Part shown: piece by piece, positions 1 to 64,000 of the stretch
How positions within the stretch are numbered: position 1 is the stretch's first letter
Layout of the letters: every line of letters begins with the position of its first letter
Origin: a candidate division FCPU426 bacterium
Lineage (GTDB): Bacteria > Oederibacteriota > Muellerivitia > Muellerivitales > Muellerivitaceae
Assembly: GCA_963771075.1 (NCBI GenBank)
Contig: CAVYSE010000011.1
Coordinates: 141,508-205,507 of the forward strand
Direction of reading: 5' to 3'
Length of the DNA stretch: 64,000 bases
Made by a program: the position numbers and the translations under genes
The notes under the pieces: model-generated
The model's database searches: none
Told to the model about the DNA's origin: nothing
The model's input: the letters and a program-made list of their open reading frames with translations, nothing else

Positions 1-1
1 A

Positions 2-424
2 CGGCTTGGGATCGTCCACGTGCAGGCCCATATGGGGCCCGGTGGAAAAATGGACTTCGTGAGGGAACTCCAGTCGCTGGGACTGAAAGTCGCCATGGTC
101 GGGGATGGTTTCAACGACGCGGCGGCCTTGACCGCCTCCGATCTGGGGATCGCCATGGGAACGGGCACGGATGTGGCGAAAGAGTCCGGTGACATGGTTC
201 TGGTGAAAAGCGACCTGCGGAAGGTGGTGGAAGCGATCCAAATTTCCAGGGCCACCTTCCGGGTGATCCGACAAAACCTAATCTGGGCCTTTGGCTATAA
301 CCTGCTGGCCCTTCCCTTGGCGGTATTCGGTTCCGTCCCCCCCTCCTGGGCGGCGCTGGCCATGTCCTTCTCCTCCCTTTCGGTGGTGCTGAACGCCATG
401 AGGCTTTACCGGAAGAAGTTCTAA
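2..424 (+). CDS. P-type cation/heavy-metal translocating ATPase, C-terminal fragment (5' end lies outside the window)
   Basis: The translation contains the hinge motif VGDGFNDAAAL and the terminal TM helices typical of P1B-type ATPases. The ORF is open to the window edge. Confidence 0.8.
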   Translation, partial: RLGIVHVQAHMGPGGKMDFVRELQSLGLKVAMVGDGFNDAAALTASDLGIAMGTGTDVAKESGDMVLVKSDLRKVVEAIQISRATFRVIRQNLIWAFGYNLLALPLAVFGSVPPSWAALAMSFSSLSVVLNAMRLYRKKF

Positions 425-590
425 TCAATAAGCTTTTAGCCGTTAGCGGGTTGCTCTTGGCTAAAAGCTAAAATCCAAAAGTCGAAAACTGGACACGAAC
501 CGAGATGATTCCACCCCTTTTTCGCATTCTTGACGACCCCAGGCATCTTGCCTATCCTACAGCGCAATTCATGTCCGGAAGGAGTTGTCC

Positions 591-1718
591 ATGCGCCGTC
601 TATCCCTTCTTTTGTTGCTGCCTCTTCTTTTGACCCTTTCCTGCGGTCCCAAGTTGAACCCCAACGAGATCCGCATCGGCGAATTCGCCTCCCTGACCGG
701 ATCCCAGGCCACCTTCGGCCAATCCAACCATGAGGGACTGTTGCTGGCTGTTTCCGAGATCAACGCCGCCGGCGGGATCAACGGCAAGAAGCTGGTGGTG
801 ACCACCGTGGATGACCAGGGAAAACCCGAGGAAGCGGCGGTGGCAGTCACCAAACTCGTGAACCAGGATTCTTCCCAGGTCATTGTCGGTGAAGTGGCCA
901 GCTCCCTTTCCCTGGCGGCGGCGCCCATCTGCCAGAACAATAAGATCCCCATGATCTCCCCCTCCTCCACCAATCCCAAGGTGACCCAGGTCGGTGACTA
1001 TATTTTCCGGGTTTGCTTCATCGACCCCTTCCAGGGCCAGGTAATGGCCGATTTCGCCTTCGACAAGCTCAAGGCCAAAACGGCCGCGGTATTCCGCGAC
1101 CAAAAGAGCGATTACAGCATGGGATTGGCGGATTTCTTTATCGCCCGCTTCAAGGCCAAGGGCGGAACCATCGTGACGGACCAGAGCTACGTGCAGGGTG
1201 ACATCGATTTTAAATCCCAGCTCACCGGAATCCGTTCCGCCCAACCGGACGTGATCTTCGTCCCCGGCTATTACACCGAGGTGGGCCTGATCGCCCGGCA
1301 GGCCCGGGAATTGGGACTCAAACAACCGCTTTTGGGGGGCGACGGGTGGGACTCCCCCAAGCTTTTCGAGATCGGCGGGGCCGCGCTGGACGGCTGCTAC
1401 CACTCGGACCATTTCACGGCCCAATCGAACGACCCCATGGTGCAGGCCTACGTCAACAAATACAAAACCGCTTATGGTCACGTGCCGGACGCCCTGGCCA
1501 CCCTGGCCTATGACGCGGCGGGGGTTTTGGCCCAGGCTTTGAAGAATACCAAGAGCCTGAAGGGCGAAGACATCCGCGACGCCATTGTTTCCGTGAAAAA
1601 CTACCAAGGCGTGACCGGGTCCATCAGCCTCGGCGCCGACCGCAACGCGGTCAAACCCGCCGTGGTTTTGGAGATCGCGGGCGGCAAGGAAGTTTACGTG
1701 GCGACGGTGAATCCCTAA
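591..1718 (+). CDS. Branched-chain amino-acid ABC transporter substrate-binding lipoprotein (LivK/LivJ family)
   Basis: Signal peptide with lipobox LTLSCG. Periplasmic binding protein type I motifs are present (SLTGSQATFG, VDDQGKPEEA). RBS GGAAGGAG lies 5 nt before ATG 591; the TTG at 585 is in frame just upstream. Confidence 0.8.
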   Translation: MRRLSLLLLLPLLLTLSCGPKLNPNEIRIGEFASLTGSQATFGQSNHEGLLLAVSEINAAGGINGKKLVVTTVDDQGKPEEAAVAVTKLVNQDSSQVIVGEVASSLSLAAAPICQNNKIPMISPSSTNPKVTQVGDYIFRVCFIDPFQGQVMADFAFDKLKAKTAAVFRDQKSDYSMGLADFFIARFKAKGGTIVTDQSYVQGDIDFKSQLTGIRSAQPDVIFVPGYYTEVGLIARQARELGLKQPLLGGDGWDSPKLFEIGGAALDGCYHSDHFTAQSNDPMVQAYVNKYKTAYGHVPDALATLAYDAAGVLAQALKNTKSLKGEDIRDAIVSVKNYQGVTGSISLGADRNAVKPAVVLEIAGGKEVYVATVNP

Positions 1719-1939
1719 ACCTGTCATGGATCATCTTCGGGAATAAAGAACTGACAAAAACCGGGCCATTTTTATTTTTGGGCCGAATCGGAGGACCGGG
1801 CGCGGGAATATCGGAAAGAGATTGTGCAGTTTAGAATAATTTACATAGTATTCAACTCAACCGATTGCTTGTTTCCCCATTCCAAGGTTAACTTAATCTT
1901 CCCCCTCCACTTTTCAACTTTTGGGGAAGGAGTTTTCTC

Positions 1940-3214
1940 ATGGGATCAACCCTCGCCAGCAAGGCCGAACCCGCGAATTTCGATTTAAAGGAAATCTTGG
2001 CGGGTGAAAGGGTGGAAGCCCACTTCCAGCCCTTGGTTTCCCTGAAGCGCCAGTGCGTGGTGGGCCTGGAGGGCCTTTCCCGGGGGATCTTGCCCGGGAG
2101 CCGGGCCCTGATCCCCCCCTACGAGCTTTTCCGCCAGGCCGCCCTCCAGAATTTGGAAATCGAGCTCGACCTGCTTTGCCGCAAAAAAATCCTGGATTCC
2201 TTCCGGAACTTGCACGCCCAGCACCCCGATTACATACTTTCCCTTAACCTGGACGAGTCCGTCCTGGAAATGGGGTTGATCGGATCGGGCCAGCTGAGGC
2301 AGGAAGTTTCCGAAATGGGGTTGAAGCCCTCCAACGTCGCCATCGAGATCGTGGAATACCGGGTGGAGGATCTCAAGGAGCTCCAGCATTTCGTCGAAAA
2401 ACTCAGGGATTTTGGCTTCCTGATCGCCCTGGACGACGTGGGAGCGGGGCATTCCAACCTCAACCGCATCCCCCTCATCAAGCCCGATATCCTGAAGATC
2501 GACCGTTACCTGGTGGAAAACCTCCAGGACGATTTTTATAAAAAGGAGATCATCAAATCCATGGTTCGCATGGGACGCCGCCTTGGGACGGTCATCATCG
2601 CCGAGGGGGTGGAAACCGCCGAGGAAGCCCAAGTGCTCATGGAAATGGACGTGGATATGATCCAGGGCTTTTATTTTTCCAGGCCCCAAAGGCCCGCCGA
2701 CCTGAACGAGTCAGGGACCCTGGATAAAGTGAAGGAGGTCGTGCGGGACCATAAAACGCGGTCCCTGGAGCATATGGGGGTCAAACGGCGCAACATGAGC
2801 CGGTTCCACTCGATCCTCCTGGAAATCCAGGTGGAGCTTTCCGGCCTGGGGGAGGATCGGTTCGGCCCCAAGCTCCAGGAAATGGCGCACCGTTTTCCCC
2901 AGGTGGAGTGTTTTTATGTCCTGGATCACGCGGGCTTCCAGCTCACCGAAAGCGTCCTCAACATGATTCCGGGGGAAAAACGCAATCCCCGGTTATTCCA
3001 TCCCTCCCCCCGGGGAACGGATCATACCGCCCGGGATTACTGCTATTACCTGACGGAGGCGGGAACGAACAAGACCAGCTTCCTCACGGAGCCCTACCTT
3101 TCCATGACCTCGGGCAACAGCTGCGTCACCCTTTCCTCCCTTTTCAAGACGGGGGAGGGGACGCCCTTCATCCTTTGCTTGGATATCGATACCCAGGCGC
3201 TTCGGCAGTCCTGA
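1940..3214 (+). CDS. EAL-domain c-di-GMP phosphodiesterase with a C-terminal cytoplasmic Cache/PAS-like sensor domain
   Basis: EAL signatures are present: EGLSR (EAL-loop variant), DDVGAGHSNL, KIDRYLV, EGVET, QGFYFSRP. The C-terminal ~170 aa show the Cache-type motif DHTARDYCYY...TEPYLSMTSGNSCVTLS. No TM helices are apparent. Confidence 0.8.
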   Translation: MGSTLASKAEPANFDLKEILAGERVEAHFQPLVSLKRQCVVGLEGLSRGILPGSRALIPPYELFRQAALQNLEIELDLLCRKKILDSFRNLHAQHPDYILSLNLDESVLEMGLIGSGQLRQEVSEMGLKPSNVAIEIVEYRVEDLKELQHFVEKLRDFGFLIALDDVGAGHSNLNRIPLIKPDILKIDRYLVENLQDDFYKKEIIKSMVRMGRRLGTVIIAEGVETAEEAQVLMEMDVDMIQGFYFSRPQRPADLNESGTLDKVKEVVRDHKTRSLEHMGVKRRNMSRFHSILLEIQVELSGLGEDRFGPKLQEMAHRFPQVECFYVLDHAGFQLTESVLNMIPGEKRNPRLFHPSPRGTDHTARDYCYYLTEAGTNKTSFLTEPYLSMTSGNSCVTLSSLFKTGEGTPFILCLDIDTQALRQS

Positions 3215-3225
3215 AAATTCGGTGG

Positions 3226-4491
3226 TCAGGTTTCCGGTACCAGCTCAATCAGGGTGATCTCCGGGGAAAGGCCGAAACGCACGGGCATTCCCCAATAGCC
3301 CGTGCCCGTGGAAACGTAAAGCTGGCTTGGGCCCTGCCGGAACAAACCCATGTCGTATTTCAAAAAAAGCTTGGCCAAGGACCATTTCAGGAACTTGAAA
3401 CCCAACTGGCCCCCGTGGGTGTGGCCGCTTAAGGTCAATTCCACCCTCCGCCGGACCGATTCCTTGAATAGTTGGGGATTGTGGGCCAGAAGCACCGTGG
3501 GGATGCCGGGGGGTTTATTCCCCAGGGCCTTTTCGAAATCGGGGGCGAACTCACCGATCATTCCCATCCTTCGGCCGCCCGGGTCGCCAATCCCCGCCAA
3601 CCAGAAACTTTCCCCTCCCCGTTTTATTTCCACACCCTCATTTACCAGCATCCGAATCTTGCTGTCCTTCAAGGCCCTCAGGGTCTTCGCAGGGTTGGCG
3701 TAAATGTCATGGTTTCCCAGGATGCCGTATTGGGGCAGGGTTTCGGGAAAAGCGGAGAATCCTTCCAGGAATTTGGGGATATAAAAGGGATCGTCGTCGG
3801 AAATATCCCCGCAAACGGTGAAGAGATCGGGGTTCTCCCGAAGGATGGCTCGGGAGAACCGCCTCAAGCGGGATAAACGGGTAAGGAGTCCGACATGGGT
3901 GTCGGAGACCATGGCGATTTTATAACCCTTAAACACGCTCCCCAAGCCTGGGATAACGACCCGAACCCTTTCAACGCGGACCATGAAAAGGGTTTGGAAG
4001 AAACCGAAAACGGTGATGAACCCGAGGGTTCCCAAAAAAAGGTTGAAGGGGACCTGGGCAAAGGCCCAGAAGGGATGTCCCCCCCAATGGAAAATGAGAA
4101 GCCACAGAATGGCCAGGACCAGCAAGAAGAGGGTAGAAAGCAAACTGAGGAAGGTCCAAAAAATGAAAAAAGGAGCAAGTAAAGTCTTCGCCCATCGGAA
4201 TAAAGGGGAGGAATGGCCCCGCAAGATCAGGGGTAAGAGAAGCCAAAGCAGGTTGCCCAGGATGGCGCCCAGCAAGACGATCAGCCAATGCTTGGGATAA
4301 AGGGTATAACCCGCCAAAATGGCGACCGCATTGAGAAGGAAAAAGACGCTGAGTACCAGGTTCCAGATGAGAACGGTGCGGCGTTTGGCCAAAAGGACCC
4401 TCCGGGAGGTTGAAGAGGCATCATATTCGGGTGGGGGTCGGCCCAAGTCAAGACGGAGAAAACCAACATCCACCACGAAGCCACCCGCCAT
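3226..4491 (-). CDS. Membrane-anchored calcineurin-like metallophosphoesterase (YkuE-like)
   Basis: N-terminal polytopic TM region followed by phosphoesterase motifs GDISDD, GNHD and GHTHGGQ. Convergent with the EAL gene. Confidence 0.8.
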   Translation of the reverse strand: MAGGFVVDVGFLRLDLGRPPPEYDASSTSRRVLLAKRRTVLIWNLVLSVFFLLNAVAILAGYTLYPKHWLIVLLGAILGNLLWLLLPLILRGHSSPLFRWAKTLLAPFFIFWTFLSLLSTLFLLVLAILWLLIFHWGGHPFWAFAQVPFNLFLGTLGFITVFGFFQTLFMVRVERVRVVIPGLGSVFKGYKIAMVSDTHVGLLTRLSRLRRFSRAILRENPDLFTVCGDISDDDPFYIPKFLEGFSAFPETLPQYGILGNHDIYANPAKTLRALKDSKIRMLVNEGVEIKRGGESFWLAGIGDPGGRRMGMIGEFAPDFEKALGNKPPGIPTVLLAHNPQLFKESVRRRVELTLSGHTHGGQLGFKFLKWSLAKLFLKYDMGLFRQGPSQLYVSTGTGYWGMPVRFGLSPEITLIELVPET

Positions 4492-4584
4492 AAATGCTTA
4501 ATGGAAGGTGGCATGTGTTGGATGTGTCTTTTCGGCGCCGGGACCATTAAAATTCAAAGCATCCTTGGATAATTTAAGGAAGGT

Positions 4585-5487
4585 ATGGAAAGTTTTTTCC
4601 AGCTTTTATTGAACGGATTGGCCCTGGGTTCGATTTATTCCCTCATCGCCCTGGGTTACACGCTCGTTTATGGAATCCTGCGGCTCATCAATTTCGCCCA
4701 CGGGGATATCGTGATGGTGGGAGCCTATGCCGGGTTGTTTACCGCCACAGCCTTGAACGCCGGGGACCATCCCAGTTTGGTTAAATTTCTTCTCATCCTT
4801 CTCGCGTCCATGATCGTTTCGGGTTTGCTGGGCTATTGGATCGAGCGCCTGGCCTACCGGCCCTTAAGGAACGTGCCAAGATTGAACCTGCTCATCACCG
4901 CCGTGGGGGTCTCCCTCCTTTTGGAAAATCTGGGGCAGGTGATCTTTGGCGCCACGCCGAGGGTTTTCCCCGACATTATGCCGGAAACTTCCATCTTTCA
5001 ATTCGGCCCCATCTCCATCACCAACCACCAAATGACCGTCTTCGGCACGGCCTTAGTTTTAATGATCGTGCTGGAATGGATCGTCCTGAAAACCAAACTG
5101 GGACGGGCCATGAGGGCCGTTTCCCATTCCCACGAGGTAGCCTCATTGGTCGGCATCCCGACGGATAAAATAATATCCTTCACCTTCATCATCGGTTCGG
5201 TCCTGGCGGCGGCGGCCGGCATCCTGGTAGGAGTTTCCTATCCACGGGTGGACCCCCTGATGGGGGTCATGATCGGCATCAAGGCCTTCGTGGCGGCGGT
5301 ATTGGGGGGCATCGGCAGCATCCGAGGTGCGGTCGTGGGAGGGTTCGTGATGGGCGTGGCCGAATCGATGGTAGCGGGTTACGGGGGTTCCACTTACCGG
5401 GATGCCCTGGCATTCGCCATTTTGATTCTCATCCTGGTGTTCAAGCCCGCCGGATTGTTCGGCAAGTACCAGCCGGAGAAAGTGTGA
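4585..5487 (+). CDS. livH: Branched-chain amino-acid ABC transporter permease LivH
   Basis: N-terminus LLNGLALGSIYSLIALGYTLVYGILRLINFAHGD is typical of LivH. About 8 TM helices. Confidence 0.85.
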   Translation: MESFFQLLLNGLALGSIYSLIALGYTLVYGILRLINFAHGDIVMVGAYAGLFTATALNAGDHPSLVKFLLILLASMIVSGLLGYWIERLAYRPLRNVPRLNLLITAVGVSLLLENLGQVIFGATPRVFPDIMPETSIFQFGPISITNHQMTVFGTALVLMIVLEWIVLKTKLGRAMRAVSHSHEVASLVGIPTDKIISFTFIIGSVLAAAAGILVGVSYPRVDPLMGVMIGIKAFVAAVLGGIGSIRGAVVGGFVMGVAESMVAGYGGSTYRDALAFAILILILVFKPAGLFGKYQPEKV

Positions 5488-5499
5488 GAGGAATCGAAC

Positions 5500-5805
5500 A
5501 TGCCCTTTGAAAGATGCGTCGGGCTGGAAATCGGGAACGAGGAACTCTACAAACAATACCGTGAGGCCATAGCCCCTATCCTCGCCCGCTACGGCGGGGC
5601 GTTCCGTTATGACTTTAAGGTGTGCGAGGTTTTGAAATCCGAAACCCCCGCACCCATTAATCGGGTGTTTTTTCTCACCTTCAAGGACCGGGAAACCCAC
5701 GACGGTTTCTTCGCGGACCCGGAGTACAAGCAAATCCGGGAAAAGTTTTTCAAACCATCCGTTCTTAATTCAACTTTACTAGGCGGTTATGAACGAAATG
5801 CTTGA
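5500..5805 (+). CDS. DUF1330 family protein
   Basis: About 100 aa with a DUF1330-like pattern (YREAIAPILARYGG...FKDRETHDGFFADPEYKQ). Inserted between livH and livM. Confidence 0.65.
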   Translation: MPFERCVGLEIGNEELYKQYREAIAPILARYGGAFRYDFKVCEVLKSETPAPINRVFFLTFKDRETHDGFFADPEYKQIREKFFKPSVLNSTLLGGYERNA

Positions 5806-5823
5806 TATACCCAATATCCTCTC

Positions 5824-5921
5824 TCCTTCTCCCCTTGAGGGAGAAGGTTTGGATGAGGGGGATATTTCTCTCGCAAGGCACCCCTCACCCTATCCCTCTC
5901 CCTCAAGGGGCGAGGGAAGCT
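5824..5921. repeat. Pair of GC-rich hairpin-forming repeats (CCTTCTCCC-cttga-GGGAGAAGG and a related CTCCCTC...GAGGGAAG unit)
   Basis: A perfect 9-bp stem lies at 5825-5847. A second imperfect copy lies at about 5894-5919. Both are intergenic between DUF1330 and livM. Confidence 0.4.
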
Positions 5922-5940
5922 GGAAAGAATCAGGCAATAA

Positions 5941-6897
5941 ATGAAATCAAACCTAATGGGGATATTGATCCTTCTATCGGCCGCCGTGGTGGCGCAGGGT
6001 CTGGCCTATTTACTTCCCCCCTATTTCGCCGAACTTTTCATCTTCGCTCTCATTAACGCCATATTGGCGGTTTCCCTGAACCTGGTGAACGGCCTTTCAG
6101 GCCAATTTTCCTTAGGGCACGCAGGCTTCATGGCGGTAGGGGCATACACAGCCGCTTCGGTTAATGTTTTCCTATTAGGCTCGATGCACGGAACATTTGT
6201 GGGGGATCAATTTTCATTGATTCTCTCATTGTTGGCCGCGGCTGTGGCGAGCGCCATGGCGGGCTATTTGGTAGGGTTGCCTTCCTTAAGACTGAGGGGA
6301 GATTACCTGGCCATCGCTACCTTGGGATTCGGGGAAATTATCCGCGTGGTGATCCTGAATATTCAGGCCGTCGGTGGGGCCAGGGGTTTTATCGGCATTC
6401 CCGGAACGACCACCGCATTCTTGACGGCTTTGATTCTGGCCGCCTGCGTGGTGGCCACCCATCGTTTCGTGCTTTCGACCCACGGACGGGCTTTGTTAGC
6501 CATTCGGGAAAATGAGATCGCGGCAGAGGCAATGGGGGTCAATACCACACGCTTTAAAGTCCAGGCTTTTGTGGTTTCCTCGGCGGTGGCGGGTGTGGCA
6601 GGGGGGCTATTCGCCCATTACCTTTCCTTTATCAATCCCAGTTCCTTTGATTTCATGAAATCGGTGGAGATCGTGATCATGGTGGTCTTGGGGGGAATGG
6701 GCTCGGTTTCGGGCTCCATCCTGGCGGCCTTCATCATCACCTTTTTGCCCGAAGCTTTGCGGCCCCTTCAGCAAGTGACAGGAGTGGATTTGAGGATGGT
6801 GATCTATTCGCTCAGCTTGATTTTGATGATGCTTTTACGGCCCAAAGGCATGTTTGGCCGCAAGGAGCTGTGGCAGATGTTTCAAAGAAAGACTTAA
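5941..6897 (+). CDS. livM: Branched-chain amino-acid ABC transporter permease LivM
   Basis: Motifs GQFSLGHAGFMAVGAYTAA and GDYLAIATLGFGEIIR are typical of LivM. Polytopic membrane protein. Confidence 0.85.
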   Translation: MKSNLMGILILLSAAVVAQGLAYLLPPYFAELFIFALINAILAVSLNLVNGLSGQFSLGHAGFMAVGAYTAASVNVFLLGSMHGTFVGDQFSLILSLLAAAVASAMAGYLVGLPSLRLRGDYLAIATLGFGEIIRVVILNIQAVGGARGFIGIPGTTTAFLTALILAACVVATHRFVLSTHGRALLAIRENEIAAEAMGVNTTRFKVQAFVVSSAVAGVAGGLFAHYLSFINPSSFDFMKSVEIVIMVVLGGMGSVSGSILAAFIITFLPEALRPLQQVTGVDLRMVIYSLSLILMMLLRPKGMFGRKELWQMFQRKT

Positions 6898-7092
6898 TCA
6901 AAGGCTTTTATTCCTAGTTTAAAAATTAAGTTGTATCAATCCCTCCGCAAGAAATACCCTTCCATCCAGCCGGGCTATCACATGAACAAGCGGCATTGGA
7001 ATACGGTGGTATTGGATGGGTCCCTGCCCCCTAGCTTGATCCGTAAGATGGTGGAGTTGTCCTATGTGCTTGTATCACCTGAAAAATATTGA
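6898..7092 (+). pseudogene. 5'-truncated remnant of a YjbR/MmcQ-family gene (C-terminal ~60 codons only)
   Basis: The in-frame translation ...LRKKYPSIQPGYHMNKRHWNTVVLDGSLPPSLIRKMVELSYVLV matches the conserved C-terminal PGYHMNKKHW...LDG core of YjbR/MmcQ proteins. The frame is open right up to the livM stop, so the N-terminal half is missing. Confidence 0.5.
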
Positions 7093-7096
7093 AAAT

Positions 7097-7363
7097 TTAT
7101 TCGTAATGAGTCCACATACGGATGACTTTTACGGTTTTGATGTCCTTTAAGACCTGATAAACCAACCGGTGATGGATATTGATCCTTCGGGAATAGGCTC
7201 CTTCAAGGTCGCCAACCAATTTCTCGAAAGGAGGAGGATTCCGGTAGGGATCTTCGGCCAGGATACCCAACAGGTATTCGACTTTATCCCTTAAACCCGA
7301 CGATGAAATCTTTTTGGCATCCTTCAATGACTGCTTCGTATATAGAAGCCGCCAGTTCACCAT
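7097..7363 (-). CDS. yoeB: YoeB/Txe-family toxin (type II TA, mRNA interferase)
   Basis: 88 aa. The sequence ...GAYSRRINIHHRLVYQV... resembles the YoeB RNase fold signature. Overlaps the upstream antitoxin by a few nt. Confidence 0.8.
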   Translation of the reverse strand: MVNWRLLYTKQSLKDAKKISSSGLRDKVEYLLGILAEDPYRNPPPFEKLVGDLEGAYSRRINIHHRLVYQVLKDIKTVKVIRMWTHYE

Positions 7364-7599
7364 TTAATCTTTGGGGAGAGTTTTGAAATAGGTGTTGCTA
7401 ATCCTTTGCGGATGGATTCGCGCATGCCGGGAATGGAAATCAGGTAGAGGGTTTCCTGAATGGCCCGCCAATCCTCCTCGGAAACGAGCACGCCATTCGC
7501 CCTTTTGCCGGTGATTTGAATGGGCACATGGTTTTTCGCCGTCTCGTCCAAAAGCTTGTATAAATTGGCCCGTACCCGGCTGGCAGTCATAGTGGTCAT
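7357..7599 (-). CDS. yefM: YefM/Phd-family antitoxin
   Basis: MTASRVRANLYKLLDETAKNHVPIQITGKRANGVLVSEEDWRAIQETLYL is a typical Phd/YefM. RBS AAGGAGG lies 5 nt upstream of ATG 7599. The longer ORF back to 7644 is probably not used. Confidence 0.8.
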   Translation of the reverse strand: MTTMTASRVRANLYKLLDETAKNHVPIQITGKRANGVLVSEEDWRAIQETLYLISIPGMRESIRKGLATPISKLSPKIKW

Positions 7600-7616
7600 A
7601 GGAACCTCCTTTGATA

Positions 7617-7640
7617 ACGTACCATATTGCGTACGTTTTG
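7617..7640. promoter_or_regulatory. Perfect 7-bp inverted repeat AACGTAC-N8-GTACGTT immediately upstream of yefM; candidate TA operator
   Basis: The palindrome overlaps the likely promoter of the yefM-yoeB operon. YefM-YoeB complexes are known to autorepress via palindromes upstream of the operon. Confidence 0.4.
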
Positions 7641-7660
7641 TCATGTTCCCAAGAATAGGT

Positions 7661-9973
7661 TTATTTGAGATTGATCTTTTTTAAAATTTTCCTCAGTTGT
7701 TCATCCCCGAATTTACCCACCGAGAAACCCCCAATCCGGCTGAGGGGCATCTCATTAATAAAGGCCATCAAGGCTTTGGTGGCCTTCTCAATATCGGCTT
7801 TTTCACGGGCGGAAAGCTTCTTGCTTCTAGAATCCCTCCCAATCGCACCGGCCAAACCGGTCGCCTTCAACAAAAGTTCATAATAGGTTTTACCCTTGGA
7901 ATGCCGGGCCACATCTTTCATCATGGATTCGGTGGTTAAAGTCTGAACAAATGTTTTATTCCCCGTGATCTTTATTGATTTCTTTAGGGGCAGGTCACGG
8001 GAGGAAGACCCCACCAGAATGTCATAAATGCCAGGGTTTACCCTTCGCCGGTGCAGGGTCGAGTCCCAATAACCCAATGAGCTTTCAGGGATGTTGAAGG
8101 CCACCTTTTTGGATTGGGCAGGGTTCAAAAGGACTTTCGAAAAGGCCTTGAGTTCCTTGTTGGGTCTCGCGACCTCGGGATTTTGTTCCCGGGTGTAAAG
8201 CTGGACCACTTCCTTACCCGGCCTTTTTCCGGTGTTCTTGATAGTGGCTTCCACATGAATCATCCGGGCCTTGTATGAAACCCTGAGGCGGGAATAGGTG
8301 AAGGTGGTGTAACAAAGCCCGAATCCGAAGGGGAAGAGGGGCTCGATCTTGCGAATGTCATAGTGACGGTATCCCACAAAGATTCCCTCGCCGTAATTGG
8401 CTTGGCATCCTAAACCCGGGAACTCAGGATAGGCCGGAGTGTCCTCCAGTCTTTGGGGAAAGGTTTCAGCCAGTTTGCCGCAGGGATTTGCCCTTCCAAG
8501 GAGGATGTCGGCGATGGCCCCGCCACCCGCCTGGCCTCCCAACCAAGCTTCCAAAACGGCCTTTGACTTCGAGATCCAGGGCATGGAAACCGCCGAACCA
8601 TTCATCAAAACCACGACTAGATTGGGTTGGGACTTGGCGATTTCCTCGATCAGCTTTTGATGTCCGGGGGGGAGATCGAGAGTTTTCCGGTCAAAACCTT
8701 CTGATTCGTAGCTGTCCGGTAAGCCCACAAAGAGCAGGGCGATATCGCTTTGTTCCGCCATGCGGCGGGCTTGGGAAAGGAGGACAGGCGTAATCTCTCC
8801 CTCTGGTTTGTATCCCGGTGCGAAAGAGAACTCGATCTTGTCTCCGGCCATTTTGACCAACTCCTCATATGCGCAGTCCAATTTCGTGGCGTTCACTTGT
8901 GAACTGCCAGCACCCTGGAAGCGGGGTTCCTGGGCGAAGGCTCCGATGACGGCTATTTTTAAATTTTTGTTTGGATTAAGGGGAAGCAGTCCGCCCTCAT
9001 TCTTGAGCAAGACCATGCTTTCGGCGGCGGCGATCCTGGCCAATTGATGGTGAGAGTTTTTGTTATAGGAAGCGTTCATTTTGCGACCTTCGGAGGCTTT
9101 GAGGACCACGGCCAGCAATTGCGTGGCGGCTTCATTCAATTTTTCGGTTTGGAGGCCGCCCTTTTGAACCGCCCTGATGATCTTGTCCCGGTTGTAGGGC
9201 CCGCTGCCCGGCATTTCCAAGTTCAGCCCGGCCTGGATACCCTTGATTCGGTCTTTCACCGCTCCCCAATCGGAAACCACAAAGCCCTGGAAGCCCCATT
9301 CTTTTCTCAAGACCTGGTTCATCAACCATGCGTCTTCCGAAACCTGGACTTCGTTGAGCCTGTTATAGGAGCACATGACGGCATAGGGCTGAGCTTCCCT
9401 GATGGGAATCTCGAAGGCCCGCAGGTAAATCTCACGCAGGGTCCGCTCGTCGATATTGGAGCTGGAGGTCATGCGTTCGTATTCCTGATTGTTGGCGGCA
9501 TAATGTTTAAGGGTGGCTCCCACCCCTTCGCTTTGGACTCCCCGAACGTGGGCGGCGGCCATCTTGCCGGCCAAGAGCGGGTCCTCGGAAAAATACTCGA
9601 AGTTGCGCCCGCCCAAAGGCGACCTTTTCAGGTTGTTGCCGGGTCCGAGCAAAAGCTGGACATCATTGGCCTGGCACTCCCTCCCTAAGGCCGCGCCCAC
9701 TTGTCCCAGTAGGTCCGGGTCCCAGGAGGAAGCCAGGCAGGAGGCGGTGGGGAAGCAGGTGGCGGGCACGCTGGAGGTGATATCCGCGCCTGTTGCCTTG
9801 CGAAGGCCGTGGGGCCCGTCTGTCATAAAGATGGAGGGAATACCCAACCGATCGAAGGCGCAGGTCTTCCACCAGCCATCGCCGGTGAGGAAGGTGGCTT
9901 TTTCCTTGAGAGTCATCCGTCTTACCCGTTTTTTCGCTTTCGACACGTATGGATTATTTTTGGGAAGGTGCAA
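7661..9973 (-). CDS. Glycoside hydrolase family 3 beta-glucosidase (BglX-like) with an extended C-terminal tail
   Basis: GH3 N- and C-domains are present (GFVVSDWGAV, KHYAANNQE). About 110 extra C-terminal residues are rich in K/E. The start may be TTG 9973 or ATG 9916. Confidence 0.85.
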   Translation of the reverse strand: MHLPKNNPYVSKAKKRVRRMTLKEKATFLTGDGWWKTCAFDRLGIPSIFMTDGPHGLRKATGADITSSVPATCFPTASCLASSWDPDLLGQVGAALGRECQANDVQLLLGPGNNLKRSPLGGRNFEYFSEDPLLAGKMAAAHVRGVQSEGVGATLKHYAANNQEYERMTSSSNIDERTLREIYLRAFEIPIREAQPYAVMCSYNRLNEVQVSEDAWLMNQVLRKEWGFQGFVVSDWGAVKDRIKGIQAGLNLEMPGSGPYNRDKIIRAVQKGGLQTEKLNEAATQLLAVVLKASEGRKMNASYNKNSHHQLARIAAAESMVLLKNEGGLLPLNPNKNLKIAVIGAFAQEPRFQGAGSSQVNATKLDCAYEELVKMAGDKIEFSFAPGYKPEGEITPVLLSQARRMAEQSDIALLFVGLPDSYESEGFDRKTLDLPPGHQKLIEEIAKSQPNLVVVLMNGSAVSMPWISKSKAVLEAWLGGQAGGGAIADILLGRANPCGKLAETFPQRLEDTPAYPEFPGLGCQANYGEGIFVGYRHYDIRKIEPLFPFGFGLCYTTFTYSRLRVSYKARMIHVEATIKNTGKRPGKEVVQLYTREQNPEVARPNKELKAFSKVLLNPAQSKKVAFNIPESSLGYWDSTLHRRRVNPGIYDILVGSSSRDLPLKKSIKITGNKTFVQTLTTESMMKDVARHSKGKTYYELLLKATGLAGAIGRDSRSKKLSAREKADIEKATKALMAFINEMPLSRIGGFSVGKFGDEQLRKILKKINLK

Positions 9974-10086
9974 TTTTTATTCCTTGAGTAAGTTGAGTTG
10001 GGAAATTAAGCCGATATTTTACACGGAAGAGAGGAAGGGGCCAGCCACAACCCAGGATACGGATGCCTTTATTAGGTGGTACGGGG

Positions 10087-11757
10087 TTAATGGATCAATA
10101 TAACTTTTTTGATCTCACGGTCATTGGGAACGGTTAAGTAAATAATGTAAATGCCGCTGGCGCAAGGGTTATTGGCGTAGTTCGTACCGTCCCAAGGGGG
10201 GCCGGGATAGGTGATGGGCTTAGAGGCGATTTGATCGGGAACCAGGGCTTTCACGAACTCTCCGGCGGAGTTGTAAATCTTTAAGGAATAGGGCCCTGGG
10301 AAGAGGCTGTATCCCACGAGGATGGAAAGGGGGCCTTGGGAGGGTTTAAAGACATTTTGGCTCACGTAAAAGCGGTCGGTATAGGGAATGGTCGCGGTGG
10401 GGGACAATGTGATCGTGGGTGTTAGGGTAATAGTCGGGGTCAAGGTGATGGTGGGCGTTAGGGTGATGGTGGGAGTTGAAGTATGGGTCGGGGTTAAGGT
10501 TTGGGTGGGGGTGTAGGTGGGAGTGGAGGTTTGAGTGGGGGTAAAGGTGTAGGTGGGAGTGGGTGTGACCGTAAGGGTAAGGGTGACCGTGGGCGAAAGG
10601 GTGATGGTAGGAGTCGGAGTGACGGTGAAGGTGTAGGTGAGGGTGGGTGTAAAGGTGGGCGTGGGCGTGATCGTCTGGGTGTTGGTTGGAACGCAATTGC
10701 CCGAAACGGGCAGGGCCACGGTGACAGGTGCGGAATTTGAACTGCCCCAACTTACCCCGGCGGCATTGAAGATGGAGCAGGGTGAGCCTTGAACCGTATT
10801 TAAATCGGCCAGGTAGTCCATCACAGTGACGCAAGCGCCATTGCCGCCGAAACCGAGCGGAAATTCGAAATCCATCGAGGATCCAATTTGCTGGGTGGAA
10901 TACATTTGGGAGGGCGGGCTGTAGCTGAGCCATGGCCCTTGGTACCCGCCAGTGGAAGCCAAGTTCTGGTCCCAAACCGTGACGGGGCCGTTGACGGGCG
11001 CTCCGCTGTTGCACACCACGAGGGTATAGGGCTCATTAGGGGTGTCGTTGGATTGGGGATAGGAAGAAAACCCCGGGATCAACTGGACGGAAAAGGTGGG
11101 AGGCGTGTAGGGGACCGGATTTAAATTAAAGGTCCCCAGGTAATAAAGATTTTGAAGGGCATTGGTGGCGGTTCCCGATGAGTTGAGGGAAGAGTCGGGC
11201 TGGATTTGGCCCGTCTCAGGGTTGTACATGGGTTGCAACCATGGGTCGTCCCCTGCGGCCACGGTGACTGGCAGGGTCGTGAAATATTCGGCGCTGACCG
11301 CGGCGGAATAATTGGGTGAATACCAGGGGTTGCCCGACCCATCCAGGGTGGGTGGGGCCGAGGCGGAAACGTCGTTGTACATCATGTAGCCCGGGTCGGT
11401 ATTGGAAAAATAAGCGTGGGAACCGCTGGCGCAGGCGACGTCAATGACCCAGGCGGCCTGTAGTGAAATCAGGGACGTGTTAAGGTTCTCAACGGCGACC
11501 GTATTGGAACCCGTGTTGAAATAACCTGCAGGGATGGGGAAAGTGGGAGGGACCCCGGGAGCGGTGACGAAGGTGACGGGCCCGATCGGGCCGTTCCCAT
11601 TGACCCAAACATCCATGATGTCATCGGCGGAGCCGTAGAGGGTGGCGGCGGAGGGGGAACAGGTTTGTGCCCAAGCGCTTACCGAGAAGCCCAAAAGGGA
11701 CCAAGCGATGAGCAGGATCGGTAAGGCTTTCTTAAGGGAGTTTGAAATCTTGTTCAA
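10087..11757 (-). CDS. Secreted Cys-containing protein with a long Thr-Pro-rich linker and a C-terminal por-secretion-type (TIGR04183/FlgD-Ig-like) sorting domain
   Basis: Signal peptide, then about 100 aa of TPTxT repeats. The C-terminus FYVSQNVFKPSQGPLSILVGYSL...LKIYNSAGEFVKAL...GIYIIYLTV...KKVILI matches the por_Secre_tail pattern. Starts at TTG. Confidence 0.7.
   Translation of the reverse strand: MNKISNSLKKALPILLIAWSLLGFSVSAWAQTCSPSAATLYGSADDIMDVWVNGNGPIGPVTFVTAPGVPPTFPIPAGYFNTGSNTVAVENLNTSLISLQAAWVIDVACASGSHAYFSNTDPGYMMYNDVSASAPPTLDGSGNPWYSPNYSAAVSAEYFTTLPVTVAAGDDPWLQPMYNPETGQIQPDSSLNSSGTATNALQNLYYLGTFNLNPVPYTPPTFSVQLIPGFSSYPQSNDTPNEPYTLVVCNSGAPVNGPVTVWDQNLASTGGYQGPWLSYSPPSQMYSTQQIGSSMDFEFPLGFGGNGACVTVMDYLADLNTVQGSPCSIFNAAGVSWGSSNSAPVTVALPVSGNCVPTNTQTITPTPTFTPTLTYTFTVTPTPTITLSPTVTLTLTVTPTPTYTFTPTQTSTPTYTPTQTLTPTHTSTPTITLTPTITLTPTITLTPTITLSPTATIPYTDRFYVSQNVFKPSQGPLSILVGYSLFPGPYSLKIYNSAGEFVKALVPDQIASKPITYPGPPWDGTNYANNPCASGIYIIYLTVPNDREIKKVILIH
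10395..10700. repeat. Degenerate tandem 9/18-nt repeats (GGT-rich on plus strand) encoding the TPTITL-type linker
   Basis: Repeated GGTGATGGTGGG / GGTGTAGGTGGGAGT units are visible. The alternative-frame His-rich ORF (10346-11014) is an artefact of this repeat. Confidence 0.7.
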
Positions 11758-11925
11758 TCGGGTCTTCCCTTCGACATTGAATGATTCGATCGGCCGGGCG
11801 CTTTGTAAAAATACACCCTTATCCCGAAAGAGTTAAGGGAGATAGGGTATTTTTTAGGGAGGGAAATGAAAGCCCTTTTCTGGGAATGGACCCGGAGTTT
11901 GGCTTGGATTGAGCGGGACTCGGGG

Positions 11926-12388
11926 TTATTCCCTAGGCTTGGCCCAGCCAAGGTGGTTGGCCATGTGAAGGGCGGTCAAGGTGGTCCATTGCTCCTTGTT
12001 CATCTTTCCGAAGAAGGGATGTTCGGCCCAGGGTCCCTTGTGTTTTTCAAACGCGTCGAGGGTTTTTCGTAGGGCCGCCAAGGCCGTCATTTCGTCCCCT
12101 TCGATTTTTTCGGCCTTTAAGCTTTTATCCGACGAACCTACTCTCGGGGGAATAAAACCTTGGCGAAATACTTTTTTTAAACCGATGGGACCGATCAAGC
12201 GGCGCATCCACCAGGCCCCCAAGGAAGGGAAGGAAGTCATGCATGGATTGGGAACCCTTGTTGAGGTGGGTGAGGATTTGGTAATAGGACCAGTTTCCGA
12301 TCGTGACGACTGGCACTTTTTCCAGCCGGTCCAGTTCGGCCCGCGCCTCGTTCAATGTCTTGAACCTCAATTCGCGCCTCACGCCCAT
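11926..12388 (-). pseudogene. DUF1569 family paralog disrupted by a frameshift (two overlapping ORFs, 12125-12388 and 11926-12240)
   Basis: The N-terminal half (MGVRRELRFKTLNEARAELDRLEK...GNWSYYQILTHL) and the C-terminal half (...ALHMANHLGWAKP) each align to the intact neighbour at 12400-12867 but lie in different frames. The shift is near 12230-12250. Confidence 0.6.
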
Positions 12389-12399
12389 GTTGGGTCTCC

Positions 12400-12867
12400 T
12401 TATTTAATTACGGTCGGTTCGGACTGGTTCGTCGGCCTGACCCAACCGAGGTGGTTGGCCATGTGAAAGGAATGGAACAGACACCATTTCTTCTTGTCAA
12501 AGGTGCCTAAGCGGGGGTGGTCACTGAAGGGGCCTTGGTGGTTCTCAAAGTCATCAAGAGCTTTGAGCAATTGGGTCAGGGCGGCCTTTTCATCCCCCTC
12601 CACCCGTTCGATTTTGGGCCCTTGGATCCCCGCCTGGATATAGCCTTTCAATACCGTATCCCAATAACCGATGGGCCCATAAACATGTCTTTTCCACCAT
12701 GGCATTTCCCGTCTGATTCCCTTCATGGATCCCTCGGTCGCCCTCGCCAGGTGATTCAGGATTTGAAAATATGACCAGTTGCCGAAAGTTTCCACCGGGC
12801 CCTTCTCCAGGCGGGATAGTTCGGCCCGGGCGTCATCTATATTTTTAAACCTCAATTCACGCCTCAT
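12400..12867 (-). CDS. DUF1569 family protein (DinB_2-like four-helix bundle)
   Basis: MRRELRFKNIDDARAELSRLEK...GNWSYFQILNHLA...FHMANHLGW is the DUF1569 signature. Overlaps the rsm-like gene end by 11 nt, which is operon-like. Confidence 0.7.
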   Translation of the reverse strand: MRRELRFKNIDDARAELSRLEKGPVETFGNWSYFQILNHLARATEGSMKGIRREMPWWKRHVYGPIGYWDTVLKGYIQAGIQGPKIERVEGDEKAALTQLLKALDDFENHQGPFSDHPRLGTFDKKKWCLFHSFHMANHLGWVRPTNQSEPTVIK

Positions 12868-13876
12868 GGGGACCTTCCTTATTTTGTTTGCCGCCGCTCC
12901 AAGGTTCCGGAGTGGGTATCGAAGCCGTCTTTTTGAGCTTGGCCGCGTAAAATCCTTCCACGTCAGGGGTGGGAAGGATGCGGACGGAATTTACCACCTG
13001 GGGGAAGAATTTCAAATCCCCCCAACCCGGCAATCCTTGGGTATGTAAAGGCAGGGGGTTGGGGATCTTTTCCACTTTCAGCGATTCTCCATAAGTATCC
13101 AAGGCCCATTGAAGGACTCCCTCGTTTTCCTCGGGCGAGAAGGTACAGGTGGAATAGACCAGGGTCCCGCCGACCTTCAGGGAAAGTACCGCCGATTTAA
13201 ATAGCCGCCTTTGGAGTTTGGCCATCTTTCGGTTTGTGTCTTCCTTCCAATAGCCGTAGGTGGAGGGAATGTCAACGCGGAACCGTCCCTCCGAACTGCA
13301 GGGCGCGTCCAACAGAACCCGGTCGTAAGCCTCAAAATGATTTTTCCAAACCAAGCCGCCATCTCCAGGGGGCAGCAGGTCCACGTTCAAGGCGCCCTGT
13401 CGATCCAGGTTGGCCCTTAATTTCTCGAGGCGAATGGGGTTTTCGTCGTTGGCGGTTACGACTCCCTCGTTTTTCATCAGGCATGAGAGCTGGGTGGTTT
13501 TGCTTCCAGGGGCGGCGGCTAAATCGAGGACCTTCTCACCAGGCTGGGGATCGAGTATCAAGGAAGGGATCATGCTTGAAAGGCCCTGGATGTAGATCAT
13601 TCCCTTTTTATAAAGAACGGTTTTTTCCAGGTCTTTTTGGGCCCCTTTACGAAGGATAAAGGCGTCCGGATACCACATGACGTTTTCCACCTTGAAGCCC
13701 TCCGGCTCCAACTGTTCCTTCAGTTCGCGGGAAAAACCTTTGAGGCTATTCACCCGGAAGGTGCAGGGTTTCTCCTGTGAAAAGGTCTTGAGAACCTTAT
13801 CCCAACTGGGGATGGGGACGATTTTCCGCAGTTTCTCAATGAAGAGATCAGGCAATTTGCGGGGAGAGTTGCCCAT
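12857..13876 (-). CDS. RsmB/RsmF (NOL1/NOP2/Sun) family rRNA cytosine-C5 methyltransferase
   Basis: SAM-binding motif VLDLAAAPGSKTTQL, catalytic DAPCSSEG and the TC motif YSTCTFSPEENE are present. Confidence 0.8.
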   Translation of the reverse strand: MGNSPRKLPDLFIEKLRKIVPIPSWDKVLKTFSQEKPCTFRVNSLKGFSRELKEQLEPEGFKVENVMWYPDAFILRKGAQKDLEKTVLYKKGMIYIQGLSSMIPSLILDPQPGEKVLDLAAAPGSKTTQLSCLMKNEGVVTANDENPIRLEKLRANLDRQGALNVDLLPPGDGGLVWKNHFEAYDRVLLDAPCSSEGRFRVDIPSTYGYWKEDTNRKMAKLQRRLFKSAVLSLKVGGTLVYSTCTFSPEENEGVLQWALDTYGESLKVEKIPNPLPLHTQGLPGWGDLKFFPQVVNSVRILPTPDVEGFYAAKLKKTASIPTPEPWSGGKQNKEGPHEA

Positions 13877-13917
13877 TGTTTTCTTAAATTCCGATCAGGG
13901 ATTTGAAACGCAGGCGT

Positions 13918-14622
13918 TTACCAGGGAAGGTTCAAAGCGTCCGAAAGAAAACGCATCAGAGGAGAGGCGGCCACGCAGCTTTCGACGAAATTCTCAAGAA
14001 AATGCGGCGACCCGGCCTGTTTCTCATCGAATTGGGTGAAGAAGGTGAAATCCTTGTATTTCAAATAACTGATCAATTCATGGTTGGGATCATAGCCCTT
14101 GGGTGGGCGTTTAAGCTGCTCGCCTTCAAAATGGCAAAGCTTCTTGAATTTCTTGTCGGCCATCACCGCCTTCCATTTCGAGGGATGGTGGGCGATGGAA
14201 TCGCGGATTTGGCTGAGCACCGGGGCTTCGGGGCGCCAGATGCCGCCGCCGCTGAAGACCTCTCCTGGCTGGAGTTGAATGTAGTATCCGGGAGTATGGA
14301 CGTCCTTGTTCCTTGTGGTTGGGAAATGAGCGGCCGCGTGAGTTTTGTAGGGCGTCTTGTCTTTCGAGAACCGCGTGTCCCGGTAGATCCGGAACATGGA
14401 ACCGCCGGTGGGGCTGTTATCCGCGATGATTCCCGGGCTGATCTTGCGCAGGCTGGGGCCGACATCGCCTATGAAGTCCAACAGGGGATTACGAACCAGG
14501 GTTTCCCAGCGTTCTTTGTTGGCCTGAAACCAGTGTCTTTCGTTGTGGGCCTTGAGATCCCTCAAGAACTTGAAAAAGGAAGGAGGGAAGTAGACGCGGG
14601 GCGCGGGGTTAATGGGTGCCAT
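13918..14622 (-). CDS. DUF2461 (TIGR02453) family protein
   Basis: The conserved block IYRDTRFSKDKTPYKTH is present, and the overall length is about 230 aa. Confidence 0.7.
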   Translation of the reverse strand: MAPINPAPRVYFPPSFFKFLRDLKAHNERHWFQANKERWETLVRNPLLDFIGDVGPSLRKISPGIIADNSPTGGSMFRIYRDTRFSKDKTPYKTHAAAHFPTTRNKDVHTPGYYIQLQPGEVFSGGGIWRPEAPVLSQIRDSIAHHPSKWKAVMADKKFKKLCHFEGEQLKRPPKGYDPNHELISYLKYKDFTFFTQFDEKQAGSPHFLENFVESCVAASPLMRFLSDALNLPW

Positions 14623-14643
14623 AGTTTCTTGAGAAATGTTCGG

Positions 14644-14859
14644 TCAGGGTGATTGCATCATTTTTTTGGGGCGGACCCAGAGGGCGATTTCGTCCACGGC
14701 CCAGATCTCATCCGGCATGTCGTTCTTGATAAAGACCCGGACATATTTTTTGGGATGGGACAAGGAAGAGCCTATTTCCTTAACGTTAAGTACGGTTCCA
14801 ACTTTGCGGGTCAAAAGGTTGAATACCTCGTCATTGGCTTCGAAATCGGTTACGGCCAT
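14644..14859 (-). CDS. Small hypothetical protein (71 aa)
   Basis: RBS AGGAGA lies 4 nt before ATG 14859. The ORF tiles exactly into the gap upstream of DUF2461. No family recognised. Confidence 0.45.
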   Translation of the reverse strand: MAVTDFEANDEVFNLLTRKVGTVLNVKEIGSSLSHPKKYVRVFIKNDMPDEIWAVDEIALWVRPKKMMQSP

Positions 14860-14920
14860 GGCATCTCCTGTTCACTCACCCGCGATTATTGTACAGGGCG
14901 AAGGACGGATGGATGAAAAT

Positions 14921-14965
14921 AAAAAAGGCCGGGGGTTGAGGACCCCGACCTTTCTTTACGATCGT
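14921..14965 (-). terminator. Rho-independent terminator downstream of the yceI-like gene
   Basis: On the minus strand: GGTCGGGG-loop-CCCCCGGCC stem followed by TTTTTTATTTT. Confidence 0.5.
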
Positions 14966-14970
14966 TCCGG

Positions 14971-15612
14971 TTAATTTTTAGGAGCATCCTTGGGCTTGGG
15001 GGCGTTTTTCATCATTTCCGCCGCCTTGGTCTTGTCCAACCCCGTGATGTCCAGTTGGATGGTCACGTCATTACCGACCATGAGGTTACCCCCGGCCGTG
15101 ACCTTGTCCTTGCCCCAAACCAGGCCGAAATCCCGGCGGTCGATCTTGGTGGTCGCGGAGAAAGCCACAATGGGCGTCCCCATCATCTCATCCGAACCCA
15201 GGTAGTCCACGTCCAGGGTGACCGATTTGGTCACGCCGTGGAGGGTCAAATCGCCCACCACTGAATATTTTTGATCTCCGGCGGCGGATACTTTTTTTCC
15301 CACGAAAGTGATCGTTGGATTTTTGGCCACATCGAAAAAGTCGGGGGATTTCAAATGGCCGTCCCTTTTGTCAATTCCCGTATTGATGCTGTCAACCTGG
15401 ATGGTCACGTTGACCTTGGATTTCTCGGGGTTCTTCACGTCAAAAGAGAAACCGCCGTCGTAATCCTTAAATTCCCCAGGAACTTTCCCCAGGATATGGG
15501 AAACGGAGAAACCGACGTGGGAATGGGCCTTATCAAAGATATACTCGGTGGCTCTTAAGGGGGTTAAAGCCAGCAAACTTAGCGTCAGAACGGCTAAAAA
15601 CAGCTTTTTCAT
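14971..15612 (-). CDS. YceI-family periplasmic polyisoprenoid-binding protein
   Basis: Signal peptide followed by YceI-like beta-barrel motifs (HSHVGFSVSH..., INTGIDKRDGHLKSPDFFD). Confidence 0.8.
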   Translation of the reverse strand: MKKLFLAVLTLSLLALTPLRATEYIFDKAHSHVGFSVSHILGKVPGEFKDYDGGFSFDVKNPEKSKVNVTIQVDSINTGIDKRDGHLKSPDFFDVAKNPTITFVGKKVSAAGDQKYSVVGDLTLHGVTKSVTLDVDYLGSDEMMGTPIVAFSATTKIDRRDFGLVWGKDKVTAGGNLMVGNDVTIQLDITGLDKTKAAEMMKNAPKPKDAPKN

Positions 15613-15769
15613 TTTTAATCTCCTTGGTTGATTTGAACTTGAAGTGGTTTTAATATAAGAAAAGCATTACTAAAAGAAAGTAGGTTCCTGACGGAAACTA
15701 AAGGGTTTTTGATTTGTCAGGGCCGATATTTTCATTGTTTTTAATGATAATTTCAAGGGAGGGGGCCCC

Positions 15770-16215
15770 ATGATTCGACATAGAGCCAATAAATCCGGGC
15801 CCGCACCCCAAAGTTGCCCCTTGGAGGCCAGTTTGAAGCTTTTGGCCGGGGCCTGGACCCCTAAAATTCTATGGTATTTAAGGTCCGAACCCCGCCGTTT
15901 CGGGGATTTAAAACGAGATTTGGGGAGTATTTCAGCCAAGGTTTTGACGACTCGGCTCCGTGAATTGGAAAAAAGGGGGGTTTTGACCCGGACGGTCATG
16001 CCTACCTCCCCCCCACCGTGGAATATGCCCTCACCGCATTGGGGCACAAGATGGGCCCAGTATTGGATTCAATCGCGGATGTCGGTAAAGAGATCTCCAA
16101 AGAAAAACCTGTAACCGAAAACGACAAGACTCAAGCGCAAAGGAAAGAAACTTTTATTAAGGTTAGCGATATTGGTTGGGATGTGGCCAAAACCAGGGAA
16201 ATGCCGATCGTTTAA
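15770..16215 (+). pseudogene. HxlR-family transcriptional regulator interrupted by a frameshift at a C7 homopolymer (16005-16011)
   Basis: The N-terminal part (CPLEASLKLLAGAWTPKILWYL...FGDLKRDLGSISAKVLTTRLRELEKRGVLTRTV) is HxlR-like. The expected continuation VEYALTALGHKMGPVLD lies in the +1 frame (ORF 16018-16215). Adding one C in the C7 run restores a single ~147-aa protein. Confidence 0.65.
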
Positions 16216-16235
16216 ATAGTGTTTCAAGCCGTATA

Positions 16236-16268
16236 AGCCGGCATCCTTTAAAGGGTGCCGACTTTTTT
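16236..16268 (+). terminator. Candidate terminator after the hxlR-like gene
   Basis: GGCATCC-tttaaa-GGGTGCC imperfect stem followed by GACTTTTTTTTATG. Confidence 0.4.
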
Positions 16269-17486
16269 TTATGGGTCATGCTGAAAAACGACCGGTTTGG
16301 AGGGTTTGTCGATGACTTGAATGGCCCAAGGCGTAGTAATAACCTGAAAGTGATACGAAGATAATTCTTCGATTTGGTAATGGACGATCAAGCGGTCGGT
16401 TCTGTCCTCCAACTTTAAAAGCCGAATGCGATATGCGCCATTCGGGGTTTGACCGTCTCCTAAAAGCACTACCGCTTGTTTTGAAAAATCTACTGGGGGC
16501 AGATCTTTTCCAGGCTGAAGTTTCATCCAATAATTCTTAAATGTTTCTTCGTCCGATAAAAGGATGGATTCGCCGCTCCCGCCGTCACTACCGCTCCAAC
16601 TTTGGGAAGGGAAGCCACCTGAAGTCGTTAAGGGAGCAAATTCGGATGGGGCGGGAGGGACGCCGGATTGAATCGCGCCGACAATGTTGTTCGCTGGAAC
16701 GGAAGCGGCCATGACCGTTGAAGCAACGCCCTTCTTCATCGCGAGTCTTGATCGGTTTTGATCATTCATTTCGAAAAGAGTTTCATCCGAAAGTGATTGC
16801 GCCGATTCGCGGGAGGGAGATGCCTCTAATCTTGAACCTGCCAGCGAGGAAAGGTCTTGGGTTTTGGAAGTTGCCCCCGTGGATCCGTTTCCCCCAAAGG
16901 GCTTTGCGGCGGGAACATTGGCCTGGGCCAACATTTTATTTGCCCCTAGGTTCATTCCGACCGATTGCTGTTGGATGGGTGTGTTCTGAATCGAGATATC
17001 TTTAGCTGGATTGGATTCGACTTTATACCTATTCGCGGATTTCGTTCCAAGACGGGGTTCCGAAGGGGAGGACTCTATTTTTTTAAAGGCAGCCTGGTCC
17101 GTAGGTTTGTCATAAATAGATGATGAAAAAGAAGTCTTTTCATTTGGCCTCATCACGTCCGGGTATTGAATTAGGAAAAAGAGGGTCAGGCAGGCCGCGA
17201 TTGCCAACCCAATAGCAGGGAATCGCCATTGAGATTTCTTCGCCGTTAAACCGAGGGAATTCTCATGAAGCCGTGTCATGATCCTTTCATGCAAATCCCT
17301 GGGAGGTTGGGGTTCGGGCGGGGAAGACATAGATTTGTGTAATTGATCATAAGCTTCTAGCTCGCCCTGGGCTTCGGCGCAAGTTTTCAGGTGGGTTTCG
17401 ACTTGTTTTTGTTGCGCGGGGGTTAAACCTTTTTCCCGGTAGAGCGCCAAAAGCGGATGAATTTTCCCGCAGTTCTTCATAACCAA
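16269..17486 (-). CDS. Anti-sigma factor (zf-HC2-like N-terminus, single TM, S/P-rich linker, uncharacterised C-terminal domain)
   Basis: The N-terminus CGKIHPLLALY...HLKTCAEAQ resembles zf-HC2 anti-sigma factors. One TM helix (AIGLAIAACLTLFFLI). Its start overlaps the stop of the ECF sigma gene. Confidence 0.6.
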   Translation of the reverse strand: MVMKNCGKIHPLLALYREKGLTPAQQKQVETHLKTCAEAQGELEAYDQLHKSMSSPPEPQPPRDLHERIMTRLHENSLGLTAKKSQWRFPAIGLAIAACLTLFFLIQYPDVMRPNEKTSFSSSIYDKPTDQAAFKKIESSPSEPRLGTKSANRYKVESNPAKDISIQNTPIQQQSVGMNLGANKMLAQANVPAAKPFGGNGSTGATSKTQDLSSLAGSRLEASPSRESAQSLSDETLFEMNDQNRSRLAMKKGVASTVMAASVPANNIVGAIQSGVPPAPSEFAPLTTSGGFPSQSWSGSDGGSGESILLSDEETFKNYWMKLQPGKDLPPVDFSKQAVVLLGDGQTPNGAYRIRLLKLEDRTDRLIVHYQIEELSSYHFQVITTPWAIQVIDKPSKPVVFQHDP

Positions 17487-18175
17487 TCCTTCAGTAGATT
17501 CTTCAGTATGGAGCGGCCCCTGGAAATGCGGGATTTCACCGTGCCAATTCCGATTTTCATGACCTGGGCGATTTGTTCATATTCCAAACCTTCGAAATCC
17601 CTTAGAACGACCGCTTCCTTGTATTCCAAAGGGAGGGTTTGAACTGCTCTTTGAATCGCCCCTTTCAATTCATCGCTTTCAACATTTCGTAATGCCGTGG
17701 GTGATTTCATATCTTCCGCATTTTCTATGGGGTCTCGGCCTTGTTCACCTTTTTCCATGGGCGTGAAGACCTGGAATTTGGAACGGGCGGTTCGGGAACG
17801 CAAAAGATTACGGGATGTATTGGCGGTGATGGCGTAAATCCATGTTTTCAAAGAGCTTTCCCCTCGAAATCGGGGTAGGGCATTGTGTATTTTTAAAAAA
17901 ACTTCCTGGGCGACATCGCTTGCGTCCGCCTCATGGTTTAGAAAGCGATAAGCGACCCGATAAACCATGTTTTCGAAATTTTTCACGAGTTTTTCAAACC
18001 CGTCATCTCCCGACAGGGCGGCTTGAATGAGAGCCAGATCCTCATCGTGGGAAATTCCGTTTGAGGAGCCGGTTGAGGAAAAGAACCATGCATGAAGATA
18101 TCTCAATAGAAGGTTTGACATGGGAAAGGGTGAAAAGTTCCCCAAAAAAGTGGAAAACTGGACTTGGGAAAACAT
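17477..18175 (-). CDS. ECF-subfamily RNA polymerase sigma-70 factor
   Basis: Region 2 (FEKLVKNFENMVYRVAYRFL...DASDVAQEVFLKI) and region 4 (LEYEQIAQVMKIGIGTVKSRISRGR) are present. The true start may lie internal, at about 18121. Confidence 0.8.
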   Translation of the reverse strand: MFSQVQFSTFLGNFSPFPMSNLLLRYLHAWFFSSTGSSNGISHDEDLALIQAALSGDDGFEKLVKNFENMVYRVAYRFLNHEADASDVAQEVFLKIHNALPRFRGESSLKTWIYAITANTSRNLLRSRTARSKFQVFTPMEKGEQGRDPIENAEDMKSPTALRNVESDELKGAIQRAVQTLPLEYKEAVVLRDFEGLEYEQIAQVMKIGIGTVKSRISRGRSILKNLLKDWL

Positions 18176-18428
18176 AATTTAGTTTAACATATGAAATAAT
18201 AAAGCTTGGATGGTTAGAGGAGTGACACTTTGAATAGGTTAGGAACAATGAAGGGGCCTTCAAAGGAGTCCACCTTTTAGTTCTTTTTTCATTTCCAAAG
18301 GGATTTCTAAGACCTTCGAAATAAAAATCTTGAAAAAAAGGAAATTAAACCTGAGATAAGTCATAGGACGTCTATATCGCTAAAGCTACATTCAAAGTCA
18401 TATAATGAAGGTCGTAAGGAGAGAATCC

Positions 18429-18608
18429 ATGCCAAGGAAAAAAGCCACAGAAGAGACCGTGAAGAAGCCGCGTTCATCCCAAAAGAAGGTGACCAAGGAA
18501 GAAATTGAAACCTTGGCCTATTATAAGTGGTTGGAAAGGGGATGCCCTCAAGATGATCCGAATATTGATTGGCTCGCCGCAGAAAAAGAATTGAATTCCA
18601 AATCTTGA
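18429..18608 (+). CDS. DUF2934 family small protein
   Basis: The C-terminal EEIETLAYYKWLERGCPQDDPNIDWLAAEKEL matches the DUF2934 consensus (EEIAxRAYELWexRG...DWLeAErEL). RBS AAGGAGAG precedes ATG 18429. Confidence 0.6.
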   Translation: MPRKKATEETVKKPRSSQKKVTKEEIETLAYYKWLERGCPQDDPNIDWLAAEKELNSKS

Positions 18609-18895
18609 TGGCAAAAAAGAATTGAGTTTGATTTTCAACGCTTGCGACAAAATCATTGTATGTTTTTAAGGCAATAAATTTTTTTAACTGATTTAAATCA
18701 TATTCCGAAGCAACTTAGAGTCGTATATTCACACTCGGTAGGTGGTTCTTGAAATGGCACCAATGAGGTGCCAACGGGGTCAAACCCGGCGTGGTAAGAA
18801 AAGAACCTCCTCCAAGACCCTGGGTGGCTCCCCTACCTGGGGTTTTTTATTTTCCGGGACTTTTTACGTTGGCTAGGTGCGAAATTAAAATGGAA

Positions 18896-19996
18896 TCAGG
18901 CGGGCTGGTAAGCGCAAAAGGGGTCCGCTCCCATGATGTCGCCCGTTAATGCATAGGCTCTTGCTCTCGACCCGCCGCAATGGTACCGGTATTCACACCG
19001 GCCGCATTTCCCTTTCAAAGAATCCGAATCTCTCAAGGTTTTAAACATCTCGTTTTCTTGGTAGATCTTGGAGAGGGGTTCAGTTTTGACGTTCCCTCCG
19101 GGTATCGGAAGAAATCCGCTTGGGCAAATCTCGCCAATATGGGAGATAAACACGAAGCCGCGGCCATCATTTACGCCCAAGGCAGCCCGGATCAGCCCAG
19201 GGCTTGTTCCGGCTTTCATTGCCTTTTCGAGTTCCTCCGGTTTCACCCCGGACCGTTGCAAAATGATGCGGCGGAAATGATGGGCTTCCGTTGTTTTAAT
19301 ATCAAACCAACCTTCCTTCAAAATGTCATAAAGCTGGTTCAAAACAACCTCGGATTCGCCCGCCGTGAGGGCCTGTTTTTTATCAGCTCGGCCTGTGGGG
19401 ACGAGAAAGAAGACGGACCAACGCTCAATGGCATAATCGCGGATGACCTTGGCGATTTCCCAAATCTGGTCCTGATTATGCCGGGAGACGGTGGTGTTTA
19501 CCTGAAGCTTGATTCCCAAGTCCTTAAGCCAGCCCATGGTTTCAACGCATCGGGCGAAAGTTCCCGGTATTCCGCGGAAGGTGTCGTGGGTGTTAGCGTC
19601 CGACCCGTCAATTGAGATGGAAACCCGGTTCAGGCCGGCTTTCTGCAACTCTTTCAATTTTTCAAGCGTAAGCAAGGGGGTGACCGAAGGTGCCAGCGCG
19701 AAGGTTAACTCCCGTTTCGAGCATTCCTGTATAAGCAAGGGAAGGTCATCCCTTTTTAGTGGGTCCCCGCCCGTGATCACAAAAAGGGGGATTTTCCATT
19801 CGGCGATTTGTCGGATGAGATCGAGGGCTTGGGGGGTGTCCAATTCCCCGGGGTAGGGTTTGGATTCGGCGCTGGCGCGGCAATGGACGCAGGCAAGGTC
19901 GCAGGCCCGGGTGGCCTCCCAAATGGCGATGAATGGTTTTTCCGAGTAACGATGGTTGGGTTTAGGACTAATGCCAACGTTAGGATGGTTATTCAT
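18896..19996 (-). CDS. Radical SAM enzyme with a C-terminal SPASM domain (peptide/cofactor maturase-like)
   Basis: CX3CX2C motif (TRACDLACVHC) near the N-terminus. The C-terminal SPASM-like cysteine cluster is GKCGRCEYRYHCGGSRARAY...FCAYQP. Confidence 0.8.
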   Translation of the reverse strand: MNNHPNVGISPKPNHRYSEKPFIAIWEATRACDLACVHCRASAESKPYPGELDTPQALDLIRQIAEWKIPLFVITGGDPLKRDDLPLLIQECSKRELTFALAPSVTPLLTLEKLKELQKAGLNRVSISIDGSDANTHDTFRGIPGTFARCVETMGWLKDLGIKLQVNTTVSRHNQDQIWEIAKVIRDYAIERWSVFFLVPTGRADKKQALTAGESEVVLNQLYDILKEGWFDIKTTEAHHFRRIILQRSGVKPEELEKAMKAGTSPGLIRAALGVNDGRGFVFISHIGEICPSGFLPIPGGNVKTEPLSKIYQENEMFKTLRDSDSLKGKCGRCEYRYHCGGSRARAYALTGDIMGADPFCAYQPA

Positions 19997-20269
19997 TTTC
20001 TCCCCTTAAAATTGTTCAAGACCAGTTTGGTTGAATTCATCAGGCGAAAAACAAGGAAGACACCTACCAGAATTACTCGACCTTTACGCTATTGTATAGC
20101 CGTAATTGAATAGGGGTTATGACAAGGGCCATCTTTCCTGGCACCTGCACGATAATTCCGTTTATTTTATAACTTCCACACTGGAACTCAATCGATGTTT
20201 GAGGTTATATCTATTCCTGGGTCTCCTTTACTCAAATGAAGTTGTGTTTCAGGTATTGCCGAAATGCGA

Positions 20270-20287
20270 TTATGACACCTCTCATAA
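20270..20287. promoter_or_regulatory. Palindromic motif site TTATGAC-acct-CTCATAA (~85 nt upstream of the hemerythrin gene)
   Basis: One mismatch to the 7-4-7 consensus TTATGAC-N4-GTCATAA. A weaker copy lies at 20117-20134. Confidence 0.45.
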
Positions 20288-20370
20288 CCGGGGTTTGATT
20301 TCTTGAATAATATCAGTCGTGGGCAGGCGGTAGGCCACAAATGGATGGAATTTAAAATCTAAGGGGAAAA

Positions 20371-20781
20371 ATGAGTTTGATCGATTGGAAGGACAATTAC
20401 AGTGTTGAGATCGTTGAAATAGACCATCAACATCAGGGTTTTTTCCGACTGATCAACGGTCTTTATGACGCCCTGATCGAGGAAAAAGAAAAGGATTCTT
20501 TAGGGGCGATCATCCTTGAGTTGGAAGCCTACGCGAAAAATCACTTCAAAACCGAAGAAGACTACTTTATCGAATGGGATTTTCCCGGTGCGGAAAAACA
20601 CCGGTTGGAGCATGAGACCTTTACTCGAAACTTGGCCCGGTTTAAAGCCGGGTTCGAGTCGGGTGTCCAAATCGGCATTTCGGTTCAGTTATTGAGTTTT
20701 CTCAGTGCCTGGTTGAAAAACCATATTTTGGTCAGCGACCATCAATACGCCGATTTTATAAAGCAAAAAGCCGTGAAATAA
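20371..20781 (+). CDS. Bacteriohemerythrin (hemerythrin HHE cation-binding domain)
   Basis: The sequence ...W.DNYSVEIVEIDHQHQGFF...HF..EE..F...DFPGAEKHRLEHE shows the typical His/Glu diiron ligands. Confidence 0.8.
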   Translation: MSLIDWKDNYSVEIVEIDHQHQGFFRLINGLYDALIEEKEKDSLGAIILELEAYAKNHFKTEEDYFIEWDFPGAEKHRLEHETFTRNLARFKAGFESGVQIGISVQLLSFLSAWLKNHILVSDHQYADFIKQKAVK

Positions 20782-20854
20782 ACCGGACCATTTATTTCAC
20801 TGAATTTCCATTGATTCCAGCGCGTAAATCCTCGCCATCGGCTTTAATGTTTTT

Positions 20855-21529
20855 ATGAACAGTCCCTCTGAATCACCCCTTTTGAATGTCCTTTTCGAGA
20901 ATGAGGATCTCATTGCCGTCGATAAACCCGTCGGGCAAACGGTAATCCCGGCGCGGAATCAAAAGGATATCCTTCCTCCCCTTGTGGAAATGGTCTCAAA
21001 AAAAATAGGAAAAAAAGCCAATGTGGTTCACCGGTTGGACCAAGACACCAGCGGAATCGTGGTATTCGGGAAGAACGCCCAAACCCATCGGGAACTCTGC
21101 CTTCTCTGGGAAAAAAGAGAAGTCGTTAAGTTATATAAGGCCCTAGTTTGGGGAAAGGTTTCTTCCGGGGAAGGAATAATCGATCATCCTTTGCGACCTT
21201 TTGGTTCGGGCCGTATGGGGGTCGATCCAAACGGAAAGAAAAGTCAAACCCGATATCGGTTACTTCAAAGGGGGACAGGGTCTTCCTTATTGGAGGTGGA
21301 GCCCTGGACCGGGCGACGACATCAAATAAGGGTCCATTTTTATCACTTAGGGTTCCCTGTGATGGGGGATCCGCTTTACGGTCAGGAAAGGCCGGTGGGA
21401 GGTGTGTCCCGGCTTATGCTTCATGCCTATCAGTTGGTCATCCCCCTTCGGGGCCAGACATTGACGATCAATTGCGAGCCAGGAAAAGATTTTGTCAAAA
21501 TCTTAAATGAAAACACAGAAATGAAATAA
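20855..21529 (+). CDS. RluA-family pseudouridine synthase
   Basis: Catalytic motif VVHRLDQDTSGIVVFGKN and RRHQIRVH are present. Confidence 0.85.
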   Translation: MNSPSESPLLNVLFENEDLIAVDKPVGQTVIPARNQKDILPPLVEMVSKKIGKKANVVHRLDQDTSGIVVFGKNAQTHRELCLLWEKREVVKLYKALVWGKVSSGEGIIDHPLRPFGSGRMGVDPNGKKSQTRYRLLQRGTGSSLLEVEPWTGRRHQIRVHFYHLGFPVMGDPLYGQERPVGGVSRLMLHAYQLVIPLRGQTLTINCEPGKDFVKILNENTEMK

Positions 21530-21619
21530 GCCTCCCCTTTTTATAATCAACCCCTTTGTAATCGAAAACCCTTGGTCAAACATACAAGAAGATCTGCGGA
21601 TGAACTATAAAAAGGGCCG

Positions 21620-21637
21620 TTATGACTTAAGTCATGA
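21620..21637. promoter_or_regulatory. Palindromic motif site TTATGAC-ttaa-GTCATGA (~85 nt upstream of the RIC/ytfE-like gene)
   Basis: The core ATGACTTAAGTCAT is a perfect palindrome. Confidence 0.5.
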
Positions 21638-21722
21638 ATCTTTGTGAGGCGACCCCCTACCCTAAAGTGTGTAAGGATCAGAACCGGACGGTTTGGGAAC
21701 AGTCCCATCCCTAGGAGAATGA

Positions 21723-22460
21723 ATGAAAATCAGTCCCGATTGGACGGTTCGGGAAGTCGCTTCGCAAATCCAAGCTTCCATTCCGCTTTTTGAATCGCTT
21801 CATATTGACTATTGTTGCAATGGCCAACAAACATTGAAAGAGGCCTGTGTTACTTTGGAAATCCCCGTGGAAAAAGTCTTGGATTCGCTAGAGCGCATGG
21901 TGAACAAAACCCCCTCCAATCCAGATGCGCCCAACCCATGGGCTAAAAAAAGTATTCCGGAGCTTATTGACCATATCCTGGAAATCCATCACCCATTCAC
22001 GCGAGTCCAGCTCAATCGATTGATGAAATTGTCCGAAAAGGTTTCGCGCCTACATGCGGTCCGCCATCCCGAATTGATCCAATTGAACGGTTTGTTGGTC
22101 AAAATGGCCGAGGAGTTGGAAAGCCACATGGTGAAGGAAGAAGAAGTGGTTTTCCCCTGCCTCCGGAAACTTTGGGATTCGAGGCGAAAGAGAAAAAAAT
22201 TGGAAAATCCTTTTTTCCAAGGGGGGCAGGAAGATCCGGTCCATGTACTCGTCTGGGAACATGGAATGACAGGGGAGGAATGGCAAGAAATCCACCGTTT
22301 AACCAAAGATTACACCACGCCCGCGGATGCTTGCGTGTCCTATCGGTCCCTGTACCAGGGGTTGAAAGAGCTGGAGGATGATTTGCACCGGCACATTCAC
22401 CTGGAAAATAACATCCTATTTTACCGTCTCCAGCAATTGGGACTTTTGGGCTCCCTTTGA
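21723..22460 (+). CDS. Iron-sulfur cluster repair di-iron protein (RIC / YtfE / ScdA family)
   Basis: N-terminal ScdA_N motif (LHIDYCCNGQQTL) followed by hemerythrin-like His/Glu repeats. Confidence 0.8.
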   Translation: MKISPDWTVREVASQIQASIPLFESLHIDYCCNGQQTLKEACVTLEIPVEKVLDSLERMVNKTPSNPDAPNPWAKKSIPELIDHILEIHHPFTRVQLNRLMKLSEKVSRLHAVRHPELIQLNGLLVKMAEELESHMVKEEEVVFPCLRKLWDSRRKRKKLENPFFQGGQEDPVHVLVWEHGMTGEEWQEIHRLTKDYTTPADACVSYRSLYQGLKELEDDLHRHIHLENNILFYRLQQLGLLGSL

Positions 22461-22500
22461 TTCATCCGAAGCGACAACTCAAGAAAGGCTGCTTTTTCAA

Positions 22501-23280
22501 ATGATGACCATGAATCAAATGGACCTAAGGGGGATTGCCCACGGCTGGGAGCAAAAAATCCTTTCCGCTTTTGATGGTTTGAACGAGGGACAAGCGTTGG
22601 AAATCCTCGTGGATTGGGACCCAACCCCACTACATTTCCTGTTATTGAAGGAAAGAACCAGGCTTTTCCGATGGGAAAACCGGGAAAAAAAACCGGATCA
22701 TTGGAAGATCCGCCTCCTGCGAGTGGCGCATGGATTGGGGGAAGCCCCGGCCTCGGAACCGCCGGTTTTGACTCCCCGGCCTAACATCAGCCCGCGACCC
22801 GCCTGGATTGACGATTTGAACCCTTCCTGTGGACTTTTTTTGGACATTCGACCCCTTACTGAGAAAGGGCTGGACCCCTTTCAAATGATTGTCCAATCGG
22901 CGAAAGAGTTAAAACCCGGCCAACACCTGCACTTGGTCCAAAATGAGCAGCCGGAGTCTTTTATTTGTGCCCTGGGTCGGTTAGGGTATGAGGGGTTTGC
23001 CGAAATGAAAGGCGGGGTTTGGAACGCCTATTTCCGAAAGGGTAAGATTCCGCCCACCGGCCAACCGGTAATGGAACTGGATGTGAGACGGTTGACGCCG
23101 CCCCTTCCACTATTGAAGGTGCTGGAATCCCTTCCCTTGATCTCATCGGAAGGCGTTTTGAAGGTATTCTTCCCAAATCGCCCGGATAGTTTGATCGAGA
23201 AACTCCAGGCGCATGGTTTTGAGGTGAAGTGGGAAGCTTCCGAGGGTGGGGCGTTTGTACTTTGGATATGGAAAAAATAA
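22501..23280 (+). CDS. Protein composed of three tandem DUF2249-like modules
   Basis: Three repeats of the pattern LD[LIV]R.L.P..P...[IV]......L..G..L.[VL].....P: LDLRGIAHGWEQKIL..., LDIRPLTEKGLDPFQMIV..., LDVRRLTPPLPLLKVL.... The ORF in the track extends upstream (22378) in overlap with ytfE. ATG 22501 is the first start after the ytfE stop. Confidence 0.6.
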   Translation: MMTMNQMDLRGIAHGWEQKILSAFDGLNEGQALEILVDWDPTPLHFLLLKERTRLFRWENREKKPDHWKIRLLRVAHGLGEAPASEPPVLTPRPNISPRPAWIDDLNPSCGLFLDIRPLTEKGLDPFQMIVQSAKELKPGQHLHLVQNEQPESFICALGRLGYEGFAEMKGGVWNAYFRKGKIPPTGQPVMELDVRRLTPPLPLLKVLESLPLISSEGVLKVFFPNRPDSLIEKLQAHGFEVKWEASEGGAFVLWIWKK

Positions 23281-23379
23281 TCCAAAACCAGCGAAAGCTG
23301 AGTACCGATGTATGCCGGCGTGAATCGACGGGCCATGAACGGTCCTTGGATTCATGAACAATGTTGATTGGGAGCGACG

Positions 23380-24819
23380 ATGACAGAACCGATGATTATT
23401 CAGGGAGGAATGGGCGCCGGGGTTTCCAATTGGGTCTTGGCCCGCGCGGTTTCCCAGACAGGCCAGATGGGGGTGGTTTCCGGAACCGCTTTGGATTCGA
23501 TTATGGTCCGCCGGTTGCAAACCGGCGATATGGATGGAGCCATGCGACGGGCCCTGGTCGCCTTTCCCGACCCTGCCGTGGCCAAGCGCATTTTGGACCG
23601 TTATTTCATTCCCGGCGGCAAAAAAGATCATGAGCCTTTTCGATTGATCCCCATGTTCACCCTTACTCCGCCGAAAGAACTGGTGGAACTCAATGTGGCC
23701 GCCAATTTCGCGGAAGTTTGGCTCGCGAAGGAAGGGCACTCGGGCAAGGTCGGCATCAATTTCCTTGAAAAGATTCAAATGCCCCTCCTTTCCTGCATCT
23801 ATGGGGCCCTGTTGGCGAACGTGGATTATGTCCTCGTGGGCGCGGGCATTCCCCGGGCCATTCCGGCGATCCTCGATAAGTTGTCCCAGCATGAGGATGC
23901 CTCCATGAAGATCTATGTCCAGGGTGCCTCCGCTGAGGAGGAAAGCATCATGACCTTTCGCCCCCGGGATATCCTGTCGGAGATAGGCGAGGCGCTCAAG
24001 CGGCCCCGGTTTCTGGCCATCATCGCCTCGGAGGTCTTGGCCCTAACGCTTGCCAAGAAGTCCACGGGCAAGGTGGACGGCTTCGTAGTGGAAGGCCCCA
24101 CGGCCGGGGGGCATAACGCCCCGCCTCGCGGGCCCCTCCAGCTCAATGACAGGGGAGAACCGCTTTATGGGGTCAAGGATGAGGTGGACCTGCAGAAGAT
24201 CAAGGCCATCGGCCTTCCCTTTTGGGTGGCGGGTTCCATGGCCGACCCGGCTAAGCTCAACGCGGCTTTGGAAGCCGGTGCGGCGGGCCTGCAGGTGGGG
24301 TCCGTGTTCGCTTATTGCGAGGAATCAGGCCTCGCCGACTGGATCAAAAAAAAGGTGATCGAGGGTTTGCGGGCGGGATGGGTGCATGTTTTTACCGACC
24401 CCAAGGCCTCCCCAACGGGTTTTCCCTTCAAGGTGGTGAATGTCCCTGGGACCAATTCCGAATTAGGGGATTATCAAAAGCGAAAACGTATCTGCGACCT
24501 GGGATACTTGCGGAGCCTTTATAAGCGGAAAGACGGAACTCCGGGTTACCGTTGCGCCAGCGAACCCCACGAAGCCTATCTGCAAAAGCAGGGTGAAATG
24601 GCCAACACGGAGGGTCGCAAATGCCTTTGCAACGGTTTAATGTCCAATATCGACTTGTCCCAATCCCAGAAGGATGGGAGCGTAGAACGGGCGCTCGTTA
24701 CTTCCGGTGACGATGTGGGCAGGATCCTGAATTTCCTCAAGGGCGGCAAGGAATCCTATTCGGCCATCGAGGTGGTCGAGTATCTCCTGGGTTCCCGGAT
24801 TCCCGCGGCGGCGGTTTAA
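23380..24819 (+). CDS. Nitronate monooxygenase / 2-nitropropane dioxygenase (NMO, FabK-like) family FMN oxidoreductase, long form
   Basis: The N-terminal motif MIIQGGMGAGVSNWVLARAVSQTGQMGVVSG is typical of NMO. RBS GGGAG precedes ATG 23380. The overlapping minus ORF 23143-23892 is judged spurious. Confidence 0.75.
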   Translation: MTEPMIIQGGMGAGVSNWVLARAVSQTGQMGVVSGTALDSIMVRRLQTGDMDGAMRRALVAFPDPAVAKRILDRYFIPGGKKDHEPFRLIPMFTLTPPKELVELNVAANFAEVWLAKEGHSGKVGINFLEKIQMPLLSCIYGALLANVDYVLVGAGIPRAIPAILDKLSQHEDASMKIYVQGASAEEESIMTFRPRDILSEIGEALKRPRFLAIIASEVLALTLAKKSTGKVDGFVVEGPTAGGHNAPPRGPLQLNDRGEPLYGVKDEVDLQKIKAIGLPFWVAGSMADPAKLNAALEAGAAGLQVGSVFAYCEESGLADWIKKKVIEGLRAGWVHVFTDPKASPTGFPFKVVNVPGTNSELGDYQKRKRICDLGYLRSLYKRKDGTPGYRCASEPHEAYLQKQGEMANTEGRKCLCNGLMSNIDLSQSQKDGSVERALVTSGDDVGRILNFLKGGKESYSAIEVVEYLLGSRIPAAAV

Positions 24820-24855
24820 TCGGCCTTCTCCATGAGGGACTCAAAAGTGACTTAA

Positions 24856-24873
24856 TTATGACAGGGGTCATGT
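24856..24873. promoter_or_regulatory. Palindromic motif site TTATGAC-aggg-GTCATGT (upstream of the phosphoribosyltransferase gene)
   Basis: Matches the recurring 7-4-7 palindrome. Intergenic between the NMO gene and the PRTase gene. Confidence 0.5.
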
Positions 24874-25002
24874 GGCGCCCCGGTACCGGGGACCATAATC
24901 AAATCCAACTTCGCCGATTGGTTTTTGTAAGTTGAAGTTTTGCCCCGCGTCGAAACAATTTGGGGGGAACCTTTTAAGTCGCGTGTTGGGGATCAAACGA
25001 AC

Positions 25003-25704
25003 ATGAAACTCAAATTAAAATCCAAGTTTCCCTTTCGGGACCGAGACCAAGCCGCCCGGATGCTTTGCGAGAAACTTTTCCATTATCGAGGGCTGAACCC
25101 GCTGGTCCTCGGCCTTTCTCCCGCGTCCGTGCCCATGGCCTGTCTCTTGGCCCGTTACCTGAAGGGTGAGGCGGATATTTTATTGGTCGAGAAGATTTAT
25201 TCTCCCGAAAACCCCCATTTGGCGTTGGGAGTACTGGCGGAAGGCGGCGCTTTTACGCTCGCGCCCGGGGGAGGCCAAATGTGGGTTCCGCCCCATTTTC
25301 TGGAAGAAGAAATGCGCAAACTGTCCCACGGCCTTCAGGAACGCCGGAAATTATATACCCCCCAAAGGGCGCTCCTCTCCTGCGCGAACCGCGTCGTGAT
25401 CCTGATCGACGATCTCGCCAAAACGGGGGTAAGCCTTTGGGCCGCCTATCGGGAGGTGGATGGCCGGCATCCCGCCCAGGTGGTGGTAACGGTCCCGGTG
25501 GCGACTCCCGCGGCCTTGGAACTGTTGCGACGGGAAACGGAAGAAGCCTTTGCCCTCTGGTCCGGCGATCAATGGTCTACCCCGTCGGAGATTTACGAAA
25601 TCAACGTGAAGATCAGCGAAGAGGATGCCGCGGAATTCCTGCATCCCGTCGATCCGGACCTGTTGGTTTCCCGTGGACGAGCCCACTCGATTCCCGCCAA
25701 CTAA
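25003..25704 (+). CDS. Type I phosphoribosyltransferase-fold protein
   Basis: PRPP-binding motif VVILIDDLAKTGVSLWAA. ATG 24940 is an alternative start. Confidence 0.65.
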   Translation: MKLKLKSKFPFRDRDQAARMLCEKLFHYRGLNPLVLGLSPASVPMACLLARYLKGEADILLVEKIYSPENPHLALGVLAEGGAFTLAPGGGQMWVPPHFLEEEMRKLSHGLQERRKLYTPQRALLSCANRVVILIDDLAKTGVSLWAAYREVDGRHPAQVVVTVPVATPAALELLRRETEEAFALWSGDQWSTPSEIYEINVKISEEDAAEFLHPVDPDLLVSRGRAHSIPAN

Positions 25705-25754
25705 ACTCCTTGTGCCTATTTGGAAGCGCGCCCCTATAATGAGCCTTTCTTAAA

Positions 25755-26519
25755 TTGATAGGAGTGGTATCCCTTTTGTCCCCCTTCGTTTGGATGCTCC
25801 TGAGCGTGATCGTGGTAAGCCTCCTATCCCTGATCGGGATATCCCTTTTCGCGCTCAGCCATAAAACTTTCCATGCCCTTGTCTTCGTCCTGGTGGCCTT
25901 GGCCGTGGGGGCCCTCTTTGGGGACGCCTTTATCCATCTTTTGCCCGAGGCCATGAGGGAATCCTCCCAAGCCCTGGACGCCTCCCTGACGGTCATCGGC
26001 GGCATCCTCCTCTTTTTCATTCTCGAGAATTTCCTCCACTGGCGCCATCAGCACTCGGACGAGCATGAGGAAATCCAACCTTACGGTTATTTAAACCTGA
26101 CGGCGGACATGGCCCACAATTTTATCGATGGCCTCTTGATCGGGGGTTCCTACTTGGCGGGCATGAAGCTGGGAATGGCCTCAGCCCTGGCGGTGCTATT
26201 GCACGAGCTACCACACGAATTCAGCAATTTCGGAATCCTGGTGAAATCGGGGTTCTCCAAACAAAAGGCGATCTTTTTGAATTTCCTCACCGCCCTTACG
26301 GCCATCCTGGGCGGGCTGGCGGCCTGGTGGCTTGGGGGATCGGTGGCGGGATTTCTACGGGTCCTTTTGCCCCTGACCGCGGGGAGTTTTATCTATATCG
26401 CAGGAAGTGACCTGGTGCCCCAACTCCACAAGGACGTTAAAAGCGCCCGGGCCCTGGTCCAGTTCGTCGCCATCCTGACGGGCGTGGGGCTGATGCTCCT
26501 TATCAAGTTGTTGGAATAA
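25755..26519 (+). CDS. zupT: ZIP-family divalent metal transporter (ZupT-like)
   Basis: HNFIDGLLIGGSY...HELPHEFSNFGIL is the ZIP signature with conserved His residues in TM4/5. Start codon uncertain (TTG 25755 or ATG 25794). Confidence 0.8.
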   Translation: MIGVVSLLSPFVWMLLSVIVVSLLSLIGISLFALSHKTFHALVFVLVALAVGALFGDAFIHLLPEAMRESSQALDASLTVIGGILLFFILENFLHWRHQHSDEHEEIQPYGYLNLTADMAHNFIDGLLIGGSYLAGMKLGMASALAVLLHELPHEFSNFGILVKSGFSKQKAIFLNFLTALTAILGGLAAWWLGGSVAGFLRVLLPLTAGSFIYIAGSDLVPQLHKDVKSARALVQFVAILTGVGLMLLIKLLE

Positions 26520-26814
26520 ACCTGCCATTCCTCTTAATTTTCCATTCCATTTGGAAGGATCACTTGTGACGAAGTTACAAGTGGATTCAATCAACTCAGG
26601 AGTAAATATTGACTAAATATGTGACCCTGCTTATGGCGTTTGGCGGGGGGCTCTCGGATAATTAATGGAATCAATTCCCGTTCTAAATTCACATGAACGG
26701 GTCTTGGTTGTAGTTGGTTAACCAAAAACAGGTTCACTATTCTGTGAGCCGTTTCAATTTAATTTTCTTATCATGATTGTTTTACAAGGAAGCTATAGGG
26801 AATCTAATATCTCA

Positions 26815-28926
26815 TTAGTGTTTTTTAAGAATCTCGACAGCACAGACTTTAGCGTTTTGGACCTTCGTCTTAAATACGATACGGATATTTCCCAGGCCTT
26901 CGGGACGAATATGATCAAAGGTCTTCTCAATCCCGTGGTTCATAGTCCCTGCTTCCTTGAGGATGTCGAAATCCTTTAATACAATGTTACCGTTGATCTG
27001 GACGTCGAAGATCCTTTCACCCGGCTTTTTCACATAGGCCTCGGCGAATAAAAGGCGCACCTGGTATTCACCCGGCTGAACGGGCAAGACATAGCTGAAA
27101 TCCGATCCCCAGCGTTCGGTCTGGTAAAGCTGGGAGTCTTTGTCGGCCGTCACCTGCGGTTCTGCCTCGACAGTTGTTCCGTCGAAAAAGCCTTGGTCCT
27201 TCGCCCAGTGATTTCCTGACGAATCCGTGAAATCCGTTCCTCCCGCCCGGATTCGCCATACCTCCTGGGCCGGCATGGGCGTGGGGGTGGGTCGGGGCGA
27301 CAAGACGAGGGGAGCCGGAGCTTCGCCCGGTTTCATCTCGAACCATTCGTAATCCGCCCAATTTTGCGATTCTTTTCCGTTCGCGGTTGCATAAAGGCCG
27401 ATAACCGTTCCCGTGAAACCGCCCGCCCTTTCCTTCGTCAGGTCCGCTGAGTCTGAGGCCGCCAAGGTTTCCCAGGTCTTTCCGTCGCTGGACCAAGCGA
27501 ACTGATACTGGCTTTCCTGCCCGGAGATTTCCAGGTACACCTTGCCCCCTGCGAAGGGTTTGCGAATGACTATCGCGCTGTAGGCCTTGACCCTGTTTCT
27601 CACGATGATTTCTGACTCCCCATCCTGGCGACTCACGGCGATCTCGTAATGGTTGTCGTCGTTCGAGCGCACTATCAGGCCCGCTTCCTCCCCATCCTGG
27701 CTTGGCATGAATTCCATCGAACAACGGGCGGTGACCTTGAAATCGGGCTGTCTTTGGCCCGTAAAGGCGGGTTCATTCATTTTGTCGTCGAGGGAGGCTA
27801 TCCCGGCGTGGAGGCTCAAGCAACCCTTGCGGCGGGTAAGGGAAATGTCCCGGGGGTCGATGTTTCGAACGTGTATCCATTCGGGCCCGAGTTTGTCCTT
27901 GACGAACAAGGTCCTTGCCGGAAGTACGGGGAATGGGTGGGGTTTCAGGTTCGGGGCGGGCATCTCCAGCTTCACATGGTGATCGCCGTTCACCACCGGC
28001 CAGCCATCCTTCCAAATGACGGGGGCCAAGAAGGTTTCCCTTCCCAGGACGGAAATACCGGTTTGCGGTCTTACACCCAGGAAAACCGCCCACCAAGATC
28101 CGTCGGACGCTTCCACTAAGTCGGCGTGGCCCGTGCATTGGATGGGGCTAGAGGGCTCGTCCCTTTCGGTCAGAATGGGGTTGTAGGGGCAGGGTTCAAA
28201 GGGGCCCCATGGGGATGAAGACCTTCCGATCATTTCCATATGTTGGTTCCCGGTGCCGCCTTCGGCCAGCATGAGGTAGTACTTGCCTTTGATCTTGTAG
28301 AGGTGGGGGCCTTCGTTCCAGGATTCGGACAGGTCGTTGTAAATTTCCTTTTTGGGCAAGGCCAGCTTGCCGGTTTGGGGATCGAACTCGGACTGCTTGA
28401 TCCCCGCCTTCTCGCCACCGCCTTGCTGGGTGAAATAGGCCTTCCCATCGTCGTCGAAAAACATGGAACCGTCGATATCGTGGTCGTCCATCCAGAGGGG
28501 TTCCGACCAGGGACCGGCTGGGTCCTTGGCCGTAACGATGAAATTGCCGTCCCCGCTCACATTGGTGCAGGCCAGGTAGAAAGTCCCTTTCCAGAAACGG
28601 ATGGTGGGGGCGTAAAGACCACCGTAATCCGTGGCGCCCTTCAGGGGCAATTGGCTGGGGCGGTTAAGGGCATTGCCGATGAGATCCCAATGGACCAAGT
28701 CCCGGCTGTGGTAGATAGGAAGGCCGGGAAAATACTCGAAGGTGGAATTCACAAGGTAGAAGTCTTTGCCGTTCCGGCAGATGCTGGGGTCGGGATGAAA
28801 GCCCGTCAAAACGGGATTGCGATAGTAATCCATTGGTTTCTCCGCGTTGGAAGGTGAGATCCCCGCCCCGAATGTTAGGGCGGCCACGACTAGAATAAGG
28901 CCATAACGAAGAGCGGGTTGGGTCAT
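26815..28926 (-). CDS. Secreted glycoside hydrolase family 43 (beta-xylosidase/arabinofuranosidase-like) with a C-terminal beta-sandwich and a malectin-like (CBM57) module
   Basis: Signal peptide, then GH43 five-bladed propeller motifs (GFHPDPSI..., catalytic D/E positions). The C-terminal LYQTERWGSDFSYVLPVQPGEYQVRLLFAEAYV...GERIFDVQINGNIVLKDFDILKEAG...VCAVEI matches the malectin pattern. Confidence 0.8.
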   Translation of the reverse strand: MTQPALRYGLILVVAALTFGAGISPSNAEKPMDYYRNPVLTGFHPDPSICRNGKDFYLVNSTFEYFPGLPIYHSRDLVHWDLIGNALNRPSQLPLKGATDYGGLYAPTIRFWKGTFYLACTNVSGDGNFIVTAKDPAGPWSEPLWMDDHDIDGSMFFDDDGKAYFTQQGGGEKAGIKQSEFDPQTGKLALPKKEIYNDLSESWNEGPHLYKIKGKYYLMLAEGGTGNQHMEMIGRSSSPWGPFEPCPYNPILTERDEPSSPIQCTGHADLVEASDGSWWAVFLGVRPQTGISVLGRETFLAPVIWKDGWPVVNGDHHVKLEMPAPNLKPHPFPVLPARTLFVKDKLGPEWIHVRNIDPRDISLTRRKGCLSLHAGIASLDDKMNEPAFTGQRQPDFKVTARCSMEFMPSQDGEEAGLIVRSNDDNHYEIAVSRQDGESEIIVRNRVKAYSAIVIRKPFAGGKVYLEISGQESQYQFAWSSDGKTWETLAASDSADLTKERAGGFTGTVIGLYATANGKESQNWADYEWFEMKPGEAPAPLVLSPRPTPTPMPAQEVWRIRAGGTDFTDSSGNHWAKDQGFFDGTTVEAEPQVTADKDSQLYQTERWGSDFSYVLPVQPGEYQVRLLFAEAYVKKPGERIFDVQINGNIVLKDFDILKEAGTMNHGIEKTFDHIRPEGLGNIRIVFKTKVQNAKVCAVEILKKH

Positions 28927-29192
28927 TTATTGCTCCTTTTGGTTCATCATAACAAATAAGGAGAAGACTCGAATCCGCTTTAGCATGACTGAATTTTTCA
29001 TGTCACCTAACAAACCGGTGCAAGGATGATTCCTGCGGATAATACGAAATGAAAAGGTAAAACGGGAAACCGAAAAGACATTGGAAAACTAGAGCAAAAA
29101 AATCACCTGCCGTTAATAATGTCCGGGATAAATTTGGGGAAGTTTTTCAAGCGGGGAGAAAATCCGATATTTTTTCGCACGGGAGATTTTGG

Positions 29193-29741
29193 GTGAGAAA
29201 AACATTTTTGGTTTTGGGCTTATCGGCGCTTTTATTGACACCCCTGCTTTTTGTTAATTCAAGGATTTGCTTAGAAAAGAAGGGGATCAACACGAGTTTT
29301 GCTGACTCCGGCCTCTCATGTGGGTTCACTCCGGTACCCGTGAAACCTTCGCCCGGGTCGCTTCCTTCCTATACGAATCCGGCCAACCAAGCCTTGCTGA
29401 CCTCCGCGACGCCCCAAGCACAATCCGCTTTCAAACCCGGGCCCTTCATGGGAGAAACCCGAGCCTTGCGGACCATCGGAGACTGGCGCCTTTACTATTT
29501 CAATGAAATCCCACCGGTCGATTTTGATAACTACATGGTCCTGCAGGCCTACCTGCCGGTGGCTTGCCCGCCCTCCTTGTCCGTCACGGCCATTTGCGAG
29601 GGTCAGGACACCATTCAAGTTTCGTTGGTCGCAACCCTGCAAAGGGGAAACGATTGTCAGGATATTCGATACGATTGGGTTTCGGAGGCGGTGACGCTTT
29701 CCGACAAACCGGTCACCTGGCAGATCGTGGCGACCCGGTAG
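29193..29741 (+). CDS. Hypothetical secreted protein (signal peptide, several Cys)
   Basis: N-terminal MRKTFLVLGLSALLLTPLLFV signal. No recognisable family. Confidence 0.45.
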   Translation: MRKTFLVLGLSALLLTPLLFVNSRICLEKKGINTSFADSGLSCGFTPVPVKPSPGSLPSYTNPANQALLTSATPQAQSAFKPGPFMGETRALRTIGDWRLYYFNEIPPVDFDNYMVLQAYLPVACPPSLSVTAICEGQDTIQVSLVATLQRGNDCQDIRYDWVSEAVTLSDKPVTWQIVATR

Positions 29742-29765
29742 GTTCTACGATCGGTGGTTTTGAAA

Positions 29766-30809
29766 TCAGGGTTGCCGCTGGTTCTCCGACGATTCCTTCC
29801 ATAATTGCGCCAAGGCGCTGAAAAGACTCTTTCGGGTCGCTAACGGGTATATATTCCCCTCTGGCAATTCCTTCATGAGCTTTCTGTGGGCGGTACCAAG
29901 GTTGTGATAGGGCATGCCGGGGAAAAGATGATGGGTGGCGTGGAAGCGCAGGCCCACCGGGGCCCACAGGGGCGTAGTGAAAAAATTTCCAGGGATGTCA
30001 ATGGAATCCAAAAACTGCTCCGAGAATTTCATTTCGCGATCCGGCTGGTTGCGGTAGCAATGGGCCACCAGGGTGCGCAGACCGTTGGTAAATAGGATAA
30101 AGACCGCCGCCAGGTACCAAAGCAACAAAACTTTCCAGGGCCAAATTCCCGCGATCATGAGCGCCAACCCTGTCGCGGCGTAAGCGAAGGTCATGAATTC
30201 CTGGGCCCACCAGATATATTTTTCTCGGCCCACGGGTGGAGGACGCTTATAACCCAGGTCCACCGCCAGGGAAGAAGCCAGCTCCCAAAGGGGTTTTCGA
30301 AGGGGCTGAATGACATAGGAAAGGGGGGTGAAGATGGAAAAGCGGATTAAGAAGAGCGCCGGGGCCAGGGTCATGGTGAACAAAAAGAGCGGGATTCGGT
30401 AGGGTTTGGAGATGGCGAAGGGGAAGTATTCCTTGTCGTTGCGAGTGCCGTAATAGCTTTGCTTGTGGTGGTCGATATGGACTCCCATATAAAGTTCGGA
30501 AGGCACCATTAGGGGAAAACCGCATAAAAGGTTCCAAACGGTATGAAAAGCCTGGAAGGTCCCTTTCTTAAGGTGGGTTAGCTCGTGAACGAAAATGACC
30601 GCTCGGTAGAGGGAAATTCCCGCCAGTAATAGGGCCCCGATTTGTAGTGGAGAAAAGTTGGGTTGACGCACGGCGAAAATAAAAGATACCCACCCCAAGA
30701 GGTCGTTGAATAGAAAGTCGGTCCAATAGATCACCGGGTTGGCGTCGAATAGGTCCTTACAAATTTTCTTGGCCTCGGCCATCGGAAACTCAGCGTTATA
30801 GGGTTTCAT
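29766..30809 (-). CDS. Membrane fatty-acid desaturase family protein
   Basis: Three His boxes (HELTH, HIDHH, HATHHLFP) and TM helices. RBS AAGAGGTG lies 4 nt before ATG 30809. The track ORF extends to 30896. Confidence 0.8.
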   Translation of the reverse strand: MKPYNAEFPMAEAKKICKDLFDANPVIYWTDFLFNDLLGWVSFIFAVRQPNFSPLQIGALLLAGISLYRAVIFVHELTHLKKGTFQAFHTVWNLLCGFPLMVPSELYMGVHIDHHKQSYYGTRNDKEYFPFAISKPYRIPLFLFTMTLAPALFLIRFSIFTPLSYVIQPLRKPLWELASSLAVDLGYKRPPPVGREKYIWWAQEFMTFAYAATGLALMIAGIWPWKVLLLWYLAAVFILFTNGLRTLVAHCYRNQPDREMKFSEQFLDSIDIPGNFFTTPLWAPVGLRFHATHHLFPGMPYHNLGTAHRKLMKELPEGNIYPLATRKSLFSALAQLWKESSENQRQP

Positions 30810-30943
30810 GAAACACCTCTTTTTGGGGTGACGAATTTTTACATTCCCGGGATTAAAAATCCAATGCGACTGCTCGAATTTTTGAATAGTTTCCAAAAGT
30901 ATCTGGAAGAGCGATTGTCGAGGAAATTATATTTTTTACGCAT

Positions 30944-30970
30944 TGAATTCCCAAGTATGGGTCTATAATC
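30944..30970 (+). promoter_or_regulatory. Candidate sigma-70 promoter for the cox operon (TTGAAT-N15-TATAAT)
   Basis: Consensus-like -35 and -10 hexamers lie 83 nt upstream of coxB. The spacer is short (15-16 nt). Confidence 0.3.
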
Positions 30971-31052
30971 TACAGCCAACTTTACCAGACCGGCGGAAAA
31001 GTCTTTATTTAGGACTTATTTCGCAAGTTATTTAGGGGAGGGCTTCCGCCGT

Positions 31053-31841
31053 ATGGGCTTGTTTCCAAGATTGTTTTTGATTTCTCTCTTCTGTGCCAAT
31101 CGGGTATTTGCCGATACTGCTCCCTGGTTTCCCAAAAACATATCAGCGGATGGGGACCGGATCGACAACCTGGTCATATTCTCCTTTTGGGTGACCGGAA
31201 CCTTCTTTGCCATTGTCGTTCTAGCCTTGATCCTCTTTCCTCTTTTCTACCGGTCCCGTCCCGGGCACAAGGCTTTTTATACCCACGGTACGGGATTGTT
31301 CGAACGGATTGTCACCTTCGCCCTGGCTGCGACCGTTTTCGGCGTGATCGACCTGAACGTGATCCACCGTTCCAACGAGGATTACGACGTTCTTTACGGT
31401 AAGCAATACGACCGGGCACAGGCCTTGCGCGTGGAGGTTCAGGGCCGCCAGTTCGAGTGGCGCATCCGTTATTCCATCGACAACAAAACCTTCGGGACAG
31501 TCCAGGACATCACCACCTTAAACCAACTCCATATCCCGGTAAACCGGCCGGTGTTCGTACAGGTCACGTCCGGAGATGTCATCCATAGCTTTTACCTTCC
31601 GAACCTCCGTATCCGACAAGACGCCATGCCGGGCCTAGTGACCCAGGTGGCCTTTGAGGCCAAGGAAAAAGGCCAGTTCACCCTCGCCTGTTCCGAGCTT
31701 TGCGGCCTGGGCCATTACCGGATGAAGGGTTACTTGACAGTGGAGGATGAGGCGGATTTTGATAAGTTTTTAGCCGATGCCGCCAAGGACCGGGACCCCG
31801 ATCCCGCCAACAATTGGGGTTGGGCATGGGAGGAGAGATAA
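31053..31841 (+). CDS. coxB: Cytochrome c oxidase subunit II (CuA-binding)
   Basis: Two N-terminal TM helices. CuA ligands are present in DVIHSF...CSELCGLGHYRM. Confidence 0.85.
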   Translation: MGLFPRLFLISLFCANRVFADTAPWFPKNISADGDRIDNLVIFSFWVTGTFFAIVVLALILFPLFYRSRPGHKAFYTHGTGLFERIVTFALAATVFGVIDLNVIHRSNEDYDVLYGKQYDRAQALRVEVQGRQFEWRIRYSIDNKTFGTVQDITTLNQLHIPVNRPVFVQVTSGDVIHSFYLPNLRIRQDAMPGLVTQVAFEAKEKGQFTLACSELCGLGHYRMKGYLTVEDEADFDKFLADAAKDRDPDPANNWGWAWEER

Positions 31842-31842
31842 C

Positions 31843-33564
31843 ATGAGCGATCACGCGCATTCCGAACCGACTTCCTTTTGGACGAAGTATATTTTCTCGC
31901 TGGACCACAAGGTCATTGGCCGGCAGTTCCTTTTTTACGGGTTGTTCTTCCTCCTGACCGGCGGCATTATGGCCTACCTGATCCGTTGGCAAGTCGCCAA
32001 CCCCTGGACCCCCGCGCCGGTCTTCGGACCGCTGCTGTTCCCCAACTCGGGCGGGGCGGCTACTCCCGAGATCTACACCACCCTGATCACCCTGCACGGG
32101 ACCATCATGATCTTCTTCGCCATCACTCCGATCGCCATCGGGGCACTGGGCAATTTTCTGATCCCGCTCCAGATCGGGGCGAGGGATATGGCCTTCCCCA
32201 TCCTCAACATGCTTTCCTTTTGGCTGATGCCCATCGCCGGCGTACTTTTGATGATGTCCTACTTCGGTGAACAGACGGCCTCCGCCGGCTGGACGGGCTA
32301 TCCCCCTTTGAGTTCCGCCACCTATACGCCCGGCGCCGGTGAAACCCTCTGGGCCCTGGCGGTGGTGATCCTGGGAACTTCCTCCATCATGGGGGGGATC
32401 AATTACGTCACCACTTGCATTAATTTAAGGGCGAAGGGGATGACGATCTGGAAACTTCCCCTTTCGGTCTGGGGGCTCTTCCTCACCGCCGTCCTTAACC
32501 TGGCCTTCGTACCGGTCATCGCGGTGGGTTTGATCATGTTGATCTTCGACCGTACCTGCGGCACCCACTTTTTCACCGGGGTGGCCATCAATCCGGCCCA
32601 AGCCGGCCAGCCTCTTTTATACCAGCATATTTTCTGGGCCTTCGGGCATCCCGAAGTTTACATCCTGATCCTTCCCATCTGGGGCGTGGTGTCGGACGTT
32701 TTGGCGGTGTTCGCGCGAAAGCCGGCTTTCGGTTACAAGCTAACGGCCCTCTCCATGTTCGTCATCACCTGCCTAAGCACGGTGGTCTGGGGCCATCACA
32801 TGTTCATATCCGGCATGAGCCCGGCCATGGGCAAAGCCTTCCAGTCCCTAACCATGCTGATTTCGATCCCCTCTTCCATTTTCTTCTTCAATTGGCTCGC
32901 GACCCTCTGGCGGGGAAACCTGCAATTCAAAACACCCATGCTTTTCGCGATGGGGGTCATTTTCGTATTCGCAATCGGCGGGTTAACAGGGATCCTTTTG
33001 GCTTCCCGCACCATGGATATTTATTTCCACGGGACCTATTTCGTGGTGGCCCACTTCCACTACACGATGGCCATGTCGGTATTCCTGGGTTCCTTCTGCG
33101 CCATCTATTTCTGGTTCCCGAAAATGTTCGGGAGGATGATGAACGAGATTTTGGGGAAATTGCATTTCTGGATCACTTTTGTTTCGGTCAATGTGGTGTT
33201 CCTGGTTATGTTCCGGGTCGGGATGGCGGGCCTGATGCGACGGGTGGCGGACCCCTATGCCTACGAAGTGTTCAAACCCCTGCAGCCCTTGAACCAGATC
33301 ATCACCTACGGGGTCATGGTGATGGGTACGGCCCAATTGATCTTTATTTTCAATTTCTTTTTCAGCATGTTCTTCGGCAAGAAGGCCGAGGATAACCCCT
33401 GGCATGCCGCCACATTGGAATGGACGGTCCCGTCGCCGCCCCCCCACGCGAATTTCGGGGAGGAACTGCCTGTCGTGATCAATGGACCCCATGAGTACGG
33501 CAACCCAGCCGTGAAAGGAAAGGATTTCCTGCTGCAAACAGAACCCGTGCCCGACGCGGGCTAA
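31843..33564 (+). CDS. coxA: Cytochrome c oxidase subunit I (heme-copper oxidase catalytic subunit)
   Basis: 12-TM heme-copper oxidase with conserved His ligands (WAFGHPEVYILILP, HHMF..., VVAHFHY). RBS GGGAGGAGAG precedes ATG 31843, right after the coxB stop. Confidence 0.9.
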   Translation: MSDHAHSEPTSFWTKYIFSLDHKVIGRQFLFYGLFFLLTGGIMAYLIRWQVANPWTPAPVFGPLLFPNSGGAATPEIYTTLITLHGTIMIFFAITPIAIGALGNFLIPLQIGARDMAFPILNMLSFWLMPIAGVLLMMSYFGEQTASAGWTGYPPLSSATYTPGAGETLWALAVVILGTSSIMGGINYVTTCINLRAKGMTIWKLPLSVWGLFLTAVLNLAFVPVIAVGLIMLIFDRTCGTHFFTGVAINPAQAGQPLLYQHIFWAFGHPEVYILILPIWGVVSDVLAVFARKPAFGYKLTALSMFVITCLSTVVWGHHMFISGMSPAMGKAFQSLTMLISIPSSIFFFNWLATLWRGNLQFKTPMLFAMGVIFVFAIGGLTGILLASRTMDIYFHGTYFVVAHFHYTMAMSVFLGSFCAIYFWFPKMFGRMMNEILGKLHFWITFVSVNVVFLVMFRVGMAGLMRRVADPYAYEVFKPLQPLNQIITYGVMVMGTAQLIFIFNFFFSMFFGKKAEDNPWHAATLEWTVPSPPPHANFGEELPVVINGPHEYGNPAVKGKDFLLQTEPVPDAG

Positions 33565-33579
33565 AGACAAAGGCTTTTT

Positions 33580-33664
33580 CCACGAAGTTCACAACGGGCA
33601 CAAAGTAAAAAAATTATTTTGATAAAGCCAAGCATTTACTTTGTGGTCTTTGTGTACTTCGTGG
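33580..33664. repeat. Long imperfect inverted repeat (30-nt arms, 26/30 complementary, 25-nt loop) between coxA and coxC
   Basis: The left arm CCACGAAGTTCACAACGGGCACAAAGTAAA (33580-33609) is complementary to TTTACTTTGTGGTCTTTGTGTACTTCGTGG (33635-33664). Confidence 0.6.
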
Positions 33665-33690
33665 TGAGAAATGTTTTTTAAGGAGAAACA

Positions 33691-34275
33691 ATGAGTTCTG
33701 AAGCAATAAACGAAGAATCCTACACCGGATTTCCCACCGCCCGCATGGGCATGCTGATCTTTTTGATCTCTGAAAGCATGATGTTCGTAACGCTCATCTC
33801 GGGGTATCTGGTGCTTCGCGCCAGTCAAACCGCTTGGCCTCCTGCCAACCAACCCCATTTGAACGTGCTCTTGACCGGCATCAACACTTTTTTCCTGATC
33901 TCCTCCAGCGTAACCTTCCATTTTGCCGAGGTTTATTTTCGCAAAAGCCAAAAAGGAAAGTTCCTGGCCTGGCTTGGAGCGACCATCCTTCTGGGAACGA
34001 CCTTCCTGACCATCCAGGCCTTCGAGTACAGCCGGCTCATGTTCGGGACTTTGAGCCTTTCTTCCTCTACCTACGGTTCGGTTTTCTTCTCCCTGACGGG
34101 GTTTCACGGGCTTCACGTGTTCGTCGGAATATGCCTCCTCAGCCTTATTTTTTGGCGTTTGTCAGCGAACAAGCTTTCCAAAACGGACCACCACTTGGTG
34201 GATAACATCGGGCTTTACTGGCACTTCGTGGACGGGGTATGGATCGTTCTCTTTTCCGTGCTTTACCTTTGGTGA
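33691..34275 (+). CDS. coxC: Cytochrome c oxidase subunit III
   Basis: Conserved ...GFHGLHVFVGICLL...LYWHFVDGVWIVLF motifs and 5 TM helices. RBS AGGAG lies 5 nt upstream. Confidence 0.85.
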   Translation: MSSEAINEESYTGFPTARMGMLIFLISESMMFVTLISGYLVLRASQTAWPPANQPHLNVLLTGINTFFLISSSVTFHFAEVYFRKSQKGKFLAWLGATILLGTTFLTIQAFEYSRLMFGTLSLSSSTYGSVFFSLTGFHGLHVFVGICLLSLIFWRLSANKLSKTDHHLVDNIGLYWHFVDGVWIVLFSVLYLW

Positions 34276-34309
34276 GAAGCTTTTCCATGGATAGGGTTAT
34301 AATTTAAAG

Positions 34310-34603
34310 ATGATCACCAATCGAAAACATCCGAACCTTTTTTTTGATCATCCTCGAAAACTCAAGGGTTTAATCCTTATTCCATTTTGGGTCTGTTTAG
34401 TCCTGGCTTCGCCGTCGGCCCTTCAAGCTTGTCCTTTTTGCGCGGAAGCGGTCCGAAGGATTAACAACGGCCAACTGTTGGACAGCTATGTGGTGGCGTA
34501 CGTGATATTGGCTTTTATGCCGCTGGTCCTCATCGGCCTCTTTGCTTTGACCCTTTTCCGGTTCCACCGCCGGAAAATCGCAGGACAAACCCCTCGCCAT
34601 TAA
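34310..34603 (+). CDS. Small membrane protein with a CPFC motif (possible oxidase-associated subunit or assembly factor)
   Basis: Signal/TM segment, then ALQACPFCAEAV, then a second TM helix. Lies immediately downstream of coxC. Confidence 0.4.
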   Translation: MITNRKHPNLFFDHPRKLKGLILIPFWVCLVLASPSALQACPFCAEAVRRINNGQLLDSYVVAYVILAFMPLVLIGLFALTLFRFHRRKIAGQTPRH

Positions 34604-35127
34604 TCTTGTGGCGGGTGGAGGGTTCCGTCCTCGACCTCATGGAAATCTTCGAGTGTAAAGGTCAACAACCGGGTAAGTTGTTCCTTTTCTTTTTCACCCA
34701 ACACCCTTTCCACCTCGGGGTAGAAGATTCGGTCTTCCCGGATTGAATGGTGTTCCAAATATTTCTTGAAATGGGCCTCATCGTCAAAGAGAGAAATGAT
34801 TTCCTTCCAATTGGAGTCGCTTCGGCTCAGGCGGGACGCCCGAAGGTTTATCCGGTTAAGCCACTCCGTGATCTTTAAATGTTCCCCCGAGAAAATTTCC
34901 GCGTCTCCACCCCGGATTTGGGCGGCCCTTTGGCGGTAAAGGGGTAGCAAGATCTCATCCTCCTCTTTCATATGTTGCAAGAGTGCTTTTTCAAAAGACA
35001 TCAGCATGCTCCGGGAACGGGTAAAATCTCCCTTCAACATGGCGACTTGGTGCTCGAAAAAGAGCTGGTCCAATTCATGATGAAGCTTGTTCATGTCCTG
35101 GATGGATTTGGCGGGGTGGATTGGCAT
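34600..35127 (-). CDS. Hemerythrin HHE-domain protein
   Basis: His/Glu-rich helical repeats are present (HHELDQLFFEH..., HMKEEDEILLPLY, EHLKITEWL, YLEHHSIREDRIFYPE). ATG 35127 has AAGGA upstream. The track ORF extends to 35217. Confidence 0.6.
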   Translation of the reverse strand: MPIHPAKSIQDMNKLHHELDQLFFEHQVAMLKGDFTRSRSMLMSFEKALLQHMKEEDEILLPLYRQRAAQIRGGDAEIFSGEHLKITEWLNRINLRASRLSRSDSNWKEIISLFDDEAHFKKYLEHHSIREDRIFYPEVERVLGEKEKEQLTRLLTFTLEDFHEVEDGTLHPPQD

Positions 35128-35131
35128 GTAT

Positions 35132-35410
35132 TTAGTCCTTGCGGGTCCGATGACGGGCCTTAATCCCAGTGGCTTTTTGTTTTTTTCTCGGGCTGGCAGC
35201 GGGAACAGCCTTGCCATGTTTTATAGGCCGACTGGAAATTTCTAAGGGCTTGGATTTCTCCAGTAAAACAGACTCGGAGTAAGCGAAGACGACTTTCCCG
35301 CGCAGGATGCATCCCTTCATACCGGGATGGCATGTGGTTTTCACTCTTTGGCATTGGTAATCCCCCGTTTGATGGGGACAGGACCAACCGGACATGAGGA
35401 ATCCTTTCAC
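35132..35410 (-). CDS. Hypothetical small Cys-rich protein (C-x9-C-x6-C-x6-C)
   Basis: The ORF fits exactly between the hemerythrin-like and VIT1 genes on the same strand. No homology recognised. Confidence 0.3.
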   Translation of the reverse strand: MKGFLMSGWSCPHQTGDYQCQRVKTTCHPGMKGCILRGKVVFAYSESVLLEKSKPLEISSRPIKHGKAVPAASPRKKQKATGIKARHRTRKD

Positions 35411-35461
35411 TTTATTCAGGAGAATTGTAGATTTAACTGCGAAAGGGAAGTATGAGCCAGC

Positions 35462-36172
35462 TCAACCCTTGACGAGGTGGGCCAAAGTAAAGGCTGCAAG
35501 GGCGGCCAAAAGACCCGTCAGGGTCACCGTGAAGGCACCCCGTAATGGCGGTTGGCTTGTCAAACGGGCTTTCCAATAACCGAAAAGTAGCAGACAAACC
35601 ACGGTAAGGAGGAAGGAATAGGCGAGCCCCTGGAGGGGGGTCGAGGTAAAAAGATAGGCTGAGAGAGGAACCAATCCGCCCACCGCATAGGAAAGTCCGA
35701 TCCTCAAGGCGCTGGCATAGGCCTGTTTTGGGTCGGGTTTTTCCAGCCCCAATTCGAAGCGCATCATGAAGTCTACCCAAAGGTCCGGATTCTTGGAAAG
35801 GTCCAAGGCCACCTGATCCTGGGTTTCGCGGGTGATGCCGTAGTGACCCAGCAACTGCCTAATTTCCTCTTTTTCTTCCTGAGGAATTTCCCGGATTTCC
35901 ATCTCCTCCCGCTTTAATTCCCCCTCGTAATGCTCGATTTCGGTTTTACCCGCTAAAAACCCTCCCAGTCCCATGGAAATGGTTCCGGCGATGATTTCCA
36001 CGACGCCCGCTAAAAGGATAAGGGAATTATAAGTGGCAAAACCAGATAAGCCCGCGGCCAGGGCGAATGGTACGGTCAAGCCGTCTGACAATCCAACGAC
36101 CAGGTCTCGGAGAGCCTGGCTGGAACCGGAGTGTGTTTCATGATGGCCGTGATGGGGAATGGGTGTGGGCAT
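35462..36172 (-). CDS. VIT1/CCC1-family iron/manganese transporter
   Basis: Conserved DGLTVPFALAAGLSG and the EIEHY.GELKREEMEIRE.P..E..E cytoplasmic metal-binding helix, plus C-terminal TM helices. ATG 36172 (MPTPIPHH...) is preferred over the upstream TTG. Confidence 0.75.
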   Translation of the reverse strand: MPTPIPHHGHHETHSGSSQALRDLVVGLSDGLTVPFALAAGLSGFATYNSLILLAGVVEIIAGTISMGLGGFLAGKTEIEHYEGELKREEMEIREIPQEEKEEIRQLLGHYGITRETQDQVALDLSKNPDLWVDFMMRFELGLEKPDPKQAYASALRIGLSYAVGGLVPLSAYLFTSTPLQGLAYSFLLTVVCLLLFGYWKARLTSQPPLRGAFTVTLTGLLAALAAFTLAHLVKG

Positions 36173-36289
36173 ATGGTTTATTTCGCTGGGTGGGAGTCTA
36201 ATGGGTCGTGCAAAGAGGAGCAAGTCAGGGGATTATTTTTTAGGCTTTTTCCGCCCTTGGCGCTAAACTTTCATGGAAATAGGCGTAAA

Positions 36290-36307
36290 TTATGACAAGT
36301 GTCATAA
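36290..36307. promoter_or_regulatory. Palindromic motif site TTATGAC-aagt-GTCATAA (perfect) with an extra half-site TTGTCATAA at 36316-36324
   Basis: Lies in the divergent region between VIT1 (minus) and the histidine kinase (plus). Confidence 0.55.
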
Positions 36308-36393
36308 CGCGAGAATTGTCATAAGCGTTATACAACTTCAAAGCATTCGACAGATATTAAAACACAATCTAAAAACGGGGAGAACGATTCTTA

Positions 36394-37740
36394 ATGAATA
36401 ATGATTTTTCCGCCCAACGCTTACAGTGGTTCATTCATCTTCGATGGGCGGCGGTTTTCGGGGGAGGGCTGATCGTGGGAGTCGGGACTCGTGTGGGTCC
36501 CCTCCATTTTTCCCTTCTGACTCTGCTGGGCTCTCTCGCTTTTCTGGGTTTGTTGAACGCCGGATATCAATTTCTTTGGAGCCAATGGTGCAAAGATAAC
36601 GCCAACCCGGAAAATCTGGAAAACCGAATCCGCAAGTTATTTCACATTCAAATGGTATTGGATTTCGCCGTTTTGACCTTCATGCTGGCGGTCAGTGGTG
36701 GGATTCAAAATCCTTTTTTTTTATTTTACCTTTTCCATTTGGCCATCAGCACGATCCTTTTTACCGTTTGGGAAAGCTTGGGATACGCGGTCGTAGCGGC
36801 CTTACTGCCCTGGCTCATCTTTTTGATGCAATCTCAATTACCCCAAATGAATTTGGAAGGAAATTCGGGTTTCGGGCTTTCCAGCGGAGGGGAACTTTGG
36901 CCGGTTCTGACCGGGTATACGGTCACCGTCGCTGGCTTGTGGTTTTTCCTCACCCGGCTTGCTTCCGATCTTAGATCGAAGCAGAGATCTTTGGAAGAAA
37001 TGGGCCAAAAGCTGTCCACGGCCAATGAAAATCTCAAAGAAGTGGACGTTTACAAGAATCAATTCCTTCGGCAAGTGGTTTTTCAATTGAAAGGCCCGGC
37101 AATCGATATGGATTTTGATCTTTCCGCGATCGAGCAATCCATGCCGAAGGCGACCGAAAAAACTGAAACGGCGATTAAAACGGCAAAAAAAAGAGTTTGG
37201 TCTTTGCTGGAACTCATTGATGATTTGGTTTGGTTATCGAAAACAAACGTGGAAGAAATGCCGTTCAAGAAAGAAAAAGTGGATGTTTATGAAGTGCTTT
37301 TGAAAAGGGTGCAACATCATGAGGCGGAAGCCCGACAAAAGGGTTTGGAACTCCAACTACATGGAGACCCTCAAATTCACCTAGAAGCGGATCGGGAGGC
37401 TCTGGACCGTGTGGTAGAAAATCTTTTATCCAATTCTCTGAAATATAGCGAGGAAGGGAAAAGCCCTATTTTGGTTGAGTTCAAACGGAATGGAGAATGG
37501 ATGGTCCTGACCGTGGAGGATAAGGGGATCGGGATCCCGGCCAAACAGCAAAAACGCCTGTTCGAGCAATTTTTCCGGGCTACCAACGCTAAAAGCCGGG
37601 AAAAATTTGGCACTGGACTGGGATTGTCCATCGTTCGGGAAATCATTCAATGGCATGGCGGGAAGGTGTCGGTGGAAAGCGAACCCAAGAAGGGAACCCG
37701 CATTGAGACCTGGTGGCCCCTATTGCCGGATAAAAATTAA
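36394..37740 (+). CDS. Membrane sensor histidine kinase (polytopic N-terminus, HisKA, HATPase_c)
   Basis: About 6 TM helices. H-box region LSKTNVEEMP...; N/G boxes NLLSNSLKYS, GTGLGLSIVREI. Confidence 0.8.
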   Translation: MNNDFSAQRLQWFIHLRWAAVFGGGLIVGVGTRVGPLHFSLLTLLGSLAFLGLLNAGYQFLWSQWCKDNANPENLENRIRKLFHIQMVLDFAVLTFMLAVSGGIQNPFFLFYLFHLAISTILFTVWESLGYAVVAALLPWLIFLMQSQLPQMNLEGNSGFGLSSGGELWPVLTGYTVTVAGLWFFLTRLASDLRSKQRSLEEMGQKLSTANENLKEVDVYKNQFLRQVVFQLKGPAIDMDFDLSAIEQSMPKATEKTETAIKTAKKRVWSLLELIDDLVWLSKTNVEEMPFKKEKVDVYEVLLKRVQHHEAEARQKGLELQLHGDPQIHLEADREALDRVVENLLSNSLKYSEEGKSPILVEFKRNGEWMVLTVEDKGIGIPAKQQKRLFEQFFRATNAKSREKFGTGLGLSIVREIIQWHGGKVSVESEPKKGTRIETWWPLLPDKN

Positions 37741-37761
37741 TCCGATCAGGTCGACGGCCCG

Positions 37762-38244
37762 CTAATGTTCGATGGCCTTAACTTCGATAGGTTGGGAAAG
37801 ATGGGCGGTTAAATATCGGGTGGAAATCAAGCCCAATTTTGTCCCGTTCGCACCGAAGGCGAAAAGCTGGCAACGTCCCCCCTTCGCCGGGCTGAATTCC
37901 ACGGTGGCATTGGCCTTGGCAGTCGGAGTCTCACGGGTCGCGAACTGTCCCAACTTCATGTTTTCCAAAATCAACCGGAACCCTTGAAGGTCCTTGAGTG
38001 GATATATTTCCAGATCTTGTTGGGCAAGAAATTGCCGAGCTTCAAGGCAAAAGTTCCTCGAGAAGAGCCAAAGACTGTCCCATTCAGTGACTTTTCCTTC
38101 TTCTTCCAGGGATTGAGAAATGAAGATGTCTTCGATGTCTTCGTGCAAAAGACGCGAGGCCACCGAAAGGATTCCGGTCAATCGTTCCATTCCTTGAAAG
38201 TCTAAACCCATGAATTGCGCATACTCCATAAATGTTTCACGCAT
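37762..38244 (-). CDS. Hypothetical protein (160 aa)
   Basis: RBS GGAAGGAAAG lies upstream of ATG 38244. No confident family; there is a weak resemblance to V4R-type small-molecule binding domains in the C-terminus. Confidence 0.5.
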   Translation of the reverse strand: MRETFMEYAQFMGLDFQGMERLTGILSVASRLLHEDIEDIFISQSLEEEGKVTEWDSLWLFSRNFCLEARQFLAQQDLEIYPLKDLQGFRLILENMKLGQFATRETPTAKANATVEFSPAKGGRCQLFAFGANGTKLGLISTRYLTAHLSQPIEVKAIEH

Positions 38245-38305
38245 ATAACTTTCCTTCCGTGTAAGAACATGGTGAAATCATATAAATCGCCGGAGAAAGG
38301 GGAAG

Positions 38306-38323
38306 GTATGACCCTTGTCATAA
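38306..38323. promoter_or_regulatory. Palindromic motif site GTATGAC-cctt-GTCATAA
   Basis: Lies 62 nt upstream of the 37762-38244 gene and about 320 nt upstream of acs. The core TATGAC/GTCATA is perfect. Confidence 0.5.
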
Positions 38324-38645
38324 CCACTCAAGGGATCTTCTCCACCCCCGAGTGGAGGGTTTCCTGGTAATTTTTTATCTTGCTATTTAAAGGAGAAATA
38401 CCTTTTCCACTGGTTTTGTTGAAAAAGCGTTATTCGAAAATTTGAAGAGAATTGATCCGGAATAGAACCGTTGAACAATGAGGGGTTTAAAAGAGTCGAT
38501 AAGGTTGCAGGCCATTTGTCGTGGCAATCATTTTCCTTTGGCGCATCGTTTGTCGAAGAAAATTTGGATGACCAACGTCATAGACAAAGGATTGGGTAGG
38601 CGACAAACTACCACGAATTTATTTTTTTATTTCCAGGGAGGAAAT

Positions 38646-40628
38646 ATGGCACCCGAAAAGCAATCCATCACTTCTTTGCAGAAGGATTCCGCAGTGACAT
38701 TCCCGCCTCCGGCCTCGGTGGCCTCCAAGGCATTTATCGGATCCTTCCAAAAGTACCAGGAAATGTATGACCGCTCCGTGAAGGATTCCCACAAGTTTTG
38801 GCTTGAACAAGCCACGAATGAACTGGTTTGGTTCAAGAAACCCACGAAAACACTGGAGTGGACTTGGGACACCTCCAAAAGGAAAATTCAGCATTCCTGG
38901 TTTTCGGATGGCGAGTTGAATTTATCGGTGAACTGTTTGGACCGTCACCTAGCCAAGAACGGAAATAAGATCGCTATCCTTTGGCAGGGCGAAAAGGATG
39001 AGGAAGTCCGTAAAATCACCTATTCTCAATTGCATGAGATGGTTTGTCGGTTCGCCAACGTGCTGCTTGCTAAGGGGGTCAAGAAAGGGGATCGGATCTG
39101 TGTTTATATGCCGATGATCCCCGAGGCGGCGGTGGCCTTGCTCGCTTGCGCCCGAATCGGTGCCATCCACTCCTTCGTTTTCGGCGGTTTTAGCGCGGAG
39201 GCGTTGAAAACCCGCATTCAGGATTCCCAAAATGTGTTGGCCATCACCACGGACGTGAGCTACCGATCTGGAAAAGCAATCGGATTGAAGAATATTCTTG
39301 ATGAGGCCCTCAAGGAATGCCCTACCATCAAGAACGTCATTGTCTACAAGAGGGGTGACGGAAAGGTCAACATGCAGGCCGGCCGGGACAGCTGGTGGGA
39401 TGAGGAGACCCAAAAGGCCAGTCCCAAGCATGAGGCCCAGCCGATGAACGCGGAAGACCCGCTTTTTATCCTGTATACCTCTGGATCCACTGGAAAACCG
39501 AAAGGGGTCCTTCACACGACCGGCGGTTATATCTTACACGCCGCCCTGAGCCACCGCCTCATTTTCGACTGCCATCCCGAGGACACCTATTGGTGCACTG
39601 CCGACATCGGTTGGGTCACGGGCCACAGTTACATCGTCTATGGCCCCCTGGCCAACGGCGTCACATCGATCATGTTTGAGGGAGTACCCACCTACCCAGA
39701 TTCTGGTAGGTTCTGGCAAGTGATCGCCAAACATAAAGTCACCATCTTTTATACCGCGCCCACCGCGATCCGTTCCCTGATGCGAGAAGGGGAAGAATGG
39801 CCGAAAAAGCACGACTTGAGCTCCTTGCGCATCCTGGGCTCGGTCGGTGAACCAATCAATCCCGAGGCATGGTTGTGGTATCACAGGAACATTGGCCAAA
39901 GCCGCTGTCCTATCGTCGATACCTGGTGGCAGACGGAAACGGGTGGTATTTTGATCACCCCACTTCCGGGTGCCCATACTTTAAAACCTGGGAGCGCCTC
40001 TCTTCCCTTTTTCGGGGTGGAGCCCATCGTAGTGGATAATGACGGGAAAGAATGCGCCAGAAACGAAGGCGGAAAACTGTGCATTAAGAAGCCCTGGCCG
40101 GGCATGGCCCGCACCATGTGGGGGGATCACGAACGTTTCATCGACACCTATTTCACCGCTTTCCCCAACCTTTATTACACAGGGGACGGTTGCCGCGTCG
40201 ATCAGGACGGAGATTACTGGCTCATGGGCCGGGTGGATGATGTGGTGAACATCTCTGGACACCGTATCGGGACGGCGGAAGTGGAAAGCGCGCTTGTTTC
40301 CCATCCCAAGGTTTCGGAAGCGGCGGTGGTGGGCTATCCCCACGACATCAAAGGATCGGCCCTTTACGCTTACGTGACCGTGAAGGAGGGCGTGACGCCG
40401 TCAGATGAGCTGAAGAAAGAACTGGTTCAGCATGTGCGCAAGGAAATCGGTCCCATTGCCCAACCGGACAAGATCCAGTTCGCGGAGGCGATGCCCAAGA
40501 CCCGCAGCGGCAAAATCATGCGCCGGATCTTGAGGAAAATAGCAGAGAATGAAACGGGTAATCTGGGCGATATTTCCACCCTGGCCGACCCGTCCGTCGT
40601 GGAAAGGCTGATCCAAGGAAAGCAATAA
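38646..40628 (+). CDS. acs: Acetyl-CoA synthetase (AMP-forming)
   Basis: The N-terminus ...[16 protein letters not shown]..., AMP-binding motif [11 protein letters not shown] and C-terminal ...[17 protein letters not shown] (acetylatable Lys motif) are present. RBS GGGAGG precedes ATG 38646. Confidence 0.9.
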
Positions 40629-40654
40629 ACACTATTTAGGAAGTTGTCAGAAAA

Positions 40655-40697
40655 TAAAAAAAGCAGGCTGGTTTAAAAACCAGCCTGCTTTTTTTGA
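40655..40697. terminator. Bidirectional rho-independent terminator between acs and the convergent DRTGG gene
   Basis: Perfect 11-bp stem GCAGGCTGGTT-taaaa-AACCAGCCTGC, flanked by an A-run upstream and a T-run downstream. Confidence 0.85.
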
Positions 40698-40704
40698 CTA
40701 AACC

Positions 40705-41739
40705 CTACTTGAACTTGGCCATGTCCAGATGGGACTGCACAAACTGGGTGATCATCGCGACCTTGCCCGGGTCCTGGTGGGTCAAGAGGGGTTCCAAACC
40801 GTCCAGTTGCTTGGCGGTATGGAAAGTATCGGTGGAAACCAATAAAAGCGGTATATTGCGCTGGTTGGCCAAGGAAAGCACATCCGGCGAGGGAAGGATA
40901 TTGTTCGTTAGGATCACTCCGGAGGTGCCTCCCTCCAGGGCGGCCAGGATCATATCGCTCCGGTCCCCGCTGGTAACGACCAATTTTTTATCCTTATTGA
41001 AGAGGGTAAGCCTCCTGGCGCTGTCCACGGACATGGCTCCAATAATGATGTGGCCCACCTCATTGCCCAATCCTCCTTCTCCGGCGAGGGTTTTCGAGAA
41101 AAGCACCTCGGACAGGTAGGCCATAGTGAAATGGTTCAGTTCGGGTTTCAAAGGCAAGATCCCCAGGATGGGAATACCCAACTGGTTGATCTGGGGCAAA
41201 TAGGTCGTTTTGAAATCCTCCAGGTCGTGCACCTTGTTGAGGATGACGCCCTTAAAACGAACGTCCTGGATCGGCAGGCATTTTTTGATGCAGACCAGGT
41301 CGTCCGCGATGGAACCCTCCGAACCGCTCACCACGAGGATCAACTCCCCGCCGAGGGCTTTGGCGACGGAGACGGCGTCCAGGTGCACGGACATTCCGTA
41401 ATTCAAGTGCATGCCGCCTTCCACGAAAAGTAGTTCCTTCCCGGCCCCGGCGTGGGTGGCCACCTCGCGCAGTTTTTCAGTGGTGGTCGCCGCGTCGTAT
41501 TTGTATTTCAACTTGGCGTGCTCGAAGCCGATGGAGATGTCTTCCGGGTTTTCATGAAGGTTCCAGAGGTGGGTCAGCAGGGCGGAATCGTAGTCCCAAA
41601 GGCGTTTTTTGTGATAGATCAACCGGTCGCCGAAGGGTTTCATGTAACCGGACTGTTGTCCTAGCGCGGCGGCAAGGCCGATGATCACTCCCGTTTTGCC
41701 GGAACTTTTGCTGCTTGATCCAATGACGAGTGTTTTCAT
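40705..41739 (-). CDS. Standalone BioD-like (AAA_26) plus DRTGG domain protein, homologous to the N-terminal regulatory domain of long phosphotransacetylases
   Basis: N-terminal P-loop-like MKTLVIGSSSKSSGKTGVIIGLAAAL. C-terminal DRTGG-type segment VVTSGDRSDMILAALEGGTSGVILTN. No PTA catalytic domain. The stop overlaps the start of the downstream ACD gene. Confidence 0.75.
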   Translation of the reverse strand: MKTLVIGSSSKSSGKTGVIIGLAAALGQQSGYMKPFGDRLIYHKKRLWDYDSALLTHLWNLHENPEDISIGFEHAKLKYKYDAATTTEKLREVATHAGAGKELLFVEGGMHLNYGMSVHLDAVSVAKALGGELILVVSGSEGSIADDLVCIKKCLPIQDVRFKGVILNKVHDLEDFKTTYLPQINQLGIPILGILPLKPELNHFTMAYLSEVLFSKTLAGEGGLGNEVGHIIIGAMSVDSARRLTLFNKDKKLVVTSGDRSDMILAALEGGTSGVILTNNILPSPDVLSLANQRNIPLLLVSTDTFHTAKQLDGLEPLLTHQDPGKVAMITQFVQSHLDMAKFK

Positions 41740-44340
41740 TTCTTTTGGGCCCTTTCCGAGAGCAAAACTCTCACATCCAAAGCTTTAACACCTTTTCCCT
41801 GTTCGTAAACAACCAGGGGATTGATCTCAATGTCGGAAATTTTCTCGCATTTCCGAACCAACGAACCGAGTTTGATGATGGCGTCCACGACGCCATCCAT
41901 GTCTTTTTTGTCCTCTCCCCGAACCCCAAGGAGCAGGGGATAGATCTTGGTTTCTTTGATCATGGCCAGGACATCCGATTTGGAGAAGGGAACGGACCGG
42001 AAGGAAACGTCTTTCATTACCTCGACGTAAACCCCGCCCATGCCGCACATCACGATGGGGCCGAAAGAACGGTCCCGCCGGGCACCCACGATGGTTTCCG
42101 TACCTTTTTTCACCATCTCGTTGACTTCAACGCCTTCGATCACCGCGTTGGGATTGTGTTTTCGGCAGTTAAAGAGGATGGCTTCGTAGGCATCCATCAC
42201 CTCTTGCTGGTTTTCCAGGTCCAAGGCGACGCCGCCGACGTCGCTTTTATGAAGGATATCCCGGGAAACCACCTTCATGACCACCGGGTATCCGATTTTT
42301 TCAGCCGATTTAACCGCTTCTTCCAGGGTGCGGGCAATCGAGTTTTTGGGCATGGGAACCCCGCAAAGTTCCATGATCTTCTGTCCCTCGTGGGCCAATA
42401 AAAAAGACCGGCCGTCCGCGGCCGCCTTGTCCAATACGGCATTGACCGCGTCCACCGGGATGTCGTGCTCCACGGGAAAGCCAGGGGGAGACAGGTTATG
42501 CCGGTACTGGGTCATTAAGGCCCCCAAGCAGGAAACGGCCGAATAGGTATCCTCAAAAACGGGCGCATTATCCTGCCGCAGTGAGAGAATGGCCCGCTCG
42601 GTGGGTTCGCCCCCGAAAAGAGAGAACACGATCGGCTTCCCGCCATCGCGGTAACGGACCGTATTCTCGCGGATCATGGTGGCCAGGTTGTCCACGTCAA
42701 AAACCGCCGTCTCACAATAGAGGGCAATGACAGCGTGGATGTTTTCCAGCCTCAAGGCCGCGGCCAAGGCGCCGTCGTAGTCGGAGGACCGGGCCTGACC
42801 CGTCAGGTCGATGGGATTCTTGATGGACCCAAATTCCGGAACTTCCTTGGCGAAGGCTTTTTTCATCAGTTCCACGTCGTCGTAAAGCGGGACCTGGTAT
42901 TTTTCGCAGGCGTCGGTGGCCATGACCCCGATACCGCCTCCGTTTGTGATGATGACCGTATTCTCGCCCCGGGGCGCGGAACTGGACGTGAAACTTTTGC
43001 ACCAGTTAAAGGCATCCTGGAAATTCTCAGCCCTCAAGACCCCGCATTGCTTGACAATGTTATCGAGGATCTCGTCCGAACCGGCCAGGGCGCCGGTGTG
43101 CGAGGCGGCCGCCATGGCGCCCCTTTTGGAACGTCCGGATTTGATCATGATGACGGGCTTCTTCCGGGTCACCCGGTTAATGGTGGAGATCATCCGCTCC
43201 CCGTCCTTGATGCCCTCGGTATAAAGCATGATGACCTTGGTCTGGGGATCGTCCACCAAATATTCCAAAAGATCGGCCTCGGTGATATCCGCCTTGTTGC
43301 CCACGGAAGACATGGTAGAAAGCCCGATGTGGGCCACCGCCGTCTTGCCGATCATGCCGATACCCAGCGCGCCGCTCTGGGTGATGATGGCCACGTGGCC
43401 TTTCTGGATCTGGGGTCCAAAGGTGGCGTTCAGGTCGGCGTTGGCCGAGTAGATACCGAAGATGTTGGGCCCCATGACCCGCATGCCATGATCCAGGGCG
43501 AAGGACACCAGGGCTTTTTCTTCGGCCACGTTGCCCGTCTCGGAAAAACCGGAGGTGATGACGGGCAGGAACTTGACGCCGTTGGCCGCGCATTCCTTGA
43601 CCGAATCCATGACGAACTTGGCCGGGACCGAGATGCAGGCCAGTCGATGGGCTCCTCTATCTCCGCGAAGGCTTTTCGCCATGGTCAGTCCCAAGCACCT
43701 CCCCGCCCTTGGGGTTGATGGGATACACCTTGCCCTTGATAGCCGCCGGAAAAATATTCTCCACGATCTTGTAACCCACCTTGTCGGGGCTGGCGGAAGC
43801 GCCCACCACGGCCACCGAGCGGGGCTCGAATAGGTATTTGATGTCAGGTCGATTAGGTTGTTCAACGGTTCCTCCGCGGAAGGTCATTTTCAGCTCAACC
43901 ACATTCGTGTTCGTGCGCTTCTGCAAGTCAAATCCTTGATTCTCGAAAAGATGCAGCATGGCGGTGTTTTCCTGAAGGACCTCGGCGGTGAACCCGAAGA
44001 GCCCCTGCTTCTTCGCCAACATGGTCAGGTAGGAAAGAAGCTCCGTTCCGACCCCCTTGTTATGATAATCGTCCTTCACGACGAAGGCGACTTCGGCGGA
44101 ATGCTGGTTTTCCTGGATGCCGTATTGCCCCACCCCGATGATCTCCTCCCGCCCCTGGTCCTCCGCGAAAGCCAGGATGACCATTTCCTTGCTATAGTCG
44201 ATCACGACGAATTCCTGAAGCCTTTCGTGGGGCATGTCCTTACGCACCGACATGAATCGTCGGGACATGCTCTGGTCGGACAGGGAATAGAAAAAATCCT
44301 TAAGGCCGGGTTCGTCATTGATCTTGACGGGGCGCATCAA
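41736..44340 (-). pseudogene. Pat-like protein lysine acetyltransferase (N-terminal GNAT fused to an NDP/ADP-forming acyl-CoA synthetase), reading frame broken near 43690
   Basis: ORF 43657-44340 encodes a GNAT domain (...AEVAFVVKDDYHNKGVGTELL...) followed by the start of the CoA-binding domain (RSVAVVGASASPDKVGYKIVENI...KVYPINPKGGEVLG). ORF 41736-43865 carries the remaining CoA-binding, CoA-ligase and ATP-grasp domains; its first ~55 codons are off-frame. The junction lies in a CCCCAAGGGCGGGGAGG tract. Confidence 0.65.
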
Positions 44341-45739
44341 AAGCCGCAGGCCGGATTCGGTCGTCCGGCGGGTCTCCAGGGACTCCGGGTACTCTCCGCG
44401 TTTTCCAGGGAATAAAGGCCTGGTCCTTGTAAATCAAATGGTTCTTCTTCGCTTCCTCCAGCAACCAGGGCCGGAACTTTGGGTGGGCGATAGAAATGAT
44501 GTCCATTGCCCTTTCTCGCAGGTTCTTTCCGTGAAGATAGGCGATCCCATATTCGGTCACCAGGTAATGAATGTCGCCTCGGGTAAGGGAAATACCGGCC
44601 CCTTCATGGAGGAAAGGCACAATCCTGGAAACCTGTTCGTTATCCGCAGTGGATTGCAGGGTCAGGATGGTTTTCCCTCCTGGCGCGAGCACGGCGCCCC
44701 GCATGAAATCCGCCTGGCCCCCGATTCCACTGAAAAACAAGTGGTCCAGGGATTCGGCGGTAGATTGGCCGGTCAAATCGACCGACAGGGCGCTGTTAAT
44801 GGCGGTCATATTGTGATTGCTCGCGATGATCAGTGGATTGTTGGTGTAATCAATGGGCCGGAATTCGACGGAAGGATTGTCATGGATGAATTCGTAGGTT
44901 TCCTGGGTTCCCATGCAAAAGCTGGCGATGGTCTTGCCGGGGTTAAGGTTTTTCCTGGAGTTGTCGATCACGCCTTCCTTCATCAGTGCCACGATTCCGT
45001 CCGAGAGCAGCTCGGTATGCACTCCCAAGTGCTTTTTATGCCTTAAATTAGCCAAGATGGCGTTGGGGATACTGCCGTAACCCACCTGCAGGGTATCTCC
45101 GTCCTGAACGAAACGGGCGATATATTTCCCGATACGGTTGGCGATCTCGTCGGAAACTTTCGGTTCGTACTCCAGCAGCGGCTCGTCGTGGTGGACAATG
45201 AAATCCACGTCATCGGCGTGAAGGAAGGTGTCGCCATGCACACGAGGCATATGGCTGTTCGCCTGGGCGATCACGATACGGGCGTTGGCTACCGCCGCCT
45301 TAGTGATATCGACGCTGACCCCCAGGCTCATGTAGCCATGCTGGTCCGGCATGCTGGTTTGGATCAGAGCCACATCCACTGGTACCAACTTCCGGTTGAA
45401 TAGATCGGGCACTTGGGAAAGAAACAGGGGCGAATAGTCGGCCAGACCCTGGTTGACCGCCTCCCGGGTGTTATCGCCTATGAAAAAAGAATTGTGGCGG
45501 AAGTTTTGCTTGAATTTCTTGTCGGTGTAGGGTGCGAGGCCTAAGGTCCAGACGTGGATGACTTCGGTGTCAAAAAAGGCCTTGGGATGGTCTTCGATAT
45601 ATTTGATCAGGGCCCCGACCAGGTACTGGGGTTCGCCACAGCCGGTGCCGATATAGATCCGGTCGCCGGGATGGATATGACTGAAAACCTCGTATTCAGT
45701 GGCAAATTTGGAAGGATAATTTTTTCTTAACGATTCCAT
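44315..45739 (-). CDS. Acetyl-CoA hydrolase/transferase family protein (Ach1/ScpC/Cat1-like CoA-transferase)
   Basis: N- and C-terminal AcetylCoA_hydro domains are present (GDRIYIGTGCGEP..., ...VTEYGIAYLHGKNLRERA). ATG 45739 is the probable start. The track ORF extends to 45811. Confidence 0.8.
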   Translation of the reverse strand: MESLRKNYPSKFATEYEVFSHIHPGDRIYIGTGCGEPQYLVGALIKYIEDHPKAFFDTEVIHVWTLGLAPYTDKKFKQNFRHNSFFIGDNTREAVNQGLADYSPLFLSQVPDLFNRKLVPVDVALIQTSMPDQHGYMSLGVSVDITKAAVANARIVIAQANSHMPRVHGDTFLHADDVDFIVHHDEPLLEYEPKVSDEIANRIGKYIARFVQDGDTLQVGYGSIPNAILANLRHKKHLGVHTELLSDGIVALMKEGVIDNSRKNLNPGKTIASFCMGTQETYEFIHDNPSVEFRPIDYTNNPLIIASNHNMTAINSALSVDLTGQSTAESLDHLFFSGIGGQADFMRGAVLAPGGKTILTLQSTADNEQVSRIVPFLHEGAGISLTRGDIHYLVTEYGIAYLHGKNLRERAMDIISIAHPKFRPWLLEEAKKNHLIYKDQAFIPWKTRRVPGVPGDPPDDRIRPAAFDAPRQDQ

Positions 45740-45886
45740 TTGGTTTTCATTCCATTCGCAAAACCGGGCGCTTACCGGGCTTTGGAGAACCATCCGCCGG
45801 CCAAGAATCACCGAAGAGAAAGTAGGGCCGGAGACCGCTTAACCCTTTCAAGGACGCGTTGATTATAAGTTAATGACCCTTTCATG

Positions 45887-45904
45887 CTATGACTCAAGTC
45901 ATAT
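45887..45904. promoter_or_regulatory. Palindromic motif site CTATGAC-tcaa-GTCATAT, with an overlapping degenerate copy at 45871-45888
   Basis: Lies in the divergent region between the CoA-transferase/pat operon (minus) and the deacetylase gene (plus). Confidence 0.5.
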
Positions 45905-46090
45905 CATGAAGGGGCGGGGTTAATTTTTTCCCAAAGGACGAAATTATTAACAACACTCATTTCATTATTGGATAATTGTCCGGACAAAAACAATTGAACT
46001 TGGTGAAATTACCTTAACTTGACTTAGCCAAAGGACAAAATTAACATGCATTATTATTTTCATTTTTTTTAGTTTTTTAAAAGGCCAAGA

Positions 46091-47044
46091 GTGAACGGAT
46101 CCAAGCCTTCCCTCGGAATTGTGTATGACGAGCTTTGCCTGAAGCATCTGCAGGATGCTGACCATCCCGAATCCCCTCGCCGGCTTCTCGCTATTCAAAA
46201 CGCTTTGGATCAAGCGGGACTTTTGAAACGAGCCCTGGCGATTCCATGCCGTAGAGCGACCGATGAAGAATTGAACTTGGTCCACCGGGCTGAATACATT
46301 GAAAAAGTCAAATCGATTTGCAGGAACGCCCCGGCCCAATTGGGTCCGGATGTTTTTATTTCCACCCCCGAAAGCCTGGATGCGGCGCTTCTCTCGGCGG
46401 GCGGCGGGTTTGAGGCGGTCGACGCGATCATGAACCAAAAGGTGACCCGGGTGTTCTGCAATACCCGTCCTCCAGGCCACCATGCCTTGCCCAACCAGGC
46501 CATGGGATTTTGTGTTTTCAATAATATCGCGCTCTGCGCCCGGTATGCCCAAACAAGGCATAAACTCAATAAAATCCTCATTGTCGATTGGGATGTGCAT
46601 CACGGGAACGGAACGCAGGATATTTTTTACGAGGATCCGGACGTATTTTATTTCAGCAGCCACCGGTTCCCCTTTTATCCCGGGACAGGGGCCCGTATCG
46701 AGACGGGAGAGTGGCCAGGGAAGGGCTCGACCCTGAATGTTCCATTTCCGCCGGAGTCGGGGGACGAGGAATATCTGGGGAGTTATAAAAGACTGCTATT
46801 GCCTGCGGCCCTTGAATTTAAACCGGACCTGATCCTGATCAGCTGCGGTTTTGACGCCCATGGCCGTGATCCTTTGGGGGGGATGAACCTCACCGAAAAA
46901 GCATACGCCCACTTGACCGATCTGGTGGTTGGAATCGCTAACCAAACTTGCGGAGGAAAGATCGTTTCCTTCCTCGAGGGCGGTTACGATCTGGAAGCCC
47001 TTGGGTTGTGCGCGGTGGAGCATGTTCGCCAGTTGATGGCGTGA
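46091..47044 (+). CDS. Histone deacetylase-family (class II HDAC / AcuC-like) protein deacetylase
   Basis: Motifs RPPGHHA, DWDVHHGNGTQ and the EGGY loop are present. GTG start at 46091. The overlapping minus ORF 45965-46663 is judged spurious. Confidence 0.8.
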   Translation: MNGSKPSLGIVYDELCLKHLQDADHPESPRRLLAIQNALDQAGLLKRALAIPCRRATDEELNLVHRAEYIEKVKSICRNAPAQLGPDVFISTPESLDAALLSAGGGFEAVDAIMNQKVTRVFCNTRPPGHHALPNQAMGFCVFNNIALCARYAQTRHKLNKILIVDWDVHHGNGTQDIFYEDPDVFYFSSHRFPFYPGTGARIETGEWPGKGSTLNVPFPPESGDEEYLGSYKRLLLPAALEFKPDLILISCGFDAHGRDPLGGMNLTEKAYAHLTDLVVGIANQTCGGKIVSFLEGGYDLEALGLCAVEHVRQLMA

Positions 47045-47186
47045 TTCAATTTTTGGTTTTCACTTTGCAGAAATAGAAGCGCCTTTCTCTTTTCCATGAC
47101 TGTCTCCTAAATTTCCATTTTAAATGTTTTTGTCCTCCTGTTTATTTACGCTGTGACTTTGAATGATTTATTGTCACAAATGTTTA

Positions 47187-47204
47187 ACATGACAACTGTC
47201 ATAA
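47187..47204. promoter_or_regulatory. Palindromic motif site ACATGAC-aact-GTCATAA (~120 nt upstream of the beta-barrel gene)
   Basis: Matches the 7-4-7 consensus with one flank mismatch. Confidence 0.5.
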
Positions 47205-47325
47205 TAACTTCACCCCGCTGGTCCTAAAATCGCTTCTCGTTGATTCTTTTCCCACGACAATCAATTGACCTCCCGGATTTTGTCGGTTCGCGAGAGCGAA
47301 AAAAACTTTCAAGGAGAAAGAAAAT

Positions 47326-48558
47326 ATGAAAAGGTTTTTGTTTTTTTCGATTTTGACTTCCCTGTTTCTGGCGGGATGGGGTACTAAGGTTTTCGCCCAA
47401 GCTACCGAAGTTAAGAATCAGGGAACCCCGGCGGTGACTCCTGAGGCGACGATGGCCGTACCCGCCTCTCCGGTTATAACGGTGGGTGGCTTGGTGGATG
47501 CGTACTATACCTACAACTTCACCAACTCCAGCAAAAACATGAACGGCCACGGAAACGTTGGATACAGCTATGACAACCTTAACGCCGTAGGTTTGAACAA
47601 CGTCGACGATGTTTTCTCCCTGGGCGTGGCGGAATTGATCGTGAAGATGAAGCAGGGCGACGTCAGCGGGATCGTGGCGATATGGACACAGATGGAAGCG
47701 GGCAACTCCGTTATGAACATCTTGGTGGCCAACGCGACCTACTCCCCCGGGCAATTCGCCTTCATGGCCGGCCGTTTCGGTGATTTTATGGGGAACGAGG
47801 CGTTCGATACCAACATGAACTGGAACTACAGCCATTCGCTCATGTACAACGATACCCTGCCCTTGTGGCTTCAGGGTGTTAGCGCCGCCTATATGCCTTC
47901 CGATTCCTTCAAGGTCACGGCTTACGCGACGGAAGGATGGATCAACGACCCGGGTAATATGAACGATTATGGGAAAACCTACGGGTTGGCGATTAACATC
48001 AAACCCGATGAGGTTTGGGGCGTGAAGTTGAACGGAATTGCCGGGCCGAACGAAGGGTATTACTCGAGCGTCACGAATCCGGGGGACTCCCTTTACGTGG
48101 GCGAACTCATCCTCAAGTGCACGGCGACCCAAGACTTTTCATGGGCCCTGGATGCCGAGTATGGCGGGTTGGACCCTGTGGCCGAGGATCATTTGGCCAG
48201 CTTGAGCAGTGAGACCTTCTGGGGCGCGGCCCTTTACGGCAGATACAACATCGCGGCGGACTGGAACATTGGACTTCGTCTGGAAGAATTGGAATCGAGC
48301 AATAGCTGGCTTTATAACGGCATGATTCCTTCGGTCACACCTTATGTGGAAACCCGAGAAGCCACTTTGACGCTATCCAACCAAGTCACGAAAAACCTGT
48401 TGCTCCGCCTGGAAGGCCGTTACGACATGGCCTTGACCGGCGGAACGATGGATGCGGCCGAGACCACCTCTCCCACGGGCGGGGTTTACGTTGGGCCTTA
48501 CGCGGGCGGGTCCGGCGATCAATTGACGACCACCGCCAGCGCGGTGTTGAGCTTCTAA
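47326..48558 (+). CDS. Outer-membrane beta-barrel protein (putative porin)
   Basis: Signal peptide, then alternating amphipathic beta-strands rich in Y/N/G and a C-terminal ...AVLSF ending in an aromatic residue, which is an OMP signature. Confidence 0.6.
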   Translation: MKRFLFFSILTSLFLAGWGTKVFAQATEVKNQGTPAVTPEATMAVPASPVITVGGLVDAYYTYNFTNSSKNMNGHGNVGYSYDNLNAVGLNNVDDVFSLGVAELIVKMKQGDVSGIVAIWTQMEAGNSVMNILVANATYSPGQFAFMAGRFGDFMGNEAFDTNMNWNYSHSLMYNDTLPLWLQGVSAAYMPSDSFKVTAYATEGWINDPGNMNDYGKTYGLAINIKPDEVWGVKLNGIAGPNEGYYSSVTNPGDSLYVGELILKCTATQDFSWALDAEYGGLDPVAEDHLASLSSETFWGAALYGRYNIAADWNIGLRLEELESSNSWLYNGMIPSVTPYVETREATLTLSNQVTKNLLLRLEGRYDMALTGGTMDAAETTSPTGGVYVGPYAGGSGDQLTTTASAVLSF

Positions 48559-48582
48559 TCGAGCCTTAAGGGAACATTTTTC

Positions 48583-48650
48583 CAAAGGCTGAAACCTCTA
48601 TTTGACGCCGTGTTTTAATTTCTCTGAGGTTTCAGCCTTTTATTTTTTGA
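48583..48650 (+). terminator. Candidate terminator after the beta-barrel gene (13-bp stem AGGCTGAAACCTC...GAGGTTTCAGCCT with a long loop, then a T-run)
   Basis: Perfect 13-bp inverted repeat followed by TTTTATTTTTTG. Confidence 0.45.
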
Positions 48651-48702
48651 CGGTTGATCGGATGGGCTTGTGCGTATTCATCTAATAAAGGAGGCAGGAA
48701 CA

Positions 48703-49302
48703 ATGACGACTCAAAGTGAACCCATGAAGCTTGCGGACACTACTGCTAATCCGGCACCCTTGGGCTTGTTGGGCTTCGGGATGACGACCGTGTTGTTAAA
48801 CTTCCACAACGCGGGGTTTTATGCTCTGGATTCGATGGTCTTGGCTATGGGCATTTTTTACGGCGGCTTAGCCCAGGTGATCGCAGGGGTCCAAGAATGG
48901 AAAAAGAACAACACCTTCGGCGCCACGGCCTTTACTTCCTACGGGATGTTCTGGCTGACCTTGGTGGCTCTGCTGACCCTGCCCAAGCTGACGTTCCTGG
49001 GTTGGGCTGGCCCGGATGCCAACTCCTTCTCGGTTTACCTGGCTCTCTGGGGTATCTTTACATTGGTTATGTTCGTGGGAACTTTAAAACTCAACCGCGC
49101 TCTACAGGTTGTTTTCGGATCGCTCGTTATTCTTTTCTTCATGCTTTCCGCCGGCAAGGCAATGGGAAGCGAGGATATCATCCACATCGCCGGGTATGAG
49201 GGTATATTCTGCGGGGCATCGGCGATCTATACCGGGCTGGCCCAGGTCCTCAACGAGGTTTACGGAAAAGTGGTTTGGCCGCTGGGACCCGTGAAGAAAT
49301 AG
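48703..49302 (+). CDS. satP: Succinate-acetate/proton symporter (GPR1/FUN34/YaaH family, SatP)
   Basis: Hallmark N-terminal NPAPLGLLGFGMTT and a 6-TM profile. RBS AAGGAGG lies 8 nt before ATG 48703. Confidence 0.85.
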   Translation: MTTQSEPMKLADTTANPAPLGLLGFGMTTVLLNFHNAGFYALDSMVLAMGIFYGGLAQVIAGVQEWKKNNTFGATAFTSYGMFWLTLVALLTLPKLTFLGWAGPDANSFSVYLALWGIFTLVMFVGTLKLNRALQVVFGSLVILFFMLSAGKAMGSEDIIHIAGYEGIFCGASAIYTGLAQVLNEVYGKVVWPLGPVKK

Positions 49303-49361
49303 TCGGACAAAGTTAAACGGCTATTAGGACTCATTTTAAATTATTTTAGTTTTATGTTTAT

Positions 49362-49392
49362 GAAACCCGCCCCAATGGGCGGGTTTTTTGTT
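49362..49392 (+). terminator. Rho-independent terminator after satP
   Basis: CCCGCCC-caat-GGGCGGG stem followed by TTTTTTG. Confidence 0.75.
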
Positions 49393-49597
49393 AATTACCA
49401 TGAAAAGATTATAGAAATAAGCCAAATTTCTTCTTTTTACTCTTTGGAAATCCTCTTTATTTTCATGACTGAAATCATAGAAATAACGGGCTCGATTTTT
49501 GTCGTAATCCATTATGTTTCTTCGGCCCTATACCTTGCCCTTTAGTTGGCATGTCGTTACAATTTATAAAAGGAGTTGAAAAGGGGAGGAATGCGCA

Positions 49598-50296
49598 ATG
49601 CTTCATTCACAAACATCGCCCGGCAAACAACCTAACATGGTTGGCCGCTCCTTTATTTCCTCCCTGGAAGTTTTCAAAAAGATCCCATCTTCCCACCTGC
49701 TTGAACTCGAAAAGAAAATGGTTGAGCGCAAGTATGCCAAGGGTGAATCCCTTTTCCTCGAAGGCGACCCGGCAGAATACGTCTGGTTTGTCAAGGAAGG
49801 CCATGTCAAGGCCGTTATCCATACCGCCAATGGGCGGGATTTGACCCTCTGTATGGTGGGGGCGAATAGTCTTTTCGGGACCTGCTGCTGTTTCGGAGGG
49901 GGAGAATATCCCTGTCACAGCGTGGCGGAAACTGAAACCACAGTCGTGGCCCTTCCCATGCAGGAGTTCATCAATCTTTTGGATAAATACCCGGAAGTTG
50001 GTAAGTCCATCGTTTTCCACCTTTCCAAACGCTTACGCCAGGCCAAAGATATGCAGACCTTTGACCAGGAAAGCGTGGAAAAACGGATTCTTCACCTTCT
50101 CGTGAACCTTGTGGCTGAATTCGGCAACACCATCCCCTTGACCCGGCGTGAGATCGCGGAAATGACTGGAACAACGGTGGAAACTTGTATCCGAACCTTT
50201 TCCAATCTTGAAAAGGAAGGGTTGGTTTCCAGCGCTAGGGGAAAGATTACAGTAAAAAGCGTACAAGATTTGATCGATCGGCAGGAGGAACTTTAA
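49598..50296 (+). CDS. CRP/FNR-family transcriptional regulator with a Cys cluster in the sensor domain
   Basis: cNMP-binding-like beta-roll (KGESLFLEGDPAEYVWFVKEGHVK), then the HTH REIAEMTGTTVETCIRTFSNLEKEGLV, whose recognition helix is FNR-like (E..R conserved). Unusual TCCCFGGGEYPC cysteine cluster. Confidence 0.8.
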   Translation: MLHSQTSPGKQPNMVGRSFISSLEVFKKIPSSHLLELEKKMVERKYAKGESLFLEGDPAEYVWFVKEGHVKAVIHTANGRDLTLCMVGANSLFGTCCCFGGGEYPCHSVAETETTVVALPMQEFINLLDKYPEVGKSIVFHLSKRLRQAKDMQTFDQESVEKRILHLLVNLVAEFGNTIPLTRREIAEMTGTTVETCIRTFSNLEKEGLVSSARGKITVKSVQDLIDRQEEL

Positions 50297-50330
50297 AAAT
50301 ATTGTATTGAAGCAATATTCCTTAAAAAAA

Positions 50331-50357
50331 ACCGCCCCTGAAGGAGCGGTTTTTTTG
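50331..50357 (+). terminator. Terminator after the CRP/FNR-family gene
   Basis: ACCGCCCC-tgaa-GGAGCGGT stem followed by TTTTTTT. Confidence 0.6.
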
Positions 50358-50385
50358 TTTTTGAACGATTTTGAGCTTAGAACAA

Positions 50386-50727
50386 CTACCGATTGGAAGT
50401 TGCTTTCATCGAATCGGTTTTGCGTGAAAGAATTAGCAAATGGATTTCGTGGTCTCGGGTTCCCTCCAGAATGACCTGAACCGATTCCATTGAGGACCAA
50501 GGGGCGAAATAAAGCTTGTTTTCACCTTCCTTATCCCGCGGAATTTCCCTTAACGAGATCGTATCTACCTTTTCCAGAAAAAAACGGCCCCAAAGCCAGA
50601 GACCGGTATCGTCTTTCTGAGAAACCTGGCCGCGAAAAATGGTGTTCTCCGACTTATTTCCGGTTTTGGTGAATGCGTCTTTCCACAAAATCCGAACATG
50701 ATGACCGGCGAGTTGATATTCATCCAT
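50386..50727 (-). CDS. Hypothetical protein (113 aa)
   Basis: ORF with a weak RBS. No family recognised. Confidence 0.35.
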   Translation of the reverse strand: MDEYQLAGHHVRILWKDAFTKTGNKSENTIFRGQVSQKDDTGLWLWGRFFLEKVDTISLREIPRDKEGENKLYFAPWSSMESVQVILEGTRDHEIHLLILSRKTDSMKATSNR

Positions 50728-50931
50728 GGTGTTGTTTCATCCGGTTATTAGTTGATTTAGACCCGAGTCCAAACGGTCTATGGGTAAATTATGCCACGAG
50801 GTTAGGTTTTTGGGCCGATGTTTCTTTTGAAATTGTTGAATGGTAGTGAGGCGCGAATAGTTGACGAATTTCTATTTGATGTAACGCTCAAACTTGAAAA
50901 CCCCAGCCCTTAACGAAACAATGTAACCGTT

Positions 50932-51783
50932 TCAACTTAATTTCCCAGTCTGGTAGTCCATGAAAGCCTGCTTCAGTTCCCCCATTGTGTTCATGACGAA
51001 GGGCCCCCCACGGACGATTGGTTCTTCGATCTTCTGCGCGCTGGCGAAGAGGAAATGAACTGCATTCTTGGTGGCGGATTGAACTTGCACCCAGGTTCCC
51101 GGCCCGAAAATTCCAAGATGGGCTTTTGGAACGGACTGGTTGTTTTTTTGACCGCCCGTTTGTGCCTGACCCTCAATGACGTATAAAAAGGCATTTTGAT
51201 TTTCGGGAATTGGAAGGGAAAAGACCGAACCTGGCTCCAGTTTGATATCCAAATAAGTAAAAGGGATGAAGGATTGGGCTGGACTTTTAAACCCGCCGTA
51301 TTCACCGGCCAAGACCTTGACCCTTACCCCATTTCCGTCAACCATCGGCAATAACTCTTTACCGATGTCCTGGTAGCGCGGGTTTGTCATTTTCTGTTTG
51401 GCGGGAAGGTTCAGCCACAACTGAAATCCCCAAGCCAAACCATCGGTTTGTTCAGGCATTTCGCTATGAATTAGGCCGCGGCCGGCGGTCATCCATTGGA
51501 TAGAACCGGCGGTTAAATGGCCTTCGTGCCCCTTGGAGTCGCGGTGCGTGAAGGCCCCCGCCATCATATAGGTGACGGTCTCGAACCCACGGTGGGGGTG
51601 GTTGGGAAATCCAGCTCTGTAATCATCCGGATTGTCATTCTTGAATTCATCCAGCAAGAGAAAAGGGTCCAAATGGTCCAATTCTCGGGTGCCGATGATG
51701 CGCTTTAGCTTGACCCCGGCGCCATCCGAGGTGGGGATTCCTGCGTGGATTTGAACAATGTCTCGAATTAGAGTTTCTTTCAT
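50932..51783 (-). CDS. Pirin-family cupin protein
   Basis: Pirin N-terminal motif FPNHPHRGFETVTYMMAG...H.DS.G is present, followed by a C-terminal cupin domain. Confidence 0.85.
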   Translation of the reverse strand: MKETLIRDIVQIHAGIPTSDGAGVKLKRIIGTRELDHLDPFLLLDEFKNDNPDDYRAGFPNHPHRGFETVTYMMAGAFTHRDSKGHEGHLTAGSIQWMTAGRGLIHSEMPEQTDGLAWGFQLWLNLPAKQKMTNPRYQDIGKELLPMVDGNGVRVKVLAGEYGGFKSPAQSFIPFTYLDIKLEPGSVFSLPIPENQNAFLYVIEGQAQTGGQKNNQSVPKAHLGIFGPGTWVQVQSATKNAVHFLFASAQKIEEPIVRGGPFVMNTMGELKQAFMDYQTGKLS

Positions 51784-51972
51784 TCGTTAGCTCCCTTGGA
51801 CCACAACATTAGGAAAAGAAAATAAATAAAGCCAGTAGTTACCGGTTGACCACTTGTTCGAAGGAGGGAAAGGGTAAATAGTACCCAATGGATTTATAAG
51901 ACCCGGTATGAAACCCAAATTTGAAGCTGTGGATCCATATTTCCTTCTTATTTTAGGGCATATGGGATTGGC

Positions 51973-53790
51973 ATGGCGGTTGCTGTGGTAATGGATATGA
52001 ACAGCGGTGCCCTTATTGCCCATCCTAAGCCGCTCCTAGAACACTTCGCGTGGTTGCGGTATTTCCGTTTGCCTTCTTTAAATTCCAAAAACACCAAAAA
52101 GGACGCCTTGGTCAGTTTGAGGGCCCTCTTTTTATTAGTGATGCTGGTCCTGCTGTTCTTTAGCCCGAACCCGAGGTTAGGTTCAAACGAACTCGCTTTA
52201 GAAATCTATCTCGGTCTTTTTGGTTTATCGGTATTTGGAATGTTTTTTGTCAAAAAAGAATGGCTGGAACTTAAATTCACCCTTCCCGCCATTTTTTTGA
52301 TGGATACCTTTTTTATAACAATCGGGTTGTATTTGGTGGGGTTGGCCGATAGCGACCTATTTTTGGTCTTTTTCACCACTGTTTTCATCTCAGCCCTCTC
52401 CCAGGATGTGAAAAGCGTTTGCTTGGTGGCCGGTGTTTCCTGCCTGCTTTATGGTTTCCTTGAGTTCCGTGAAACGGGTAATTTTTGGATCAGCGACACG
52501 AATTTCCTGGTTCGTTTTCCTTTTTTGATCGTGGCGGCGACGATGAGCGGTTTTTTGGCCATGGATACCAAGCGCCATAAGGAAGAAACTTCCCGTCTCC
52601 AAGTCATGAACCGGTTTCTCGCGGAACAGGCGGATGTTTCCACCCTGAAACTCTTTGAGACGAACCAAAAGATGAAAAGTTTGCTCGAGTATCACCATTG
52701 TGTACTCTTCTCAATTAAGACGGGGATTATCGTGGTCCAGAAAGATGGGAGGGTGCGAACCTTTAATTCGGGGGCCCGCCAGATCACGGGATGCGTTGAG
52801 GCCGAAATGGCCGATATTTGTCTGGACCAATTTCCTGAGAATTTGAAGCCGGTTTCCCGAGCCCTTCAAAGAACCTTGATCGAAGAAAAGTCGTTTGTCA
52901 TGGAAAACCTGGATCTCAAAAGTACCCGGTCCGAAATCGTGCCCGTGAACCTGGAGACCTCGCTTCTGCGGGATGGGACGGGTCAAATTATAGGCGCCAT
53001 CGCGACCCTCAAGGATATATCCCTTCTGAACCAACTGGAAAGGCAGTTGGTTCGAAGCGAACGGTTTTCGGCATTGGGTGAGATGGCGGCGGGCATGGCC
53101 CATGAGATCAAAAACCCCCTTAATTCAGTCCAGGGTTTTTCAAAACGCCTCTCCGCCAAGATCTCCGATCCCAGTCTGAAGAAATACGCGGATATCATCG
53201 CGGAAGAAGTGGGCCGGATGGACAACATCGTAAACGAAATATTGGATTTCAGCCGCACCGATACGCTTCACCGATCCTGGGTGGATTTACATCAGATGAT
53301 GCGCGAAACGGTGGCGTTTTTAGGGGAAAAAATCGAAAAGGCCAATGTGGTCGTCAAAGAGGAATTTCTTCAAGACCTACCCCAGGTGGAAGCGGACCTG
53401 CCCAAAATCAGGCAAGTGGTCTTGAATTTGATCCTGAACGCCGTTCAAGCCATGCCCCAAGGCGGAACCCTGACCTTAAAAACGAAATTTTTGGATGGGT
53501 TCATTCCCAAAGGCGAGGTGAAAGTGAGTAAAGATTTGGCTTATCAACAGTTGTTTTTACAGGAAAAAATGGTGGTTCTAACGGTCCAAGACACGGGTTG
53601 CGGCATACCCGCTGAGAATTTAGCCAAAGTTTTCCAACCCTTTTTTACCACCAAGATCACGGGTACCGGATTGGGATTGAGCGTGTGCCATAAGCTTGTC
53701 GCGGCGCATGGAGGGACGTTGGACGTAGAAAGCACGGTAGGGGTGGGGACGTCGTTTTCAATTTATTTGCCGGTTCATCAGGAGGAGTAA
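51973..53790 (+). CDS. Sensor histidine kinase with multi-TM N-terminus, PAS domain, HisKA and HATPase_c
   Basis: About 6 TM helices. H-box HEIKNPLNSV, N-box LNLILNAVQAM and G-boxes DTGCGI, GTGLGLSVCHKLV are present. Confidence 0.8.
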   Translation: MAVAVVMDMNSGALIAHPKPLLEHFAWLRYFRLPSLNSKNTKKDALVSLRALFLLVMLVLLFFSPNPRLGSNELALEIYLGLFGLSVFGMFFVKKEWLELKFTLPAIFLMDTFFITIGLYLVGLADSDLFLVFFTTVFISALSQDVKSVCLVAGVSCLLYGFLEFRETGNFWISDTNFLVRFPFLIVAATMSGFLAMDTKRHKEETSRLQVMNRFLAEQADVSTLKLFETNQKMKSLLEYHHCVLFSIKTGIIVVQKDGRVRTFNSGARQITGCVEAEMADICLDQFPENLKPVSRALQRTLIEEKSFVMENLDLKSTRSEIVPVNLETSLLRDGTGQIIGAIATLKDISLLNQLERQLVRSERFSALGEMAAGMAHEIKNPLNSVQGFSKRLSAKISDPSLKKYADIIAEEVGRMDNIVNEILDFSRTDTLHRSWVDLHQMMRETVAFLGEKIEKANVVVKEEFLQDLPQVEADLPKIRQVVLNLILNAVQAMPQGGTLTLKTKFLDGFIPKGEVKVSKDLAYQQLFLQEKMVVLTVQDTGCGIPAENLAKVFQPFFTTKITGTGLGLSVCHKLVAAHGGTLDVESTVGVGTSFSIYLPVHQEE

Positions 53791-53793
53791 GCC

Positions 53794-54186
53794 ATGGATA
53801 AAAGACAAATATCAATATTGGTGGCCGAGGATGAAGACAACGCCCGTTTGCTTTATTTTGACGAACTCTCGGATGAGGGATACCGCGTCTACCCCGCCAT
53901 GAATGGCCTTCAAGCCTTGGGCCTGCTGGAAGATAACAAGATCGATTTGGTCGTCACCGATATCAAAATGCCGGACATGCATGCCTTGGAGATGATCCCC
54001 TGGATCCGGGCTGAATACCCCGGATTGCCGGTCATCGTGGTTTCGGCTTTCAAGGGCATGGAAAATGACTTCAATTTGAAAGAAAATTTCATCGATGGCT
54101 TTTTCGCAAAACCAGTGAATATGGAAGCGCTGAAAAGGAAAATAGAAGAAATCTTGACCAGCCGTTTGGCGCACCATGCCGCGTAA
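53794..54186 (+). CDS. Single-domain response regulator (CheY-like receiver)
   Basis: The sequence ILVAEDEDNARL...DLVVTDIKMPDM...VIVVSAF contains the phospho-acceptor Asp. RBS GGAGGAG precedes the start, 4 nt after the kinase stop. Confidence 0.8.
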   Translation: MDKRQISILVAEDEDNARLLYFDELSDEGYRVYPAMNGLQALGLLEDNKIDLVVTDIKMPDMHALEMIPWIRAEYPGLPVIVVSAFKGMENDFNLKENFIDGFFAKPVNMEALKRKIEEILTSRLAHHAA

Positions 54187-54467
54187 ATGAACCTTCATAA
54201 ATGGTTTCAACCTGGGTTGGGGCATGATTGCATGAGTTCTGTTTTATTGATGTCCTCCATCATCTGAAATTGTGCGGCAGTCCTTCCATTTTGTGGTCCT
54301 ACTCAAAGATGTTTTTTCCATTTGAGAATTATTTACACAGCTCCTCCGAACCTTTTTAATAGGATCAACACATTTTCTTTTGCAGCCAAAGGGAGTGTTA
54401 GAATAGGAAAACCCAATACGCTCCGATTGGGACCGGCGACCCAGCGGCTCAAGAAAAGGCGTATACG

Positions 54468-57400
54468 ATGAAACCCGTCCCTGGCGACTCCAACCCAGAT
54501 TCCGAAGAGAAACGATTGCTTCTCATTTGCCATGAGGATCTAATCGCCTCGCGTATCCTTAAAATCCTTGAAAAGATTTCTGTGGAGCCATACGCCGTTG
54601 AGCGAGCGATGATTTTCGGACAGGTTTTCAAGGCGGTGGCAAACCCAAGTTTCCACATTTGTTTGATCGTGGAAAGCACCGACCCGAATCAAGCCCTTAG
54701 TTTTTTGCATACCTCCCTGTTGAAACAACGCGACATTCCAATAATCCTCCTGAGCCATATGGACCCGGACGCGGGGACGGTGGAAGCGTTCCGACTCGGG
54801 GCCGCCGATTTCATTTCGTTGAATCAATTAGACGCGACGGTTTTGGAGCGCTCCCTCCGCTACGCCCTCGAACGCAAAAGGGCGAGAGATGCCGTCCGTG
54901 AGAGTGAGGATTTTTTTCGCGTCGTCATCGAGAATAATCAAGACGGCATCTCGGTCATCGACCCGAATGGAAAAGTCCGCTATACCAGTTCTTCCTTGTC
55001 GAGGATATTGGGTTATAGCCCCGAGGAAAGGATCGGTAAATATACGTTCGATGTTTTGCACCCCGATGACATGAATTGGATCCAAGAAGCGTTCAAGGGG
55101 TTGTTGCAAAATCCGGGAAGTGTTCAAAAGGGACAAGTTCGCGCGCGACACAAAGACGGCGCTTGGCGTTATTTGGACTTGGCCGCGAAAAGCCATTATT
55201 TTTCCCAGTATTCCTCCCTCGCCGTGGTTTTGAATTACCGGGATGTGACCGACCGGGTCAAAGCCCAACAGGTCACGGAACGGCTGGCCTCTATTGTCGA
55301 TTCCTCCCATGACGCCATTTATACCCTTTCCCGGGAAGGCGTCATATTCAGCTGGAATCCGAGGGCCCGGGAAATCTATGGATTTCCGCCCGAGGAAATC
55401 AGCGGCCGGCATTTTTCGCTCATCATGGATCAGGATGAAAGCAACCGTTTTCAAACAACGCTGGAAGAAGTTTTTGAAGGCCGGGGACCGAATTCTTTTC
55501 AAACAACCCACCGCTCAAAGGTCGGGAAACTCATTTCTGTTTCCTTGGTCCTTTCCCCGATTAGGGATTCCAAGGGACAAATTAACCGGGTTTCAGTTAT
55601 CGCACGGGATATTTCACCCGAATACAAGTTAATGGAAATCGGGAAACGGCTTTCCAGCCTTCTCGAGAACGCGCCCACCGCCATTTACAGCGGGGACAAA
55701 GAAGGCGTTATCACGATGTGGAGCCGGGGAGCGGAGAAAATATTCGGTTATAAAGCGGAGGAAATGATCGGCCAAAAAACCGATATTTTGGAAGTGCCCG
55801 AAAATCCGGGCGAGATTGCGAAGTTACGAAAAGAAGTGAACGATGGAAAGGCTCATATCCATTATGAGACCGTACGCCGTCGTAAAGACGGAAGCCGGGT
55901 CAACATGATATTCCAGATATTCCCGGCTTTGGATGCCAATGGAAAAAATGTCGGAGTAACCGCGATTGGGGAGGACGTTACTTCCCGAATGATAGCGGAA
56001 CGGGCTTTAAATGAAAGCGAGGCCCGTCTTCGTGATATTTTTGAAAAGAGCCCCTTGGGAATGGCCTTGACGACCACCAGCGGTCTATTGAGGATCGTCA
56101 ACCCGAAGTTTTGCCAGATGCTTGGATATGAACCTTCCGAATTGATCGATCGGCCCATTATGGAGATCAGTTACCCCCAAGACCTGCCGAGAGAAGTGGA
56201 GGGGATGAGAAATTTAATCCAAGGAAAAATCGGTTACTTGGAATTGGATAAAAGATACCTCCATAAAAGGGGGCATTGGATATGGACCCATCTGGTCGCT
56301 TCCATGTTAACCCCCGAAAAAAGCGAGGATAACCTGGTATTGGGAATGGTGGAGGATATCACGGACCGGGTCTTCGCGAAGAGGGCTTTGGAGGAAAGCG
56401 AGGCCCGATTCAAGCAGATATTTCATGAAAGCCCCATTGGTATGGGTTTGGTGCGGCAGGACGGCATCGTTTTGATGATCAATCCGAAGTTCTGCCAGCT
56501 TCTGGGATATAACGAGTCCGAATTGATCGGCCGAAATTATTTTGAGTTCATTTCGCCGGACGAACTAAAAGAAGCCAAGGATAACCTGGCGGCCATGTAC
56601 CGGGGAGACCGGCATTCCTATTCGGTTGAACGGCGGTACCGCCGCAGGGATGGCCAATGGTTTTGGGGCCATATGGAAGTGACCAGGATGAAAACAGCCG
56701 AAGGCGCCCCGCTTTTGGCTTTCGGAATGTTGGAAGACATCAGCGAACGCAAGAAATCGCAGGAAACAAGGGAGTTCCTGGTCAATGTACTCGAAAACAC
56801 CGGGGAAGCCGTCATCACCGCCGACTTGAACGGGACCTTGCTTAGCTGGAACAAGGCAGCGGAAACCCTTTACGGATTCACGGCGGCGGAGGCGATAGGC
56901 AAAAAAGCCCGGGATCTCATGCCGGAAGGAAAAGCGCGGGAAATTCAAGCGTTAATGGATCGGTTCATTCAGGGGGAGAAAATTAAGAACCATGAAATGA
57001 TCCGCTTAAAGAATAACGGGGAGCCTTTTTACGCCTCCATCACCTTTTCATTGTTAAAGGACGAAAGGGGCGCCAAAAAGGGCATTACCATGGTCATCCG
57101 GGACGTCAGTGAAATGAAAAAGGCCCGTAAGTCCCAAGACCGATTGGCGAACATCCTTGAACATTCCTATGACGCCATCCTTGGCATCGATATGGAAGGC
57201 GTGATCACCCATTGGAATATAGGCGCCGAGACAATGTTCGGATACACCGCCTCGGAAGCGCACGGCCAAAACATCCAATTGCTGGTCCCGGAGGAATATC
57301 GGTCGGAAACACGTTATTTGATGGAAAAAGCGGTCAAGGGGGAGTCGGTCGGAAATTTCGAGACCGTGCGGAGAAGAAAAAACGGTTCCCTGATCGACGT

Positions 57401-59018
57401 GTCCCTCAATGTCTCGCCTTTCAAAGATGACTCAGGGAAGGTCACGGCGGTTTCGGCGATATTACGGGACATCACGGAAACGAAAAAGGCGCGGGAAACG
57501 CGGGAGCGTTTGGCGGATATTTTGGAAAACAGCCCCATTGCCATCACCACGACCAATCTGGAAAGGAAGTTCATTCAATTCAACCATGCGGCTGAAAACC
57601 TTTATGGGTATAAAGCGGAGGAGATGTTGGGGAAAACCCATCGGACCCTGGTGCCGGAGGATCATTGGCAGCAACATTTAGAGGTCCGGGAAAATGTGCT
57701 CCAAGGGCAATCCGTCGTTCATTTTGAGTCGGTCCGGCGGAGAAAGGACGGGCAACCGATCGCGGTTTCAAGCACCCTTATTCCCTACCGGGATAGTGAA
57801 GGGAAAATCATGGGAGTCACGGCGATGTCGGTCGACATCACGGAACAAAAAAAAGCCGCGGAGACGCTGAATCGAAAGGAAGAGCAGATCAAACTGGCCC
57901 AGAAAATGGAAGCCATCGGCCGATTGGCGGGGGGAGTCGCCCATGACTTCAACAACCTATTGAGCATTATCGGGGGTAACGCCAACTTTGTCCTGGATGA
58001 CCCTGCCTTTGAAGGACCCCACCGGGAAGAATTGGAAGAAATCAAGAAAGCCGTCCAGCAGGGGTCCGATTTAACCCGCCAACTGCTCTTGTTGGGGCAA
58101 AAGCAAATCTCCCAGGCCCAACCTATCCAACTCAACGATCTTTGCCGGGAAATGATGAAAATGTCCAAGCGGTTAGTGGACGCGTCCATCGAAATCACAC
58201 TCGACCTGGAAAAGGACCTGCACCCCATCTTCGCGGACCTGATCCAGATCCAGCAGGTGATCCTAAACCTGGTGTTGAACGCCCGGGACGCCATGCCGCG
58301 GGGCGGGAACCTGAGGATCCAAACCCGAAACGAGGTTTCGGAAGGCCAGCCATTTCTTTCGGAATACGCCTCCTGGGTCAAGTTGACCGTCACGGACACG
58401 GGAGTCGGGATGGATGCCCAGGTTCAAAAACATATCTTTGAACCCTTTTATACCACGAAGGGTGCGAAAGGAACCGGGTTGGGATTGACGACTGTTTATG
58501 GAATCGTGAAGCAATGGAAGGGACAGGTTCAAATCGAAAGCGCGGTGGGCCAGGGAACTTCTTTTTTCATATATTTCCCGGCTCATGAATCCGTGGAGAA
58601 ACAACCGGGTTTATCCCGACAGGTTTCCCTGATACCGAATGGTTCCGAAACCATCCTGGTGGTCGAGGACGAGCCCTCGGTCCGTCAGATCGTGGTCAAG
58701 AGTCTTCGAAAATGGGGATATAAGGTTCTGGAAGCGGAAAATGGGGTGGACGCAGTTCGGGAAAGTTGGAATTATAAAGGGGAAATCCACCTGCTTTTAA
58801 CCGATACCGTCATGCCTAAAATGGACGGGTTTCAGCTCGCGGAAGAATTAAGAAACACCAGGCCGCGGATGAAGGTGCTTTTCATGTCGGGATACCCGCG
58901 GGATATCCTTTCCAGCAAAGGGATATTGAACCCGGACATCTTTTTAGTGAGAAAACCATTCGCGAAAGATGAGCTTGCCCAACAAATACGGCAATTGTTG
59001 GACCAAAAGAAAAAATAA
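54468..59018 (+). CDS. Giant hybrid sensor histidine kinase (N-terminal receiver-like domain, about 8 PAS/PAC domains, HisKA, HATPase_c, C-terminal receiver)
   Basis: Repeated PAS cores are present (e.g. ...NPKFCQMLGYEPSELIDRP..., ...NPKFCQLLGYNESELIGRN...). H-box LAGGVAHDFNNLL; G-box GTGLGLTTVYGIV; C-terminal REC (LVVEDEPSVRQ...LLLTDTVMPKMDG). Confidence 0.85.
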   Translation: MKPVPGDSNPDSEEKRLLLICHEDLIASRILKILEKISVEPYAVERAMIFGQVFKAVANPSFHICLIVESTDPNQALSFLHTSLLKQRDIPIILLSHMDPDAGTVEAFRLGAADFISLNQLDATVLERSLRYALERKRARDAVRESEDFFRVVIENNQDGISVIDPNGKVRYTSSSLSRILGYSPEERIGKYTFDVLHPDDMNWIQEAFKGLLQNPGSVQKGQVRARHKDGAWRYLDLAAKSHYFSQYSSLAVVLNYRDVTDRVKAQQVTERLASIVDSSHDAIYTLSREGVIFSWNPRAREIYGFPPEEISGRHFSLIMDQDESNRFQTTLEEVFEGRGPNSFQTTHRSKVGKLISVSLVLSPIRDSKGQINRVSVIARDISPEYKLMEIGKRLSSLLENAPTAIYSGDKEGVITMWSRGAEKIFGYKAEEMIGQKTDILEVPENPGEIAKLRKEVNDGKAHIHYETVRRRKDGSRVNMIFQIFPALDANGKNVGVTAIGEDVTSRMIAERALNESEARLRDIFEKSPLGMALTTTSGLLRIVNPKFCQMLGYEPSELIDRPIMEISYPQDLPREVEGMRNLIQGKIGYLELDKRYLHKRGHWIWTHLVASMLTPEKSEDNLVLGMVEDITDRVFAKRALEESEARFKQIFHESPIGMGLVRQDGIVLMINPKFCQLLGYNESELIGRNYFEFISPDELKEAKDNLAAMYRGDRHSYSVERRYRRRDGQWFWGHMEVTRMKTAEGAPLLAFGMLEDISERKKSQETREFLVNVLENTGEAVITADLNGTLLSWNKAAETLYGFTAAEAIGKKARDLMPEGKAREIQALMDRFIQGEKIKNHEMIRLKNNGEPFYASITFSLLKDERGAKKGITMVIRDVSEMKKARKSQDRLANILEHSYDAILGIDMEGVITHWNIGAETMFGYTASEAHGQNIQLLVPEEYRSETRYLMEKAVKGESVGNFETVRRRKNGSLIDVSLNVSPFKDDSGKVTAVSAILRDITETKKARETRERLADILENSPIAITTTNLERKFIQFNHAAENLYGYKAEEMLGKTHRTLVPEDHWQQHLEVRENVLQGQSVVHFESVRRRKDGQPIAVSSTLIPYRDSEGKIMGVTAMSVDITEQKKAAETLNRKEEQIKLAQKMEAIGRLAGGVAHDFNNLLSIIGGNANFVLDDPAFEGPHREELEEIKKAVQQGSDLTRQLLLLGQKQISQAQPIQLNDLCREMMKMSKRLVDASIEITLDLEKDLHPIFADLIQIQQVILNLVLNARDAMPRGGNLRIQTRNEVSEGQPFLSEYASWVKLTVTDTGVGMDAQVQKHIFEPFYTTKGAKGTGLGLTTVYGIVKQWKGQVQIESAVGQGTSFFIYFPAHESVEKQPGLSRQVSLIPNGSETILVVEDEPSVRQIVVKSLRKWGYKVLEAENGVDAVRESWNYKGEIHLLLTDTVMPKMDGFQLAEELRNTRPRMKVLFMSGYPRDILSSKGILNPDIFLVRKPFAKDELAQQIRQLLDQKKK

Positions 59019-59043
59019 ATAAAGCTCCCGAATTCCCTGTGAA

Positions 59044-60396
59044 TTAAACCTGGTCTTTCTTCAAACCGTAACGTTTCAACTGGTTAAAGAGGGTTTTACG
59101 GGTAATGCCCAGTAAATCGGCGGCCTTGGATTTATTCCCCTTGGTCATGGTCAGGGCCCGTTGAATATTCAAAATATCCGATTCCTTCTGTTTCAACACG
59201 GGTTTATCCAAGGAGGGGAAGGGTTTTACCTCCCGAACTTCTTTCGGCAAGTCTCTCAGGGTCAAGCCGCCTCCCTTGGCCATTACCACCATGCGTTCAA
59301 TCAGGTGTTTGAGTTCACGAACGTTTCCGGGCCAGGAATAGGCTTGCAGGGCCGAAAGGATATCCTTGTTTAGGAGGCTTAGGTTTTTATTGAAGGCCCG
59401 GCAGGCCTCCTGGTGGAAAAATTGAGCCAATTGGGCGATATCTTCCGACCGGTTGCGCAGCGGGGGGATTTCCAAGGGAACCACATTCAAGCGATAAAAC
59501 AAATCGGCCCGGAACCGGCCTTCTTTGACCTCGTTCTCCAGGTTGCGGTGGGTCGCGGTAATGATGCGGACGTCAAAGGGGATTTCTTTCACGCCGCCTA
59601 GCCTGCGGGAGGTCTTTTGCTCCAATACCTTCAGTAATTTGGTCTGAACCGCCTGGGTGAGCTCACCAATTTCATCCAGGAAAAGACTGCCCCCGTTGGC
59701 GATCTCGAACAAACCCTGTTTCTGCCTGCGGGCATCGGTGAAAGCACCCTGCTCATAACCGAAAAGCTCGGATTCCAGAATCGTTTCCGGCAAGGCTCCG
59801 CAATGGATTTCCACAAAGGGCCTGGAGGCGCGGGAAGAAAAGGAATGGACCAACCGGGCCACATGCTCCTTTCCCGTTCCCGTCTCCCCCAGGATCAAAA
59901 CCGTAATTTGGTCCTGCTGGGCGACCTGCGTTATGGAGGTATAAAGTTTTTGCATTTCCGGGTTGGAGAGGAAAAGGTAATCCTTGCGGTACATTTCCAA
60001 CTGGTTTTTCTTGAGTCCCTCGATTTGGGTGATCAGGCCCCGCTTCTCGGCGATGTGTTTCGTGATGAGTTTGAGTTTTTGGTGATCGATGGGTTTCTCG
60101 AGATAATCCTCCGCGCCAAGCTTCATGGCCTGAACGGCCGAGTCCACCGTACCCCCTCCGGTGATGATGACGACGGAGCAAGCGCTATAGGCCTGGTTCA
60201 GCTTTTCCAACACTTCCATGCCGTTGACGTCGGGCAGGTGAATGTCCAAAAGAAGCATGTCAGGCTGGATGATCTTATGCTTTTCGATCCCCTCGGACGC
60301 GGTATAGGCGGGATAAACCTCGTGGCCTTCTTGGGTCAATATTTTGGAAAGGATTTTGACGAGGGATTCTTCATCGTCCAAGATCAGAATTTTCAA
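59044..60396 (-). CDS. NtrC-family sigma-54-dependent response regulator (REC, AAA+ sigma-54 activation domain, Fis-type HTH)
   Basis: REC (ILILDDEES...LLLDIHLPDVNG), Walker A GETGTGKE, GAFTDA motif, ESELFGYEQGAFT and C-terminal HTH. Confidence 0.85.
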   Translation of the reverse strand: MKILILDDEESLVKILSKILTQEGHEVYPAYTASEGIEKHKIIQPDMLLLDIHLPDVNGMEVLEKLNQAYSACSVVIITGGGTVDSAVQAMKLGAEDYLEKPIDHQKLKLITKHIAEKRGLITQIEGLKKNQLEMYRKDYLFLSNPEMQKLYTSITQVAQQDQITVLILGETGTGKEHVARLVHSFSSRASRPFVEIHCGALPETILESELFGYEQGAFTDARRQKQGLFEIANGGSLFLDEIGELTQAVQTKLLKVLEQKTSRRLGGVKEIPFDVRIITATHRNLENEVKEGRFRADLFYRLNVVPLEIPPLRNRSEDIAQLAQFFHQEACRAFNKNLSLLNKDILSALQAYSWPGNVRELKHLIERMVVMAKGGGLTLRDLPKEVREVKPFPSLDKPVLKQKESDILNIQRALTMTKGNKSKAADLLGITRKTLFNQLKRYGLKKDQV

Positions 60397-60592
60397 GGTT
60401 GAGCCTGCTTGTGTGAAATTGTGTTTATAGCTTATGCATAGTTTAACGTTGGATTATTTAGCAATAGATGAAAAATTTTAATTCGCGATTCGAGTGTCAT
60501 GGTCAATTGGGTAATAAATACTCACTCGGAAAAGGAATACCCTCCAATAAATCGGGTAGTGAAGAAATACCCTTTGAAACGGGGCCATCTAT

Positions 60593-60608
60593 TGGCATGC
60601 CCCATGCT
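60593..60608 (+). promoter_or_regulatory. Candidate sigma-54 (-24/-12) promoter TGGCAT-N5-ATGCT upstream of the 60677 gene
   Basis: The GG and GC dinucleotides are spaced as in the TGGCAC-N5-TTGCW consensus. It lies about 70 nt upstream of the ORF start, divergent from the NtrC-family activator. Confidence 0.45.
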
Positions 60609-60676
60609 TTATCTATGACGAAGGGTGGGAAACGGGACTCGCAGGAAAGGCGTTTCGCACGGCAAAGGGGGCTGAC

Positions 60677-61807
60677 ATGAAGAAAACGCGAAAATTAATT
60701 GAAGTGACCATCCTGATTCTCGTTTCGGCGATGGTTTCGGGAGCCCGTGCGGGCCAACCCCAATCCGGCGAGGAGTTCAAGGGACTCCTGCCCGCCAAAG
60801 CCATCCTGCTTACCCAAGCTTCTTATGACCTTCGCCAAACCGGGTCGGCGGACCACCTGGTCTATTACTTGGCCGGGAAAACCTGGGGAATGGCGGTCAT
60901 CAGCCGAGAGAATACACTCCTTTTTAAATATGAAAAAACCAATGTGGACCATTTGTATTTTCAGGGCAAACAGAATCCGGGAGTGGTTTTCCTGGACGAG
61001 GTCAGCAAGAAGCCATTTCTGGTCTATAACAATTACTCGGATGCCATCCACTCCGAATACCACATCTTTCGATGGGCGGGATCTTCCTTTGAGGAAGTGA
61101 ACCATCCACGGTGGGGGGACAATCCCCAAATCCAGGAGTTGGATAATCAAGTCGTGGTCGTCACCGATAATTTTGGAAATGGCGTACCCTCGGTTTACCA
61201 ATACCGGCAGGGAGGGGTCGTCGAGGCCAACCGGGATTTTCCGTTCTTTTTCGAAGCCGCAGTGAAAGAGGCTTGGAAGGCCCTGGAAGATCCGGTCCTG
61301 GGCATCTTGCCGGGAGCCATGGCGGCGAAAGCGGCCTATTTGCCCGCTTTCCTTTACTCGGGGAAAGAGTCGGACGGGCTCAGATACGCCGACCGGCTCC
61401 TTCAATCGGGGCCTTCCGAGTTGACCGCGTCGGTATTGGCCGGAATCCACATGGGCAAAGGGAACCTATGGATGGCGATGGGGAAGGAAGAAGAGGGGAT
61501 GAACGAATTCCAATTGGCGGACCGGTTGGAACATGGCGCTAAAAGCGCGGATGGCGCCGGAGCCTTTATCAAGATGGCCCTCTTTTTTGAATCCCAAGGC
61601 GATCTTCATCGCGAAGCGCTGGCCTATGAAAAGGCATTGAACCGTTTGGGCCAAAGGGATCGGGCGCAAGCGGAGCAATTAAGGGAAAAGGTGTCACGGT
61701 TGTTGGAAATAATGGACGCAAAAGGAGTGAAAGAAAGCCAAGGGACCCAGATTGATCTGGGCCACCCCTTGACGGTGACGACCTCCCGCAGGGGAGGAAT
61801 CCAATAG
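60677..61807 (+). CDS. Hypothetical secreted protein with C-terminal TPR-like helical repeats
   Basis: Signal peptide MKKTRKLIEVTILILVSAMVSGARA. The C-terminal alpha-helical repeat region is ...LFFESQGDLHREALAYEKAL.... Confidence 0.5.
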   Translation: MKKTRKLIEVTILILVSAMVSGARAGQPQSGEEFKGLLPAKAILLTQASYDLRQTGSADHLVYYLAGKTWGMAVISRENTLLFKYEKTNVDHLYFQGKQNPGVVFLDEVSKKPFLVYNNYSDAIHSEYHIFRWAGSSFEEVNHPRWGDNPQIQELDNQVVVVTDNFGNGVPSVYQYRQGGVVEANRDFPFFFEAAVKEAWKALEDPVLGILPGAMAAKAAYLPAFLYSGKESDGLRYADRLLQSGPSELTASVLAGIHMGKGNLWMAMGKEEEGMNEFQLADRLEHGAKSADGAGAFIKMALFFESQGDLHREALAYEKALNRLGQRDRAQAEQLREKVSRLLEIMDAKGVKESQGTQIDLGHPLTVTTSRRGGIQ

Positions 61808-61920
61808 ATCGATGGATTTAAAATTTCAGGAAGGGTAGAAGGAGGCGGGACGAAATCCCCCTCCTTTTTTATGTGGGTAGAAACATGGCGCGGGGGGAAG
61901 TTCAACCCGGTTTATCCTCT

Positions 61921-62268
61921 TTAAAGGATTTCCCTCAAACGGTCCGCGGGGCGGGCCAGGATGGCCTTCGCTCCCTTTTCCACAATGGGTCGTTGGATCA
62001 ATTCCGGATGTTTCTCCATGAGGTCCAGGTAATCCTCCTCGGAAAGTTCTTTTTTGGAAAGACCGAGGGTTTTGTAAATTTCCTCCTTCGTCCGAAGAAG
62101 CTCCCGGGCCGGTATTTCCATTTTTCTCAGAAGTTCCTTCAACTTGGTTTTGGGGATAGGCTCCAGGAAATAATTCACCGAATCGAAATCCACGCCGCTT
62201 TCCTGAAGTGCGTTATAGACCTGGCGGCAGGTGGTGCAGGTGGGTTTTTGATAAATCGTGATTTTCAT
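61921..62268 (-). CDS. ArsC/Spx-family protein (CxxC thioredoxin-like fold)
   Basis: The N-terminus MKITIYQKPTCTTCRQ is comparable to Spx/YusI LYTSPSCTSCRKA. About 115 aa. Confidence 0.75.
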   Translation of the reverse strand: MKITIYQKPTCTTCRQVYNALQESGVDFDSVNYFLEPIPKTKLKELLRKMEIPARELLRTKEEIYKTLGLSKKELSEEDYLDLMEKHPELIQRPIVEKGAKAILARPADRLREIL

Positions 62269-62314
62269 GGTTCCTTCCGGGTTCGGTGGATGGGCAAGGC
62301 CCTACAACGGGAGT

Positions 62315-63169
62315 TTAACGGGCCCAGCAAAACCAAATCAAGGAGGCAAGGGCTAGGCAGTAGATGCCGAAATAACTCCACTTTCCCTTTTCCAGCCAGC
62401 TGGAAAGCCAGCGGAGGGCCAAAAGCCCGGCTCCGAAACTGAAGATCAATCCCAAAACGTCCTGGGCCAGCAGATGGGATAGGCTTTCCGTTCCCGGGCC
62501 GGAAAGGGCGTGCGATTTAATGAGGCGCCATAACTCTTTCCCCAAGGCGAAGGGCGTGATGGCTACCGCCAGGGCGAAGCTGTACTCCTCGGCCTTGCGC
62601 CGGTTCAAGCCCAGCATGAACCCGGTGGAAATGGTGGCGCCGGAACGGGACAGGCCCCGGAAGGGCAGGCAGAGCCCCTGCACCAGGCCGATCCAAATCG
62701 ACTCCTTCGGACCCAGTTTTCCCCCTTCGCCCTCGGGCGGTACCCGCAGGGAAGCCGCGAGGATGAGAAGGCCCGCCGAGGCCAGCGCGGCGGAAACCAG
62801 CTTCAGGTTCCCGAAAAGCATTTCAATCTCGGCGCTTGGCGTGGACCGAAGCATCCACTTTTCAATGACCTTCATCAGGATAAAGCCCAGGACCAGGGTG
62901 ACACCCGTGGCGAGGAGAACCTGTTTGAAGAAGGCCGTTCTTTTTTCAGGGGAAAGGAAATAATGGATCCGCCAATCCTTCCAGAAATAAACCAGCACCG
63001 CGAACATGGTTCCCGTATGAAGCATGACCAGCAAAAGGGTCATGGCGGGACGGGCGGGGTCCAGGCCCAACAGCTTTTCCGCCAAAATGACATGGGCGGA
63101 GGAGGAAACGGGTAAAAGCTCCGTCAGGCCCTGGACAATGGCCAAGACGATGATCGCCAAAAAACTCAC
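62315..63169 (-). CDS. uppP: Undecaprenyl-diphosphate phosphatase
   Basis: BacA/UppP motifs ...GLTELLPVSSSAHVIL... and ...GLSRSGATISTG.... GTG start with RBS AAGGAG. Confidence 0.85.
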   Translation of the reverse strand: MSFLAIIVLAIVQGLTELLPVSSSAHVILAEKLLGLDPARPAMTLLLVMLHTGTMFAVLVYFWKDWRIHYFLSPEKRTAFFKQVLLATGVTLVLGFILMKVIEKWMLRSTPSAEIEMLFGNLKLVSAALASAGLLILAASLRVPPEGEGGKLGPKESIWIGLVQGLCLPFRGLSRSGATISTGFMLGLNRRKAEEYSFALAVAITPFALGKELWRLIKSHALSGPGTESLSHLLAQDVLGLIFSFGAGLLALRWLSSWLEKGKWSYFGIYCLALASLIWFCWAR

Positions 63170-63205
63170 GGAAAGACTCCTTTGTCCTGGAAAATGGGGC
63201 GGCTT

Positions 63206-63694
63206 TTACCGGGTGGGGGTCAACAAGGCTTCCTGTCGCCGCTGGGCGGTGGTATGGGGGAAGAGGGTGCCGGGAACGTTGTAACGGTCCAGGATCATGT
63301 AAGCGTCGTAAATTTTACCGGAACCATTTTGATTAAAGCATTGGATGGTGTATTGAATGCCGGGAATATAGTTGGGATCGTTCGGAGCCACCCCGCCTTG
63401 CGGGGGTTGGGTGCCCGTACTCTTGTTCGCCACCTTGGTGACTGAGAAATAACGGTAGGTGTGGCCATAACAAATTTCAGCGGCCCGGTAAAGCGCCGCG
63501 AATTTGACGAAATCCATCTGCCGCGATTGGGCCACAAAGACCACCTCGAAAACCCCGCCGCCCAAATCCTTATCCGAGTATCCGCCTCCGTAAATATTGG
63601 CCTTTTCATAATTGGTCATGGGAGCGACGCAGCCTGAAACCATCAGGACACCCAACAGGATAGAGAAGGGGTGGCGGATAATTTTGAAATTCAT
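63206..63694 (-). CDS. Hypothetical lipoprotein
   Basis: Lipobox LMVSGC after a signal peptide. RBS AAGGAG lies 6 nt before ATG 63694. Confidence 0.55.
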   Translation of the reverse strand: MNFKIIRHPFSILLGVLMVSGCVAPMTNYEKANIYGGGYSDKDLGGGVFEVVFVAQSRQMDFVKFAALYRAAEICYGHTYRYFSVTKVANKSTGTQPPQGGVAPNDPNYIPGIQYTIQCFNQNGSGKIYDAYMILDRYNVPGTLFPHTTAQRRQEALLTPTR

Positions 63695-64000
63695 GATTTT
63701 CTCCTTAAATAAAAGGGTAAGCATAAAGCCGAGTGTTGAAAAGGTTGGCCAAACGGGGCCTTTTCAAAAAAGGGGTTGGGACCCGCCAGGGATTATAAGG
63801 GGTTTCGATCTTTTTGGAATCAGGGGAAAGGGCTCTCCGTTGTTTTTCCAACCCTATTCCTCCTTATATTTCCAAAGGCGCAGTGAAACAATAAGACTTA
63901 CAATCCAATCCGTTTCTTGCGCTGGTTCGTCTAAACTCACATGCGGATGGTCAGGAGGGCGCTTTGAATCATGGGACTAAAATTTTCGCGCTTTTGTTTT

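Follow-up and report, generated by a model that had tools for sequence, protein, structure and literature searches.

A YkuI-type EAL protein with a predicted C-terminal Cache domain within a Liv-like transporter locus in candidate division FCPU426

The gene at 1940..3214 (+) of the window, the 64,000-nucleotide stretch of candidate division FCPU426 DNA analyzed here, very probably codes for a YkuI-type c-di-GMP phosphodiesterase that is soluble and cytoplasmic and consists of an EAL TIM-barrel, a helix of ~45 residues and a single-module Cache sensor. The novelty of this finding is modest. An EAL domain followed by a cytoplasmic Cache domain is the architecture of Bacillus subtilis YkuI (PDB 2bas, 2w27; EAL plus YkuI_C, PF10388), and neither this layout nor the fold is new or will surprise a specialist. 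The protein belongs to a distinct family, a putative sister of YkuI, that is so far unannotated. This family comprises ~750 clusters at 50% identity (752 representatives) in many, mostly anaerobic phyla, with a constant EAL-Cache architecture across the representative clusters, and candidate division FCPU426 carries several paralogs per genome; no second paralog was found within the 64-kb window. The sensor half of the family has been overlooked because databases label its members only as 'EAL domain-containing protein', PF00563 being the sole annotated domain in all of the best 120 homologs. Features of the gene and its surroundings are listed in Table 1.

Table 1. Positions of the EAL-Cache gene, its predicted domains and putative pocket motifs, and the adjoining genes in the window
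Feature	Position	Strand	Basis or remark
LivJ/K-like lipoprotein substrate-binding protein (Peripla_BP_6)	585..1718	+	Directly upstream; syntenic in 12/13 close orthologous loci
Shine-Dalgarno-like AAGGAG	1927..1932	+	7 nt 5' of ATG; read from sequence
YkuI-type EAL-Cache protein, 424 aa	1940..3214	+	Homologs, AF2 model, PDB superposition
EAL domain, residues 17-249	1988..2686	+	PF00563 E=2.6e-48; catalytic residues all intact
Predicted linker helix (Cache alpha-1), residues 257-301, EAL barrel to sensor core	2708..2842	+	DSSP, both AF2 models
Predicted Cache sensor core, residues 305-424	2852..3211	+	
Putative pocket motif 1, residues 359-369 (G-T-D-H-T-A-R-D-Y-C-Y)	3014..3046	+	Conservation, 7w0w alignment
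Putative pocket motif 2, residues 383-397 (T-E-P-Y-L-S-M-T-S-G-N-S-C-V-T)	3086..3130	+	Alignment to CtaA, 6pxy
Strand beta-5 motif L-C-L-D-I, residues 412-416	3173..3187	+	Conservation, spacing rule
Membrane-anchored YaeI-like metallophosphoesterase (Metallophos)	3226..4491	-	Convergent with EAL gene; syntenic, 44-71% identity
LivH-like permease (BPD_transp_2)	4585..5487	+	
DUF1330 gene	5500..5805	+	
LivM-like permease (BPD_transp_2)	5941..6897	+	

The open reading frame is complete (424 aa plus stop), and its start codon agrees with homologs that are likewise 424 aa long, at a query coverage of 100%. A preliminary description of this DNA had proposed a protein devoid of transmembrane helices and of a GGDEF partner, and both statements held. 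No transmembrane segment was detected in the 424-aa protein, for which the highest Kyte-Doolittle mean over 19 residues is 0.97, compared to at least 1.6 for the neighboring membrane proteins. A signal peptide was also not found, and a Pfam scan of the protein returned no GGDEF match.

The EAL domain was recognized by PF00563 at 164.9 bits (curated cut-off 31.3). Its catalytic motifs had been proposed to be intact, with a Gly in the EAL loop (EGLSR), and this is what we find. The motif reads E44-G45-L46-S47-R48, and the full catalytic and metal-binding set is present (Q30, E44, R48, N103, E136, E139, D165, D166, K186, E222, E225 and Q242). These 12 canonical positions are invariant or at least 98% conserved in 68 homologs and can be aligned with those of the active phosphodiesterases CC3396 PdeA, PA0575 and MorA; in 92 more divergent members, for which only part of the catalytic positions was scored, the scored ones are still at least 90% conserved. 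Loop 6 reads DDVGAGHSN and is identical to the canonical DDFG(T/A)GYSS at six of nine positions, including both Asp and both Gly, and the three substitutions in it (V for F, H for Y, N for S) occur throughout the family.

YkuI differs from the window family at this loop, where it has a degenerate D-N-I-G-K-E-S-S-N. Because D165-D166 are retained in the family and its loop 6 is near-canonical, unlike that of YkuI, the window protein and its relatives are probably active c-di-GMP phosphodiesterases, judging from their sequences, and not receptors alone. Two reports describe YkuI, the closest solved relative, as an inactive EAL protein and candidate c-di-GMP receptor (PMC5422440, PMC9589206). With an overall architecture identical to that of YkuI, the window protein could by the same token be catalytically silent in vivo and act as a c-di-GMP receptor or effector, its Cache domain serving for output or for binding of a partner. 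We consider this decidedly improbable, given that conservation as strict as that of the catalytic and metal-binding residues is to be expected of an enzyme. Since its catalytic site is intact and that of YkuI is not, the family may be a better study system than YkuI itself.

A Cache fold is predicted with confidence for the C-terminal domain, an assignment that is based on structure prediction and profile searches and not on a Pfam match of the window protein. In the full-length AF2 model (pLDDT 89.5), the long linker helix is followed by a single alpha/beta module of ~120 residues, which is the layout of a Cache domain, namely a long N-terminal helix and then a PAS-like alpha/beta core. The predicted core begins with a helix (residues 305-316) and strands at residues 322-328, 333-334 and 339-340, continues through a loop bearing a helix (residues 366-372), and ends in three C-terminal strands (residues 380-387, 394-403 and 409-417). 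The top four PDB matches of the model are the YkuI chains (2bas/2w27), with TM scores of 0.72-0.80 over 415-426 columns, and these four chains are also its sole full-length PDB matches. In the full-length superposition, the linker helix is the counterpart of the long helix of YkuI. A family profile likewise had YkuI as its best match (E=1e-40), with both domains covered. The two proteins share the order of EAL domain, long helix and C-terminal PAS-like/Cache domain, are both soluble and cytoplasmic, and are of comparable length (~407 aa for YkuI vs 424 aa), with an identity of ~21% overall and 15-17% in the C-terminal domain.

Sequence models of known sensor domains did not recognize the window protein directly. 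When the C-terminal region was compared to Pfam and NCBIfam at E<=10, no sensor model was matched, including YkuI_C (PF10388), which matches YkuI itself at 1.4e-63; matches to PerC and DUF7050 in these scans were dismissed as noise. Cache-clan HMMs applied to 92 relatives recovered dCache_1 in seven of them (best 3.7e-7), MCP-like_PDC_1 in three and YkuI_C in one (E=0.0037). A C-terminal profile built from 23 close sequences gave nothing significant against the PDB and did not retrieve YkuI, but a more diverse, core-only profile reached the YkuI C-terminal domain at E=8e-5, and hhalign against that domain returned a probability of 66% (E=5.7e-5). The likeness of the family to the YkuI C-terminal domain was thus found both structurally and by remote sequence comparison. 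The Cache-like C-terminal domain of the preliminary description is therefore upheld as a fold by the AF2 and profile evidence, whereas a Pfam match to the window protein was not obtained; taken formally, the Pfam result speaks against a Cache domain, and it is overruled by the structural and profile evidence.

Neither the order of the domains nor the cellular location is as unusual as had been thought. A sensor placed after the catalytic domain is exactly the arrangement seen in 2bas/2w27. The Cache superfamily (Pfam clan CL0165) is typically, but not universally, extracytoplasmic. YkuI_C and Diacid_rec are two mainly intracellular Cache families (PMC4822843), and YkuI_C is elsewhere counted among the chiefly intracellular members of the superfamily (PMC8846402). 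The window protein, with its Cache domain C-terminal to EAL and no transmembrane helices, has a YkuI_C-like placement; it lacks the extracytoplasmic position between two transmembrane helices and agrees with these intracellular exceptions. Other stand-alone EAL phosphodiesterases under sensor control, such as BlrP1 (BLUF-EAL), RocR (REC-EAL) and DosP (PAS-GGDEF-EAL), possess the full catalytic EAL set, as does the window protein, but carry sensors of other folds or families ahead of the EAL domain.

The preliminary description had singled out two stretches of the C-terminal domain, DHTARDYCYY (residues 361-370) and TEPYLSMTSGNSCVTLSS (residues 383-400), as a Cache signature. Together they do fit the Cache-receptor signature R-x-W-Y / P-Y / D. 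The extracellular dCache_1 and dCache_1AA domains of PctA, CtaA, Tlp3 and KinD have in common with the family the signature [KR]-x-[WY]-[YF] ... P-Y ... G ... T ... D at equal spacing, and the highest identities among the structural matches (18-20%) are to amino-acid receptors, namely CtaA, PctA, Tlp3 and McpA. The dCache_1 domains differ in being double modules flanked by transmembrane helices, whereas the window family has a single, cytoplasmic module. The amino-acid motif (AA_motif) of dCache_1AA is Y121-x4-R126-x-W128-Y129 ... Y144 ... D173, with the spacing Y[x27-34]D (PMC8915833). In the window protein, R365, Y367 and C368 correspond in register to R126, W128 and Y129, and the K-D-Y-Y of the family aligns with R-D-W-Y of 7w0w. 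The second putative pocket motif aligns with TEPYIDAATGQ in CtaA (6pxy), a receptor for amino acids, which places Y386 in register with Y144, and D415, 29 residues past Y386, is in register with D173. The motif is nonetheless incomplete. The window protein reads T360, R365, Y367, C368, Y386, D415 and the family consensus A/T/S, K, Y, Y/F, Y, D, so that an equivalent of the first Tyr (Y121) is missing, W is replaced by Y, and R is mostly K.

Conservation across phyla is high at the putative pocket residues (at least 95%), and Y386, S388, G392, C395 and T397 reach at least 95%, with C413 invariant. The near-invariant residues of the Cache core (Q334, D361, H/Q362, K/R365, Y367, Y386, S388, T397 and D415) are for the most part polar or aromatic, and their positions coincide, by sequence, with ligand contacts of Cache receptors; Q334, C395, C413 and H/Q362 form an invariant set peculiar to the window family in comparison with YkuI. 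Such residues at ligand-contact positions are unexpected for a purely structural module, which makes it very improbable, in our estimation, that the Cache-fold domain is ligand-free and acts as a dimerization or scaffold module of a constitutively active phosphodiesterase. That reading would accommodate a Cache domain that lacks an assignable ligand or cofactor and is not matched by Pfam sensor models, and no ligand is known for the PAS-like domain of YkuI either. Because K/R365, Y367, Y/F368, Y386 and D415 keep the dCache_1 amino-acid/amine register, the pocket pattern weakly favors a ligand with an amino group.

The gene does lie between a binding-protein gene and permease genes of a Liv-like transporter, as had been stated. 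The EAL-Cache protein, which has EAL and Cache domains only, is a neighbor of these genes and not a component of the transporter. The locus has no ABC ATPase gene, and a search of the 64-kb window for LivG and LivF ATPases found none. Thirteen distinct close loci were compared, in which the EAL protein is 54-77% identical to the window protein. The order PBP, EAL, Metallophos (opposite strand), LivH, (DUF1330) and LivM is kept in 12 of them, three of which have tandem duplicates inside the block. A single independent adjacency to a liv operon was seen, in the Desulfobacteraceae MAG L053.

It had been suggested that the sensor ties c-di-GMP turnover to nutrient uptake, and this linkage, together with the matching motif register and the resemblance to CtaA, PctA, Tlp3 and McpA, would suit a Cache domain sensing an amino acid, branched-chain or other, that the adjoining transporter brings into the cell. 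Such sensing is possible but unsupported, and we regard it as unlikely. For L008, a homolog 77% identical to the window protein, the EAL gene is instead flanked by genes for a CDF transporter and a CBS-GGDEF protein. Linkage is also missing in nearly all paralogs and ~60 more distant members, the contexts of which are unrelated. The pocket residues are nearly invariant regardless of context, and the ligand is therefore not tied to the locus. One liv adjacency per ~60 loci fits chance expectation, and since the synteny extends to an unrelated upstream P-type ATPase, it may reflect common ancestry in one lineage. The Peripla_BP_6 and permease genes do not reach the LivJ/H/M equivalog cut-offs, which leaves the transported substrate unproven. 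With regard to the motif itself, single AA_motif mismatches abolished binding in published controls (PMC10104139), and the family departs from it at the first Tyr (T/S/A360), at W128 and mostly at R126.

A broader proposal is that the family constitutes a widespread set of intracellular Cache sensors that keep the amino-group half (Y386 and D415) and the carboxylate contact (K/R365) of the motif and report a cytoplasmic amino acid or amine to c-di-GMP hydrolysis, with the FCPU426 copy wired into Liv-like uptake. This seems doubtful to us. If it were true, the substrate imported at the FCPU426 locus would lower c-di-GMP, and the dCache_1AA sensors would have in this family their first cytoplasmic equivalent, with signaling reversed through the N-terminal helix.

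For the favored YkuI-type phosphodiesterase, regulation is hypothesized by analogy to YkuI and to further enzymes with an EAL domain. The protein would form an EAL-EAL homodimer with its long helices side by side, and a small cytoplasmic ligand may occupy the Cache pocket. Because the Cache domain follows the output domain, the signal must exit through the N-terminal helix and not through a C-terminal transmembrane helix. The Cache N-terminal helix would thus relay a ligand-induced change to loop 6 and the interface of the EAL dimer, where EAL regulation is expected to act (PMC3032553), and the change could there serve as an on-off switch for c-di-GMP hydrolysis to pGpG. Recognition of a YkuI-type Cache domain provides a working model for ~750 clusters from little-studied anaerobic phyla, among them the uncultured FCPU426 with its multiple copies. 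The family may help to establish which signals intracellular Cache domains respond to and by what route a sensor at the C-terminus governs an EAL dimer.

Metal sensing by the Cache domain was considered in view of the invariant Cys and His residues and the adjoining metal-efflux genes (the P-type ATPase here, CDF in L008). C395 and C413 lie ~4 residues apart along the beta4-beta5 hairpin by strand register, which is probably too distant for one metal, and we regard metal sensing as at most remotely possible. A connection of YkuI to zinc is indirect, via the extracellular matrix (PMC5189952).

An Rfam search of the 221-nt spacer between the PBP and EAL genes and of positions 1-8000 found no riboswitch or other RNA element, the lone match within 1-8000 being a below-threshold similarity to a miRNA model that is put down to chance. 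Predicted promoters and terminators were no more numerous than in shuffled sequence. The locus also holds two genes absent from the preliminary description, the metallophosphoesterase gene on the opposite strand and the DUF1330 gene between the two permease genes.

The protein encoded by the EAL-Cache gene of the window belongs to a new family, so far without annotation, among the YkuI-type EAL-Cache proteins, in which the catalytic site is probably active, judging by its residues. The open reading frame was found where the preliminary description had placed it, and its start at 1940 is supported by homologs of 424 aa that cover 100% of the protein. Pfam detected an EAL domain at residues 17-249 (E = 2.6e-48) and neither a GGDEF nor any further domain in the protein, in line with the reported absence of a GGDEF partner. 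The highest 19-residue Kyte-Doolittle mean is just 0.97, against at least 1.6 in the transmembrane segments of the neighboring permeases and metallophosphoesterase. The protein is thus soluble and cytoplasmic, in keeping with the lack of transmembrane helices that had been described. The motifs quoted earlier are all present: E-G-L-S-R at residues 44-48, DHTARDYCYY at 361-370 and TEPYLSMTSGNSCVTLSS at 383-400.

Features of the EAL-Cache gene and its liv-type neighborhood in the window
Feature	Position	Strand	Remarks
Peripla_BP_6 binding protein, lipoprotein	585-1718		Neighbor of EAL-Cache gene; most LivJ/K-like, well below equivalog cut-off
Ribosome-binding site AAGGAG	7 nt 5' of ATG of EAL-Cache ORF	+	Seen in sequence
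EAL-Cache ORF	1940-3214	+	424 aa
YaeI/LpxG-like metallophosphoesterase	3226-4491	-	Membrane-anchored, ~4-5 N-terminal TM helices
LivH-like permease	4585-5487		Neighbor of EAL-Cache gene
DUF1330 gene	5500-5805	+	Between the two permease genes
LivM-like permease	5941-6897		Neighbor of EAL-Cache gene

The Cache assignment proposed for the C-terminal region finds no direct backing in domain models, as residues 252-424 match none in Pfam or NCBIfam even at E <= 10, and it stands instead on fold and on relatives. Judged at this level by the refutation test proposed along with it, the assignment would fall. The region is strongly conserved, with over 100 homologs (415-435 aa) aligning end to end (PF00563 being the only annotated domain in each) and with G332, Q334, H362, S388, G392, T397 and C413 invariant. 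Among solved structures, a full-length family profile matched B. subtilis YkuI (2bas/2w27) best (E = 1e-40), with both domains covered (profile positions 20-403, chain residues 34-411). An AlphaFold2 model built from a 68-sequence alignment (pLDDT 89.5, pTM 0.79) was compared with the PDB using Foldseek; the best four matches are YkuI chains (TM 0.72-0.80, 415-426 columns), and the remaining ones cover the EAL domain only (228-276 columns). The YkuI sequence, reconstructed from the profile alignment to serve as a control, scored 1.4e-63 against PF10388 (YkuI_C); the model therefore works, and it misses the window protein because that sequence has diverged too far. YkuI was absent from the PDB hits of a C-terminal profile built on 23 rather close sequences, and a direct hhalign comparison of this profile with the YkuI C-domain yielded a probability of 66% (E = 5.7e-5, 90 columns). 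With a diverse sensor-core profile (48 sequences, 28-44% identity), the YkuI C-domain was the top PDB match (database-wide E = 8e-5), and the Cache receptors 7w0w, KinD, CtaA 6pxy, 3lif and PctA fell slightly below threshold. When 92 divergent family members were scanned singly against Pfam, all 92 had the EAL domain, seven matched dCache_1 (best 3.7e-7), three MCP-like_PDC_1 and one YkuI_C (0.0037). The profile matches to the YkuI C-domain and the Cache-model matches among these relatives, together with the fold, support homology of the C-terminal domain to the Cache superfamily by both sequence and structure.

A cytoplasmic Cache domain placed after the catalytic domain had been presented as unusual, a view that YkuI, with the same architecture, contradicts. 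YkuI_C is a Cache-clan family with structure 2W27 (Upadhyay et al. 2016, PMC4822843), and 178 of its 277 members are tied to c-di-GMP turnover domains (PMC4822843). [quoted passage not shown] Because YkuI_C is already classed in this way, the arrangement is a described architecture and no anomaly.

The EAL motifs, previously judged intact, form a complete catalytic set when 68 full-length homologs (44-80% identity) are aligned. Q30, R48, E136, E139, D166, K186, E222, E225 and Q242 are invariant (68/68), E44, N103 and D165 are kept in 67 homologs, and the catalytic residues align with the same motifs of the active enzymes CC3396 PdeA, PA0575 and MorA. The central glycine of the "EAL" motif, remarked upon before, occurs family-wide (67/68), at a position that varies in YkuI too, where it is valine. 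Publications on Bacillus treat YkuI itself as an EAL protein without activity and a candidate c-di-GMP receptor (PMC5422440; PMC9589206). In the profile alignment, the stretch holding loop 6 reads V-D-N-I-G-K-E-S-S-N in YkuI and L-D-D-V-G-A-G-H-S-N in the window family, which therefore still has its second metal-binding Asp and the greater part of the loop. This retention, with all catalytic residues at least 98% conserved, points to an active phosphodiesterase.

The amino-acid-binding signature of dCache_1 sensors consists of Y121-x4-R126-x-W128-Y129, followed after 13-17 residues by Y144 and after 27-34 residues by D173 (PMC8915833). The window family has K/R365-x-Y367-Y/F368, with Y386 17 residues on and D415 a further 28 residues on. 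This register was confirmed by alignment, in which the family's K-D-Y-Y pairs with R-D-W-Y of McpA 7w0w, and T-E-P-Y...C-L-D-I with T-E-P-Y...G-G-D-L of the amino-acid receptor CtaA 6pxy. The family differs in having T, S or A in place of Y121, Lys in place of R126 in most members (Arg in the window protein) and Tyr in place of W128, the last also found in amine sensors (PMC10104139). Since a single mismatch abolished binding in published controls (PMC10104139), the partial motif hints only weakly at a ligand with an amino group. Q334, C413, C395, T397, S388 and H/Q362 are invariant family residues that have no counterpart in the signature. The putative pocket residues are at least 95% conserved in all members, whatever their context or phylum, so the likeliest ligand is a common metabolite of the cell, the same throughout the family and not specific to the liv locus.

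We know of no ligand for YkuI. A YkuI study reportedly by Minasov et al. in 2009 is part of the basis for the dimer, ligand and transmission steps proposed here. By analogy with YkuI and other EAL enzymes (PMC3032553), the protein would form a homodimer via its EAL domains and long helices and bind a ligand in the Cache pocket. As the Cache domain ends the protein, the signal must exit via its N-terminal helix, through which it may reach the interface of the EAL dimer and also loop 6, the loop that would position the metal-binding Asp (PMC3032553). Membrane Cache receptors signal through a C-terminal transmembrane helix (PMC4822843), and the window protein would do the reverse.

The gene does lie amid liv-type genes, as first described. 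No ABC ATPase gene was found in the liv locus (585-6897) or anywhere in the 64-kb window, nor any pair of Walker A and LSGGQ motifs in the window, and ABC_tran genes are absent within 8 kb at syntenic loci L001 and L002. The metallophosphoesterase and EAL-Cache genes are convergent, with stop codons 11 bp apart, and the former is syntenic across loci at 44-71% identity; that it acts in the same nucleotide pathway, for example in pGpG turnover, is pure speculation. Distinct loci encoding an EAL protein with 54-77% identity to the query number 13; the binding-protein gene lies directly upstream in 12, with the metallophosphoesterase gene downstream in 11 and LivH in 10; two short loci (L011, L015), ending soon after the EAL or metallophosphoesterase gene, account for the remaining gaps. 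The exception is L008, where a 77%-identical homolog is flanked by genes for a CDF cation-efflux protein and a CBS-GGDEF protein, with cheA lying downstream. Same-genome paralogs and ~60 more distant members have unrelated gene contexts, barring L053 (Desulfobacteraceae), where the gene sits beside a divergently transcribed liv operon; one such adjacency in ~60 loci is within chance expectation. An upstream P-type ATPase gene is likewise syntenic, so conservation of the liv locus may partly reflect plain lineage relatedness. The hypothesis that the protein is coupled to amino-acid uptake, with its proposed link to branched-chain amino acids, appears to us improbable.

At L008 (6088-13356), the homolog is directly downstream of the CDF gene and upstream of the diguanylate cyclase gene, a PDE-DGC pair in place of the liv context, with TonB-dependent receptor, ExbB and TonB genes further upstream. 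The DUF1330 gene is present in syntenic L001, L002, L007 and L016 and absent in L013, L017, L020 and L022.

An exhaustive HMM search of 1.84 billion representatives with the C-terminal profile returned 752 proteins at E <= 0.001, of which 511 reach E <= 1e-10. Almost all of the complete proteins have 400-435 aa, with the C-terminal domain starting at about residue 250; a few are longer, with added GGDEF, receiver or other domains (GGDEF in three, receiver in two and AMPK1_CBM in one of the 92 members scanned). Rare longer carriers are P0124 (691 aa), P0137 (555), P0144 (597), P0201 (622) and P0193 (486). In reference genomes, the closest relatives are FCPU426 MAGs from peat, bog and soil (C-domain identity 72-74%), and the family extends, more distantly, to Bacillota (Desulfosporosinus, Pelotomaculum, Acetobacterium, Aneurinibacillus), Desulfovibrionaceae, Nitrospirota, Elusimicrobia, Deferribacterales, Leptospirales, Spirochaetota, Acidobacteriota and Fibrobacteraceae. 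Each FCPU426 genome has between two and four copies or even more, and the window holds one. In three MAGs (L010, L016, L020) the liv block contains tandem duplicates of the EAL-Cache gene (51-60% identity), and at L019, L021, L025, L033 and L040 a paralog ~36% identical to the query adjoins a family member on the opposite strand.

Elsewhere in the window, an Rfam mir-3072 match in the DUF1330-LivM spacer (5831-5910, minus strand; E = 0.0024) reaches 36.5 bits, below the gathering score of 86, and is almost certainly due to chance. Directly after the LivM-like gene come a YoeB-like toxin and Phd/YefM antitoxin pair (7097-7644) and then a GH3 glycosidase gene (7661-9973), both on the minus strand. 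A 556-aa ORF at 10087-11757 (minus strand) had no Pfam match at E <= 1e-4. A gene run at 21723-26519 (plus strand) encodes ScdA_N-hemerythrin, DUF2249-TusA and NMO-like proteins, a phosphoribosyltransferase and a ZIP zinc transporter.

Follow-up and report, generated by a model that had tools for sequence, protein, structure and literature searches.

An AhbD-like radical SAM gene and a convergent candidate small RNA gene, probably in one predicted CRP/FNR-type regulon, in candidate division FCPU426

In the genome of a bacterium from candidate division FCPU426, a radical SAM gene of family TIGR04053 (hereafter rSAM) converges on a short structured element. The element appears, from its sequence and conservation, to be an independently transcribed gene for a small non-coding RNA (sRNA), and not a peptide gene. 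Both lie in a 64-kb window, by which we mean the whole stretch of DNA that was analysed (64,000 nucleotides). An earlier note on this DNA had described an orphan enzyme of unassigned function beside a terminator, an sRNA, or a small peptide; its start coordinate, 18609, takes in the intergenic region besides the rSAM open reading frame (ORF). The features that we discuss are as follows (coordinates are those of the window).

18352-18608, plus strand: gene for a small DUF2934 protein, including its promoter (probable start at 18430; Pfam DUF2934, E = 1.4e-10)
18352-18392, plus strand: predicted promoter of the DUF2934 gene, with the same box and spacing as the promoters below
18689-18729, plus strand: predicted sRNA promoter, with the box TGATTTAAATCA (18689-18700), a variable 23-nt spacer, and a TATATT −10 element (18724-18729)
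About 18736-18853, plus strand: putative sRNA gene, about 115 nt, recognized by its conservation, its own predicted promoter, and its terminator; the 5' end is approximate
18744-18750 with 18801-18807: predicted helix P1 of the sRNA (outer pairs 18737-18738 with 18812-18813)
18755-18761 with 18767-18773: predicted helix P2 of the sRNA
18775-18778 with 18785-18788: predicted helix P3 of the sRNA
18814-18853, plus strand: intrinsic terminator of the sRNA from a terminator scan, with a 14-bp stem, the loop CUCCC, and a T-run (18843-18853)
18754-18876, plus strand: 40-codon ORF (ATG at 18754, stop at 18876), judged to be non-coding
18896-19996, minus strand: rSAM, an ORF of 366 amino acids in family TIGR04053 (AhbD-like)
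20091-20132, minus strand: predicted rSAM promoter, with the box ATGACAAGGGCCAT (20119-20132, read on the plus strand), 23 nt, and a TACAAT −10 element (20091-20096)
20188-20340, co-directional with rSAM: the only such small ORF nearby (50 amino acids, TTG start), with no homolog in relatives
20273-20313, plus strand: predicted hemerythrin promoter, with the box TGACACCTCTCA, 23 nt, and a TAATAT −10 element
20371-20781, plus strand: divergent hemerythrin gene (bacteriohemerythrin NF033749, 127 bits)
49598-50296, plus strand: CRP/FNR-family transcription factor (Pfam cNMP_binding and HTH_Crp_2), the candidate regulator that would bind the box

The hairpin and T-run that had been noticed in the element are real: a 14-bp stem (18814-18846) is followed by TTTTTTATTTT, and the core of this terminator (18822-18842) is invariant in all homologs (alignment A1). 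We placed the 5' end of the sRNA from the −10 element and the onset of conservation. For nucleotides 18735-18855 (121 nt), the predicted folding energy is −54.1 kcal/mol (z = −4.1 relative to shuffled sequences). The 5' domain is predicted to form a three-way junction (P1 to P3), which is followed by the C-rich linker CCUCCUCC and then by the terminator hairpin.

Nine homologs matched our model of the sRNA (R1), with scores of 118-154 bits. Wherever a related locus had enough flanking sequence (8 of 8), the sRNA was convergent to the 3' end of rSAM, and the other neighbours differed. Across loci, the sRNA is 80-97% identical, as compared to 70-75% for the rSAM coding DNA and 29-51% for the spacer. 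The sRNA is known from a sub-clade of FCPU426 only: in relatives at or below 68% rSAM identity, it was not found by a covariance-model search with filters off, which gave terminator-level scores (18-20 bits). In the sRNA alignment, 96.7% of cells are paired, and none of the 34 pairs has a two-sided change, which is no better than for shuffled alignments; the homologs are too similar for covariation to test the RNA fold.

Rfam, to which the earlier note had pointed, holds no family that matches the element above its gathering threshold, either in a search of the whole window or in one of 18550-18950. Accepting E-values up to 10 in the latter region gave chance-level matches only (miRNA, NsiR1, and His leader), with E of at least 0.2 and scores nowhere near the gathering thresholds. 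Also, Rfam 15 had no match in four related loci (the sRNA is present in two of them), and ARAGORN found no tRNA or tmRNA. We rejected the hammerhead ribozyme and the purine riboswitch as identities for the junction because their core sequences differ from it (compared by eye).

The 40-codon ORF and its peptide are as described earlier, and the AGGTGG that had been taken for its ribosome binding site is present 8 nt upstream, but in the predicted fold this hexamer makes up the 5' side of the helix that closes the RNA. The reading of the ORF as a small gene fails on conservation. Its start codon is absent in two related loci (L001 and L003), indels whose lengths are not divisible by three put L001 and L020 out of frame, and relatives reach a stop after anything between 33 and 69 codons. 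The window's own copy of the ORF does not end until 23 nt past the terminator's T-run. Given the indels and the variable stop, there is no conserved reading frame in the sRNA across homologs. We judge that the ORF is non-coding and owes its existence to the conserved sequence of the RNA. So, among the possibilities first raised for the element, the sRNA gains support and the peptide loses it.

As reported in the earlier note, rSAM has a CX3CX2C motif (C32/C36/C39) and a C-terminal group of cysteines (C291, C331, C334, C340, and C361). Pfam identified a Radical_SAM domain (82 bits), a weak SPASM match that is below the gathering score (18 bits), and a weak Fer4_12 match. A search of NCBIfam models placed rSAM in TIGR04053, an equivalog-level family, with 447.2 bits against a curated cut-off of 395 (the alignment runs from residue 16 to residue 365 and covers model positions 2-366 of 366). 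The second-best model was that of the heme synthase AhbD (TIGR04545), which was matched over its full length with 336.9 bits (E = 1.5e-100) and whose cut-off of 500 bits was not reached. NCBI gives TIGR04053 no functional name, and a literature search for "TIGR04053" found no papers. Close homologs of rSAM are labelled "AdoMet-dependent heme synthase" by JGI. When we searched PDB sequences with rSAM, the nearest solved chains were PqqE, BlsE, and SkfB, and no AhbD structure was found. Among 20 homologs (47-80% identity), C32, C36, C39, all four cysteines of the C-terminal motif C331-X2-C334-X5-C340-X20-C361, and S343, which is at the position of the SPASM CX2C, are invariant; C291 varies. With every family-invariant residue in place, rSAM is a plain member of TIGR04053.

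Two relatives of rSAM suggest what the family does. P0089 (49% identity to rSAM) and P0073 (52% identity) are flanked by genes for an AhbC-like radical SAM protein, a fused AhbA/B, siroheme synthase, and HemA/B/C/D/L. That is, they hold the AhbD position in siroheme-dependent (AHB) heme operons that are otherwise complete, and they are the sole AhbD candidates there. Both have higher TIGR04053 scores than the window's rSAM, and P0089 scores 478 bits with TIGR04053 and only 366 bits with TIGR04545. As family members take the place of AhbD in complete heme operons, rSAM is not an orphan of unknown type.

All AhbDs have the CX3CX2C motif and a C-terminal CX2CX5CX20-38C motif, and in AhbDs from archaea that are not methanogens, the cysteines of the AuxI cluster are replaced by Ser or Glu (Fix et al. 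2023, PMC10452713). Relative to the AhbDs of Methanosarcina barkeri and Desulfovibrio vulgaris (TIGR04545), rSAM is homologous over its full length and has both Cys motifs, but like the AhbDs of those archaea it is without three of the four AuxI cysteines. It also differs in scoring below the AhbD cut-off and in standing alone, without ahbA, ahbB, or ahbC, among hemerythrin and RIC genes. Indeed, the 64-kb window contains no ahbA, ahbB, ahbC, siroheme, or other heme biosynthesis genes, and, as the earlier note had said, its neighbourhood is free of pqq, mft, and heme d1 genes. Bacteria with the coproporphyrin-dependent pathway can have AhbD alone, and it may be their anaerobic decarboxylase (2026 review, PMC13564367). 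We propose that TIGR04053 is an AhbD-type clade that would keep the radical SAM cluster and, as its only auxiliary cluster, the C-terminal one (AuxII), and that rSAM, a stand-alone member, most likely decarboxylates coproheme to heme b in the absence of oxygen, which would make it a heme b synthase. An organism that uses heme (and the window does encode an aa3 oxidase) would benefit from such an enzyme under low oxygen or in the presence of nitric oxide. Stand-alone homologs of rSAM recurrently adjoin genes for RIC/ScdA, NorB, hemerythrin, ResB and cytochrome bc (as at L026), and CRP/FNR regulators, and they have a (G)TGAC-N4-GTCAC box upstream.

A TGA-N6-TCA box precedes the sRNA. In nine loci, this box, the 23-nt gap, and the TATATT −10 element are invariant, while the sequence of the spacer varies, and there is no conserved −35 element. 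All nine sRNA homologs also have the hairpin with its T-run. If the sRNA starts at about 18736 (our estimate, 7 nt after the −10 element), then the box is centred near −41.5. We propose that this promoter would depend on an activator that binds the box in a class II-like position. Upstream of rSAM, L001 and L002 have the full palindrome TTATGAG(C/A)CTTGTCATAA, which is 23 nt from a TAAATT −10 element. The same box, with this spacing to a −10 element, precedes the sRNA, rSAM, two hemerythrin-domain genes, RIC/ScdA, and DUF2934. This geometry occurs six times in the window (0.08 expected), and TGA-N6-TCAT occurs 28 times (6.8 expected).

These genes are probably co-activated by the CRP/FNR-family regulator at 49598-50296, which has a box upstream of its own gene (49465-49478). 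This protein was detected by Pfam and was missed by tblastn with E. coli FNR and CRP sequences. Its recognition helix, TVETCIR, resembles that of E. coli FNR, TVETISR, and it has an unusual CCC-X7-C motif. Acetate-metabolism genes also belong to the predicted regulon, which leaves room for an inducing signal other than oxygen or NO.

How might the enzyme be something other than a heme b synthase? It could be a tetrapyrrole or stress enzyme of the NirJ/AhbC/AhbD superfamily that carries out another reaction, for instance one with a dedicated part in the response to nitrosative stress, together with RIC, NorB, and hemerythrin. The score below the AhbD cut-off, NCBI's leaving TIGR04053 unnamed, and the clustering of stand-alone members with RIC, NorB, and hemerythrin instead of with heme genes would all fit. 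However, the AhbD-specific Cys motif is invariant, and two members that outscore rSAM are the only AhbD candidates in AHB operons, so we consider another reaction unlikely, if a serious contender. It is hardly credible that rSAM modifies a peptide whose precursor was missed, or that the 40-codon ORF encodes a genuine basic peptide. The weak SPASM match, partial matches to several models of RiPP maturases (100-125 bits), and an ATG with AGGTGG upstream might suggest it, but those scores are all far below the cut-offs, and Pfam found no PqqD/RRE peptide-recognition domain in rSAM. The full SPASM motif of 7-8 cysteines (two auxiliary clusters) is missing; just four C-terminal cysteines are conserved, which is the set for a single auxiliary cluster. 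As for a precursor, the earlier note was right that there is none: the neighbours of rSAM differ from locus to locus, and no conserved small ORF adjoins it. The one co-directional small ORF nearby, 20188-20340, has no counterpart in relatives. The 40-codon ORF, in turn, starts without the first ATG in L001 and L003, is disrupted by indels in L001 and L020, and extends past the terminator. rSAM is not a peptide maturase.

For the locus as a whole, our preferred explanation, which we think is reasonably likely, is that it holds two independent, convergent genes of one regulon: the AhbD-type rSAM and an activator-dependent sRNA. By analogy with sRNAs that are controlled by FNR or NO, the sRNA would probably act in trans on mRNAs, and Shine-Dalgarno sequences are possible pairing partners for its loop CUCCCC and for the exposed C-rich linker CCUCCUCC. 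(A duplex search against 50 translation-initiation regions was uninformative: the best energy was −51.1, and the mean best for shuffled sRNAs was −50.5. No stretch of 8 nt or more that is complementary to the rSAM 5' UTR is conserved across five loci, and a 7-nt match between the loop, CUCCCCU, and the rSAM Shine-Dalgarno sequence, AGGGGAG, is not kept in L003.) Alternatively, the element might be the 3' UTR and terminator of DUF2934, which lies upstream in most relatives, or a bidirectional terminator for DUF2934 and rSAM. We see no terminator between the stop codon of DUF2934 and the element, which makes read-through plausible; nor is there another terminator after the rSAM stop, and an A-run flanks the opposite side of the hairpin. 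But L026, where DUF2934 is absent upstream, keeps the element, the box, and the TATATT promoter. Also, about 80 nt upstream of the hairpin are more conserved than coding DNA, which is more than a terminator requires, and a minus-strand transcript would have no more than 2-4 U after the hairpin. This explanation seems quite improbable. Another alternative is a role in cis: the RNA would be antisense to the 3' end of the rSAM mRNA by convergent read-through, instead of acting in trans. The convergent arrangement is strictly kept, with a spacing of 46-130 nt, even where both outer neighbours have changed, and termination on the minus strand looks weak. However, rSAM transcripts that reach the sRNA gene are unsupported, and with the same activator box on both genes, we would expect co-induction and not opposition. 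We view the antisense role as very improbable. Finally, two convergent genes of one regulon could amount to more, namely a conserved functional module of the sRNA and the AhbD-like gene in a sub-clade of this uncultured division, in which the RNA would be a new class of CRP/FNR-dependent riboregulator and would tune the expression of heme or iron proteins at low oxygen. In such a module, the aptamer-like three-way junction and the invariant C-rich hairpin would perhaps sense a metabolite or act on the converging rSAM transcript. This is speculative, and we doubt it.

Several known systems have features in common with the locus. FnrS of E. coli and other sRNAs that are activated by FNR or Anr are short, stand-alone RNAs that end in a terminator and have a TGA-N6-TCA box in the promoter. 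The sRNA would likewise be stand-alone and terminator-ended, and the TGA-N6-TCA box of its predicted promoter would be in the place of a class II CRP/FNR activator, but it has no sequence or Rfam similarity to FnrS, its predicted fold is different, and it was found in the FCPU426 sub-clade only. RoxS/RsaE of Firmicutes has C-rich single-stranded motifs and is controlled by two-component systems and Rex. The C-rich motifs are shared, and so, as predictions for our sRNA, would be the pairing with Shine-Dalgarno sequences and the link to redox or NO control; the RNAs are not homologous, and the CRP/FNR box belongs to the sRNA. In Pseudomonas, hemN is controlled by Anr/Dnr, and there are nitrosative-stress regulons of the DNR/HcpR type. 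Here too, an oxygen-independent radical SAM heme enzyme and RIC/dnrN-type genes are predicted to be under a CRP/FNR-family activator, but the enzyme is AhbD-like, not HemN, and the half-site is TATGAC.

Our analysis removes a false lead: rSAM is no orphan RiPP enzyme, and the 40-codon ORF hides no peptide. Based on our literature search, which covered the family name alone and found no paper, we believe that candidate division FCPU426 thereby gains its first candidate regulatory RNA and a candidate motif for a regulon, (T)ATGAC-N4-GTCAT(A). Our comparisons also strengthen the case that TIGR04053, still unnamed, is a form of the heme synthase AhbD without AuxI. In at least two phyla, stand-alone copies of TIGR04053 appear to be under CRP/FNR-type control and lie beside genes for NO and oxygen stress. 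This bears on which enzyme may carry out the anaerobic decarboxylation of coproheme in organisms that do not have the rest of the siroheme route.

The rSAM, which the earlier note took for an orphan, is instead a member of a known and widespread AhbD-like family. In a TIGRFAM search, it aligned end-to-end with the equivalog-level NCBIfam model TIGR04053, at 447 bits (cut-off 395). The runner-up was heme b synthase AhbD (TIGR04545), whose full-length alignment reached 337 bits, short of the model's 500-bit cut-off; NirJ2, AhbC, and NirJ came next. In Pfam, it matched Radical_SAM (82 bits) and fell below threshold for SPASM. TIGR04053 has not been given a functional name by NCBI, and searching the full text of the literature for "TIGR04053" yielded no papers. 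The genes discussed here are:

16269-17486, minus strand: anti-sigma factor of the neighboring ECF sigma factor
17477-18175, minus strand: ECF sigma factor
between the ECF sigma gene and the RNA element, plus strand: DUF2934 small protein
18609-18895: intergenic stretch of 287 nt, inside the flagged interval
18896-19996, minus strand: rSAM ORF, 366 aa
31053-34275: aa3-type cytochrome oxidase (COX2, COX1, and COX3)

Three lines tie TIGR04053 to AhbD: cysteine motifs, the operon context of homologs, and annotation together with literature. All AhbDs have CX3CX2C and a C-terminal CX2CX5CX20-38C, which binds the AuxII cluster; four additional AuxI cysteines are found only in AhbDs of methanogens and sulfate reducers, and in non-methanogen archaeal AhbDs the AuxI positions are Ser or Glu (Fix et al., 2023, PMC10452713). 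The rSAM does have the CX3CX2C and the C-terminal cysteines first reported, at C32/C36/C39 and at C291, C331, C334, C340, and C361. Across 20 aligned homologs (47-80% identity), C331-X2-C334-X5-C340-X20-C361 never varies, nor does Ser343 (called the position two residues past C340); C291 is not conserved. As for operon context, a homolog with 49% identity (P0089) scores higher against TIGR04053 than the window's protein does (478 bits), and its gene is flanked by an AhbC-like rSAM and a fused AhbA/B, and then by siroheme synthase, HemA, HemC, CobA-HemD, and HemB. Another homolog (P0073, 52% identity) lies in a similar operon, and the only candidates for the AhbD step in either fetched stretch are the TIGR04053 family members. 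Also, many close homologs carry the JGI label "AdoMet-dependent heme synthase." In bacteria with the coproporphyrin-dependent pathway, AhbD is found by itself, and it was suggested as a possible anaerobic alternative to ChdC there (2026 review, PMC13564367); a 2024 paper still called the anaerobic alternative unknown (PMC10965808). Because all three lines point to AhbD, the most likely role of the rSAM would be oxygen-independent decarboxylation of coproheme. The organism uses heme, as the window encodes an aa3-type oxidase; apart from the rSAM, the putative one, we found no heme biosynthesis gene within these 64 kb.

We also considered a RiPP maturase and rejected it. Every RiPP maturase model in the NCBIfam search scored far under its cut-off, no PqqD/RRE domain was found with Pfam, only one auxiliary-cluster motif is conserved among the 20 homologs, and the neighbors of the gene vary between loci. 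It does lack an adjacent precursor gene, as had been noticed: only one small ORF close by runs in the same direction (20188-20340), and relatives have no counterpart of it.

Past the rSAM, all on the plus strand, are genes for a bacteriohemerythrin, an RluA-type pseudouridine synthase, RIC/ScdA, DUF2249, nitronate monooxygenase, a phosphoribosyltransferase, and a ZIP transporter. (In the pair 21723-22460 and 22378-23280, the longest DUF2249 ORF overlaps the 3' end of RIC/ScdA by about 80 nt; the public call is shorter, at 256 aa, which probably puts the true start further downstream.) Elsewhere in the window, a GH3 glycosidase (7661-9973) and other genes flank one for a predicted secreted protein of 556 aa (10087-11757, minus strand), in which threonine/proline repeats of the TPTxT type form a long run. 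A cluster for acetate and acyl-CoA metabolism (38478-49302) includes an AMP-forming acetyl-CoA synthetase, a DRTGG/AAA_26 protein, an ADP-forming acyl-CoA synthetase-like protein, an acetyl-CoA hydrolase/transferase, a deacetylase, an OmpL-like porin, and a SatP/YaaH channel.

The hairpin and T-run downstream of the rSAM are real: on the plus strand, a 14-bp hairpin and then TTTTTTATTTT lie behind a three-way junction. The fold of 18735-18855 has an energy of −54.1 kcal/mol (z = −4.1), which no shuffle equals. The closest genomic relatives, with 78-82% rSAM identity, are MAGs labeled candidate division FCPU426. We found this element downstream of the rSAM in the related loci L001, L002, L003, and L026 and, by searching with the terminator core, on four metagenome contigs (L020-L023). 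All nine copies went into a covariance model, against which they score 118-154 bits, with one copy per locus; in L027, L028, and L039, where rSAM identity is at most 68%, a covariance search with filters off gave terminator-level matches only. Identity to the window is 80-97% for the RNA, 70-75% for the neighboring rSAM coding DNA, and 29-51% for the spacer between them. Upstream of the RNA in all nine copies, a TGA-N6-TCA box, cTGATTTAAATCAt, lies exactly 23 nt from a TATATT hexamer; the sequence of this gap varies freely, and there is no conserved −35 element. The transcript starts to be conserved about 7-8 nt past the hexamer, which, with the promoter features and the terminator, defines a predicted transcript of about 115 nt. 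There was no Rfam match and no tRNA or tmRNA. Judged from these features, the element is a previously undescribed sRNA gene of a familiar kind that is restricted to a sub-clade. The three-way-junction fold itself is predicted and unproven: 96.7% of cells in the alignment pair and one-sided changes are pair-compatible (G-C to G-U), but none of the 34 pairs has two-sided changes, and shuffles score equally well. Helix P3 is altered in L003 and L026, yet it still forms a hairpin. (A palindrome, TTGATTTTCAA, lies at 18614-18634, directly past the DUF2934 stop codon; it is in the same place in L020 and L022, is a variant in L023, and is missing from L001-L003.)

Of the options raised earlier for this element (terminator, sRNA, or small peptide), the sRNA is borne out and the peptide is not, as its ORF is broken in relatives. 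The 40-codon ORF (18754-18876, plus strand) and its peptide are present exactly as described, but starts, frame, and stop vary. The first ATG is missing from L001 and L003; deletions of 1 nt and 2 nt in L001 put the intervening stretch in another frame; a 1-nt deletion in L020 alters the entire C-terminal half; and the copies run for 33 to 69 codons before a stop. In the window, the stop (18874-18876) lies past the terminator's T-run (18843-18853), so the terminated transcript would not contain it. The AGGTGG is there, but rather than a ribosome site it is the 5' strand of helix P1. By this comparison, the ORF is spurious and not a gene.

How might the RNA act? It is not a leader or riboswitch, as no gene follows it on its strand. 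Three conserved segments are exposed: a C-rich linker (CCUCCUCC), the loop of the hairpin (CUCCCC, invariant), and a purine-rich junction (GUGGUAAGAAA). The C-rich ones could base-pair with Shine-Dalgarno sequences, as is seen in other redox-controlled sRNAs. However, whole-length duplex energies against 50 start regions were no better than for shuffled RNAs, and no complementarity of at least 8 nt to the 5' UTR of the rSAM is conserved over five loci. Alternatively, the RNA may have a cis-antisense effect on the 3' end of the rSAM, or the two may simply share a terminator. Their strict convergent pairing bears on both alike: the genes are convergent in all eight loci with enough flank, with the RNA ending 46-130 nt from the rSAM stop codon. 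L026 keeps this order despite having other outer neighbors (TatA/ResB at one end, HxlR at the opposite end) and no DUF2934 gene by the RNA.

The predicted promoter of the sRNA is not unique to it. Several genes share an upstream architecture of TGA-N6-TCA(T), 23 nt, and TANNNT:

rSAM in L001 and L002: full palindrome TTATGAGnCTTGTCATAA, then TAAATT
rSAM in the window: ATGACAAGGGCCAT, one mismatch from the palindrome, then TACAAT
18352: box of the DUF2934 gene
20273: box of the divergent hemerythrin gene
21623: box of RIC/ScdA
35424, minus strand: box of a second hemerythrin-domain gene
47190: box of the porin gene

The window has six exact matches to the box, 23-nt spacing, and TANNNT, where 0.08 are expected. 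The half-palindrome TGA-N6-TCAT occurs 28 times versus 6.8 expected, and most copies are intergenic, full ATGAC-N4-GTCAT palindromes. (These are at 20272, 21622, 24858, 36292, 38308, 38568, 45889, 47189, and 49465.) The adjoining genes encode hemerythrin, RIC, phosphoribosyltransferase, VIT1/histidine kinase, acetyl-CoA synthetase, acetyl-CoA hydrolase/deacetylase, porin, and SatP-region proteins, which points to a large putative regulon that mixes stress and acetate-metabolism genes. Given a functional −10 element, a box at this constant distance would be centered near −41.5, which is the site position of class II CRP/FNR activators.

The window encodes a candidate regulator:

49598-50296, plus strand: CRP/FNR-family regulator, 232 aa, with cNMP_binding and HTH_Crp_2 domains

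The recognition helix of this protein (TVETCIR) is similar to that of E. coli FNR (TVETISR), and its sensor domain has an unusual CCC-X7-C motif. A palindrome upstream of its own gene (ATGACTGAAATCAT, 49465-49478) suggests that it may be autoregulated. Independent support for CRP/FNR-type control of the TIGR04053 gene comes from another phylum. In Acidobacteriaceae-type loci (L004-L010, L030, and L035), a (G)TGAC-N4-GTCAC palindrome precedes the rSAM start by about 60-100 nt; in L005, L007, L008, L035, and L036 the TIGR04053 gene is divergent from a CRP/FNR-family regulator; and in L030-L032 and L035, RIC and NorB are nearby. (In more distant FCPU426-like genomes, about 450 nt of non-coding DNA are conserved, at 10690-11110 in L027 and 12566-13030 in L039, both minus strand, upstream of phosphoribosyltransferase or ScdA genes. 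Both contain two copies of GGGGACTGAGGTCCCAAACC and a terminator at the end, and the L039 stretch begins past a TGATCCAGATCAT box; no Rfam family matches this non-coding DNA, and the window lacks it.)

We consider the shared CRP/FNR-type promoter to be the most useful new point of this analysis. With hemerythrins, RIC, and an oxygen-labile enzyme among the genes, the signal may be oxygen or NO, but a regulator of metabolism more broadly would also be consistent with the acetate-metabolism genes of the set.

Follow-up and report, generated by a model that had tools for sequence, protein, structure and literature searches.

A putative CRP/FNR-family regulon of stress, iron and acetate-use genes in candidate division FCPU426

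Introduction

HcpR1 proteins of the CRP/FNR family are predicted to recognize the box wyTTGAC-N4-GTCAArw, following a residue-180/base-3 rule (Rodionov et al. 2005, PMC1274295). Their branch is found in Geobacter, Desulfuromonas, Desulfotalea and cyanobacteria, HcpR regulons often hold hemerythrin-like and redox genes, and dnrN (RIC) belongs to the core of NO-responsive regulons (PMC1274295). These HcpR proteins were described without a cysteine cluster (PMC1274295), while HcpR2 of Desulfovibrio desulfuricans, a Crp-family protein, is described as carrying Fe-S clusters damaged by NO and has been proposed to repress hcp until that damage occurs (PMC5701242).

FNR of Escherichia coli and Anr of Pseudomonas share a 5-N4-5 operator with a TGA core, Glu and Arg in the recognition helix and the class II spacing of -41.5. 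FNR holds its cluster through an N-terminal Cys-X2-Cys-X5-Cys motif plus Cys122, whereas Fnr of Bacillus subtilis has a C-terminal cluster; together with HcpR2, the latter illustrates that the position of the Fe-S sensor varies on the CRP/FNR scaffold. Radical-SAM haem enzymes and acetate-pathway genes are among the Anr targets, and in E. coli patZ, encoding the acetyltransferase that modifies Acs, is CRP-controlled. E. coli acs is itself activated by cAMP-CRP (PMC6724240), and in P. aeruginosa an oxygen-binding hemerythrin is under Anr control (10.1101/802934).

Here, we analyse a 64,000-nucleotide stretch of DNA (the window) from an uncultured soil bacterium of candidate division FCPU426. 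Our best explanation, to which we assign a probability of about 0.72, is that the palindrome tTATGAC-N4-GTCATAa is a putative CRP/FNR-family operator through which the product of the regulator gene at 49598-50296, bound as a dimer, would activate one regulon in class II fashion.

Results and discussion

Recurrence of an operator-like palindrome

The window contains 13 matches to TTATGAC-N4-GTCATAA at three or fewer mismatches, compared with 1.27 +/- 1.14 expected (maximum 5 in 100 dinucleotide shuffles), and 11 matches to the ATGAC-N4-GTCAT core at one mismatch or fewer (0.99 expected). Seven cores are exact (21622, 24858, 36292, 38308, 38568, 45889 and 47189). A 22-nt position weight matrix (PWM) trained on eight sites identified ten boxes scoring at least 14.6 bits, with no score above 9.6 bits in the remainder of the window and 0-2 sites of at least 13 bits in block-shuffled windows. 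They are listed below with the offset, defined as the number of nucleotides from the end of the 18-mer box to a -10-like hexamer.

20117-20134, TTATGACAAGGGCCATCT: 15.8 bits, weak right half, for the minus-strand radical-SAM gene; TACAAT at offset 20 on the minus strand, centre 129.5 bp from the ATG
20270-20287, TTATGACACCTCTCATAA: 24.0 bits, upstream of the bacteriohemerythrin gene; TAATAT at offset 20, centre 92.5 bp from the ATG
21620-21637, TTATGACTTAAGTCATGA: 23.0 bits, upstream of the RIC operon; TACCCT at offset 20
24856-24873, TTATGACAGGGGTCATGT: 19.8 bits, upstream of the phosphoribosyltransferase-ZIP genes; CATAAT at offset 20
36290-36307, TTATGACAAGTGTCATAA: perfect box, 27.8 bits, between divergent VIT1 and histidine kinase genes; TTATAC at offset 20 in the kinase direction
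38306-38323, GTATGACCCTTGTCATAA: 25.0 bits, upstream of hyp160 (minus strand), distal to acs; TTATAT at offset 20 on the minus strand, 70.5 bp from the hyp160 ATG
38566-38583, GGATGACCAACGTCATAG: exact core, proximal to acs, about 72 bp (71.5) before the corrected start at 38646
45887-45904, CTATGACTCAAGTCATAT: 23.7 bits, upstream of the minus-strand CoA-transferase/GNAT, Pat-like, DRTGG operon, with HDAC on the opposite side; TATAAT at offset 19 on the minus strand
47187-47204, ACATGACAACTGTCATAA: 24.4 bits, upstream of the BBP2 porin and SatP genes; TAAAAT at offset 20
49463-49480, TCATGACTGAAATCATAG: weak, 14.6 bits, upstream of the regulator gene (putative autoregulation)

All ten boxes are intergenic and confined to 20117-49480, with no PWM site in 1-20000 or 49500-64000, as originally predicted; at an ORF coverage of about 88%, ten intergenic sites out of ten would arise by chance with a probability of about 0.12^10 by our arithmetic. 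The recurrence of the palindrome was likewise correctly recognized, and the seven sites classified as strong in the original prediction (20270, 21620, 24856, 36290, 38306, 45887 and 47187) all score at least 19.8 bits, although the strong site at 38566 had been overlooked. This box seemed intragenic only because the longest acs ORF begins at 38478. The true start is the ATG at 38646, preceded by GGGAGG; in the long ORF, the ACAS_N domain starts only at residue 93. Among the weaker candidates, 20117 stands, most plausibly as the box serving the divergent radical-SAM gene. Two others are not supported: three orthologous intergenic regions between VIT1 and the kinase do not conserve the proposed third half-site at 36316, and 45871 scores below 8 bits and is part of a window-specific extended palindrome absent from loci L007 and L008.

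A short palindrome present in many copies within 30 kb, one of which (45887) lies within a longer 38-bp inverted repeat, might also be a dispersed repeat of the REP/MITE or terminator type, or a chance cluster without regulatory role. However, the excess over shuffled sequence is large, comparison of the flanks within the window found no similarity between copies, which excludes a mobile repeat, and the palindrome has no match in Rfam. Since all copies also precede genes, with constant spacing to a -10 element, and form conserved islands in diverged orthologous intergenic DNA, we consider this explanation barely credible. The palindrome belongs, as a variant, to the HcpR1/DNR-type TGAC-N4-GTCA boxes.

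Genes associated with the boxes

The following genes and operons flank the boxes:

18896-19996, minus strand: radical SAM/SPASM protein, an AhbD/NirJ relative (TIGR04053, 447 bits, cut-off 395)
20371-20781, plus strand: bacteriohemerythrin (NF033749, 127 bits)
21723-24819, plus strand: operon of RIC/YtfE (TIGR03652, 224 bits), DUF2249-TusA and an NMO-like protein (Pfam matches)
24940-26519, plus strand: phosphoribosyltransferase and ZIP metal transporter (Pfam)
35462-36223, minus strand: VIT1-family iron/manganese transporter (PF01988, 225 bits)
36394-37740, plus strand: membrane histidine kinase (Pfam, NCBIfam)
37762-38244, minus strand: hyp160, a hypothetical 160-aa protein with no match in family profile searches
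38646-40628, plus strand: acs, AMP-forming acetyl-CoA synthetase (start corrected)
40705-45811, minus strand: operon of an acetyl-CoA hydrolase/transferase-GNAT fusion (split by a 1-nt indel in the window), an NDP-forming acyl-CoA-synthetase-like (Pat-type) protein and a DRTGG/Pta-N-like protein
46091-47044, plus strand: HDAC-type deacetylase (PF00850)
47326-49302, plus strand: BBP2 porin and SatP/YaaH-family acetate/succinate channel
49598-50296, plus strand: CRP/FNR-family regulator (PF00027 and PF13545), the candidate box reader

The proposed targets hemerythrin, RIC, phosphoribosyltransferase, VIT1/kinase, acs, the CoA-transferase operon and the outer-membrane beta-barrel were retained, while HDAC may be a direct target but is uncertain: its box lies 195.5 bp upstream without a -10 element at offset 20 in that direction, and a separate sigma-70-like promoter, TTGACT-N17-TAACAT, belongs to the gene itself. 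Hemerythrin is a target type common to Anr and this gene set, and a CRP-family activator acting on acetyl-CoA synthetase, as proposed here, has its counterpart in E. coli CRP at acs, although the CRP box (TGTGA-N6-TCACA) differs from the FCPU426 box. Unlike HcpR regulons, the window contains no hcp or frdX gene, and acetate-metabolism genes such as those found here have not been reported for HcpR.

Promoter spacing

A -10-like hexamer at an offset of exactly 20 was found in 8-9 of 12 box-gene directions in the window, counting the TATAAT at offset 19. This arrangement centres the box at -41.5, as in class II activation by CRP/FNR proteins. The same preference is seen in related loci, where 18 of 65 directions have TAnnnT at offset 20, compared with about 0.9 per other offset (binomial P ~6e-19). 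Several promoters conform less well to this spacing: -10 matches are weak at acs (CAAACT), at VIT1 (AGTTTA) and at the promoter of the regulator itself (CGTAAT, offset 22), whose autoregulatory box has no clear -10 element at offset 20 in the closest orthologues either. Between 19900 and 25000 a single canonical -35/-10 promoter was found, compared with 4.1 in shuffles, and no -35 hexamers are recognizable at the box-bearing promoters of the window, whose boxes appear to occupy the place of the -35 element.

A box overlapping the -35 region could instead allow a repressor to block RNA polymerase, with derepression upon damage to the sensor. The HcpR2 model (PMC5701242) provides a precedent, and RIC and hemerythrin are stress-induced genes. 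Repression would, however, not need registration with the -10 element to the single base pair, yet two independent lineages both keep the spacing at 20 nt, and no -35 hexamer is recognizable at these promoters. We therefore regard a repressor as improbable and favour activation.

The second lineage is represented by RIC promoters of other phyla, 55 of 74 of which carry TGAC-N4-GTCA, followed in 49 of these 55 by TAnnnT 20-21 nt downstream. Dnr-like regulators encoded next to RIC (soil phyla, Acidobacteriota-like contigs) share this (G/A)TGAC-N4-GTCA(T/C) plus TAnnnT design. Unlike the FCPU426 factor, they adjoin RIC, have no cysteines and carry the helix VRELVSR, with Arg at position 180 and an outer G in the box. 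Boxes in short Dnr-like loci are almost all found at RIC, suggesting that the regulon is small and local, whereas the FCPU426 factor would have a larger and more varied target set.

Conservation in related loci

Scanning 636 kb around orthologous and paralogous regulators yielded 77 sites of at least 13 bits, compared with 2-6 in shuffles. Crude gene calls place 56 of the 77 in intergenic DNA at an ORF coverage of 87.5%, and most of the others fall at over-extended ORF starts. Site-gene pairs, whose recurrence the original prediction had proposed to look for, are indeed kept for the regulator, VIT1/kinase, hyp160, acs, CoA-transferase, hemerythrin, Pat-like, RIC and radical-SAM genes. The box at 36290 is the best-conserved island of the VIT1/kinase intergenic region in L005, L006 and L031, and the box at 45887, kept in L007 and L008, likewise forms an island in otherwise diverged sequence. 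Besides the regulator, the histidine kinase is the most widely conserved target, with homologues downstream of a box in more than ten related loci. Boxes also precede orthologues of acs (L007, L008) and hyp160 (L005) and a phosphoribosyltransferase homologue in L018. For RIC, the box in L142 is identical to that at 21620, whereas L139 and L140 carry related boxes; those of L142 and L139 are followed by TAACCT or TAATCT at offset 20. Gene order within the RIC operon is kept in L139, L140 and L143 and that of phosphoribosyltransferase-ZIP in L139 and L140. In L140, the box of the orthologous radical-SAM promoter scores 20.8 bits and is followed by TACATT at offset 20.

Boxes concentrate in the kilobase preceding the regulator gene. 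Of 15 type-A ortholog loci, about 13 have a counterpart of the degenerate site noted upstream of the window's regulator (49463), located 40-230 bp upstream of the gene and strong in several cases (L007, L008, L023, L031 and others). With regulators of every type included, the 24 full-length loci have nine boxes in the first kb upstream. None of the 17 distant-homologue loci (L042-L058) contains the exact 10-base core. On these comparisons, the boxes are best read as a real, conserved regulon of known design, and the claim of one regulon agrees with their intergenic location, unrelated flanks and fixed spacing.

The candidate regulator

The only CRP/FNR gene in the window is 49598-50296, and its TVETCIR helix fits the FNR/CRP-type architecture (5-N4-5, TGA core) that had been ascribed to the sites. 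Alignment, including pairwise comparison with CRP and FNR, identified an FNR-like recognition helix, TTVETCIRTF, in which the equivalents of FNR E209 and R213 are kept; following the known CRP/FNR code, this Glu and Arg would read TGA. The positions of FNR Ser212 and CRP Arg180 are occupied by Ile and Val, changes that appear to accompany the outer base A, which is T in FNR and HcpR1 and G in CRP. The FNR box is TTGAT, the FCPU426 box ATGAC. The box of HcpR1, also of the CRP/FNR family, shares the TGAC-N4-GTCA core but has an outer T where the FCPU426 box has A, and the helix here is VETCIR. In sequence, the protein resembles solved family members only in a generic way (17% identity to the P. 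gingivalis HcpR structure 9day).

Cys85, 96, 97 and 106 are invariant in regulator orthologs and Cys98 nearly so. They align with the cAMP phosphate-binding cassette of CRP, and where CRP contacts cAMP through E72, R82 and S83, the protein has T95, Y104 and P105, making cAMP an unlikely ligand. The N-terminal cysteines of FNR and its Cys122 are absent; the candidate metal ligands lie within the beta-roll, unlike in FNR, in the phosphate-binding cassette of the cNMP fold. The four invariant cysteines also set the protein apart from HcpR. To our knowledge, metal ligands in this cassette have not been described before. In type-C paralogues, the loss of C96, C97 and C106 is concerted, and residues 75-105 have a pLDDT below 50 in the AlphaFold2 model. 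A metal or iron-sulfur centre on C85, C96, C97 and C106 is conjecture, yet with a cysteine-rich pocket unlike the familiar design, the protein appears to be a sensor variant new to the family.

FCPU426 genomes encode 2-4 paralogues, some cysteine-free, in which the helix is unchanged or almost unchanged (VETCIR or VETSIR), so the box may be shared or mainly read by another of them. The main reader could be a type-B (VETSIR), cysteine-free type-C (VETCIR) or Dnr-like protein encoded elsewhere in the genome, leaving the 49598 product as one member of a cascade, much as Anr and Dnr share the FNR box in Pseudomonas. Several paralogues indeed co-occur per MAG (L005+L019; L031+L024; L013+L038+L040; L014+L028+L035+L041), type-C loci L036, L039 and L040 contain perfect boxes, one of which precedes a RIC homologue, and L140 has a Dnr-like regulator divergent from RIC. 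On the other hand, boxes lie just upstream of most type-A genes and rarely of type-B genes, the box-rich island is linked to the type-A gene across several genera, and the Arg180 helix of Dnr-like proteins pairs with an outer G rather than A. We consider another main reader unlikely, though to be taken seriously, and infer that the 49598 product binds the box and activates upon binding.

Proposed model

We hypothesize that the regulator dimer, possibly along with paralogues of the same helix, binds the box centred at -41.5, where it would replace the missing -35 element and recruit RNA polymerase to promoters spread over about 30 kb. These would drive the AhbD/NirJ-like radical-SAM gene, bacteriohemerythrin, the RIC - DUF2249/TusA - NMO operon, phosphoribosyltransferase-ZIP, VIT1, the histidine kinase, the hypothetical 160-aa protein, acs, the CoA-transferase/GNAT - Pat-like - DRTGG operon, the porin-SatP pair and probably the regulator itself. 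A metal or iron-sulfur centre on the four invariant cysteines in the former cAMP pocket would read the signal, for which gene content points to nitrosative stress or anoxia, as originally suggested, or more broadly to oxygen limitation, NO/redox stress or iron-sulfur status as the likely input. Such a regulon would tie together stress, iron and acetate-use genes.

A probable palindromic operator set in the window

The palindrome TTATGAC-N4-GTCATAA (an 18-mer with the core ATGAC-N4-GTCAT, here called the box) occurs in the window far more often than expected, with 13 matches at up to three mismatches against 1.27 expected, and 11 matches to the core at up to one mismatch against 0.99. A 22-nt position weight matrix (PWM) trained on eight sites assigned a score of 14.6 bits or above to ten sites (20117, 20270, 21620, 24856, 36290, 38306, 38566, 45887, 47187 and 49463), the next score in the window being 9.6 bits, while shuffled windows contained 0-2 sites scoring at least 13 bits. 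Each of the ten sites falls between genes in a window of which ORFs cover about 88%, and the scan returned no sites in the first 20 kb or last 14 kb. The original prediction of a recurrent palindrome, absent from coding regions and from both these stretches, is thus borne out with small corrections: its list had omitted 38566, and two of its entries, a third half-site at 36316 and a weak site at 45871, score below 8 bits and are not conserved in orthologues.

The added strong site, 38566, lies 71.5 bp 5' of the corrected start of acs. The longest acs ORF starts at 38478 and is 56 codons too long (38478-38645): the Acs N-terminal domain begins only at residue 93 of this ORF, and GGGAGG precedes an ATG at 38646, which we propose as the true start. 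The site is therefore a promoter box and not an intragenic one.

Several further elements were noted around the box set. Box 45887 sits within a longer inverted repeat at 45877-45914 (CCCTTTCATG ... CATGAAGGGG), the outer arms of which are not kept in L007 and L008, two loci around regulator homologues, and are probably fortuitous or species-specific; this 38-bp extended palindrome was set aside as window-specific and unconserved. Just past the VIT1 stop, a decayed box (GTATGAGCCAGCTCAACC, 35442-35459, below 8 bits) lies upstream of a small Cys-rich ORF and a 205-aa hemerythrin-domain gene. In three loci around regulator homologues, a good box (17.5-20.7 bits) occupies the orthologous position; the gene that follows it encodes a cytochrome c in L005 and L006, but a hemerythrin-domain protein in L031. 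An ECF sigma/anti-sigma pair is encoded at 16269-18175, downstream of the radical-SAM gene, and the 720-bp gap before it has nothing beyond a very weak half-box at 18349 (9.6 bits).

With two 5-bp arms, a TGA core and promoter locations, ATGAC-N4-GTCAT has the make-up of a CRP/FNR-type operator, as had been proposed from its resemblance to FNR/CRP sites. Arm spacing is 4 bp in FNR-type and 6 bp in CRP-type operators. A mobile or structural repeat of the REP or MITE kind would instead show common flanks and no tie to promoter position. Conserved flanks had been named beforehand as the sign of a mobile repeat; the 40-nt flanks of the ten copies are unrelated, their register with the -10 hexamer is fixed, and an Rfam scan of the whole window returned no RNA family, so that such a repeat is excluded. 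We conclude, with a probability of roughly 90%, that the boxes genuinely serve as operators for a factor of the CRP/FNR type.

Box spacing fits class II activation

Class II CRP/FNR promoters have an operator near -41.5, a -10 element starting about 30 bp from the dyad, and no -35 element. Downstream of the boxes in the window, the following hexamers were found.

Predicted -10 hexamers at box-associated promoters in the window (offset: nt past the box 18-mer, towards the gene)
Radical-SAM gene, minus strand, from box 20117: TACAAT at offset 20
Hemerythrin gene: TAATAT at offset 20
RIC gene: TACCCT at offset 20
Phosphoribosyltransferase (PRTase) gene: CATAAT at offset 20
Histidine kinase gene: TTATAC at offset 20
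Hypothetical 160-aa protein gene (hyp160): TTATAT at offset 20
Porin gene: TAAAAT at offset 20
CoA-transferase operon: TATAAT, one base closer than offset 20
acs: CAAACT, poorer -10 match
VIT1: AGTTTA, poorer -10 match
Regulator gene (49598-50296, plus strand), own promoter: CGTAAT at offset 22, poorer -10 match
HDAC gene: box 195 bp away; own TTGACT-N17-TAACAT promoter

With a -10 at offset 20, the dyad comes to lie at -41.5. CRP and FNR bind at this position in class II promoters, where the bound activator would replace the -35 element. A two-hexamer sigma-70 scan of 19900-25000 gave a single match and none at the boxes, which agrees with -35-less promoters but is not positive evidence for them. 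Of 65 box-gene directions in related loci, 18 have TAnnnT at offset 20, compared with about 0.9 per other offset (P ~6e-19). The predicted spacing is that of class II promoters in the window, in FCPU426 relatives and at RIC promoters of other phyla, and activation of this type is the likely mode of action of the boxes. The originally proposed regulon is supported overall; HDAC, one of its listed members, may not be a direct target, given the distance of its box and its own promoter.

Conservation of boxes and synteny in FCPU426

A genome scan yielded 37 FCPU426 loci with orthologs or paralogues of the regulator and 17 loci with distant homologues in other phyla. The exact 10-base core is present in 20 of the former and none of the latter. 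Scanning relatives with the PWM, as had been suggested at the outset, found 77 sites of at least 13 bits across 636 kb of related loci, compared with 2-6 after shuffling. By crude gene calls (ORF coverage 87.5%), 56 of the 77 are intergenic, and most of the others are no more than a few bases away from the start of an ORF that was called too long. Several pairings of box and gene are shared between genera: the box before the VIT1/histidine-kinase pair, which is the best-conserved island of its intergenic region, and those before hyp160, acs and the CoA-transferase operon. Boxes in other genera also precede genes for hemerythrins, cytochromes c, YceI, Pat-like acetyltransferases and further kinases.

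Orthologues of the RIC end of the region were reached through a protein database search and contig look-ups (FCPU426 loci L139, L140 and L142). In L142, where RIC is 69% identical, the box is identical (TTATGACTTAAGTCATGA), and related boxes are found in L139 and L140. The RIC promoters of L142 and L139 have TAACCT or TAATCT at offset 20, and the radical-SAM promoter of L140 combines a 20.8-bit box with TACATT at offset 20. Gene order is conserved (radical-SAM, hemerythrin, pseudouridine synthase, RIC, DUF2249-TusA, NMO, PRTase, ZIP). In MAG MFD09286.bin.2.88, from another FCPU426 genus, a RIC-NMO-PRTase-ZIP cluster lies about 18 kb from a regulator with VIT1/kinase neighbours, on one contig (CAVTWJ010000014.1, 248-279 kb; L006 and L139). 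Because of this linkage, the 30-kb box-rich island can be regarded as syntenic and not as a peculiarity of the window.

The candidate regulator and its recognition helix

The only CRP/FNR gene in the window is 49598-50296, which is 94% identical to a gene in an FCPU426 MAG. Its product shows the cNMP-type beta-roll, dimerisation helix and Crp-type HTH of the superfamily (PF00027, 1.1e-19; PF13545, 1.7e-14) and matches 75 PDB family members at E ≤1e-3. The AlphaFold2 (AF2) model contains a helix at 132-155 and the HTH at 183-206, and its best Foldseek matches are all CRP/FNR proteins, though generic neighbours.

The recognition helix reads TTVETCIRTF. It was compared with the helices of E. coli FNR and CRP. 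FNR reads its box, TTGAT-N4-ATCAA, through Glu209, Ser212 and Arg213, with Glu209 and Arg213 contacting the G and A-T pairs of TGA. Against the FNR helix TVETISR, the regulator retains Glu209 and Arg213, but Ser212 is replaced by Ile, and in the FCPU426 box the two end positions of each arm are changed. CRP reads TGTGA-N6-TCACA through Arg180, Glu181 and Arg185; relative to its helix RETVGR, the regulator has Val at position 180. In FCPU426, Val180/Ile184 pairs with A at the outer base (tTATGAC). In earlier work, the identity of residue 180 was shown to vary in step with the third arm base, Arg with G and Ser or Pro with T (Rodionov et al., PMC1274295). The FCPU426 boxes and the RIC boxes of other soil phyla each contribute a further point to this rule.

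FCPU426 genomes encode 2-4 paralogues whose recognition helices are identical or almost so, and the box is therefore possibly shared among them:

Type A: Cys-rich, VETCIR
Type B: Cys-rich, VETSIR
Type C: no cysteines, VETCIR

Sharing of this kind is known from Pseudomonas, where Anr and Dnr have the FNR box in common. A box precedes the regulator gene itself, both in the window (49463, a weak box), as originally noted, and in about 13 of 15 type-A loci. Three lines of evidence, namely these autoregulatory boxes, the physical linkage and the recognition code, indicate the 49598 product as the reader, and we consider it a good candidate for a, or the, protein that binds the boxes.

Three distant homologues in the CRP/FNR family (23-31% identity; Armatimonadota and Bacteroidota) have TATGA(C/T)-N4-(G/A)TCATA 120-160 bp upstream of their own genes (L051 at 9877, L056 at 9877, L057 at 4370). 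An E..IR helix was read in L051 and L056; the L057 alignment stops short of the helix. These cases hint that the pairing of Ile184 with an outer A may extend well beyond FCPU426.

RIC promoters of other phyla

A metagenome scan with the RIC protein retrieved only relatives of 38-44% identity, all from other phyla (L059-L138, soil/peat). Exact TGAC-N4-GTCA is found in 55 of 74 of these RIC promoters, about 85-90 bp before the start and mostly as CGTGACAAAAGTCATCG, i.e. GTGAC...GTCAT, compared with 14 occurrences in the remaining 327 kb. TAnnnT follows 20-21 nt downstream of 49 of the 55 boxes, counted from the position that corresponds to the 18-mer, making this a widely conserved RIC promoter of class II type. 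A Dnr-like regulator is encoded near RIC in 34 of 80 loci, usually just upstream; it has the helix VRELVSR (Arg180) and no cysteines, and the outer base of the box is G.

A conserved cysteine site in the effector pocket

C85, C96, C97 and C106 of the regulator are invariant in 25 relatives with identities down to 57%, and C98 is nearly so (motif FGTCCCFGGGxYPC). The four invariant residues align with positions 62, 73, 74 and 84 of CRP, which lie in or next to the phosphate-binding cassette lining the cAMP pocket. Type-C paralogues have lost C96, C97 and C106 all at once, as expected of residues acting as one unit. In the AF2 model, pLDDT falls below 50 at residues 75-105 (window 49820-49912), exactly the Cys-rich stretch, and the remainder is modelled more confidently as a normal CRP/FNR fold; this would be in keeping with a loop that depends on a cofactor, without being proof of one.

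When 1.84 billion representatives were searched with a profile, 137 matched at E ≤1e-30, with no named or characterised Cys-loop member among them; many unnamed relatives with TVETxIR helices have cysteines in the same loop. Two to six cysteines occupy this beta-roll loop in matches P0245, P0247, P0248, P0255, P0263, P0274 and others, examples being FGACCCF..YHC, FCCLPALD and a Cys/His-rich insertion in P0248. These matches point to pocket-cysteine sensors as a broad, unstudied CRP/FNR group.

The regulator is neither an FNR nor a CRP in the strict sense. In CRP, cAMP is contacted by Glu72, Arg82 and Ser83 (and Ser62); in the alignment with CRP, these are Thr95, Tyr104, Pro105 and Cys85 of the regulator. 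FNR binds a [4Fe-4S] cluster through Cys20, 23 and 29 together with Cys122, whereas the regulator alignment begins at residue 35 of FNR, lacks the N-terminal cysteines and has Val at the Cys122 position. CooA ligates haem through Cys75/His77 of the beta-roll and an N-terminal Pro. Cys96-98 and Cys106-His107 of the regulator presumably lie in the equivalent loop, and His107 is unconserved among relatives (H/N/S/Q).

HcpR/DNR-type regulators use haem-based sensing, and their core targets include hcp, frdX, nor, nir and dnrN. The TGAC-N4-GTCA core and a dnrN/RIC target both occur in the FCPU426 system, and its operator is a one-base variant of the HcpR1/DNR-type box. Its sensor region differs in having the four invariant cysteines; hcp, nor and nir were not found in the window, and searches of the PDB and family models gave no specific HcpR/DNR sequence affinity. 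The HcpR/DNR-type box is TTGAC-N4-GTCAA-like, and these proteins have no cysteine cluster (PMC1274295). HcpR2 of Desulfovibrio desulfuricans offers a precedent for a Crp-family NO sensor that carries Fe-S (PMC5701242). Literature matches to the motif string were limited to Rodionov 2005 (PMC1274295, the related TTGAC-N4-GTCAA) and an unrelated Pseudomonas paper, and a search on regulation in FCPU426 found no paper.

The four cysteines may bind a cofactor, either redox-active or a metal, at somewhat less than even odds; the favoured reading is a metal or iron-sulfur centre in the old nucleotide pocket. More speculative, and on balance rather unlikely, is a new CRP/FNR sensor class with an Fe-S or metal centre on C85/C96/C97/C106 that serves as the main FCPU426 activator responding to low oxygen, NO or iron status and couples acetate metabolism to this signal. 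Redox cofactor sites are N-terminal in FNR and C-terminal in Bacillus Fnr, and such a sensor would be a third independent placement on the scaffold. It would directly couple the signal to acetate uptake, acetate activation, and protein acetylating and deacetylating enzymes.

Predicted targets and likely signal

Judged by gene content, the signal may be NO/redox, low oxygen or iron/metal. The radical-SAM target is an AhbD/NirJ-like enzyme, of a kind characteristic of regulons for low oxygen (the Anr regulon, for example), and the VIT1 and ZIP targets point to iron and metal balance. RIC, hemerythrins, DUF2249 and the NMO-like protein are typical NO/redox regulon genes (PMC1274295), and hemerythrin is typical of low-oxygen regulons, e.g. 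Anr (10.1101/802934). Together, the genes in the second half of the island make up a full acetate module.

Components of the acetate module
Porin and SatP channel
AMP-forming Acs
CoA-transferase fused to a GNAT domain
Pat-type NDP-forming acyl-CoA-synthetase-like protein
Pta-N-terminal-like DRTGG protein
HDAC-type deacetylase, beside the module

Contig L001, from the same species, agrees with the window at every position over about 18 kb save for one 1.2-kb patch at the GNAT/Pat-like N-terminus (window 43179-44411; L001 2680-3913), to which the 63 mismatches and 10 indels are all confined. In the window the ORF is split by an additional A at 44411, and L001 has a single 627-aa CoA-transferase-GNAT fusion. 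The divergence could reflect recombination between strains or noise in the local assembly.

In E. coli, cAMP-CRP activates acs (PMC6724240), so CRP-family control of acetate activation is already familiar. An operator common to acetate activation and iron-centre repair genes is a feature of the FCPU426 case.

Implications

The regulon has a familiar, textbook class II architecture; what is new is its lineage, its outer-base specificity and its mix of targets, as well as the sensor, if confirmed. The conserved four-cysteine site in the effector pocket may represent a new redox/metal sensing mode of an old scaffold. The CRP/FNR recognition code is extended to Val180/Ile184 with A, next to Arg180 with G and Ser/Pro180 with T, at the outer base. 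For FCPU426, a candidate phylum without a cultured member, this is a first testable picture of transcriptional control, and the operator, the -41.5 class II design, the candidate regulator and its targets can be used on peat and soil metatranscriptomes. The wiring is unusual, with RIC, hemerythrin and iron transporters placed alongside acs, a Pat-like acetyltransferase, CoA-transferase and an acetate channel. From this joint placement, one signal may govern acetate scavenging, protein acetylation and the protection of iron centres.
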